Of a stretch of DNA of 36,451 bases, positions 1-36,451 are shown one piece after another (the stretch's first letter is position 1; each line of letters begins with the position of its first letter). This stretch comes from Planctomycetota bacterium (GTDB lineage Bacteria; Planctomycetota; GCA-002687715; DRQF01), in NCBI GenBank assembly GCA_036479435.1, contig JAZGFI010000185.1, forward strand, positions 1 through 36,451, given 5' to 3'. The translations under genes and the position numbers were made by a program. Below the pieces are notes generated by a model. That model saw only the letters and a program-made list of their open reading frames with translations. It did not search any database and was not told the DNA's origin.

Positions 1-48
1 GAAATCTTCCACCCCTACCCGGAACAACGCCTGTGCGTCATTACCTAA
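1..48 (+). CDS. C-terminal fragment of a group II intron reverse transcriptase/maturase (partial)
   Basis: Frame 1 reads EIFHPYPEQRLCVIT*, resembling the 'xILHP(Y/W)PxxR' C-terminus of En-less bacterial intron-encoded proteins. It lies directly before intron domains V/VI. Confidence 0.75.
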   Translation, partial: EIFHPYPEQRLCVIT

Positions 49-126
49 GGCAGGAGCCCAGTGCGATAATTCCGCTCGCTGGGATCTGTGCGGGGGGCCT
101 CGGGTGACCGAGGTCCCTACCGCGAC
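1..126 (+). mobile_element. Group II intron 3' end (end of DIV, DV and DVI)
   Basis: DV at 54-86 is GAGCCCAGTGCG-ATAATTC-CGC-TC-GCTGGGATC, with the AGC triad at 55-57 and a 2-nt bulge. DVI is GCGGGGGGCCTCGG-GTGA-CCGAGGTCCCT-A-CCGC with a bulged A at 119. The intron ends in AC at 125-126. Confidence 0.9.
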
Positions 127-134
127 ATAGCAGG

Positions 135-1103
135 TTATTTGCAACTCCAGGCCCATCTTAGGGAATCTGCATCTAAGTTGCCGCCGGAGATCGCGATGCC
201 GACTCGTTTGCCGGCGAGCTGTGGCGCTAGCTTGCTGAGCCCGGCCAAGCCCGCGGCTCCGGCCCCTTCCGCGATGTTGTGAGTGGTGCGCAGTAAGCGC
301 CGCATGGCGGCCCCGATCTCATCTTCTTCTACGGTCACGAAGCCTTTGAGTCCTTTTTGCATCGTGGGGAAAGTCATCTCGTAGCAGCTTCGCGTTGCCA
401 AGCCATCGGCGATGGTGTCGGCGGTCGCAGTCGTGCGTGGCTCGCCGGCGTGCCATGAATCGTGCGTCGCGGAGGCCCGGGCCGCTTGGACGCCGTAGAT
501 CTCAATCTTTGGACTGAGGCTGGCGGCCACCGTAACGGCTCCCGCGACCTGAGATCCGCCCCCGACGGCTAAGACCAAGGCGTCGAGCTCTGGCTGTTCT
601 TGCAGCATCTCAAGGCTGAAGGTGCCCGCGCCCGCGATCACTTCGCGATTGTTCGTCGAGTGGACCAAGGTCAAGTTGCGCTCACTGACCAGTCGATCGG
701 CGATCTTGATCGCCTCGTCATAGTCGGCTCCGTCTTCGATCAGCTCGGCGCCCAGCGCCTTCATGGCTTCGTTTTTTTCGGGATTGTTACCGCGGGGCAC
801 ACAGATGACGACGGGCACGCCGAAGGCCTTGCCAGCGTGGGCTAGCCCCAGCCCGTGGTTGCCGCGGGTGGCCGCGACCACGCCGCGGGCCCGCGCCTCC
901 GCCGAGAGTAAGGTCAGCACGGAAAGGCCATTTCTGACTTTGAAGGAGTTGGTCGGCAAGTGGTTTTCGTGCTTGACCCAAACTTTGAGGCCGTGACCGA
1001 GCTCTTGGTCCAAGACCCCATAGTTGCGAAAGGGGGTTGTCGCCAGATGTGGCTTCAAACGGCACTGAGCGAGGAGAATGTCCCTAAAGGTCACGGCGTC
1101 CAC
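135..1103 (-). CDS. PLP-dependent threonine/serine dehydratase family protein (no regulatory domain)
   Basis: Motifs KHENHLPTNSFKVRNG (PLP Lys), AATRGNHG, VGGGS, IADGLA and ISGGNLD. GTG start with an AGGAGA RBS. Confidence 0.92.
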   Translation of the reverse strand: MDAVTFRDILLAQCRLKPHLATTPFRNYGVLDQELGHGLKVWVKHENHLPTNSFKVRNGLSVLTLLSAEARARGVVAATRGNHGLGLAHAGKAFGVPVVICVPRGNNPEKNEAMKALGAELIEDGADYDEAIKIADRLVSERNLTLVHSTNNREVIAGAGTFSLEMLQEQPELDALVLAVGGGSQVAGAVTVAASLSPKIEIYGVQAARASATHDSWHAGEPRTTATADTIADGLATRSCYEMTFPTMQKGLKGFVTVEEDEIGAAMRRLLRTTHNIAEGAGAAGLAGLSKLAPQLAGKRVGIAISGGNLDADSLRWAWSCK

Positions 1104-1237
1104 GGCAGTCTCCTATCGTCGGTGAAAAGAGGAAGCCATCTGGTATCTTCTACTTGGCTTCCATTTTCAAGCCTGTGGCGCATAATCCCCTATCCTCTGG
1201 GACCTTCAGTTCAAAAAAGGACAAGCGACTGAAATTC

Positions 1238-1930
1238 ATGGGCGCTGCGATCGATATCCAACATTTGCGTTTCAGCCGAGGACGGGGCTCACAAGCTCGT
1301 GTGATTCTCGACCTGCCGCGATTCGAATTGGCGTCCGGCGCCGAAGTCTGTGTGGTGGGCGGCTCCGGCAGCGGCAAGACCACTCTTTTGAACCTCATCG
1401 CGGGGATTCTTCGCCCTGACCGGCGCTCGGTCGCTGGGGGGGCGACGCCCGTCATGTGCGTGGGAGGAACCGACACCCTGGGTTTGTCCGAGGCGCAACG
1501 TGACCGCTGGCGAGCGCAGACACTCGGCTACGTTTTTCAGACCTTCAATCTCCTTCAAAGCCTCAGCGCTCTCGAAAACCTGCTCATCGCCCAGAGTTTC
1601 GCGGGCCAAAATAGCGACGCGGCTCGCGCCCATGCCTTGGACCTTTTGGGTCGAGTGGGTCTCGGCCGACTGGTTGACGTCAAGCCGGGCCGCCTTTCTG
1701 TGGGCGAGCAACAGCGCGTGGCCATTGCGCGGGCGATTGTGAACCGTCCCGCTCTGGTCTTAGCCGACGAACCGACCGCCAACTTGGACGACGAACATCG
1801 AGATTCTGTCTTGGCGCTCTTGCGCGAGCTCGTCAAAGAATCGGGCAGTGCCTTGTGCCTCGTGACTCACGACGCCGCGATCAAGGCTCAGTTCGACCGG
1901 GTCGAAAGCATGTCGGAGTTGAGCGCGTGA
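1238..1930 (+). CDS. ABC transporter ATP-binding protein (LolD/MacB-like)
   Basis: Walker A GGSGSGKTT, YVFQTFNLL, signature LSVGEQQRVAIARA, Walker B LADEPTANLD and H-loop VTHD. Start placed at ATG 1238. Confidence 0.93.
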   Translation: MGAAIDIQHLRFSRGRGSQARVILDLPRFELASGAEVCVVGGSGSGKTTLLNLIAGILRPDRRSVAGGATPVMCVGGTDTLGLSEAQRDRWRAQTLGYVFQTFNLLQSLSALENLLIAQSFAGQNSDAARAHALDLLGRVGLGRLVDVKPGRLSVGEQQRVAIARAIVNRPALVLADEPTANLDDEHRDSVLALLRELVKESGSALCLVTHDAAIKAQFDRVESMSELSA

Positions 1931-3219
1931 GTTTATTCACCTACGTTCTGCGCGGCTTGAAACAACGCCCATTGTCCTCGGCGCTTACGGCTTTAAGTGT
2001 GGCGCTTGGCGTGATGTTGGTGACCTCGATTCTCGCCGTGCAGCACGAGGTCGAACGCAGCTACGGGCGTCAATCGGCGGGCTACTCTCTCGTCGTGGGG
2101 CCCGCAGGTTCACCCCTAGAGTTGGTCTTGAACAGTGTCTACCACGTGGGGATGAGCCCGGGGCTGTTGCCGTTTTCCGCCCTGAGAGAGCTCGAAGGCA
2201 AAGAGTGGGAGCGCTTTGTTCGACACTGTGTTCCCTACGCGGTCGGCGATTCCTACCGCGGCTACCGCGTGGTCGCGACCACGGATGCCGTGTTCTCAGA
2301 GCATTTCCCTCAACCGGCCGGGGCGGGCAAAGAGAAGTTTTCGGCCGGTGGTCCCTTTGAGTTTGACGCTAAGAAACTCGACTACGCTCTCGACTTGTTG
2401 CGCCGAAAAATTCCCTTGCCGCCAGACGAGGCCGGTCGTCAGGCCGTCTTGGGCGCAGAGGTCGCGCAACAACTGGGCCTCGGCGTCGGTGATGACATCG
2501 AACCGACGCACGGCATTGAAGGCGATCATCGCCATTCCGCTCGTCACCGTTGGCGCATCAAAGGCGTTTTGAAGTCGACCGGCACGCCCATCGACCGCGT
2601 CGTCTTCATCACCCTCGATTCCTTTTACCGCATACCAGAGCACTCCGGGGGTCGGATGCCCGTCACCGGCGAACCCGCCTTGTCGGCAATCTTGGTCTTT
2701 CCCCGCGGCGGCTACGCCAAGGCCGTCGTCCTGACAAACCTCCGCAAGCGCGGTGACCTGCAAGTCGCGGACGTCCCGACCGAGATCGGACGCTTGATGA
2801 GCATCGTTGGCAACGTCGATAAGCTATTCTTCATCATGGCCATCCTCGTGTTGTTCGTGGCGCTCATCGGCATCACGGTGGCCATTTACAACTCCATGAA
2901 CGAGCGCCGCCGCGAGATCGCGATCCTGCGCGCCTTAGGCGCCGGGCGTCGTGCCGTGTTCGCCGCCATCGTCGGAGAAGCCGTCGTTTTGGCCGCTGTC
3001 GGCGGCTTGATCGGTTTCATTGCGGCTCGCCTGCTGCTTTTGGGCGCCGACCGTATCCTCCGCGAGGCGGCGGGCTTGTCGCTCCAACGTCCGGAATTCC
3101 GCTTCCAAGAACTCCTCGTTTTGTTGGTGGTGGTCGCAGCGGGCGCCGTGGCGGGTATGATCCCGGCATGGAAGGCCTACCGAACCGACGTCGCGGCGAA
3201 TCTCGCTCCGCTCTCATAG
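1927..3219 (+). CDS. ABC transporter permease (MacB/FtsX family)
   Basis: N-terminal TM, large periplasmic domain, 'ERRREIAILRALGA' motif and three C-terminal TMs. The GTG start overlaps the ATPase stop (GTGA). Confidence 0.92.
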   Translation: MSLFTYVLRGLKQRPLSSALTALSVALGVMLVTSILAVQHEVERSYGRQSAGYSLVVGPAGSPLELVLNSVYHVGMSPGLLPFSALRELEGKEWERFVRHCVPYAVGDSYRGYRVVATTDAVFSEHFPQPAGAGKEKFSAGGPFEFDAKKLDYALDLLRRKIPLPPDEAGRQAVLGAEVAQQLGLGVGDDIEPTHGIEGDHRHSARHRWRIKGVLKSTGTPIDRVVFITLDSFYRIPEHSGGRMPVTGEPALSAILVFPRGGYAKAVVLTNLRKRGDLQVADVPTEIGRLMSIVGNVDKLFFIMAILVLFVALIGITVAIYNSMNERRREIAILRALGAGRRAVFAAIVGEAVVLAAVGGLIGFIAARLLLLGADRILREAAGLSLQRPEFRFQELLVLLVVVAAGAVAGMIPAWKAYRTDVAANLAPLS

Positions 3220-4112
3220 TCACCCTGTCCGTCATCGTCGCGGTCATGACCATGGCTTTGGCCCCGGCATGCTCGGGTTCCGACTCCGAGGCTCCTCGCG
3301 ATGCCCCTGTGGTCGTGAAAGCTGAGGACTTAGACATCGGATCGAAGGAGGCCCACACCGGAGACGTCCTGGCGGACGCGGTGTTTGGCATCATCCGCGA
3401 CCTCGTTGAACTCAAAAAGACCAAAGCCAACCGCGAAGAACTTGTCCAACAACTCCGGCTCGAAGTCGATCGTTTGGGCCTGGGTGAAGTCGCTAAGCGC
3501 GGTGCCGCCGTCACCGGCGTCATCGATGAGATCATCAGCCAGTCCGAACGGTTTCGGCCTCGCGATGGCAAACCCGGCCAAGTCACCGGCCAGCAACGCC
3601 TGTTTATTGTTAGCCGTGCCCAAACCACCGCGGATCGACTTCGGGACACCCTGAAGGGCATTGTGGCGCAAGACGGCGATCACTTCGATCATGACCCGGC
3701 CCCCTTACTCGCCCCCGCGATCGACGAAGTCGACGTCCCAATGGGCTATCTTTCCTTGTCGTGGAAGACCATCGCCAACTTCGAGTTCAGCGTCGGCATG
3801 ACGCTGCCAGCCAATGTCCAAGCTTTGAACGGCAAAAAAGTCGGCATCGCCGGCTACATGATGTCGCTGGGTGAGTACGAAAACATCCGCGAGTTTCTCC
3901 TCGTCGAATCCGCCTGGGCCTGCTGCTTCGGGATCGCCCCGGACGTCAATCAGGCCGTCGTCATCAAGCTCCCCGACGACGAGCCAGGCGTTGACCTTGT
4001 AACTCTCCCCATCCTCGCCACCGGAAAACTCATCGTCGAAGAACAACGCGAACAAGACTTCGTCATCGGTCTCTACCGCATGGTGGCTGATGACGTCGTC
4101 GAAGTCGACTGA
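3168..4112 (+). CDS. DUF3299-domain putative lipoprotein
   Basis: C-terminal LNGKKVGIAGYM...EFLLV...ACCFG..PDVNQAV is typical of DUF3299. A hydrophobic signal ends in a lipobox-like LAPAC. Exact start uncertain. Confidence 0.8.
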   Translation: MEGLPNRRRGESRSALIVTLSVIVAVMTMALAPACSGSDSEAPRDAPVVVKAEDLDIGSKEAHTGDVLADAVFGIIRDLVELKKTKANREELVQQLRLEVDRLGLGEVAKRGAAVTGVIDEIISQSERFRPRDGKPGQVTGQQRLFIVSRAQTTADRLRDTLKGIVAQDGDHFDHDPAPLLAPAIDEVDVPMGYLSLSWKTIANFEFSVGMTLPANVQALNGKKVGIAGYMMSLGEYENIREFLLVESAWACCFGIAPDVNQAVVIKLPDDEPGVDLVTLPILATGKLIVEEQREQDFVIGLYRMVADDVVEVD

Positions 4113-4169
4113 CGATATCGGCGCCAAGCCAGCCTTAGTCGCCCACACTTGATGCGAGACGAGCGCCGG

Positions 4170-5459
4170 CTACTTGCTTTTCGTCTTCTCGAGCTCTCGT
4201 TGTGTGGCCTTGAGGCGGCGTTGCAGTTCGGCGGCGTCTTTGACGGCCTCACGGGCGAGGCGGCGCGCGCGGCTTAGTTCTTGATCTTGCTTGGCAAGAT
4301 TGCGCTCGAGCTGATCGGTCTTGGCGTGGAGAGACTTCAATTCCTTACGGACGGTCTGCATGGTTCGCTTGTAGTCGATGTTTTCGCGTTCGGCGTTTTT
4401 GCAAGCGGATTTGGTCTTGGCGAGCTTGCTTTCGGCGGTGATGGCGCGGCGTTCGAGATCGCCGCTACTGCCGCTGGGGCGGAGTTTCTGCGCGGTCACT
4501 TGGCGTTCGAGTTTGCGGATGCGTTGTTTCATGCGCGGGTGTTCGCGGAGCTTGGTGAAGGCGCTCTTTTCGAATTCGCGGATGCTTTTGGCCATTTCGG
4601 ATTTAGATTCGATGACGGCGCTTAGGCGTTTTTTGGCTTTGGCTCGGGATGCTCTCAGCTCTTCACGAGTTTCTTTGAGCTGGCTAAGCGCCCGGCCTTT
4701 CTCGTTGAAGAGATCACCAAGTTTTTTGCGTTGGGCGCTGGCGCGTTGGCTGGCTTCGTAGAACTTCTTTTTCTCGCGTTCCAGTTGTTTGCGGTAATCC
4801 AAAGCCTTGCTTCGGGAGTGCTCAAGGGCGGTTTCTGACTCGCGGCGAAAGCGCGTGAGTTGCGCGTTCTGTTCACTTTGGACTAAGCGCAACTTGTCGG
4901 AGTTGTCGTACTTCACCTGGAGTTCGCGAAACTTCATTTCGAGTTCCGGGTCGATGTCTTGGGCACCTTCGAGGTTCGTTTCGAGGTAGTAGGCGGTTTC
5001 GTCGAGGCGGCGATTCAAAAAGCCACGCGCGGCTTCGGCCACGCGGGAGTTGACTTTGGCGATGGCGAGAAAGTTCCTTTGCTCGTGGAACTTTTCCTTC
5101 AACAATAGGGCTTGGTCGCGCAGTTCGGCGCGGCTTTTCCGGCTCTGCTGCAGAGCGGAATCCGCTTCTTCGAGTCGGCGGCGGTTGGCCGCGCGTAGCT
5201 CTTCGAGAGCCTTGCTCTTGGTGCCGATGGCGCGCTCTTGTTCTTCGGACAACAGGCGAAGACCTGCGAGTTGCGTGCTCGAGTCGGACGAGCTGGAGTT
5301 GACTTCCTTCAGCGAGGTTTCAAGATCCTCGATGGTGCGCTTGGCGCCGAGGCTGGACTGATACCAAAGGCCCGAGATGATGAGGGTCAAGGTGGCGGCG
5401 AGGAGACAGACGATCTGCCAGGGGCGCGTTGCCGATTGCACGAGGGAACGTTGCTGCAT
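4170..5459 (-). CDS. Membrane-anchored long coiled-coil protein, function unknown
   Basis: One N-terminal TM segment, then ~390 aa of K/R/E/L/A-rich heptad-like sequence. Confidence 0.75.
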   Translation of the reverse strand: MQQRSLVQSATRPWQIVCLLAATLTLIISGLWYQSSLGAKRTIEDLETSLKEVNSSSSDSSTQLAGLRLLSEEQERAIGTKSKALEELRAANRRRLEEADSALQQSRKSRAELRDQALLLKEKFHEQRNFLAIAKVNSRVAEAARGFLNRRLDETAYYLETNLEGAQDIDPELEMKFRELQVKYDNSDKLRLVQSEQNAQLTRFRRESETALEHSRSKALDYRKQLEREKKKFYEASQRASAQRKKLGDLFNEKGRALSQLKETREELRASRAKAKKRLSAVIESKSEMAKSIREFEKSAFTKLREHPRMKQRIRKLERQVTAQKLRPSGSSGDLERRAITAESKLAKTKSACKNAERENIDYKRTMQTVRKELKSLHAKTDQLERNLAKQDQELSRARRLAREAVKDAAELQRRLKATQRELEKTKSK

Positions 5460-5579
5460 GGAAACTCTCGAGTCGCGGATTAAGGGCTTGGAGGGCCATC
5501 ATAGAGCGCGGAACCCCAGGGGGCCAAGGCGAGAATTCTTCAGCCAGACAAAAAAGAGGAAGGCTGGAGGCCGGGGGCC

Positions 5580-7499
5580 TCAATCGCCGACGATGCCGCC
5601 GTCTTTGCGGGTGATGGCGACCACGCTCGGGCGGGTTGGCATGCCGTCCTCAAAGTCCGGCCAGCGGGTCGAGGGCTGGGCGAAGTGGAATTCCTTGCCC
5701 ACACCAGGGTGCTGGATGGCACAGAAAAAAGTCGTGTCGTCGGGCGTGAAGCAAGGTCCGCAGACCTCAGCGCCACGGGGGCTCCGCATGAATAATTTTG
5801 TAAGGGCGCGGCCGGGGCCTTGGGTGTCACAGGCGTAGACACCATCGGCGCTGTGCTTGGCGCCATCGGTGGCGATCCACAGCCGGCCCCGCCCGTCAAA
5901 GGCCACGTTATCCGGGCAGGAAAGCCACCCGGAATCCGAGACCAGAGACTCTTGGTAGTCAGCTCCGTGCTGGGGGTTTTGGGGATCTCCGGCGCGGATG
6001 AACATATCCCAGTGCATTTTGCCCGCGGCGTGGTCGCGATGACCTTTGCTTATCGGTGCGTGAAGTTCAAGGATGTGACCGTGGGGGTTTTTCTCGCGAG
6101 GGTTCGCGGCATCGAGCGGAAAATCGACCCCGCGCCGCGAGTTGTTGGTCAAAACGACGTAGACCAGCCCGGTGACTGGGTTGACTTCGACGTCTTCGGG
6201 GCGATCCATGCGGGTGGCCCCGAGGAAGTCAGCGGCCGAGCGGGCCTCGATAACCACGTCGGCTTGGGACGAAAAGCCATTGGCCTTGTTCAGCGGTCCC
6301 TGCCCGAACACCAGCGGCAGCCAACAAAGCCCCCCGTCGGCGTCAAAGCGCGCCACGGATAGTTCGCCTTCGTCCAACAGGTTCAAGTTGGCGGCACGAC
6401 TTTTCGGGTCGAAGCGTCCGGCAGTCACGAATCGGTAAAGGTATTCGCCTTTTTGGTCGTCGCCGCTGTAGACCACCACGCGACCGTCGCTATTGATAAC
6501 GCAATTCGCCGCCTCGTGGCGAAAGCGCCCCAAGGCCGTTCGTTTGACCGCAGGCTTGTCGGGTTGGTAAGGGTCGATCTCGACCACCCAGCCAAAACGG
6601 TTGGCTTCTCGAGGGTCTTTGGCGGCATCGAAGCGCGAGTCAAACTGGCGATAGTAGTAGTCGTCTTTGTTGATTTCGTGACGGAGCTGGTTGCGTTCTT
6701 CGCGCGGGTCTTTCGAGACGCCGTAGAAGTAATCCTGAAAGTTCTCCTCCGCGCTTAAAAACGTGCCCCAGGGTGTCATGCCCCCGGCGCAGTTCGAGAA
6801 AGTCCCGATGACTTCGCAGCCTTGGCTGTCGTCGGTCTTGCTTTGCATCCGCGGATGGCCGCGGGCGGGGCCTCGGATCTCCAATCGCGATTTCCCCATG
6901 TCGATGCGGCGGTTGTGGGGACTATCGAGAACCGTTTTCCAGCGGCCGTTCTCGCGTTTGATCTCCACCACCGAAAAACCCTGCGCGGCTAACTCGATGT
7001 CAAACTCTTCTTTGCTGACACCTTTTCCGTCCACCGTCGGTTTCTTCGTGCGGCCGGGCTGCATGTTGTGAAGGGTGGTGTACTCGTGGTTGACGCCCAG
7101 CAACCCATGGCCGGAGTTGCGACTTCCGAAGGGCAGCGGAAGAAAGCCGACGTAGTCGCAGTTGTAGCCGAACTGTCGTCGTTGGTCGTCGGCGTTCTGC
7201 TTCAGGGGTGAAAAGGGCGGCGAGTCGGCGTGAAGAGGATCGCCCCAACGCAACAATGTCTGGGCCTCGTAGCCTTTAGCGACGTGAAGCTTCTCATCCC
7301 GACCGCGCTGGATTTCGGGGAAAGTCAGGCTGCTCTTGGGGATCTTGCCGGCGGACTTAGGCGAACTTGCGAGCAAAAGCCTGCTTCCCACGACCTGTAC
7401 GGCGGCGAGAAAAGCGGCGTTTTTCAACAGCTTTCGTCGGCTCAGGCGCTTCGCCACAATATCCGATAAAAGCGCTTCGTTGGATCGCGGTGAGTTCAT
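5580..7499 (-). CDS. phoX: PhoX-family alkaline phosphatase (Tat-exported)
   Basis: Tat motif SRRKLLK plus PhoX motifs GYNCD, VNHEY, NCAGGMTPWGTFLSAEEN, GRFRHEA, DRPEDVE, PDN, AEVCGP and QHPG. Confidence 0.93.
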   Translation of the reverse strand: MNSPRSNEALLSDIVAKRLSRRKLLKNAAFLAAVQVVGSRLLLASSPKSAGKIPKSSLTFPEIQRGRDEKLHVAKGYEAQTLLRWGDPLHADSPPFSPLKQNADDQRRQFGYNCDYVGFLPLPFGSRNSGHGLLGVNHEYTTLHNMQPGRTKKPTVDGKGVSKEEFDIELAAQGFSVVEIKRENGRWKTVLDSPHNRRIDMGKSRLEIRGPARGHPRMQSKTDDSQGCEVIGTFSNCAGGMTPWGTFLSAEENFQDYFYGVSKDPREERNQLRHEINKDDYYYRQFDSRFDAAKDPREANRFGWVVEIDPYQPDKPAVKRTALGRFRHEAANCVINSDGRVVVYSGDDQKGEYLYRFVTAGRFDPKSRAANLNLLDEGELSVARFDADGGLCWLPLVFGQGPLNKANGFSSQADVVIEARSAADFLGATRMDRPEDVEVNPVTGLVYVVLTNNSRRGVDFPLDAANPREKNPHGHILELHAPISKGHRDHAAGKMHWDMFIRAGDPQNPQHGADYQESLVSDSGWLSCPDNVAFDGRGRLWIATDGAKHSADGVYACDTQGPGRALTKLFMRSPRGAEVCGPCFTPDDTTFFCAIQHPGVGKEFHFAQPSTRWPDFEDGMPTRPSVVAITRKDGGIVGD

Positions 7500-7545
7500 T
7501 CCCTAATTCCCATTTACTGACGATGACGAGACCATGGGGCATAGC

Positions 7546-7576
7546 AAAGCCCGGAGCCATGGTAGCTCCGGGCTTT
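7546..7576 (-). terminator. Intrinsic terminator-like hairpin after the HEAT-repeat gene
   Basis: Perfect 12-bp inverted repeat AAAGCCCGGAGC-catggta-GCTCCGGGCTTT just downstream of the stop at 7599. Confidence 0.7.
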
Positions 7577-7598
7577 CCTTGGTCTATGTTTCTGGAAA

Positions 7599-10550
7599 CT
7601 AATTCTTGGCGTTGATCTTCTCAATCGCGGCCCGTGCGGCCTGAACGACCGCCTTGTCATCCTGGGACAACAGTTCGATCAGAATCGGGAGCACTTCGGC
7701 CTTGCCAAGGGTGGCGAGCGATTGAATCGCGAGGACGCGAATCTCCGTGGTCTTAGCCTTCTGGGCCTGTTGAACGAGGGCATCCGCCGCCGATTCAGCA
7801 CTGAGCCCGGCGCCCGCAGCCCAGTTCTTCCAGCGTTTGACGTGATCAAAATACAATTCGATCCGATTCATGGATTGCGCCGCCGCGGCCTGAACACCAA
7901 CATCTGAATCCTTAAGAAGCCTCAGCAAGCCCGGGCCAACATCAAGGTCGGCAAAACGGACCGAAGCTTCCGCCATGAACTTGCGGACACTGGCATCGGG
8001 ATCGGAAAAGAGCGGCTTCAGTTTCTCGAAAGCCGTTTCGCCCTGAAGATTCAGCAGACGTTCCGCGGCCACGTATCTGATCTTGCCTCGGGAGTCCCCA
8101 AGGAACTTCTCAAGGGACGCCACCTGATCCGCAGGCCAACGTTGGATGACCGTTCGATGGAGTTGGGAATGACCATTAAAGCTGGGCGATGCCACGATCT
8201 CTTCGCGGAATAGATCTTGGTACTTATGAACTGCGGTATCGAGCGCGCTCTTGCGCAGTACCACGTTCTTGGATGCCAAGGCCGTCCCGATGATGCTTCG
8301 GGCAAGATCCTTCGGGAAGTGGACATCGCTTGCACGCCGGGCGAGCTGCGATTGCAGGTCGAGTTTCAGGTGTTGGGGGGCCTTCGACCAGCGCTGCGCC
8401 ACCGCAAGCGTGACCGACGGCGGAATCCGACGGCTGTTGTATCCACCCGACGTGACGACGGGATGGCAGTACATACTGAGGACGTCCTCCCAGGCGGCGG
8501 CAATGTTTTGACCCAAGGCCACACTGATGGCACGAGCGGCGAGGCTTGGGTCGGCCAAATGAGAGTCAGAGGAGCGGTAATAGTTTCCTGATGAGACGGC
8601 GACGCCGATATGCGCGAAACCACGAAGGACTCGTTCAGATTGACCGGCAGGATTCTGGTCTGATTCAGCGAGCCGAAAAGAGTCGATTTCTCCGGACATG
8701 AGGCCCGCTTCGTAGGCGGCCACAAGATGCTTGGACGAGGCCTCAGTTCCTGATGTCAGCACGGCAAGAAACAAGTTATTGCGTTCTTTTGAGGCTGGCC
8801 ATTTGCTTGGGATGCTAAGCAGAGGCGCCAAGAGATCGATGTGAAATCCTCCCCCCTTGTTGGTGTTGGAATACGCTGCAACGAACACCGCCTTTGGATG
8901 GGGCTTTACGAAGCCTTCCAGCAAAGCCAAAGCACCGGGCATGACGTGGGCGGAGCTTGCGAGCACAGAGATGAGCGCGCGGTCGAGCCTTGAGTTGCCA
9001 TGTTCATTCGCATCGATGCGGTCCTCGGCCATCTTTTTGAGTTTCGGAAAGGACTGCTCCGCCAAAGGCGAGATCACCAGGACCCAGAGGTCATCGGCAT
9101 TCGTCTTGCCGAGCACCTCAAGAACTAGTGAGCTATGCTTACGCAACTTGTGGCGCACGATCCACTGGTCCCAGGCCGAGATTCCCGGTTTCACATACCC
9201 GTGGGCCGCGAGCCTAAGGACATCCTCGATTTCGCTTGGGGATTTCGAACTCCCTAAGAAACCTTGAACCCACGAGCTGAGATGAAGTTCTAAGGAGCTT
9301 TGCGCCCGCTGGCTAGTAGCGGCAGTCTTGCTCTGGCCCCAAGCCTTCGCGATGCGGAGGAGCTCGGCGGCGCTCACCTGATCTGGATCTCCGAGACAAG
9401 CATGTGCGCCGGCGAATTGTTCTGCGAACGAAGCTCCCAGAATGATCCCATCTTTGGAAGTGGGTCCGTATTGTTCGAGGCAATCAAGCAGGAGTAATCG
9501 ACCCGAATCGGCGAGTGGAAAAGCGCTCGAAACCAGAGTGCGGAACGCGAGGTGGCTCAGCTCGGTGTTCTGACTTTCGATGCAACTTTTCAGTGCGGAC
9601 GCAAAGGCCTCGTGATCGTTGAGCGACGGCATGATATGGCTGTTGACCCAACCGAATCCACGCTCTTTCACTGAGTTCAGGAAGTAGATTTTGGCCTCAT
9701 CGTTCGGGCCGTTCAGGAGTTCAACGGCCACCTTGGCATTCGGCCCACCGAGGTCTTCACGATTTCTGACGTCGTTACTCATGTGAGCTCCCATCTCACG
9801 AAAGAGTAGGTCGATGGCTAGCCGCTGAACGAAAGTGTCTTCATCGAGCATGAATCGCGAGACAGCATCGCGCACCGGCTTCCGGGACAAAGCCCTTCCG
9901 GATTCTCGATAGTTCTTCGTGAGCCCCCCGATGACCGCGCGCCGAAGGTACTGGTCACCGGATCCGCGGACATTATCGAAGAACTTGGCCGCGATTTTTC
10001 CCCCGATACGGGCGATCGTCACCACGAGTCGGCCCAGGTCATCGGAGGCATCGGTGCGGTTTTTGATCTCAAAGGCCAAGGGCCCAACCGCGGGCTTGCC
10101 GATGAACACGAGGCTGTTCTGCGCGTCCTCCCAATCCTGGGTCATCTCACGCACTTTGTGGATCGCATCGCGAATGCGTGCGGTCAGGCGCTCGTCATCT
10201 TGATCAGGTTCGCCGCGCAGAATGGCGCTGGCGAGTTTCGCCGCGGGGCCCTCGCCGGCGGCGGAGCGCTGGAAAGCCTCTTGGGCCTTGTTGTCTTTAC
10301 CGAGAGTGCGATAGCAGCGAGCCAAGCCCAGCCAGGCCTCGGCGCTTTTTTCGGCGGAGATTGTCGGCAGCGCGGTAAGCTCGCGATAAATTGCGGCGGC
10401 GCTGTCAATGTCGTTCTCTTGACTGAGGACGGTCTGAGCTTTGGCGAGAAGCTGTTCCGATTTTCTGGTCTGCGGGGCGGCAAGACAAAGGTTGCCGACA
10501 CAAATCACGATCGCGATGAATGCGATCGAGATGACTTTTGAGTTCTTCAT
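7599..10550 (-). CDS. Large exported TPR/HEAT-repeat protein
   Basis: Start at MKNSKV (AAGGAGA RBS), then a signal peptide, an N-terminal TPR-like motif (AEAWLGLARCY..LG) and C-terminal HEAT repeats (LFSDPDASVR, LLKDSDVGVQAAAA, LLSQDDKAVVQAARAA). Confidence 0.8.
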   Translation of the reverse strand: MKNSKVISIAFIAIVICVGNLCLAAPQTRKSEQLLAKAQTVLSQENDIDSAAAIYRELTALPTISAEKSAEAWLGLARCYRTLGKDNKAQEAFQRSAAGEGPAAKLASAILRGEPDQDDERLTARIRDAIHKVREMTQDWEDAQNSLVFIGKPAVGPLAFEIKNRTDASDDLGRLVVTIARIGGKIAAKFFDNVRGSGDQYLRRAVIGGLTKNYRESGRALSRKPVRDAVSRFMLDEDTFVQRLAIDLLFREMGAHMSNDVRNREDLGGPNAKVAVELLNGPNDEAKIYFLNSVKERGFGWVNSHIMPSLNDHEAFASALKSCIESQNTELSHLAFRTLVSSAFPLADSGRLLLLDCLEQYGPTSKDGIILGASFAEQFAGAHACLGDPDQVSAAELLRIAKAWGQSKTAATSQRAQSSLELHLSSWVQGFLGSSKSPSEIEDVLRLAAHGYVKPGISAWDQWIVRHKLRKHSSLVLEVLGKTNADDLWVLVISPLAEQSFPKLKKMAEDRIDANEHGNSRLDRALISVLASSAHVMPGALALLEGFVKPHPKAVFVAAYSNTNKGGGFHIDLLAPLLSIPSKWPASKERNNLFLAVLTSGTEASSKHLVAAYEAGLMSGEIDSFRLAESDQNPAGQSERVLRGFAHIGVAVSSGNYYRSSDSHLADPSLAARAISVALGQNIAAAWEDVLSMYCHPVVTSGGYNSRRIPPSVTLAVAQRWSKAPQHLKLDLQSQLARRASDVHFPKDLARSIIGTALASKNVVLRKSALDTAVHKYQDLFREEIVASPSFNGHSQLHRTVIQRWPADQVASLEKFLGDSRGKIRYVAAERLLNLQGETAFEKLKPLFSDPDASVRKFMAEASVRFADLDVGPGLLRLLKDSDVGVQAAAAQSMNRIELYFDHVKRWKNWAAGAGLSAESAADALVQQAQKAKTTEIRVLAIQSLATLGKAEVLPILIELLSQDDKAVVQAARAAIEKINAKN

Positions 10551-10633
10551 GGCGTGGTCTCCTTTTTTGGTGTCCATCGCAATCATTGTCGGATTCCTGA
10601 AAGTCATGGTGTTCGAAGGTCGTCAACTCGCGG

Positions 10634-11352
<719 letters not shown>

Positions 11353-11356
<4 letters not shown>

Positions 11357-13236
11357 GATGCCGGCTCCTCTTGGACGAGGCTGAGGACAAAGGCCGCGCC
11401 CGGGCCGCCGCCGTCGCGGGGCTTTTGGATCGTTAAGTCGCCGCCGTGGTCGCGCAAGATGCTGCGGGCCAGATTCAAGCCGAGTCCCACTCCGGGCACA
11501 CTGCCATCGCGTTGTCGTTCACCGCGGACAAAGCGTTCGAAGATGGTCTCTTGTTCGCTCGACGGGACGCCGGGCCCAAAGTCACGGATGGTGAGCTTGT
11601 AGTGTCGGCCGTCGAAGCTGCTGCTCACTTCGAGGCGCTCGCCGGAAGGCGCGTACTTTCGGGCGTTCTCAAGGAGGTTGAGGATGGCCTGCACGAAAGC
11701 TCCGCGGTCTAGGAGTGTTTGCCAACAAGGTGCTTGCAAGTTGGCTTCGATGACTAAGCCATCACGGGTTGCAACGGGCTCAAAGAGCGCCAGGGTTTCC
11801 GCGACGATCTCGTCGACGGTTTCAGGGCGTTTGGCGTAGGCGCGTTCGCCTCGTTCTAAACGACCCAAGTCGAGGACGTTTTCGATCAGCATCGATAAGC
11901 GGACCGATTCACCCGAAAGCAGGCGATGGTATTCAGCTCTTTTTTCGGGAGTGGCCACGCGCCCGTCGTGAAGCATCTCGGTGAGGAGGCGGATCGAGGC
12001 GAGGGGGGTTTTGAGTTCATGGGTGACGGAGGTCAGAAACTCCGCGCGCGTGCGGGCGGCTGTGGCTTCACGGCGTACCGCTTTGATGGTGGAAAAGAGC
12101 GTTAGCGCAAACACTAAGGCCATCAAAAGCAGTAGGCCCGTGAGGAAAAGGGCGCCGGTTCGCGAAGAAGCGTTGGAGCGCGGCGCGGGCAAAAGTGCAA
12201 GGCCCGGGGCGAGGGTCCGCGCCTCATGCCTGGGGCTGAGGCCGAAATCGAAGCTGAGGCGAGATCGGTCGCGGGCGAGGTACTCGGCGAGGTCGAGAGC
12301 TTTCACGATGGCACCGTCGCCGCGCTTGCCGCCATTGGCCAAGGGATACCACAAAAGCAGTTTGTCGCCGTCGCGCCAAATGCCGCTGTCGCCGCTGGCC
12401 GTCAAAAGGTCAAGTCGGGAGCCTACGCGTTTGAGGAACGCGCGTCGGCGGCGCGTCAGTTCGGCATCGAGGCGCAGGCCGGGCGTGCGGCGGGGTGCAA
12501 AGTCGTTGAGGCGCGAAAAAAAGTTATCGGCCTGAATCTTAGGTAGTAGCCCAAGTCGTAGTCCCAAGCTCGCGGTGAATTCAAAACCCGCCACGGCGCG
12601 AATGAGGTCCAACTGGACGAAGGCGGCGCGGGCTGTGAGCGGAGTTAGTTGGGCTTCGTTGAGGGCGGTGGCGAAGTCGCGAATGTCCTTTTGAAGGCTT
12701 TCGCTGGTCACATCGTTCAGGGTAGTCGGAGCGGCCGAGTCGAGATGGCGTTGATACTGCCGGACGCGTATCCAAAGGCAGGCTCGTTTGAGAGCTAACC
12801 TGTCGATCTCACTGAGCTCTTGGTGCATCGAGACGCCGCCCAAAAGTTCGAGCGCCTGTGCGCTGTCGCGCTCGCCAAATTCCTTGCCCGCGCTGGCCTT
12901 CATGGCTTCGCGCGCTCGCCAATGAAGGTCGAGATCCCAAGGCTGAAAGGCTGGTGGCTCTAACCACTCCACGTTATTGCCAACGACGAGTTGCCCATCC
13001 TTGACCTGAAAACGCAATGAACTGTCGATGGCGTCGAGGGTGCGGGGGTCTTGGAGTTCGCGGCGCAGGCTCTTAGCCATCCCATCCGTGGCGCGTTCGG
13101 CCTCACGCTCCGCCTTTTGCTCTGCGTCGCGCGCCGTTTGCCACAAGCTCGTTAGCCCAAAGACCAACAGACCCCCGCCTGTCAACAGGACGAGGGTCAG
13201 CAGCCAAGGCAGAGTCAAAAAACTTCGGGTAGCCAT
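11353..13236 (-). CDS. Membrane sensor histidine kinase (HisKA + HATPase_c)
   Basis: Two TMs flank an extracytoplasmic domain. H-box HELKTPL, N-box NLLENARKY and G boxes DFGPG/GVGLGL. Start placed at ATG 13236 (ORF track gives 13269). Confidence 0.93.
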
Positions 13237-13243
13237 GAAGCCC

Positions 13244-13319
13244 AGTCTAGCCCCACCCCCGCCAAACATGTCAAAAACATGTCAGGCAAACCCTGAACAC
13301 CTGGGTCAGACCAAAGTCA
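13244..13319 (-). promoter_or_regulatory. Putative promoter with tandem direct repeats upstream of the kinase
   Basis: AAACATGTCA is exactly repeated at 13264 and 13275 (period 11), with a further GTCA pair at 13305/13316. On the minus strand TTGACA-N19-TAGACT ends 7 nt before ATG 13236. Confidence 0.55.
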
Positions 13320-13372
13320 CTACCCTTTGCGCCCCGCAAATCAGGCGGCGGCCCCAAGGCCAGGCGCGAGGC

Positions 13373-14197
13373 CTACCAGTAGCTTTCGATGTGGATCTGA
13401 CCCGAGTGTTCTTTGGGCTTGTGCATCTCGAAGCCACGATTTTGGAGCATGGTTTTCATGCCCTCGATCATGGCGGGGTTGCCGCACAAAAAGACGTGGG
13501 TGTTTTCGGGCTTCATGGGGAAGCCCCATTTCTCATCGAGGTAATGGCGTTCGAAGAGGTGGTTGATGTGTCCGGTCTCGCCATTCCAGGGCATGGCCTC
13601 TTCGGAACCCCGACTCAAGATGGGGATGTAGTCGAGGTGATTGCAAACCTGACTCAGGCTGGTGAGCTCTTGCCGGTAGCCGAGATCTTTGCGGCCGCGA
13701 ACGCCGTGGAAAATTGACCAGCGTCGGTGACCATCCTCGGGCAAGTGGGTTCGCGCCATGCTCATGAAGGGAGCGAGGCCGGTGCCGGTGGAAATCAAGG
13801 CGAGGTTGGCATCCGCCGGGACATCTTCGAGGGTGAAGTGGCCCTTCATCTCTGGGGAGAGCCAAACGCGATCGCCGATCTCGAGGGCAAACAAGCGCGG
13901 CGTGAGCGCACCTTCGGGCACCATGACGACATAGAATTCGATGAACTCGAGCTGGTTGGAGCCAGACGCGATCGAGTATGCGCGCTTGATCATCTTCTCG
14001 GGTGGGCTCGGGGTCTCTTCGATCGCAGCACCCACGGCGCGCCGCGCTTGGCCCGGCAATCCGAGAACACCAAACTGTCCCGGCTGATAGCTGTGTAGGT
14101 CCCAACCGTCGGGCTCAAAACGAAAAACAGCCAGCCCCGGCGAGATCTCGACGCGTTGTACGAGCACCGCGTTCAGCTTTTTCGGATCCTGATGCAT
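13373..14197 (-). CDS. fpr: Ferredoxin/flavodoxin--NADP+ reductase
   Basis: FAD motif RAYSIAS, GALTPRL, NADP motif STGTGLAPFMSM, LCGNPAMI and C-terminal ESYW. Confidence 0.9.
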   Translation of the reverse strand: MHQDPKKLNAVLVQRVEISPGLAVFRFEPDGWDLHSYQPGQFGVLGLPGQARRAVGAAIEETPSPPEKMIKRAYSIASGSNQLEFIEFYVVMVPEGALTPRLFALEIGDRVWLSPEMKGHFTLEDVPADANLALISTGTGLAPFMSMARTHLPEDGHRRWSIFHGVRGRKDLGYRQELTSLSQVCNHLDYIPILSRGSEEAMPWNGETGHINHLFERHYLDEKWGFPMKPENTHVFLCGNPAMIEGMKTMLQNRGFEMHKPKEHSGQIHIESYW

Positions 14198-14309
14198 CTA
14201 AGTTTCCTGTTCCTTCAAGATGCGTCGCATCATAGCAGGCAACCCCCCTTCCCGGGGCGGTCTTGTTAAGATCGTTGGCGATCAAAACAGCCCCACGGAG
14301 CCCACGCTC

Positions 14310-14783
14310 ATGGTCGACCCCAGCGATGTAGCCCCCTCCTTCCAACTTCCCAACCAAGATGGTCACTCCATTGATCTGAAGGACTTCTTGGGGCGATGGG
14401 TGGCCCTTTATTTTTACCCTCGTGACGATACGCCGGGCTGAAACGTTCAAGCCACCGACTTCTCGGCGCGTGTCGCCGAGTTCGAAGAGCACAACGCCGT
14501 GGTCTTGGGCTGCAGCCCGGACTCCATCGAGTCCCATCGCAAGTTCAGCAAAAAGCGCAGCCTTGAGATCTCACTCCTCTCGGACCCTTCGAAAGAGACC
14601 ATGACCGCCTACGGAGGTTATGGCCCCAAGTCGATCCTGGGCGTGAAGACGAAAGGGGTCATCCGGTCGACGGTTTTGATTGATCCTGAGGGCAGAGTTG
14701 CCGAAGTTTGGCGTCCTGTCCACGCAAAAGGGCATGCTGATCTCGTTTTGGCAAAACTCCAAACGCTCAATAGTAGCCCCTGA
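14310..14783 (+). CDS. bcp: BCP/PrxQ peroxiredoxin with in-frame TGA (codon 44) at the peroxidatic Cys; probable selenoprotein
   Basis: A single frame reads MVDPSDVAPSFQLPNQDG...ALYFYPRDDTPG-(TGA 14439-14441)-NVQATDFS...VLGCSPDS...RSTVLIDPEGRV...GHADLVL. This gives 157 aa, a full BCP length. Confidence 0.85.
14462..14480 (+). promoter_or_regulatory. Putative bacterial SECIS element
   Basis: Perfect 7-bp stem CTCGGCG/CGCCGAG with loop CGUGU (G second, followed by U). The loop starts 27 nt after the UGA. Confidence 0.7.
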
Positions 14784-14839
14784 GGGCCCGTTTTCGACGT
14801 ATTACCACTGCCGAGTACCCCGCGACGAGAAAAAACCCC

Positions 14840-14898
14840 TTGACGCACTCAGACAAATTGTCTTGGATGGCCGAATAGGGATCAGACAATTCGTCTGA
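14840..14898 (+). promoter_or_regulatory. Promoter with twin palindromic operators for the BlaI-like repressor
   Basis: TTGACG (-35-like) at 14840, palindrome AGACAA-A-TTGTCT at 14851-14863 and TCAGAC-AATTC-GTCTGA at 14882-14898. The shared core is AGAC-N5-GTCT. Confidence 0.7.
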
Positions 14899-14924
14899 CC
14901 GAGGCCCATCCGGGGAGCAATATC

Positions 14925-15314
14925 GTGGTTCGTCGCGGAAAAGACGTCACCAAGGCTGAACTCGCGGTTCTGCAGGTCTTGTGGAAAGGGGGCGAACCTT
15001 CCATTCGCAGCCTCGCCGATGTGCTTTATCCGGGCGGTGCCGCCTCGGATTACGCCACGGTTCAAAAACTTCTGGCCCGACTCGAAAAAAAAGGCTTCGT
15101 GACTCGCCGCCGCGAAGGCGGGCGAAACCTATACGCCGCGGCCTTGGATCGTGACGACCTCATCGCCCGGCGGCTTCAAGAAACCGCAGAGTCTTTGTGC
15201 GAGGGGTCATTGACTCCCTTGCTCACCAACCTTGTCCGTGCCAACCGTCTCTCATCTGAAGAGCGATTACGGCTGCGCCAGCTCATGGATGAGCTGGAAG
15301 AGCGGGAGGATTAG
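14925..15314 (+). CDS. BlaI/MecI/CopY-family transcriptional repressor
   Basis: Motifs TKAELAVLQVLW, YATVQKLLARLEKKGFV and GSLTPLLTNLV. GGGGAG RBS, adjacent to the M56 gene. Confidence 0.92.
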   Translation: MVRRGKDVTKAELAVLQVLWKGGEPSIRSLADVLYPGGAASDYATVQKLLARLEKKGFVTRRREGGRNLYAAALDRDDLIARRLQETAESLCEGSLTPLLTNLVRANRLSSEERLRLRQLMDELEERED

Positions 15315-15317
15315 CCG

Positions 15318-17264
15318 GTGGTTGGTGTCGAAGCCCTTTTGGTCAACGCGGTCTGGGCTCTGCCGTTGGCAGCCTTGGCCTGGCTGACAAGCCGAGTGTT
15401 CAAAAGACGCCCGTCCTTGTCGCACGCCTTATGGCTGCTCGTGCTCTTGAAGTTGATCACGCCGCCGCTTTGGGAGTTGCCCCTGTTGGGAGCGCGGGCT
15501 GACTACTGGCCTTCCAGCCTGGGGTCCGTAGATCAGGCTGACTCCCGGCAAACGCCGTTGGCAACCATGACGCCAAATGAGATCTCTTACCACGCCGGCA
15601 ACTTGGCGGAGTCAGACGAGATCGGTTTTGACTTCCAGGAACCCGCCACGTTTGATGCGAACGAAATCCAGATGAGGCCAAGGTCTCGGGTCGAGAGTAC
15701 CGATGCCTGGCGTCGGTCACGGACCCTCGCGATCTGGATCTGGCTCCTGGGCTCAGCCCACGTCGGCGCGATCGCTGTGAATCGAATCCGGCGTTTTCGG
15801 CGCGCCTTGCGAGCCGCTTCCAATCCGAGCCCCGCCCTTTTTCGTCGCTTGCGGCGGATCAGTGACTCAATGGGCCTTGAGCGCCCGCCGCGCTTGCTTT
15901 GCCTTGAAGCTCGATTGTCGCCGATGTTGTTCGGTGTTGGTCCGTGGACGACCTTGCTTATTCCGGCGGGCCTCGAGCGAAAACTACGCGCGAACGAACT
16001 CGAAGCGCTTTTGTTGCACGAGTTGGCTCACTACCAGCGGCGAGATCACTGGGTGCGAGTCGTGGAACTCGTGGTTGGCATCGTCTTTTGGTGGCACCCG
16101 GTTTTGTGGTGGGCGCGTCGCGAGTTGCGGCGCGCTGAAGAAGCAGCCTGCGACGCCTGGGTCGTGTCGGCTCGGCCCGCGCTGCGCAAGGCCTATGCCC
16201 GTGCCCTTATTCGTTGTGTTGATTACGTCGCCGGAGTGGCTCAACCGGTACCGCCGGTTGCCAGCCCGCTTGGCGACGCGGGATTTCTTTTGAAAAGAGT
16301 GGAGATAATCATGCAAAAACAGACTTCGAAACGCTTGTCATGGCTGACGCGCATGGGCCTAGTTGCCCTGGCCCTTTTCGTGCTGCCTTTGTTGCCGACC
16401 TTTGCGCAAGACCTATCGACGGAGGAAGCGCAACTCGCGGAGTTGATCGAGCTCGAAGAAAGAGAGCTACCTGAGCCACCGGAGCCACAAGAGCATCAAG
16501 CGCTAAGAGAGGCGCAAGAACTGAAGAACCTCGCCTCCGCTCGCGCCAGTCTGCGCCTCGCGAAGCAGCAACAGTCTCAATCGAATCTGCCCCAGGAGAT
16601 TCGAATCGAAAAAGCCGTCATCAAACGCCTGAAGCGCGTCATGAGGCGCGCGCCCAGCGCCCCCCTCAAGCACGAAATCGCCGCTTGCGCGGATCGCTTG
16701 GACGCACTCGTCATCAAAAGAGCAATCCTTCGCCGCTCGAACCCTAGACGCGGGCGGGCCAAGATGGACGAGCTGCACGCAAAACTTGCCCAGATTTCGG
16801 CAGAAGAGGCGACCCTGCAGGATTACCTCAGGTTGCAGGAGCTTGGGCGAAGGGAAATCGACAAGAGGAAAGAGGAATTGGAGCTACGGCAGATGACTCT
16901 TCAGCAACTGCGGCGGGACTTGAATCTCAGAGCTGAGGAGTACCAGAACCTACGCCAGGCAAAAGAGCAACTGGCTCTCGACAGACTCGCGCTCATAGAG
17001 CGGCATGAACTGAAAAGTAGGCGCAAAAACAGCTCTGACCGCCCGGGAGTATGGGAGCTAAAGCTGCGTGAGTGTCTTGAGGGAGGGACCTATGAATTCA
17101 AGCTGAAGAAGAAAAGCAGAACGAAACAACTCCCAGGCTCCAAGCGGGCATCGAAGACCGGACTCGCTCCGACACCGCCTCAAAATCCGAGCCCCAGTCG
17201 TCCGGCGGGAAAACCAATCAAGGCAAAAGGCGGGGCGAAGACCTTGCCAATGCTTGGGTGCTAA
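15318..17264 (+). CDS. BlaR1-like M56 metallopeptidase with a coiled-coil C-terminal domain
   Basis: Motifs LWLLVLLKL, HELAH (HExxH), WWHPVLWW and EEAACD. There is no penicillin-binding domain; the C-terminus is helical/coiled-coil with a Pro/Lys tail. Confidence 0.9.
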   Translation: MVGVEALLVNAVWALPLAALAWLTSRVFKRRPSLSHALWLLVLLKLITPPLWELPLLGARADYWPSSLGSVDQADSRQTPLATMTPNEISYHAGNLAESDEIGFDFQEPATFDANEIQMRPRSRVESTDAWRRSRTLAIWIWLLGSAHVGAIAVNRIRRFRRALRAASNPSPALFRRLRRISDSMGLERPPRLLCLEARLSPMLFGVGPWTTLLIPAGLERKLRANELEALLLHELAHYQRRDHWVRVVELVVGIVFWWHPVLWWARRELRRAEEAACDAWVVSARPALRKAYARALIRCVDYVAGVAQPVPPVASPLGDAGFLLKRVEIIMQKQTSKRLSWLTRMGLVALALFVLPLLPTFAQDLSTEEAQLAELIELEERELPEPPEPQEHQALREAQELKNLASARASLRLAKQQQSQSNLPQEIRIEKAVIKRLKRVMRRAPSAPLKHEIAACADRLDALVIKRAILRRSNPRRGRAKMDELHAKLAQISAEEATLQDYLRLQELGRREIDKRKEELELRQMTLQQLRRDLNLRAEEYQNLRQAKEQLALDRLALIERHELKSRRKNSSDRPGVWELKLRECLEGGTYEFKLKKKSRTKQLPGSKRASKTGLAPTPPQNPSPSRPAGKPIKAKGGAKTLPMLGC

Positions 17265-17279
17265 GCCAGACTTGGCCGC

Positions 17280-17858
17280 ATGGCACGTAACGTCGAAATC
17301 AAAGCGATTCTTTCCGACCTTCGCGCTGCCGCGGCTTTATCTCGGGCGCTCACCGGTCATGATCCCGAGCGCATCCATCAACGCGACACCTTCTTTATGG
17401 CCAAGAAGGGTCGCTTGAAATTGCGCGAGTTGGATGATCGCAGCGAGTTGATTCAGTACGAACGACCGGATCAAACCGGACCCAAGACTTCCAACTACAC
17501 GATTGTGAGAGTTGCCAAGTCCGAAACAGCCGCCATGCGACTAGCTTTGTCGCGGGCCTTGGGCATCAGCGGTGAGGTCATCAAGACTCGAGACCTTTAT
17601 CTGCACGGCCGCACGCGCATTCACCTCGACCGAGTCGAGGGCCTCGGAGATTTCTTGGAACTCGAAGTCGTGCTGAAAAAAGGGGAATCGGAGTCTGAGG
17701 GTCAGCGCGAAGCGGAAGCGCTCATGATAAAGCTCGGTGTCACTGCGGCTGATCTTTTGGAAGGCGCCTACGTCGACTTGATCGCCACCCAGGCTGTGGC
17801 TTTGCCTGAATCACCGCCCGAAAAAAGCGAGTCAGCCGCCGGTGATCTCGCTTTCTAA
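17280..17858 (+). CDS. CYTH-domain protein (class IV adenylate cyclase/CyaB-like)
   Basis: Motifs NVEIKA (ExExK), QRDTFF, RLKLR, KTRDLY and HLDRVEGLGDFLELEV. Confidence 0.88.
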   Translation: MARNVEIKAILSDLRAAAALSRALTGHDPERIHQRDTFFMAKKGRLKLRELDDRSELIQYERPDQTGPKTSNYTIVRVAKSETAAMRLALSRALGISGEVIKTRDLYLHGRTRIHLDRVEGLGDFLELEVVLKKGESESEGQREAEALMIKLGVTAADLLEGAYVDLIATQAVALPESPPEKSESAAGDLAF

Positions 17859-19256
17859 GGCTTTGATCTTCGATTCGAGCTGCGATTTTTGTTCCGGATC
17901 CTTCGTCTGTGCCAGCGCGGTTTGAAGGAACTCGAGCGCGTCTTCTCTACGTTCGAGTTTGACTAGCAAATCGACTTTCTTAAGGGTCAGTCGCTGCCAG
18001 AGCGCCGGGTCTTTTCGAAGCTGCCCCATCTGCCCGTTGAGCAAAGACAAGGCCGCGTCGGCATCATCGGCGTCGGTGCTGATCTTGATGGCCAACCCGA
18101 GGGCTTCTTCGCGTTGGGGCCAGGGCTCTTGGTTGCTGAGCAGTTCCTTGAGCAAGGCGAGCGCCTCGTCGGGGGCCAAAGCTAGCGCAGCTCGCGCGGC
18201 CTCGAAAAGAATCGTGCGGCGCTCGCGGCATCTTGGATAATCAGCCGCAAATCCTCGCGCGACGTCGAGAGTCTCAAGAGCTTCCGAACTGCGATTTCGC
18301 CGCCGCTGAAGATCGAACATGCGGGTTTTTTTGGTGTTGCGATCGAGGCCGAGATCTCTCGCGTTGATGGCCCGAAGACTGCTAGTGAGTTGCTGGGCGA
18401 GCTTTTTGGATCCGAGGCGCTGAGCATAGAGCAGGGCGCGTTCGTAAAAACCCTCTTGCATGAGCAGCGCCATGATTTTTGACATGGCCGCGCGGCCCAA
18501 GTCGTGATCTGGATGATAAAACGCCAACCAGTCTTGTTGCGGCAAGCGTTCCACGGGCGGAATTTTGGAAAGTGCGGACAAGATCCCGGCGAGCAAAGTT
18601 GGTGCGCTCTTGTGCCGCGGCCAACGCCGAACGAATCGGTCGGCGTGACGCAGCGCGCGAGTTCCTGCTTTTCCAAATTTTGGCCGGAGGTCTGGCATCA
18701 AGCTTTGAACCTCGTGGACTAGAGGCGCAGCGGCCGTTTGAAGCTTCTTTATTTGCGAGGCGAGAGCCGTCTTGCGTTGCGAGGACTTGCTCGCCTTTTC
18801 GAGAGATTCGAGGATCGCAATCGCGGCGTGATAACCGCCCCATCTAGATTCGACATCCGCCACGGCTTCGAGGTGCCGATTCTTGATGAGGACGTTTGGG
18901 GCCGCGGCGGCAACGTCGTGATGGACTCTGATGACGCCCGCTAAGTCCCCAGCTGCCTGGTGAGCTTGCAATAAAAGATCCCAGGCGCGCGCTCCTTCCG
19001 GCAAATCAGAGTATTTGTCGACAAAACTCTGAATCCGGCCGGCGAGATCCAAGGCCGCGAAAGAGGGATCGGGAAGCTCTCGCCGACCCGTCTTTGGCGG
19101 CTTCTTGAGTTTGGCAGCGGCCTCATCAAGCTGGGCGATGAGCCGACGCGCCTCAAGGCGGCGTGCTTTCTCATCCCTTGATCCCTGTGCGAACGCGCCG
19201 CATACCAAGAGTGAAAGGACTGCCGCCGCGAGTAAAGAGGCGCGAATCGAATGCAT
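17832..19256 (-). CDS. Exported TPR-like alpha-helical protein
   Basis: Start MHSIRASLLAAAVLSLLVCGAFA (signal peptide, GGAG RBS), with repeated YfiO/TPR-like 'F...(Y/W)P' motifs. Its 3' end overlaps the CYTH gene by 27 bp. Confidence 0.7.
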   Translation of the reverse strand: MHSIRASLLAAAVLSLLVCGAFAQGSRDEKARRLEARRLIAQLDEAAAKLKKPPKTGRRELPDPSFAALDLAGRIQSFVDKYSDLPEGARAWDLLLQAHQAAGDLAGVIRVHHDVAAAAPNVLIKNRHLEAVADVESRWGGYHAAIAILESLEKASKSSQRKTALASQIKKLQTAAAPLVHEVQSLMPDLRPKFGKAGTRALRHADRFVRRWPRHKSAPTLLAGILSALSKIPPVERLPQQDWLAFYHPDHDLGRAAMSKIMALLMQEGFYERALLYAQRLGSKKLAQQLTSSLRAINARDLGLDRNTKKTRMFDLQRRRNRSSEALETLDVARGFAADYPRCRERRTILFEAARAALALAPDEALALLKELLSNQEPWPQREEALGLAIKISTDADDADAALSLLNGQMGQLRKDPALWQRLTLKKVDLLVKLERREDALEFLQTALAQTKDPEQKSQLESKIKALESEITGG

Positions 19257-19428
19257 GCAGGGACTCCAATTGCGAAGGCAGTCTTGAATTGATCGGTCCG
19301 AGATCCTAACAGAGGACGTCCTAGGTACACCGAGTCGCCGAAAGGTGGCCTTCAGTGCTTCAAGATCGCGTCGAGCTGTGTCATCATGCGCCGGTCGATT
19401 CCACGTTACGAGTAGATGGCATTTTTTG

Positions 19429-20712
19429 ATGGCCCAAACCACCGGATTAAGAGGACTCCGCCGCGCGATTGCGCTCATGCGCCGGCGTCCGAATTTGGAC
19501 GCGAAAGACCTCGTCCGGCTCACTGGCCAAGAATGCACCCGGTATTTGAATGGCTTGCAGAGATCCGGGGACAATGATCCTGATGCTGTGATCATCGAGC
19601 TAATCGGGTTCCACCAAGCCGTGCCGAGCCTTTTTGAGGATTTGGACGATCCCTATAGCCATTTGTCCGCCACCATTGATCTCGGGATGAAGTTTCTTGT
19701 GGACTTGCTGCTCGACGTCGCGGACGATCCGCGGTCGGCGATCAATCGCTATGCCGTCTTCGAAGAGCTCTTCGAAATCTGGACCCAGGACGGAAGTGGC
19801 ATGCTCGCGGGGCTGTCCGAAATGTTGTTGGACGCCCTGGCGAATCGAGCTGACGAGGGTGCGCTTTTTGAGATTGCTCGCCTTTACCTGCGCGACGCCC
19901 CTCTGGTTTTTCCGACACCGCAGGGTCGAAAGCTAGAGATCGAACGCAGCGTTCTCGAGGTTGAGCGCTACCGCGTCGAGAGGATGATCGGCGAGATTTT
20001 TGCGCGGCGGGGCAAATTCGAGTATTCGGTGTTCGCGGCCAAACGACATTGGAATCTCACTGACGATGCCTACGACTATGTCGCGTGCTTGGTGCGCGCA
20101 AACCTCAAGACCGAAGCGCTCGAAGTCGCGCGCCGCGCCCTTCACCTTCCTCATCTCGTGCGGCGCTCAGAACTCCAGAGCCTGTTCGATCACTTAGTCG
20201 ATGCTGCCCCTAAGGCCGGAGAGAGACTCGAACTCGAAAAACAGGACTTCCTAGACGCGCCGAGCGTTGAGAGTTTTCGCGCCCTGAAGGCCAAATGCCC
20301 GGCCGCTTCGTGGCGGGCCATGGCCGAAGGCCTTCTCGGTGAGTTGCAGCGATCGCAAAGTTGGCCGGGCTTGGTGTTTCAACTCTACCTCGAAGAAGAC
20401 ATGGTGACGGATGCCGATGGAGTGGTCGTAACCCAACCCGTCGATCCCCACGTCCTTGCTGCCGCGTCGCAGCGCGTCATGGCAACGCACCCCGACCGGG
20501 CGGCGGGTTGGCTGTTGATCGCGTCCCATTCCTTGTTGCGAGAGCCTCGACTTGAGCACTACCGGCAGGCCGCGATTTGGCTCGACGCCGTTCGCCGCGC
20601 GAGTGCCCAAAACGGCCAGCTTGCGTCGTTCACGCGCTCTCTGGACGCTATCAGAGATCGCTATCGAGGCCGTCCGCGCTTCATGAGAATCCTCGAAGAG
20701 TATGGCCTCTAA
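19429..20712 (+). CDS. Hypothetical alpha-helical protein
   Basis: Long ORF with normal codon use. The C-terminus (IRDRYRGRPRFMRILEEYGL) resembles the tails of bacterial SWIM-associated helical proteins, but no SWIM motif is visible. Start uncertain. Confidence 0.65.
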   Translation: MAQTTGLRGLRRAIALMRRRPNLDAKDLVRLTGQECTRYLNGLQRSGDNDPDAVIIELIGFHQAVPSLFEDLDDPYSHLSATIDLGMKFLVDLLLDVADDPRSAINRYAVFEELFEIWTQDGSGMLAGLSEMLLDALANRADEGALFEIARLYLRDAPLVFPTPQGRKLEIERSVLEVERYRVERMIGEIFARRGKFEYSVFAAKRHWNLTDDAYDYVACLVRANLKTEALEVARRALHLPHLVRRSELQSLFDHLVDAAPKAGERLELEKQDFLDAPSVESFRALKAKCPAASWRAMAEGLLGELQRSQSWPGLVFQLYLEEDMVTDADGVVVTQPVDPHVLAAASQRVMATHPDRAAGWLLIASHSLLREPRLEHYRQAAIWLDAVRRASAQNGQLASFTRSLDAIRDRYRGRPRFMRILEEYGL

Positions 20713-20742
20713 AGTCGAACTGCCATAGTTGAGGTCTTGGAC

Positions 20743-21042
20743 TCAGATCAGCAGGCGTGAAAGTTCCGCGCGATCATCTTGTTCCGCCGCGCGGTTCCAC
20801 TTTTCATGACCACAGCCGTCGCAACGGTGCAGGATTACGAAGCCCCGCTTTCCGTCGCGGCGAACTTGCACCGCAGGCATGGGCCAATCGCATTCGGCGG
20901 CGCGATCACCGGGATTGATGTCGACATGCAGGCTTGTCAAACAGGCGGGGCAGTGATTGGTATAACCGTCACCGCGCACCTCCTCGCGGCAGTGAACACA
21001 AAAAAAGTTCTCGATGACCCGCCGGAAGCGTTTTTCTTCCAC
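20743..21042 (-). CDS. RNHCP-domain zinc-binding protein
   Basis: Pattern FFCVHC...YTNHCPACLTSLHVD..PGDRAAEC...HRCDGCG. Confidence 0.85.
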   Translation of the reverse strand: MEEKRFRRVIENFFCVHCREEVRGDGYTNHCPACLTSLHVDINPGDRAAECDWPMPAVQVRRDGKRGFVILHRCDGCGHEKWNRAAEQDDRAELSRLLI

Positions 21043-21127
21043 AAAAGATTTCCTTCGGGGGACCTTTGCGAGGGGGAATTCCCGCCGCCGTACTTTTCAT
21101 GACGGTCGGCGCTGATACGATTTATTC

Positions 21128-21874
21128 ATGTCCGACGGCGAAGCCAAGCATTCCACACTGTATCACCTGAGGCAAAGCGTCGAAGAAAGAGCCTATCTCT
21201 TTTTGGTCACGACTTTCGCGACCCTGCTGGTACTGACGAATGTCATTGGCGCGAAGCTCTTTGTTGACCCCTTCTTCGGCCAGACATTGACCACCGGCAT
21301 CATCACCTATCCTTTGACCTTTCTCATCACCGACGTCGTCTCGGAAATCTACGGGAAACACCGTGCCGACCGCATGGTCATCATTGGTTTTGTGATGAGC
21401 CTTCTCATGCTGGCGGTCGTCCAAATATCGATTTCCGTCCCCGCGTCGCCTTTTTGGACCTCGCAGTACGTTCCCGAGTTCGACAACGCAACCTTGATGC
21501 AGAAGGGCTGGCTCGCGAGTTTTGGCGTCGGCAAATGGTTGGTGTGTGGCTCCATGTGTGCCTATCTCGCCGCTCAATTGTGTGACAACTACCTTTTTCA
21601 TTTTTGGCGACGGCTCACCAAAGGGCGGCATTTGTGGTTGCGAAACAACCTTTCGACCCCCGTGTCGCAGCTTGTGGACACCTTCATTGTGGGTTGTTTT
21701 TTGTTTTATGGGGCCTTTGGCTGGGGGTTTTGGGCCGGAGTTGAGGTGATGCTGGTCATCTACCTCTTCAAACTGGCGATTGCATTGCTCGATACTCCGC
21801 TTTGCTACCTCGGCGTTTGGGCGCTCCGGCGCCACCTGAATTTGGCAGGAGATCTTCAGGGTCCTCCTGACTGA
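21128..21874 (+). CDS. yhhQ: Queuosine precursor transporter (YhhQ/Vut_1)
   Basis: Motifs YPLTFLITDVVSEIYG, AYLAAQLCD, HLWLRNNLST, SQLVDT and KLAIALLDTP; multi-TM. Confidence 0.9.
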   Translation: MSDGEAKHSTLYHLRQSVEERAYLFLVTTFATLLVLTNVIGAKLFVDPFFGQTLTTGIITYPLTFLITDVVSEIYGKHRADRMVIIGFVMSLLMLAVVQISISVPASPFWTSQYVPEFDNATLMQKGWLASFGVGKWLVCGSMCAYLAAQLCDNYLFHFWRRLTKGRHLWLRNNLSTPVSQLVDTFIVGCFLFYGAFGWGFWAGVEVMLVIYLFKLAIALLDTPLCYLGVWALRRHLNLAGDLQGPPD

Positions 21875-21895
21875 CGGGTGATCTCGCGCTATAAT
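21867..21895 (+). promoter_or_regulatory. Sigma70-type promoter for the FHA gene
   Basis: CTGACT-N17-TATAAT. Confidence 0.55.
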
Positions 21896-21982
21896 CTCAG
21901 CACGCTCAGGAGGCGCGTTCGCCGGGTTGCTTCGAATTTAGGGGGCCTAGATGAACGTGGCGAGAAAAGGAAAACAGAGGCC

Positions 21983-23728
21983 ATGGCCAGTCTGGTTTTG
22001 AGTATTCAGGAACCCGGTCGCGACATTCGCAAGGTCGACGTACGGGTTGGCTTGCGAATTGGTCGGCACCCGGACAACGACTGCGTTTTGCACGATGGCA
22101 AAACCTCGGCCTGGCACGCCGAAGTCGTCGACGACGGTTCGGGCGGCTTCGTTATTCGTGATCTCGGTTCGTCGAACGGCACCAAGATTCTCGGTGGCCC
22201 TGAGCTTGGAGGACAACAAGTTTATCCGCTCGTCGTTGGCACTTCGATCGTGATCGGCCGCTGTAACATCGATGTCGCCGTCGCCGCACCCATCGCCGCC
22301 ACGACGATCATGCCCGCCATGAATTTGGACGCCGAGCCCAGTGCGAAGGCCTCTCCCTCGTCGGAATCCAAGACCACGGGACGGCCCATTCCGAAGACTT
22401 CTGACGAATCGGCGACGGATTCTCAGGCCGCGGTTGACCCCGACGGTGAAAGCCCGGTGGCGCCCGGGGACCAAGACAAAACGGATAGCCAGGCGATCGT
22501 TGGCCCAGATCCCAACGACGTTACCCGACTGGCGACTCCCGCGATGGCGGACCCGCTTGCCGCGCAGACTCAGGCGAGCGCGCCCGCGATGCCAGATCCC
22601 AAGGCCGAGGACAAAACGCCGGAGGAAGAACCGCCAGCCGCGAACAAGACGCGGGTGATGGCCGCCATCGACATTCTGGCCGAGGCGAACGACGCCGCAC
22701 GGGCAGGGCTTGATGGCGATGATGACGCCCCGCCTGCCGATAGCGCGACCCCCTCCGAGGAGGAGGATGCCGCGACCAAAAAGCGCAACGCTGCACGCGC
22801 GGCCGCCATCAAAAAGGCGGCGGCCAAGAAAAAAGCCGCGTCCGAATCTGGTGCCGATAAGGCACCGGCAGCCAAGAAAAAGCCAGCGGCCGAATCCGGT
22901 GCCGACGGGGCCGCGGGCGACGCCGCGGCCAAGAAGGCGGCAGCTAAAAAAGCCGCTGTGAAAAAGGCGGCCGCCAAGAAAGCCGCAGCGAAGAAGGTCG
23001 CGGCGGCTGAAGAATCTGAAGAAGAGAAGGCGCCGCCGAAGCTCTACAACGCAACGGTTGCCATTTCGGCAGCCAAGCTCATGGGACGGCCAGAAGACAT
23101 CGCCGCAATACGCCCGCGAATTATCCTCGACAACTACGGCAAGACGGAAGTTCTTGAAGTGCTGTCGGGAGACTTCACGATCGGTCGCAAGACGGCCGAT
23201 CGCTCCGACACTTATGGGGTGATCGACAGTCCTTCGGTTTCGACCCGTCATGCGCGCATTCGTTTCATGGAAGGGCGTTTCTTCATCGAGGACTGCGGCA
23301 GCAAAAACGGTACTTTGCTCGACGGCAAGCCTATGGCCCTGATGAATTTCAAAGAGCTACAGCCTGATACGCCGCTCGTCTTTGGCAACGTGAAGGGGCT
23401 TTATGTCTCGGACCTCATGGCCGACGGTAGCCCTGTCAACCCGAACCGTTACGCCGCCGCCGCGGAGGCGCTTGAACGGCGAGGATTCTTGACTAAATCC
23501 GAACGCGAACAAGCAGCCAAGCGAGGATCGGCGGAGAACCGTCACATCGGAGAAGTCCTGATCCTCGACCGCAAGATCGGCATCGAGCAATGGGCGCAAG
23601 CGGTGAGTGGCGGTCAAATCGCGCGCGACGTAAAGTCGGCAAGTCGGGCTGCAAAATCGAGGCTCCTTATCATCGGTGGCATCATCATCATCCTGGGCTG
23701 CGTCTTGGCCTGGTTTTTGATGAAGTAA
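21983..23728 (+). CDS. Double-FHA protein with disordered linker, MshEN-like segment and C-terminal TM
   Basis: FHA1 is IGRHPDND..SAWHA..DLGSSNGT and FHA2 is IGRK..STRHA..DCGSKNGT. The linker is acidic/Pro and AAKK-rich, and the C-terminus is hydrophobic. Start ATG 21983 with GAGG. Confidence 0.88.
   Translation: MASLVLSIQEPGRDIRKVDVRVGLRIGRHPDNDCVLHDGKTSAWHAEVVDDGSGGFVIRDLGSSNGTKILGGPELGGQQVYPLVVGTSIVIGRCNIDVAVAAPIAATTIMPAMNLDAEPSAKASPSSESKTTGRPIPKTSDESATDSQAAVDPDGESPVAPGDQDKTDSQAIVGPDPNDVTRLATPAMADPLAAQTQASAPAMPDPKAEDKTPEEEPPAANKTRVMAAIDILAEANDAARAGLDGDDDAPPADSATPSEEEDAATKKRNAARAAAIKKAAAKKKAASESGADKAPAAKKKPAAESGADGAAGDAAAKKAAAKKAAVKKAAAKKAAAKKVAAAEESEEEKAPPKLYNATVAISAAKLMGRPEDIAAIRPRIILDNYGKTEVLEVLSGDFTIGRKTADRSDTYGVIDSPSVSTRHARIRFMEGRFFIEDCGSKNGTLLDGKPMALMNFKELQPDTPLVFGNVKGLYVSDLMADGSPVNPNRYAAAAEALERRGFLTKSEREQAAKRGSAENRHIGEVLILDRKIGIEQWAQAVSGGQIARDVKSASRAAKSRLLIIGGIIIILGCVLAWFLMK
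22777..23010 (+). repeat. Low-complexity (A)AKKA coding repeats
   Basis: KKAAAKKAAVKKAAAKKAAAKK plus a duplicated AAKKK-x-A-x-ESGAD unit. Confidence 0.8.
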
Positions 23729-23747
23729 TCCGGAGTTCCAAGTCCAG

Positions 23748-23787
23748 AAAAAGGCCCTTCGTGACCACGGTCACGAAGGGCCTTTTT
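23748..23787. terminator. Bidirectional intrinsic terminator
   Basis: Perfect 19-bp inverted repeat AAAAAGGCCCTTCGTGACC-ac-GGTCACGAAGGGCCTTTTT between convergent genes. Confidence 0.92.
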
Positions 23788-23807
23788 AGCTTGGCCGATG
23801 GCTTGGA

Positions 23808-25715
23808 TTAGTTGCCGTCGCCGCCCGGCCCGGGAAGCTGTGGAAACTTGAAGTAGGGGATCGTAACGCCACCGAAACTGAAGTTGTCGACGCGAATGTT
23901 CGAAGGCGGTTCGAAGCCGCGAAAGCCGCCGTTGGTCACGAAGTCATCCTGCTCAACACCGTCTCCAGAAATCCCCAAACCCCCTACGAGTTGGCCGTTT
24001 TTGTAGAGAGGTGTTGCGCCGGGAAAAAAGATGATGCCGCTTTGCATCCCCGGGCTTGCCAGCGCGTTGCCCATGCTCATGAACGTGCTCGGAACGGCGT
24101 TTTGAGCCGCCAAATCGAACAATGGACCCGGCGCAAAACTCGAGCTGTCGATGCCCGGCGGGTAAAAAGGCTGCGTCAAAAACGCCAAGCTTCGGGTGGT
24201 AATCGCGACCCCGTTCTCTCCGGGGCTTCCCGCAATGCCGGTCGGGATTCCCGCACCATTTAAGAGTGCTACATCAGCGGGCTGAATGTTCGGGATCTGA
24301 CCGGGAGCGCTGCTGTAGTAGGTGACGCAGCGCGCCTTCGCGAGTGAAACGTCGTAGGAGAAAATTGGCGCGTCTTCCATCCGGTGAGCGGCGAGAATAA
24401 GGCCACGCAAGTTTGAAACGGCGATGACCATTTTCGTCGCGCTTCCGATTGGCAAGCGGATTGCCGCCCGCGTGCCGTCGCTGAAGTCGATCGATTGATC
24501 AACGATTTGTTGGACTTCGGCCTGGGTGAGGCCGTTGACGTTGAGGAAGGGATCGCCAGCCAAAAGGTTGCGATCTGGATCTTCCCGCGCCGCGATGATC
24601 GCTCCAAAAGGTTGCGTCATCCCTGCCATGGGAGCAATGACAGTACGGGCGGTGATGCCGTCGTCACTGAACATTCCAGGACTCAAGTTCGCGGGCCGCG
24701 TGATCTGTTCGACATAGGGCAAGAGCACGCCAACCAGAAAAATGCGGCCCACGGGTGGGACGATTGAGAGCGGGAACAAAAAGTCCAAGTCCGTCATCGG
24801 ATCGCCGGCAAGGTCAGCGGCCGCGACGCCGAAATTGCCCGCCTCAGAGTTGGGGCCGCGCAGCGCCTCGATCGCAGTGAACTCCATTGCGGGCACATCG
24901 GGGTTGCCCATGGCGTCGGTGATGTAGACCCCGATACCTCCGACGACGCGTCCAGCAAAATCGAAGGGGCCTCCGGTAAGATCGCCGAGTTTATAGGCCG
25001 AAACGCCACCCGGTAGATACGAAAGACCTGGACCGGAGCGCGTGGGGTCGGCGACGCCATTGATGTCGATGCGGGTCGCCGGGGGAATGCGCTGCGAGGC
25101 GACAGAAAATTGCGTTGGCGGCACCGTTTGCGCTCCGACGTCGTCGAGGTCAGTGCCGGCATAGGGCGCGCCGCGATTTGACGAAAATATCTGCCACAAA
25201 GGACCTTGCGCCGTTCCGGCGATGCCGGAAGTTTCGCGCTGTGATGCCAATGTCGCATCCAAGGCGAACGCGGTGCTCGGGATCGGGTTGCGCGTCGGCG
25301 CGCCGAAGGTGGCTGGAAAATGGAAGGTGCTGATGAACTCAAGCGTGCGCGTGGTAATCGGCCCTTGGCTCGAACTCATGAAGGCCCCGGTGCGCGCCAT
25401 CGAAACCGCGATGTTTAGATGGTCTTCGGTCGCCACGCTCATGTCGGTGCGCCGCGTCCAAAGGGCGAGCACACGACCGACTCGGTCGACGATGGCGACG
25501 CTCATGTTTTGCCGGTCGGAGGCTTCCGCAGCACGTCGGAGAATAATGTCGACCTCTTGCATGGTCATGGGCACGACCGGAGCAAAACTAGGCAATGAGA
25601 TGTTGTCTCCGCTGCCGACGCCGCCACCACAGGTTGTCACCACCGGCAACAAAGCTGCGACGAAAGCCAATACTAAGACCCGATAGCCCGCCGTTGATCG
25701 CGCCATCTTCGTCAT
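23808..25715 (-). CDS. Lipoprotein with two GlcG/HbpS-like (haem-binding family) domains
   Basis: Signal peptide with lipobox-like VTTC-GGG. Domain 1: VAIVDRVGRVL..AVSMARTG..PGGV..VVGGIGV. Domain 2: IAVSNLRG..RMEDA..SLAKAR..PGATPLYKNGQLVGGLGISG..QDD. Confidence 0.82.
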   Translation of the reverse strand: MTKMARSTAGYRVLVLAFVAALLPVVTTCGGGVGSGDNISLPSFAPVVPMTMQEVDIILRRAAEASDRQNMSVAIVDRVGRVLALWTRRTDMSVATEDHLNIAVSMARTGAFMSSSQGPITTRTLEFISTFHFPATFGAPTRNPIPSTAFALDATLASQRETSGIAGTAQGPLWQIFSSNRGAPYAGTDLDDVGAQTVPPTQFSVASQRIPPATRIDINGVADPTRSGPGLSYLPGGVSAYKLGDLTGGPFDFAGRVVGGIGVYITDAMGNPDVPAMEFTAIEALRGPNSEAGNFGVAAADLAGDPMTDLDFLFPLSIVPPVGRIFLVGVLLPYVEQITRPANLSPGMFSDDGITARTVIAPMAGMTQPFGAIIAAREDPDRNLLAGDPFLNVNGLTQAEVQQIVDQSIDFSDGTRAAIRLPIGSATKMVIAVSNLRGLILAAHRMEDAPIFSYDVSLAKARCVTYYSSAPGQIPNIQPADVALLNGAGIPTGIAGSPGENGVAITTRSLAFLTQPFYPPGIDSSSFAPGPLFDLAAQNAVPSTFMSMGNALASPGMQSGIIFFPGATPLYKNGQLVGGLGISGDGVEQDDFVTNGGFRGFEPPSNIRVDNFSFGGVTIPYFKFPQLPGPGGDGN

Positions 25716-25985
25716 GAGTCGTTCCCTTTTTCAAACTCGCCACTAAAAAACAGCGTGGCTAATTCCTTCATCGCGCCCCAACATTCAGAGCGTGAGGCCC
25801 GTAATCTGGGCCCCTATCTACCCTCTGAAGATAAAGGAGGGTTGCGATTGGCGGAAGAGGGTTCATCAAAATTTGAGAGGAGGGCTTGACCGAAGTGCCG
25901 GATTGTGGGCAAATCGCCACAGGCCAACCGGGCGATCCCGTCAGGTGTTGTGCTAATTGACAATTAGGGTCCGAGGGAGAAAGCA

Positions 25986-27968
25986 ATGAGAACTCGACCC
26001 CATGCTTGGTCGGGTTTCTTCTGTTTGTTCTGCGCTGTTACCGCGTTCATCGCGGTAAACCCTTCGCTTGCGAGCGGAGCGGTAGCAGGTCAACAGAGGA
26101 CACCGGTAAACAACCGCGTTGATCGAGAGAGTGGCGTTTCGCCTTCCGTTCGGGCTGCCGCTAAGCTCAAAGAGGCTTGTCAATATCTCATAAGATCCAC
26201 TGGCAAAAGCTCGAGTAATGAATCTCGAGTTGCGCGTCAAAACGGCGTTTCAGAGCGTTTTCCGCGTCCTCAGGTCGCTTTCAACGCGCGCCCTCTTCGT
26301 CGATTGTTTCAAGACGACGAAGTCGCCAAGCAACAAGAAATGCAGGAGCGGCGGGAGGAACTCCGCGAGAATCTCCAGGAAGAGCTGAAGCAGCCGGTGC
26401 ATTTCGAACCCATGCCTTCCCGCTGGTATCGCGACCCCTGGAGCCTCTTGCCCGGTCCCCCCTACGTCATCAATGAGCCGGGTGATAATCTCCTCGATCC
26501 CTACCGGCAGAACGTACTGAAGGGTGATTTTCCCATCATGGGCGAGGACCTTTTTCTGCGTTTGACGCTTACCGAGCGCGCCATTGTGGAAGGCCGCTCT
26601 ATTCCCTTGCAAGCGCCCTTGTCCAGTCCTTCACCGGGCGGCTTCGGTTTCTTTGGCAAAAGTGATCAATTTTTCTTCACATCAAAGACGGCTTTGACTG
26701 TGGATCTCTTCAAGGGGCAAGAGGCTTTCAAACCCGTGGATTGGCGAGTCCGAGTCACCGGTGTCGTCGACTACACCTTGCTCGCCATTAGCGAGTACGG
26801 CGGCGTCAACATCAATATCGGCGACCCTCGCACACGCGAAACCGGCGACTTGTCACTGCAAGAGGCTCTGGTCGAGATTCACCTCTTCGACCTCAACGAT
26901 CGCTTCGACTTCATCTCGAGTGAAGTTGGGATTTTCCCCTTCCGCAGCGATTTTCGCGGATTCATTTTTGATGACGTCAACCTTGGCGTGCGCTTGTTCG
27001 GCAACGCCGACGACAACAAGTGGCAGTACAACGCCGTGTTTTTCCACATGCTGGAGAACGACACGAACTCGGATCTGTTGACTTTCGACGAGCGCGACCA
27101 ACAGGTTTTGATTCTCAACGTCTACCGACAGGACTTCTTGTGGCTCGGCTACACCCTGAATCTTTCCTTTCACTACAATCACGACGAACCGTCGACTCAC
27201 TTCAACGTGAATGACTTCCTCGTGCGGCCGCAACCCGTTGGGCTCGCCAAGGAAAAAGAGATTCACGCCTACTATTTCGGTTTCGCCGGCGACGGGAAAT
27301 TCGGCCGCGTCAACATCACTCACGCCTTCTATCAGGTGTACGGATCAGAGACGAACAACGCTTTTGCGGCACGAGATACCAATATCGATGCGCAGTTTGC
27401 GGCCATTGAGCTGTCCTATGACTTGGACTGGTGGCGCATTCGGGTCTACGGGATGTACGCCTCGGGCGACAAAGACCCCTTTGACAAAGAGGCGGAAGGT
27501 TTCGACGCGATCCGCGACCTCGCCAACTTCGCGGGCGGTGAAGTCAGCTACTTCAACCGTCAACAAATTCAGTTGATCGGCGTGGGCCTCACGACGCGCT
27601 TTAGTTTCTTGCCCGACCTCACCACGTCCAGGCTCGAAGGGCAATCGAACTTCGTGAACCCAGGGTTGTGGCTTTTTGGTGCGGCGATCAATGCCGACAT
27701 CACGCCAACCTTGCGCGGGCAAATCGGGTTTAACCACTTGCGGTTCGATGAGTCTGCGGTGCTTGAGGTTTATCTCGAAGTCGAAGACATCAGCAACGAA
27801 ATCGGCAACGAGCTTTACTTCAGCGCGCAATGGCGTCCATTGTTGACCAACAACATCATCGCCAACTTCGGCGCCTCTGTATTTTTCCCCGGCGACGGGT
27901 TCGAAAAGATCTATCAAACTGATGAGACGCAGTACTCTGTGTTCTTCGATCTCATCGTGACTTACTAG
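25986..27968 (+). CDS. Putative outer-membrane beta-barrel protein
   Basis: Signal peptide, many amphipathic aromatic/Gly/Asn/Asp-rich strands and a C-terminal aromatic residue (VFFDLIVTY). GAGGGAG RBS. Confidence 0.75.
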   Translation: MRTRPHAWSGFFCLFCAVTAFIAVNPSLASGAVAGQQRTPVNNRVDRESGVSPSVRAAAKLKEACQYLIRSTGKSSSNESRVARQNGVSERFPRPQVAFNARPLRRLFQDDEVAKQQEMQERREELRENLQEELKQPVHFEPMPSRWYRDPWSLLPGPPYVINEPGDNLLDPYRQNVLKGDFPIMGEDLFLRLTLTERAIVEGRSIPLQAPLSSPSPGGFGFFGKSDQFFFTSKTALTVDLFKGQEAFKPVDWRVRVTGVVDYTLLAISEYGGVNINIGDPRTRETGDLSLQEALVEIHLFDLNDRFDFISSEVGIFPFRSDFRGFIFDDVNLGVRLFGNADDNKWQYNAVFFHMLENDTNSDLLTFDERDQQVLILNVYRQDFLWLGYTLNLSFHYNHDEPSTHFNVNDFLVRPQPVGLAKEKEIHAYYFGFAGDGKFGRVNITHAFYQVYGSETNNAFAARDTNIDAQFAAIELSYDLDWWRIRVYGMYASGDKDPFDKEAEGFDAIRDLANFAGGEVSYFNRQQIQLIGVGLTTRFSFLPDLTTSRLEGQSNFVNPGLWLFGAAINADITPTLRGQIGFNHLRFDESAVLEVYLEVEDISNEIGNELYFSAQWRPLLTNNIIANFGASVFFPGDGFEKIYQTDETQYSVFFDLIVTY

Positions 27969-27976
27969 GCCCGGCA

Positions 27977-30900
27977 ATGAGAACAGATGTGACCACCTCT
28001 ATCCGAAGCCTGTTTCAATACATGGTTCCCAGCCTTGCAGGCTTGGCGCTCATCGTGTTCATTTTCTCTTGCGGCCACGCCCGTATTGGTGCGCCGCCCG
28101 AGACCGCTGATTCCTTCACAGGATCTGACGTCTTCGACGACGGCATGCGGCGCGTGTCAGCTGGTGACCTCACCGCAGACTATGAAGCGCGCAACTCGGG
28201 CTGTATCGCCTGCCATGAGGGCAGCGATGACCCGCACATTCAGCGCGACGATAGCGGCGAAATCATCGGCGGTAGTCGTCAGATGGGCTGCGTTGATTGT
28301 CACGGTGGTAACGGTGCCGCGACCGACAAAGAAACCGCTCACCCGAAGCCGCGCTTTCCGAAACGCTGGCCGACGGCTGGCAATCCCGAGCGCACCTACG
28401 GCTTGCTGAACACCGAGGAGTGGGATTGGATTCGCTTTGTGAATCCCGGCGACCTTCGCGTCGCGAGTACAACCTGTGGTGCCTGTCACGCCGAGTACGT
28501 CTTGAACGTGTCCAAAGGAGTGATGACGACGGCGTCTCACTTCTTCGGCGTCGCGGCCTACGCCAACGGCATCGTCTCAATCAAACGCAGTGTATTTGGC
28601 GAATCTTACGCCGCCGACGGAACGACCCGCAAAGTCAATCAGCTGGTGCGCGACGCCGACACGGACGAGTGGCGCGCCCCGACGCAAGAAGAGATCGAAC
28701 GCCACGGTTGGGCGCCGGTCTTGCTTCCTTTGCCACACTGGGAAATCACGCAGGTTGGCAACATTTACCGCGTGTTCGAACAGGGCAGCCGTCTGGGCGG
28801 TCCTGGTCTTGCCTTCAATGGCCTACCGGTTCCCCTGGTCGGAATTCCCGACAAGCTGGAAGACGCCGGTCGCCCCAACAACAAGTTCTCCGACCGCGGA
28901 CTCGGAACCCTCAACCGCATTGACTTGCCGATCTTGAACGTTCACAAGTCGCGCCTGAATGATCCGCACCTGTCGTTTTTGGGTACGAACGACAATCCTG
29001 GAGACTACCGTTCGTCCGGCTGCACGGCCTGTCACGTCGTCTACGCGAATGACCGCAGCCCGGTTCACTCTGGCCCCTATGCTCGTCACGGTAACGATGG
29101 TCAGACCCGCGGTGACAACCCAGATCCCACGATCGACAAGCGCGAAAAGGGGCACCCGCTGCGCCACGAGTTCACTTCGGCTATCCCCTCGAGTCAGTGC
29201 ATGGTTTGCCACATGCACCAGCCGAACTCCTTTGTGAACTCCTACTACGGTTTCCAGATGTGGACCTACGAAACCGACGGCGACGACATGTGGCCGAAGG
29301 AACAGCAGTACCCCACTCACAAAGAGCTATTTGAGCGTTTCGATCGCAACCCCGAAGAAGCCGCCGCGCGCGGCAAATGGGGCGACCCGGATTTCCTGCG
29401 TGACGTTGCCTTTCGCATGAACCCGAAAATGAAGCACACGCAGTTTGCCGACTACCACGGCCACGGTTGGATGTTCCGCGCTGTGTTCAAGATGGATCGC
29501 AAAGGCAATCTGTTGGACAAAGATGGCAACGTCATCCCCTACGACGACCCCGACAAGTTTAAAGGCGTCATTCCGCTCAAGGGGACTCAAGACGAGTTCT
29601 TTCGCGAAGCCGTCGGCAATGCTCGTCGCGCAGTCCACCTGAAGGACATCCACGCTGAAAAAGGAATGCACTGCGTCGATTGCCATGTCAGCAATGGTGT
29701 TCATGGCGACGGTAATACCCACGCGGAATACCAGGCTGCAGTTCAGGTTCGTTGCCAAGATTGCCACGGTACCGTCACCGAGTACGCCGAGCTAACGACT
29801 TCAGGCCCGGTGGCAGAAGCGGCGATCGCCTTCGGGAAAGATCCTCAGAGCTTGCTTAGCATCGAGACGCCTTTCGGCGATCCCATGTTCGAAGTCGAAA
29901 CTGAGAACGGCGTGCCGGTCTACTACCAGAACTCGATGGTCGAAAAGGGCAAGCGCTGGCCAGTTCCACAGGTGCGCGATTCCGTGGATCCGACGAGTCC
30001 CAAGTACAACAAGGAAGCGACTTACGCCAAGACGATTCGCAAGGACAACTCAACTTGGGGCGGAGACCCCGACGAGATTGACGCGATGACTCTAGCGCAT
30101 GGTGGTTTGGAGAAAGGCAGTACCGGTGGCATGGAGTGCTACACCTGTCACACTTCATGGGTGACGGCTTGCTTTGGCTGCCATTTGCCGCAACGGGCGA
30201 ACATGAAGACGCCGATGCACCACTACGAAGAAAAGAATCTACGTAACTACGCCACCTACAATCCGCAGGTGGCGCGCGATGATGCCTTTCTCCTCGGCGT
30301 GTCCGGCGACGTGAAGCACAATCGCATTACGCCGGTGCGGTCATCCTCTGCGGTGCTGATATCGTCTCAGGATGCCCTGCGACGCAAGATCTACGGTCAG
30401 CTGCCGACGATGGCTTCCAACGGCATGTCGAGTCAGATTTTCAATACCCACTTTCCGCACACGGTCAGGACGACGGAGACGCGGGCTTGCGATGACTGTC
30501 ACCTGTCAGACAAGGACGACAACAACGCCTGGCTGGCGCAGGTTTTTCTCCTCGGCACGAACTATGTGAACTTTGTCGGCCACAACGCCTTTGTGGGCAC
30601 CGGCGCGGACGGCTTCCACGCCATTCGCGTGAGCGAGTGGCTTGAGCCTCAAGCCGTGATCGGCTCCGAGTTGCATCGCATGGCATACCCCGACGACTAC
30701 AAAAAGCACTTGGATCGCGGACGCCAACTCGACCACGACAACCACCACGGACGTTCGCCGGTCTTAGAACTTCAGCTGCGCGGAGAGTATCTCTACACCG
30801 CCGCGGGCCCCGGAGGCTTTCGCGTTTACGACGTTGCCAATGTCAACAACAAGGACTTTTCGCAGAAGATCATCACGGCTCCGGTGTCGCCATTGGGGCA

Positions 30901-31927
30901 AGACACCCATGTGGCCCTGCCCTACGCGACTTCCTTCGTGTTGCCGATCAACAACCCGACCAACATGGATCGCCTATACCGTCCCGAAAACAAAGAGACG
31001 GCCTACGAGTACAAAGGCAAAAAACAGAACCTCCACGAAACTTATCGCTACTGCTACGTGACCGATCGCCAAGAAGGGCTCGTTGTCATTGACGTCAATC
31101 CGCTGACGGACGGCGATCCGATGAACAACTTCTTGGAGAAGCTGCTGAGTTTCAATCCGGACGGCATCTTGAACGGTGCGGAGTGCATCGCATTCGCCGG
31201 GCAAACGCTCTACATCGGGTGTGATACGGGTCTCGTCGCGGTCGACATTAGTGATCCGCGCGCGCCGCGGGTGATCTCGAAGGTCACCACAATTCGTAAA
31301 CCGGAAGCCGTGCAGGTTCAGTTCCGCTATGCCTTTGTCGCCGATGCCGATGGGCTGAAAGTCGTCGACATCACGGCGCCGCAGCAGATGAAGCTTCTTA
31401 GCGCTGCCACTCTCAAGATTCCGCAGGCGCGCGATATTTACGTTGCCCGCACCTGGGGTTACGTCAGTTCGGGCACTAAGGGCCTGGTGATCGTGAATCT
31501 CGAGAATCCGACGAAGCCAACGGTGGACCAGGTCTGGAATGCCAACGGACAGATCAACGACCTGTGGCAAGTGAAAGTCGGCATGACCAACGACAGTGTC
31601 TACGCTTACCTCGCCGACGGACACAATGGTCTGCGCGTCGCCTCTTTGGTGACGCCGAAGGACGGTGGCCGCAGCGCCTACGGGTTCGCGCCCCGTCCCA
31701 AGCCCCGGTTGGTATCGCAGTTCAAGACCAAGGGTCGTGCTTTTGCGATCTCCAAGGGTCTTGACCGGGACCGCGCGGTCGATGAGTCGGGCAACCAGAT
31801 GACGGCCTTTGGCCGTATTGGGGGTCGGCCGATGAACCTCAAGGAAATGCGCCGTCTCTACATGAAGAACGGAAAGATTTGGAAGGTGAGCAACAAACCA
31901 CGGACGCGGGCGCTTCACGATCGCTAA
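27977..31927 (+). CDS. Decahaem cytochrome c lipoprotein with C-terminal LVIVD-repeat beta-propeller
   Basis: 10 CxxCH (CIACH, CVDCH, CGACH, CTACH, CMVCH, CVDCH, CQDCH, CYTCH, CFGCH, CDDCH). Lipobox-like IFSC and LVIVD repeats (GLVVIDV, GLVAVDI, GLKVVDI, GLVIVNL). Confidence 0.9.
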   Translation: MRTDVTTSIRSLFQYMVPSLAGLALIVFIFSCGHARIGAPPETADSFTGSDVFDDGMRRVSAGDLTADYEARNSGCIACHEGSDDPHIQRDDSGEIIGGSRQMGCVDCHGGNGAATDKETAHPKPRFPKRWPTAGNPERTYGLLNTEEWDWIRFVNPGDLRVASTTCGACHAEYVLNVSKGVMTTASHFFGVAAYANGIVSIKRSVFGESYAADGTTRKVNQLVRDADTDEWRAPTQEEIERHGWAPVLLPLPHWEITQVGNIYRVFEQGSRLGGPGLAFNGLPVPLVGIPDKLEDAGRPNNKFSDRGLGTLNRIDLPILNVHKSRLNDPHLSFLGTNDNPGDYRSSGCTACHVVYANDRSPVHSGPYARHGNDGQTRGDNPDPTIDKREKGHPLRHEFTSAIPSSQCMVCHMHQPNSFVNSYYGFQMWTYETDGDDMWPKEQQYPTHKELFERFDRNPEEAAARGKWGDPDFLRDVAFRMNPKMKHTQFADYHGHGWMFRAVFKMDRKGNLLDKDGNVIPYDDPDKFKGVIPLKGTQDEFFREAVGNARRAVHLKDIHAEKGMHCVDCHVSNGVHGDGNTHAEYQAAVQVRCQDCHGTVTEYAELTTSGPVAEAAIAFGKDPQSLLSIETPFGDPMFEVETENGVPVYYQNSMVEKGKRWPVPQVRDSVDPTSPKYNKEATYAKTIRKDNSTWGGDPDEIDAMTLAHGGLEKGSTGGMECYTCHTSWVTACFGCHLPQRANMKTPMHHYEEKNLRNYATYNPQVARDDAFLLGVSGDVKHNRITPVRSSSAVLISSQDALRRKIYGQLPTMASNGMSSQIFNTHFPHTVRTTETRACDDCHLSDKDDNNAWLAQVFLLGTNYVNFVGHNAFVGTGADGFHAIRVSEWLEPQAVIGSELHRMAYPDDYKKHLDRGRQLDHDNHHGRSPVLELQLRGEYLYTAAGPGGFRVYDVANVNNKDFSQKIITAPVSPLGQDTHVALPYATSFVLPINNPTNMDRLYRPENKETAYEYKGKKQNLHETYRYCYVTDRQEGLVVIDVNPLTDGDPMNNFLEKLLSFNPDGILNGAECIAFAGQTLYIGCDTGLVAVDISDPRAPRVISKVTTIRKPEAVQVQFRYAFVADADGLKVVDITAPQQMKLLSAATLKIPQARDIYVARTWGYVSSGTKGLVIVNLENPTKPTVDQVWNANGQINDLWQVKVGMTNDSVYAYLADGHNGLRVASLVTPKDGGRSAYGFAPRPKPRLVSQFKTKGRAFAISKGLDRDRAVDESGNQMTAFGRIGGRPMNLKEMRRLYMKNGKIWKVSNKPRTRALHDR

Positions 31928-32051
31928 GGGTTAGCATCTAAGGAACCAATAGGGGCCGATGATTCATCGGTCCCGGCCTCGTTTACCGGCTGCACGCCCA
32001 CCGTGGTGGGCTGGGTTTAGAGTCAGAGTCGACCAGCACGGAGATGAGAGA

Positions 32052-32858
32052 GTGAGCGAGGAAAAAGGCGACAAGGCCAAGGCGCCGGACAGAAAAGTCG
32101 CCGACAAGACAATTGCGATGCCGATGCTTGGTCACGAGACTCTGACCTCGATCGCCACGGAAGGTGTCCAGAATCTTGCCAGCGCGGCATCTCTACGGGC
32201 GGCGAGTCCTCGCATCGTCATCTGCAACGAAGCGATCAAAGAGATCGTCCCTATCGACAAGATCGAGTTCATCTTCGGGCGCAATCCTGAAGCGGGCGCA
32301 CACCACATCATCGATCACCCCGCGATCTCCGGCGCTCACTGCAAGGTCTTCTTCAAAAACGATCGCTTCTACCTGCAAGATCTCGGCAGCAAGAACCACA
32401 CCTTCGCCGACGGTGAGATGTTGGGGGCCGAAACCGCCAAAGAACTTCGCAGCGAGAGCACGGTTCGAATCGGTGCCGTCGAGGGGCTCTTTGTCATTGA
32501 CTGTGATGAGACCGGCAAGAAGCTCGACCGAAAGCGTTATCGGTCGGCCTTGCAGCTACTCGTAGCCGAGGGCCGGGTTTCCGCCCTTCAGGGCGAGCAG
32601 GCCTTTCGCGACGCGGCGGAAGCTGGTTGTCACCCCGGCGAGCTGTTGCTTAAGAACGGCGTACTTCGAGTTGACGACTGGGTTCGCGCCTACCGTCGCG
32701 GCGAGATGTTCGATCTCATTCAAAAAGAGGCGACGTCTAAGACCAAAAAGTACGCGATGCTCGTCCTGATCCAATGGATCGTCATTGTGGTGCTGTTGGG
32801 GATCATTGTCTTTAAGCCGGACTTATTCTCGGGCCTCTTCGGCGGAGGCGAGGGATGA
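32052..32858 (+). CDS. FHA protein with MshEN-like segment and C-terminal TM; paralog of the C-terminal half of 21983-23728
   Basis: FHA motifs FGRNP..ISGAH..DLGSKNHT, colinear with the upstream FHA protein. GTG start inferred (ORF track gives 31959). Confidence 0.85.
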   Translation: MSEEKGDKAKAPDRKVADKTIAMPMLGHETLTSIATEGVQNLASAASLRAASPRIVICNEAIKEIVPIDKIEFIFGRNPEAGAHHIIDHPAISGAHCKVFFKNDRFYLQDLGSKNHTFADGEMLGAETAKELRSESTVRIGAVEGLFVIDCDETGKKLDRKRYRSALQLLVAEGRVSALQGEQAFRDAAEAGCHPGELLLKNGVLRVDDWVRAYRRGEMFDLIQKEATSKTKKYAMLVLIQWIVIVVLLGIIVFKPDLFSGLFGGGEG

Positions 32859-34957
32859 GTCGCTTCGCGTCCCTTGCGTTGAGCTTCGCATCCTTGGTCG
32901 GGCTCTTTTGGCTTTTGGGGCCGGATTCTTTGATTGGCGGTTACGGTGCGGCGAAGCTTGTCGCGCCCGTTGAAACCGTGACGAGGGCTGGGATCTTCCC
33001 TCACTCGAAACACGTATCGAGACAGTGGATTACGAAGGGCGAAACTAAGCGCGACTGCCAAATATGTCACGACTTCACGACGCCCAACCATGAGCCTGCA
33101 TCCGCGTGTGTGAGCTGCCACTACAATCAGCAGGGAAGCGGCGCCGCGACGCTTAGCGTGCAGGGGCGGGTCGCCAATTACCAGCGCACGATGCCGTCTT
33201 TTAAGCACGAAGATCATGTGCCGAAGGGCATGGACTGCGCCGAATGCCACGTCGATCCCAACTCGAAGTCTAAGTTCATGGTTGATGAGATTTGGATCCC
33301 GCGCGGCCTCGGCTGGTGCACCAAGTGCCACGATCCAAGCTCCAACCGTGCCTACAAGTTCAATCGCGCCGCCGACAAACCGGCAGTGCACCAAGGTTTT
33401 CAACGCAAGATTAATGGCTCGCCAGGAATGGTGGGTAAGCCGAGTGATGTTTTCCTCCACTCCGACCACCTCAGTTCTTCGGAGCTGCGCTCGGGAAGCC
33501 CCAAAGTTTGCGATAGCTGTCACCAAGGGATGGCGACCGCAGACCCGATGATCGGCGAAAAACTCTTTCGCGAAAGTGACTGCACCGCCTGCCACTTGGC
33601 AGGAGCCAACCAGCCGATGCGCATTGGCATCCAAGAAGTCGCAGGCGCAAAACCCATCTCTAAGGCCGACTACACCTTTCTGCACGCCGACCATCTCTCA
33701 GCAAAAGCGCTGAAGAAAGACGGTCGCCTGGGTCGGCAGGGTTGTTTTGTCTGCCACGACTACAAGGCCTCCGCCGTATCCGAGGGAGATCGTTACCCGG
33801 TCAAGCCGCGCTACCAGACTTTCGCGGGCTGTGTCGAATGTCATAAACAGGGAAGCGTCGGTGGCGGCATTGCTCGAGATATTCCGGATCACGGTGAAGT
33901 CGACAACTGCTTTGGTTGCCACTCGGTCGGCGGCGAAGACACGGACATGAAGACCAATCGACCGTTGGTTGAGATTGACCGCCGCCATCCGGGCGATTTC
34001 AGGTTTTTGTCTCACGCGCACCCGCATATCACCGGGGCGGATGGAAAGACTCGGTCCTGTACCGAGTGCCATGTGTCCGAGCGCCACGAGTTGCCGTCCA
34101 GGATTCGGCAAAAACCCTTCAAGCACAAACCGCACCTCAACTCCAACGCCAAGCTGCAGACCGCGGAATGTGCCGCCTGCCACACTGCGGCGAAGGAGCA
34201 CGGGCGGATGGAGATGGGAGTCGTCGAGGGCGGCCACATCAACTACGAAGCCAAAAGCTGCCTTGAGTGTCACCGCGAAGTCGGCAAGACCGAACTAAGT
34301 CCATTGAGCTTTAAGTCACGCAAAGAGACGGTGGTCCTCTTTTCGCATCACGACCACTTGTCCGAAGCGGCTTTGGCGCTCGACCCGGCGTTGAAGGAAA
34401 AACTCTGCCTCGCCTGCCACGAGTCGCAAGACTCTGCCGCGGTAGCCTCAACCGGTCATGACTACGGCTACGCGCAGGGGACTTTGGACTGCCTTGCTTG
34501 TCACGACCATCAGTCTAAGTACAAACAAACCGGAAACGTCGACCAGAACTACGTCGAGGGTTGCATGGCTTGCCACGAAGTCGGCGTGCCGGCGAAGGGC
34601 TCAGAGCTGCCCATCCGGCGCATTGAAGCGCGAGGCCTCGGCGGGACTCAGTTTCATCCCTTGCCGCAGGAAAAAGCCTGTGCTGCCTGCCACAAGTTGC
34701 AGCCGATGACCATGATCGGCGGTGATGAGGTGGCGGCCCTAACTCAAGTTCGCGGTACGCGAGTCGGCTATCCAAACAACGGTTTTCACCGTCTGGCCGA
34801 TGGCGGCGGCGCCAAGCTGCACGACCGATGCTTAGAATGCCATTGGCACCAGGCAAACAGCCCGGTCTACAAGATGCGGCACAAGTTGGGAAAATCCGAA
34901 ACCGTTATTCGTAAACAGTACGGCAGCACCTTGGGTCCGTTGCCGGCCGGACGTTAG
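32855..34957 (+). CDS. 17-haem cytochrome c (c3/c7-like repeats)
   Basis: 17 CxxCH counted, with recurring distal-ligand motifs FPHSKH, FKHEDH, FLHSDH, FLHADH, FKHKPH and FSHHDH. N-terminal signal/anchor; ATGA overlap with the FHA gene. Confidence 0.92.
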   Translation: MSRFASLALSFASLVGLFWLLGPDSLIGGYGAAKLVAPVETVTRAGIFPHSKHVSRQWITKGETKRDCQICHDFTTPNHEPASACVSCHYNQQGSGAATLSVQGRVANYQRTMPSFKHEDHVPKGMDCAECHVDPNSKSKFMVDEIWIPRGLGWCTKCHDPSSNRAYKFNRAADKPAVHQGFQRKINGSPGMVGKPSDVFLHSDHLSSSELRSGSPKVCDSCHQGMATADPMIGEKLFRESDCTACHLAGANQPMRIGIQEVAGAKPISKADYTFLHADHLSAKALKKDGRLGRQGCFVCHDYKASAVSEGDRYPVKPRYQTFAGCVECHKQGSVGGGIARDIPDHGEVDNCFGCHSVGGEDTDMKTNRPLVEIDRRHPGDFRFLSHAHPHITGADGKTRSCTECHVSERHELPSRIRQKPFKHKPHLNSNAKLQTAECAACHTAAKEHGRMEMGVVEGGHINYEAKSCLECHREVGKTELSPLSFKSRKETVVLFSHHDHLSEAALALDPALKEKLCLACHESQDSAAVASTGHDYGYAQGTLDCLACHDHQSKYKQTGNVDQNYVEGCMACHEVGVPAKGSELPIRRIEARGLGGTQFHPLPQEKACAACHKLQPMTMIGGDEVAALTQVRGTRVGYPNNGFHRLADGGGAKLHDRCLECHWHQANSPVYKMRHKLGKSETVIRKQYGSTLGPLPAGR

Positions 34958-34971
34958 GGGACGAATCGAAC

Positions 34972-35997
34972 GTGAATACCGCGCTCTTTAAGTCACCCCA
35001 CGCGATTTACGCGCTGCTGATCTGTATCGGCTTCGGCGTTTGGCCGCAGCTCATCGGCGCTCGCATCGGCCCTGTTACGGGCGGTGACGTCAACTACTTG
35101 CTGTGGTCGGGTTGGATCGCCTTTGCTCTTATGGTGGTCGCCTGTCTTTATGTTCTCCGCAAGTACATCCACAAACTCGGCTGGTCTCCCGAGCTGAGGA
35201 TGAAGATGCCCGTGGCCGTTCTTGAGCGCACCGACTCGCGGCTGAATGACGTTCGGCGTCGTATCGCTCAAGGATCCTTAACAGACCTGAAAGAGGTCAA
35301 GACTTTAACCGCGAACATTCTGCGGGATGAAGGCGTGCAGAAGGTCATCGTGTGTGACGTCGAAGAAGGTGACACCAGTCGTGGTGAGCCGAGCCTCAAA
35401 GTCATGGCGAGACCAACCGAGCCCTACGGCCGTATGGTGAGCTGGCTTCACGCTCATGCCTACTACGGCATTGCCTCCGGTGTTTTAGTCTGGTTGCACG
35501 GTGGCATGAAGTTCGACGAGCCGATGGGGATCGCGCTGAACGTCTTGACGCTCGTAGTCATCGTCACCGGCATCGTGGGCCTTTTTCTTTTCGCGATGGG
35601 GCCAAGTTGGATCGCGAAGGCCGAGCAGGATATTAGCTTCGAACAACAGTACGTCCTTACCCATAGCCTCGAAGAGAAGTTCAACGAGGCGATGACCAAG
35701 TTTGAGGACGAGCCCGAACTCGCCGCGCAAATCCGCAAGGCCCAAAAGGCGGGCGGCAACTTCGATGATGTTGCGAAACGCGAACTTGCCACCGCGGTTG
35801 CGGCGAAGCCCGACGCCAAGGTCTTGTTGCAAGACGTCATGGTCTTGCTCGGTCAGCGTCGCCGAATCGAAAAAGGTCTGGCGGGCCTTATGCGCATTCG
35901 CTTTCTTATGAACTTTTGGCGTGTGGTCCACGTGCCCTTGTCGATCGTGCTCATGGTCGTGGTATTTGTCCACATTGTTCAAGTCTGGTGGTATTGA
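34972..35997 (+). CDS. Integral membrane protein with two H-x13-H helices (putative di-haem b)
   Basis: About 5 TMs, including H-AYYGIASGVLVWL-H and H-VPLSIVLMVVVFV-H. Confidence 0.72.
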   Translation: MNTALFKSPHAIYALLICIGFGVWPQLIGARIGPVTGGDVNYLLWSGWIAFALMVVACLYVLRKYIHKLGWSPELRMKMPVAVLERTDSRLNDVRRRIAQGSLTDLKEVKTLTANILRDEGVQKVIVCDVEEGDTSRGEPSLKVMARPTEPYGRMVSWLHAHAYYGIASGVLVWLHGGMKFDEPMGIALNVLTLVVIVTGIVGLFLFAMGPSWIAKAEQDISFEQQYVLTHSLEEKFNEAMTKFEDEPELAAQIRKAQKAGGNFDDVAKRELATAVAAKPDAKVLLQDVMVLLGQRRRIEKGLAGLMRIRFLMNFWRVVHVPLSIVLMVVVFVHIVQVWWY

Positions 35998-36006
35998 GGT
36001 GAATTC

Positions 36007-36451
36007 ATGACCGACACCATCGACGTACCGACGCTGCTCCAAGAGCTTGTGCTTTTCGGCGACCTCAAAAAGGGCGACTTGAAAAAGCTCAATGATGAGA
36101 AGCATTGCCAGCTGTTTCGCTACGCAGCGGGTGAGAATATCGTCCGCCAAGGCGAACTCGATACCGAGTTTTATGTCATCCTCGACGGAATCGCGAGTGC
36201 CTATCGCATGGAGGACGACGGCCAAAGCCGCCGTTTGAGTTCCTTTGTCGCTGGCGATTGGTTCGGCGAGATGTCGGCCATTTCTCACCAAGCGCGATCC
36301 GCGACGGTGCAGGCCGACACCCCATGTACCGTCGTCATGCTCGACGTCACGATGTTTCAGATGCTCTTCGGCAACAAGAAGGGCAAGTTTCGCGAGATGA
36401 TCGACGCGCGCTACAAAGAAACCGCGCTCGCCCATCACCTTGATACCGCGC
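36007..36451 (+). CDS. Cyclic-nucleotide-binding-domain protein (partial, runs off the window end; absent from the ORF track)
   Basis: Translated by hand: MTDTIDVPTLLQELVLFGDL...GENIVRQGE..FYVILDG...GDWFGEMSAISHQARSATVQA. GAGGTG RBS. Confidence 0.9.
   Translation, partial: MTDTIDVPTLLQELVLFGDLKKGDLKKLNDEKHCQLFRYAAGENIVRQGELDTEFYVILDGIASAYRMEDDGQSRRLSSFVAGDWFGEMSAISHQARSATVQADTPCTVVMLDVTMFQMLFGNKKGKFREMIDARYKETALAHHLDTA

Follow-up and report, generated by a model that had tools for sequence, protein, structure and literature searches.

A co-conserved multihaem redox gene cluster with FHA and cyclic-nucleotide-binding modules in Planctomycetota and other bacterial phyla

The window, by which we mean the whole stretch of DNA that was analysed, comprises 36,451 nt of contig JAZGFI010000185.1 from a Planctomycetota bacterium (GCA_036479435.1) and ends inside the last gene of the cluster described here. 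On the plus strand it encodes an FHA protein with two FHA stretches and a C-terminal TM segment (21878-23728), an outer-membrane beta-barrel (25986-27968), an LVIVD ten-haem cytochrome (27977-31927), an FHA-TM protein (31959-32858), a 17-haem cytochrome (32855-34957), a membrane protein with two H-x13-H pairs (34972-35997) and the 5' part of a cNMP protein (36007-36451; the reading frame 36007-36450 is open at the window end). The gene for an HbpS-like protein (23808-25715) lies on the minus strand. Pfam matches above curated cut-offs were obtained for FHA, LVIVD, cNMP_binding and HbpS-like domains. A motif scan of the eight proteins located 10 CxxCH motifs in the LVIVD cytochrome and 17 in the 17-haem cytochrome (27 in total) and none in the remaining six; CxxxCH, CxxxxCH and CxxCK gave zero matches in the cluster proteins. 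An earlier note on this DNA had listed the same eight genes and motif counts, which the ORF coordinates and the scan bear out.

The ORF coordinates give junction gaps of 8 bp, -4 bp, 14 bp and 9 bp, as the earlier note had them; the -4 bp junction is an overlap of the FHA-TM gene stop with the start of the 17-haem cytochrome gene. The further gap of about 124 bp that it gave between the LVIVD and FHA-TM genes holds only with a GTG start near 32052 and shrinks to 31 bp with the ATG at 31959, so the start of the FHA-TM gene is uncertain. A spacer of 270 bp separates the HbpS-like gene from the divergent barrel gene, in agreement with the shared upstream region described there. The last 127 window bases are identical to the reverse-complement end of contig C195 of the same genome (G000). 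This contig adds the other cNMP domain and a four-cluster Fe-S domain in one frame and, downstream of that frame, a 15-haem cytochrome fused to an FHA domain and a TM segment, which brings the c-type haem sites from 27 in the window to 42. An Fe-S and a FAD domain had been predicted beyond position 36451; the first is present on C195, but homologs of the flavoprotein partners are not detectable in the window genome.

In order to determine whether these genes belong together, we examined their distribution in other genomes. Among candidates for the LVIVD cytochrome, 7997 of 8000 scored a match at E <= 0.001, and at least 583 stretches were confirmed in species-representative genomes from more than a dozen phyla. 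Gene order is conserved in the related genomes G004, G013, G001 and G021. Across 80 loci from many phyla we observed barrel genes in 62, HbpS-like genes in 51, multihaem genes in 41, cNMP/Fe-S genes in 39 and the membrane protein gene in 37. In the 28 loci whose flanks reach 9 kb or more in each direction, the counts are 23 for the barrel, 22 each for the HbpS-like and cNMP/Fe-S proteins and 17 for the membrane protein, with all four in 14. A near-full LVIVD cytochrome is encoded in 12 of 41 related genomes, all 12 of which match the membrane-protein profile (11 at E <= 1e-120), and 27 of the 29 genomes without it also lack a profile match. The gene cluster is therefore real and co-conserved across many bacterial phyla, as the earlier note had expected of it.

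The outer module consists of the HbpS-like, barrel and LVIVD proteins. The HbpS-like protein (635 aa; Pfam 49.3 bits, cut-off 25) has a signal sequence that ends in Cys, and this secreted HbpS/GlcG-like protein is possibly a lipoprotein. It had been described as a double GlcG protein; Pfam finds one stretch only, its halves align weakly to each other (E 4e-4), and the Spectribacter ortholog has three HbpS-like stretches. In the loci that encode a homolog, the gene is mostly immediately upstream of the barrel gene. The barrel protein (660 aa) consists of an N-terminal signal sequence, a disordered region (~23-109), a helix (111-135) and the barrel itself (~183-660). A Pfam search with it gave zero matches, and Alginate_exp matched 4 of 67 family members. 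The AF2 model built with 67 sequences (mean pLDDT 81.8, pTM 0.75) has 18 long strands, and Foldseek ranks AlgE first (E 1.7e-16, TM by target 0.67), ahead of 18-strand porins. The product of 25986-27968 is thus, on the modelled structure, an 18-strand AlgE-like outer-membrane beta-barrel; of the 66 loci having at least 2 kb upstream, 53 have its gene adjoining the LVIVD gene in the same orientation. The earlier note was right about the barrel; since this is AlgE-like with 18 strands and not MtrB-like, a haem wire threading the outer membrane is not supported. The LVIVD cytochrome (1316 aa) joins its ten haem motifs to a C-terminal LVIVD beta-propeller-type region (Pfam LVIVD 68.2 bits). The surface location that the earlier note considered for it is hypothetical. 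Its signal sequence carries a lipobox-like IFSC motif; a lipobox-type Cys is found in most Planctomycetota homologs but not in KSB1 and Calditrichota-type homologs. In alignment A3 all 10 CxxCH are invariant or nearly so, and the mean column identity is 58%.

The inner module includes the 17-haem cytochrome (700 aa), which is predicted from an N-terminal TM or signal segment (3-23) to be a membrane-anchored periplasmic cytochrome c. It matches Pfam Cytochrome_C7, Mtrc-MtrF_II-IV_dom and Cytochrom_c3_2, and 17-haem orthologs occupy the equivalent position in Planctomycetota loci. The stretch 1-256 aligns collinearly with 127-344 of the FHA-fused C195 cytochrome (E 1e-7), and the N-terminus of the 17-haem protein bears weak NrfH-like and ActA-like similarity. 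In the membrane protein (341 aa), helices 3 and 5 carry W-x3-H-x13-H and helix 4 carries T-G-x-x-G. Both H-x13-H pairs, H162/H176 and H320/H334, are conserved among 31 homologs, the first two histidines being invariant and the others at least 90% conserved. The AF2 model (mean pLDDT 87.5) has helices at 9-28, 40-68, 152-177, 184-217 and 280-340, and the placement of the four histidines in it is compatible with the membrane topology; we predict two b haems for this inner-membrane protein of five helices. Weak Pfam matches of the family are to DUF4405 (18 of 31 members) and Ni_hydr_CYTB (7 of 31), and Atlas leads point to 'ferric reductase-like' clusters and also to a cluster with a fusion of such a domain to a multihaem cytochrome. 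Membership of the ferric reductase family was not detectable, either with Pfam (Ferric_reduct in 1 of 31 members, E 0.22) or with hhalign against E. coli MsrQ (probability 0.1). Foldseek of the model against the PDB gave zero matches at E <= 0.001, and the top VIA-align hits, STEAP4 and STEAP1 (Z 8.4), score no higher than helical bundles can by chance.

The last window gene (Pfam cNMP_binding 72.6 bits) and the C195 frame, which holds the second cNMP domain and 4Fe-4S dicluster domains, encode by sequence a cytoplasmic tandem-cNMP protein with four predicted [4Fe-4S] clusters; 16 invariant Cys fall in four cluster motifs, and orthologs of ~495 aa in G004 and G013 share this layout. Four-cluster subunits of the HycB and FdnH type are similar to the Fe-S part, and the regulatory subunits of PKA and PKG to the tandem cNMP part. 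In the first cNMP domain the phosphate-binding cassette still has its FGE and Arg; in the second, Trp replaces the phosphate-binding Arg.

Domains of signalling type accompany the cluster. The product of 21878-23728 (Pfam FHA 98.5 bits over 2 stretches) has a Lys/Ala-rich linker and a TM helix at residues 591-616, and its gene has an equivalent position in G004 and G001. Between its residues 413-610 and residues 84-284 of FHA2 the identity is 27% (E 2e-25), which confirms the flanking FHA paralog seen earlier; by sequence it is a tail-anchored two-FHA protein, paralogous to the FHA-TM protein of the operon. The latter is likewise tail-anchored (TM helix 262-295) and has one FHA domain (53.1 bits), and its orthologs in G004, G013 and G021 have two each. 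The pThr-binding R, S, H and N positions are retained in all FHA domains of these two window proteins. Free-standing FHA domains keep R in 48, S in 53, H in 56 and N in 48 of 56 cases, and those fused to multihaem proteins keep R in 17, S in 12 and N in 3 of 30; because the FHA domain of the 15-haem cytochrome has lost these residues, we propose a docking role for it instead. Among the 80 loci, 45 have FHA domains, 27 FHA-multihaem fusions, 11 Ser/Thr kinases and 6 PP2C, and the Spectribacter operon is flanked by PP2C, two-FHA protein and kinase genes. The tie to signalling made in the earlier note thus recurs in distant phyla, through these genes and the cNMP domains; the cluster of the window genome itself has no Ser/Thr kinase or PP2C gene.

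As far as the available texts describe them, three published clusters of uncharacterised function, namely PCC4 (2017), ptd (2023) and the NHC cluster of Ferrigenium (2026), already represent the inner module, with its Fe-S/cNMP protein, membrane protein with H-x13-H, multihaem cytochrome and FHA fusion. The system, which had been called uncharacterised, is thus not wholly undescribed; for the LVIVD/barrel/HbpS module our literature search found no printed description. PCC4 is an uncharacterised candidate porin-cytochrome cluster, and Planctomycetes are reportedly among the members of its subgroup II (He, Barco, Emerson & Roden 2017, PMC5566968). Like the window, it has a five-TM protein whose helices 3 and 5 bear W-x3-H-x13-H and whose helix 4 bears S/T-G-x-x-G, a neighbouring pfam13247-type Fe-S protein, multihaem cytochromes and a porin gene, and its authors proposed two b haems from the same motif set in the PCC3/PCC4 inner-membrane protein (PMC5566968). 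Its periplasmic cytochromes have 4, 5 and 10 haems, compared with 10 (plus propeller), 17 and 15 here, and its main-text description includes no LVIVD propeller, HbpS-like or FHA protein; we set the two apart on that description, and they may overlap (PMC5566968). The putative operon ptdABCDEFG, transcribed in a marine oxygen-deficient zone and stated to be of unknown function, encodes a cNMP + 4Fe-4S protein (PtdE), a ferric-reductase-like membrane protein (PtdF), a decahaem cytochrome (PtdG), a porin and a FAD/NAD(P) oxidoreductase (PtdC), the last without a counterpart found in the window genome (Elbon, Stewart & Glass, bioRxiv 10.1101/2023.11.21.568154). Compared by description, its outer part is a pentahaem beta-sandwich (PtdA) with the porin PtdB, whereas ours combines a decahaem LVIVD protein with an AlgE-like barrel and an HbpS-like protein (bioRxiv 10.1101/2023.11.21.568154). 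The Ferrigenium straubiae FHA-nonahaem cluster, expressed under all conditions tested there, joins a cytosolic FHA domain, one TM and a periplasmic multihaem part in one protein, with nine haems against 15 here; a five-TM protein, not recognised by its authors as redox-active, and a [4Fe-4S] protein adjoin, and the available description has no barrel, LVIVD cytochrome or HbpS-like protein (bioRxiv 10.64898/2026.01.22.701106).

Since these published clusters, as described, have the inner module without the LVIVD protein, the two modules may not be obligate partners. One could go further and regard the outer genes (HbpS-like, barrel, LVIVD decahaem) and the inner ones (Fe-S/cNMP, membrane protein, FHA-multihaem) as independent neighbouring systems without direct electron transfer: the inner module goes with other outer parts in ptd and PCC4 and, in the available account, with none in the NHC cluster, one subtype of the cluster (L027-L030, L038 and L044) has no barrel, and module order in the window-type Planctomycetota cluster is swapped relative to other phyla. 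However, the 14 full-flank loci with all four markers span phyla and several gene orders, presence and absence agree at genome level in the 41 relatives, and spacing in the window is tight (8 to -4 bp), which makes such independence quite improbable.

Other electron conduits are more distant. MtrCAB, MtoAB and PioAB also place an outer-membrane barrel gene beside multihaem cytochrome genes, but the window barrel is not of the MtrB/PioB family, and profile searches found no MtrA/DmsE-family or CymA/NapC-family member among the cluster proteins, as the earlier note had judged. Mtr systems take electrons from quinol, and to our knowledge they contain neither an Fe-S/cNMP protein nor FHA domains. 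In the Hmc and Tmc complexes, as in NOX, STEAP and MsrQ, a membrane b-type cytochrome links a periplasmic (multi)haem partner to the cytoplasm, and in Hmc and Tmc of sulfate reducers the cytoplasmic partner is also an Fe-S protein; HmcA family membership was rejected (40.7 bits, cut-off 400). The bis-His pattern of helices 3 and 5 is also that of ferric-reductase-domain proteins, which have six helices rather than five.

Taken together, electron transport between cytoplasm and outer membrane is the likely function of the cluster. A little short of an even chance goes to the reading that we prefer, a Planctomycetota PCC4/ptd-type variant with a regulated path from cytoplasmic Fe-S clusters over two b haems and periplasmic haem wires to an outer-membrane-associated decahaem. 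The tandem-cNMP protein would dock its Fe-S part on two cytoplasmic inserts of the five-helix protein, in which, of two stacked b haems, the one nearer the cytoplasm would be held by H162 + H320 and the one nearer the periplasm by H176 + H334. The membrane-anchored 17- and 15-haem cytochromes would carry electrons over the periplasm to the ten-haem propeller protein encoded beside the barrel, possibly the terminal redox partner of a substrate that arrives at or through the barrel. Canonical free FHA proteins could recognise a phosphothreonine mark and nucleotide could bind to the first cNMP domain, the two jointly gating assembly or flux, with the fused FHA serving as a docking domain.

Flow in this path would be outward, by analogy with ferric-reductase-type proteins. 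Since flavoprotein homologs are not detectable in this genome, the direction is inferred from other phyla, where relatives encode or fuse a FAD/NAD(P)H oxidoreductase at the cytoplasmic end: a Pyr_redox + 2 cNMP + Fer4 fusion heads the Spectribacter operon, and an 800-aa Pyr_redox + FHA protein occurs in 17 of 80 loci. These NAD(P)H-type fusions argue against the reverse, in which the outer module oxidises an extracellular or periplasmic donor (Fe(II), Mn(II), a reduced sulfur or nitrogen compound) and electrons, having passed the haem wires and then the membrane protein, enter the quinone pool or are taken up by Fe-S clusters and NAD(P)+ in the cytoplasm. Proteins with the helix-3/5 His pattern (NOX, FRE, MsrQ, STEAP) are likewise outward carriers, no quinone site was identified, and many carriers are labelled aerobic heterotrophs or predators (Bdellovibrionota with 14 of 80 loci; cultured Spectribacter). 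Other carriers belong to lithotroph-rich Nitrospirota, Methylomirabilota and Binatia, the NrfH-/ActA-like N-terminus of the 17-haem cytochrome would fit quinone contact, and inward flow has been proposed, in the texts available, for PCC4 in Fe(II) oxidisers (He et al. 2017, PMC5566968) and for the Ferrigenium NHC cluster (bioRxiv 10.64898/2026.01.22.701106). On balance we consider inward flow unlikely here.

The fusion of signalling-type domains directly to redox subunits in many phyla also suggests a sensor, in which a small flux through the haem chain reports the redox state of the envelope or surroundings, with output through cNMP, FHA and Ser/Thr phosphorylation and not bulk catalysis. HbpS-like proteins are part of a haem-dependent redox-sensing system in Streptomyces, and the LVIVD cytochrome has 13 invariant non-motif His for its 10 haems and no catalytic signature that we could find. 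We hold a mainly sensory role to be quite unlikely, however: no DNA-binding or kinase output domain was found in the cluster, 42 c-type haem sites and four Fe-S clusters would be a large investment, and the full-length identity of the LVIVD protein across phyla (47-68%) is more typical of an enzyme.

The window is one entire contig (C185) of a Planctomycetota genome, G000, which spans 5.47 Mb in 299 contigs at 58% G+C, and its nearest protein relatives carry the label of Planctomycetota MAGs. In ORF, Pfam and motif checks we found all of the named ORFs, coordinates and motif counts as the earlier note had described them. The cluster on the + strand encodes a barrel protein (25986-27968), the LVIVD cytochrome (27977-31927), an FHA protein with a transmembrane segment (31959-32858), a 17-haem cytochrome (32855-34957), an H-x13-H membrane protein (34972-35997) and a cNMP-binding protein (36007-36451). 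It is flanked by an HbpS-like protein on the - strand (23808-25715) and, further upstream on the + strand, by a two-FHA protein (21878-23728). Matches above the curated Pfam cut-offs were obtained for FHA (two stretches in 21878-23728 and one protein at 31959-32858), for the HbpS-like and LVIVD families, for several multihaem families in the 17-haem cytochrome, and for an open-ended cNMP_binding domain at 36007-36450. No Pfam family was found for the H-x13-H protein, nor for the barrel at E <= 0.01. A script counted 10 CxxCH motifs in the LVIVD cytochrome and 17 in the cytochrome at 32855-34957, whereas the remaining six proteins had none; predicted signal or transmembrane segments were detected by the same script. 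The gaps between genes are 8, -4, 14 and 9 bp; a further one, between the LVIVD gene and the FHA gene at 31959-32858, measures 31 or about 124 bp according to where the FHA gene starts. That start codon is uncertain because residues 1-55 of the ORF match nothing. This gene carries one FHA domain in the window, as against two in its orthologs in the related genomes G004, G013 and G021 (for example 13535-14644 on the - strand of locus L011). A scan for promoters and terminators returned counts at chance level and none at the gene junctions, and the public sequencing runs that contain this stretch are DNA only, with no RNA run listed.

The cluster continues on a second contig of the same genome, C195. 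At the end of the window, 127 bases (36325-36451) are identical to the reverse-complemented end of C195 (10828-10954 of its locus L101), and the assembly break falls inside a tandem cNMP gene. The remainder of this gene on C195 encodes another cNMP domain together with 4Fe-4S dicluster domains, so that the Fe-S domains that had been predicted past the end of the window are present. The next gene (L101 7764-9743, - strand) encodes a protein of 659 aa in which an FHA domain at the N-terminus is combined with one transmembrane helix (133-161) and 15 CxxCH motifs, bringing the number of c-haem motifs in the entire cluster to 42. Beyond it lies an unrelated-looking DUF4129/DUF4350/MoxR/DUF58/SpoIIM/RDD set, which is also found downstream in G004. 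In the long-contig relatives G004 and G013 a single gene of about 495 aa encodes two cNMP domains and the Fe-S domain, and an FHA-fused multihaem cytochrome comes next; this layout supports the join between C185 and C195.

When 28 orthologs of the Fe-S/cNMP protein are aligned, 16 cysteines are invariant and make up four cluster motifs, and the profile of this alignment matches both the tandem cNMP domains of PKA/PKG regulatory subunits and four-cluster electron-transfer subunits (HycB, FdnH). The first cNMP domain scores 72.6 bits, keeps the FGE...R-S-A-T phosphate-binding cassette and carries FGEMSAISHQARSAT; by its Pfam match and its cassette it is a predicted cyclic-nucleotide-binding domain. 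In the second, on C195, Trp occupies the Arg position, likewise in 17 of the 28 orthologs.

The FHA domains fall into two kinds. Arg, Ser, His and Asn have established roles in the phosphothreonine pocket of FHA domains. Both FHA proteins of the window exceed the Pfam cut-off and all three of their domains keep these four residues, as do most free-standing FHA domains (Arg in 48, Ser in 53, His in 56 and Asn in 48 of 56). In the 30 cytochrome-fused FHA domains from 80 related loci (L021-L100), Ser and Asn are mostly lost and Arg often (Arg is kept in 17, Ser in 12 and Asn in 3), and the fused domain on C195 has Thr, Ala, His and Val at the pocket positions. FHA domains occur in 45 of the 80 loci and are fused to a multihaem cytochrome in 27; the fused cytochrome has 15 haems in Planctomycetota and 10 in other groups. 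In Spectribacter the operon is followed by genes for a PP2C phosphatase, a protein with two FHA domains and a Ser/Thr kinase; the G000 cluster contains neither a kinase nor a PP2C gene. We consider a mainly sensing role for the whole system quite improbable.

The membrane protein is a candidate for carrying electrons across the inner membrane. Among 31 homologs W158, H162 and H176 are invariant, and conservation is 90% or more at W316, H320 and H334. They form two complete W-x3-H-x13-H motifs on helices 3 and 5, that is, two His pairs (H162/H176 and H320/H334) about 13 residues apart as in the ferric reductase domain (NOX, STEAP, MsrQ). A T199-G200-x-x-G203 motif, with Thr in place of the Ser of the published PCC4 cluster, is located on the helix between the His-bearing helices. 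In the structural model, with a mean pLDDT of 87.5, the chain forms five long helices, and there are soluble inserts at 73-148 and 223-278. When the positive-inside rule is applied to the model helices, both inserts would be cytoplasmic and helices 3 and 5 would run parallel from inside to outside; H162 and H320 would then be near the cytoplasm and H176 and H334 near the periplasm. Membership in the ferric reductase family was tested directly by sequence and by fold. Pfam Ferric_reduct (PF01794) was matched by one of the 31 homologs at E 0.22, hhalign against E. coli MsrQ found nothing (probability 0.1), and Foldseek returned no match at E <= 0.001. VIA-align placed generic helical bundles first (Z 9.6), and STEAP4 and STEAP1 at Z 8.4 over 152-155 residues, which is the chance range for helical bundles. 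'Ferric reductase-like' clusters in the Atlas were obtained as leads only.

The AlphaFold2 model of the protein at 25986-27968, built with 67 homologs, has a mean pLDDT of 81.8, exceeding 90 over most of residues 183-660, and contains 18 long strands. Foldseek placed AlgE first (E 1.7e-16, TM by target 0.67, 12-14% identity), followed by 18-strand porins such as MOMP, OccD/K and chitoporin. The proposal that this protein is a beta-barrel is therefore borne out. Pfam Alginate_exp (PF13372) was matched by 4 of the 67 homologs (best E 1.5e-5), the window's own barrel being unmatched. MtrB, by comparison, is a 26-strand barrel; judged from the model, the predicted barrel is of a substrate-channel type and not of the MtrB type that sheathes a cytochrome. 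PDB sequence searches gave no match for the LVIVD cytochrome (best E 0.12 in a profile search), the barrel or the membrane protein.

The earlier note had held that these components do not resemble MtrA, MtrB or CymA, and our comparisons agree: MtrB_PioB is absent among the families matched by any of the 67 barrel homologs at E <= 1, and the barrel has 18 strands rather than about 26. By these scores the 17-haem cytochrome is neither an MtrA/DmsE-family decahaem nor a quinol dehydrogenase of CymA/NapC type: it reached 50.6 bits with TIGR03508 (DmsE family; cut-off 192.2) and 23.8 with TIGR03153 (NrfH; cut-off 134.2). The hexadecahaem HmcA equivalog NF045713 gave 40.7 bits against a cut-off of 400. 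We therefore rejected membership in Mtr, Hmc, ExtM/N/O and NrfH, for which all NCBIfam scores were far under the cut-offs. A PDB search with the 17-haem cytochrome gave weak ActA-type matches only.

Three published systems are close to the inner part of the cluster (Fe-S/cNMP protein, H-x13-H membrane protein and FHA-multihaem cytochrome). In He et al. 2017 (PMC5566968), PCC4 consists of a porin, 4-, 5- and 10-haem cytochromes, an H-x13-H membrane protein and an Fe-S gene, its carriers include Planctomycetes, and the PCC3/PCC4 inner-membrane protein with this motif set is proposed to bind two b haems like ferric-reductase domains. The ptdABCDEFG cluster is described (bioRxiv 10.1101/2023.11.21.568154) as encoding pentahaem, porin, FAD/NAD(P) oxidoreductase, tetrahaem, cNMP/4Fe-4S, ferric-reductase-like and decahaem proteins, with a function that is 'completely unknown'. 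A preprint on Ferrigenium straubiae (bioRxiv 10.64898/2026.01.22.701106) reports an FHA-nonahaem cytochrome beside a five-transmembrane protein and a [4Fe-4S] protein. Set against these descriptions, the window shares with PCC4 and ptd a membrane protein with five transmembrane helices, two W-x3-H-x13-H motifs and T-G-x-x-G, adjoining a cytoplasmic cNMP and 4Fe-4S protein (36007-36451 and its continuation on C195). It differs in that the G000 cluster lacks an FAD/NAD(P)-binding oxidoreductase and in its haem numbers, 10 (with an LVIVD propeller), 17 and 15 as opposed to 4, 5 and 10; its outer part is not, by description, of the PtdA/PtdB type. Judging from the three papers, the inner module is already in print, without functional tests, and our literature search found no functional follow-up on ptd or PCC4. 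For an outer module of LVIVD decahaem, AlgE-like barrel and HbpS-like proteins we found no description in the literature, although the PCC4, ptd and Ferrigenium supplements may list such a cluster; the LVIVD protein mentioned in a Tenderiales preprint is unrelated and haem-free. We conclude that the cluster is real, widespread and uncharacterised, and is a variant of an already named cluster type.

The LVIVD cytochrome is distributed very broadly and is highly conserved. Among 8000 scored candidates 7997 were at E <= 0.001, the best 120 matches were 51-68% identical across nearly the full length, and at one genome per species there are at least 583 confirmed stretches in more than a dozen phyla. 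Going by our count of record titles, 27 of the 80 best loci are from Planctomycetota, 14 carry Bdellovibrionota-type labels, 7 are 'Deltaproteobacteria', 6 belong to Acidobacteriota classes, and Nitrospirota, Bacteroidota/Cytophagia and Gammaproteobacteria/Pseudomonadota have 4 each, the last including the cultured Spectribacter hydrogenoxidans (strain W335) and S. acetivorans (strain P385), in which the operon is complete (L082 and L083). Calditrichaceae, Ignavibacteriae, Chlorobiaceae, Binatia, Methylomirabilota, Margulisiibacteriota, Zixiibacteriota, Polyangiaceae and Ca. Coneutiohabitans contribute one each, and 5 are unlabelled. In the alignment of the cytochrome across these loci, a lipobox-type Cys follows the signal sequence in most Planctomycetota homologs, and the N-terminus is of the ordinary signal-peptidase-I type in KSB1, Calditrichota and related groups.

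Of the 80 best loci, many of them short, ORF-level searches showed 62 to have the barrel and 51 the HbpS-like protein. The cNMP/Fe-S protein and the membrane protein were present in 39 and 37, respectively; further multihaem cytochromes turned up in 41 loci, tetrahaem cytochromes in 32 and Pyr_redox-FHA flavoproteins in 17. Where at least 2 kb of upstream sequence is present, the barrel occurs in 56 of 66 loci, and in 53 it is adjacent to the LVIVD gene on the same strand. Twenty-eight loci have 9 kb or more on each side, and in 14 of them the barrel, the HbpS-like protein, the membrane protein and the Fe-S protein all occur together. Additionally, 12 of 41 related genomes, which are kin and hence not independent, have a near-full LVIVD cytochrome, and all 12 match the membrane-protein profile, as opposed to no match in 27 of the other 29. 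That the inner and outer parts are two independent modules is a reading to which we give little credence. Several gene orders exist, one type being without the barrel. The commonest order outside Planctomycetota is flavo-cNMP-Fe-S protein, membrane protein, FHA-decahaem cytochrome, HbpS-like protein, barrel, LVIVD decahaem and tetrahaem cytochromes. The order of the window occurs, among the 80 best loci, only in Planctomycetota (L022, L025, L031, L036, L065, L069 and L070). Planctomycetota loci have 15- and 17-haem wires in place of the 10-haem one of other phyla.

Flavoproteins differ between locus types. In Spectribacter the cytoplasmic subunit is a fusion of Pyr_redox, two cNMP domains and Fer4. 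The G000 genome, which is 92% complete, gave no tblastn match to its Pyr_redox part (E < 1e-8) or to the Pyr_redox-FHA protein of locus L029 (E < 1e-3), whereas relatives of other types do carry a flavoprotein. The L029 protein (14025-16430) is an 800-aa fusion of an FAD/NAD(P)-binding Pyr_redox domain with one or more FHA domains. Such genes, present in 17 of the 80 loci (also L027, L028, L030, L038, L044, L061, L041, L043, L051, L068 and L072), lie right after the LVIVD cytochrome or at the operon end. The window itself encodes a 274-aa ferredoxin-NADP-reductase-type protein (FAD_binding_6 and NAD_binding_1; 13373-14197, - strand) 8 kb upstream of the cluster, which is itself without a flavoprotein in G000; it adjoins a two-component system at 10634-13269.

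Our preferred reading, held tentatively, is a gated path by which electrons leave cytoplasmic Fe-S clusters and reach the decahaem-propeller protein at the AlgE-like channel. Electrons would pass from the Fe-S clusters to two b haems predicted in the membrane protein, and from there through the 15- and 17-haem wires to the decahaem-propeller protein, and the canonical FHA proteins and the cNMP domain may gate this path. The same chain could run inward, which seems unlikely to us; outward flow is favoured both by the fusions with a flavoprotein domain seen in other phyla and by the large number of carriers that are aerobic heterotrophs. A more specific and rather doubtful extension of the gated path is that the LVIVD decahaem, AlgE-like channel and HbpS-like proteins may constitute a new and very widespread terminal oxidoreductase module, acting on an unrecognised envelope substrate and fed by a signal-gated, NOX-like outward pump. 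In the pump, electrons would go from flavin or Fe-S to two b haems and on to haem wires; its assembly might be switched by FHA-read threonine phosphorylation and tuned by cyclic nucleotide, and in Planctomycetota the wires might be stretched from 10 to 15 and 17 haems as an adaptation to the enlarged periplasm. Because the ten-haem propeller protein is unusually well conserved, at 47-68% identity across phyla, it appears to be the most promising candidate for a new enzymatic activity.

If the gated electron path is true, a large share of environmental bacteria would own a dedicated cytoplasm-to-outer-membrane electron route. Its owners would include at least two marine Spectribacter strains that are in culture, as well as abundant Planctomycetota, Bdellovibrionota, Nitrospirota and Acidobacteriota. 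Electron-transfer subunits that bear phosphothreonine-reader and cyclic-nucleotide domains would likewise amount to post-translational gating of an electron chain. Since the cluster is found in cultured aerobes, the question is directly testable.

Two further observations concern the surroundings and the source of the window. A Vut_1 (YhhQ-type) transporter gene (21128-21874, + strand) and a family-less 455-aa protein (19345-20712, + strand) are syntenic with the upstream FHA gene in G004 and in another related genome, G001, which is probably plain synteny among close relatives. The membrane protein at 34972-35997 (P0241) has an identical copy on 4 contigs in the protein collection, the longest of 3,989,566 bases, which indicates that a far more complete public assembly of the same or a near-identical organism exists.
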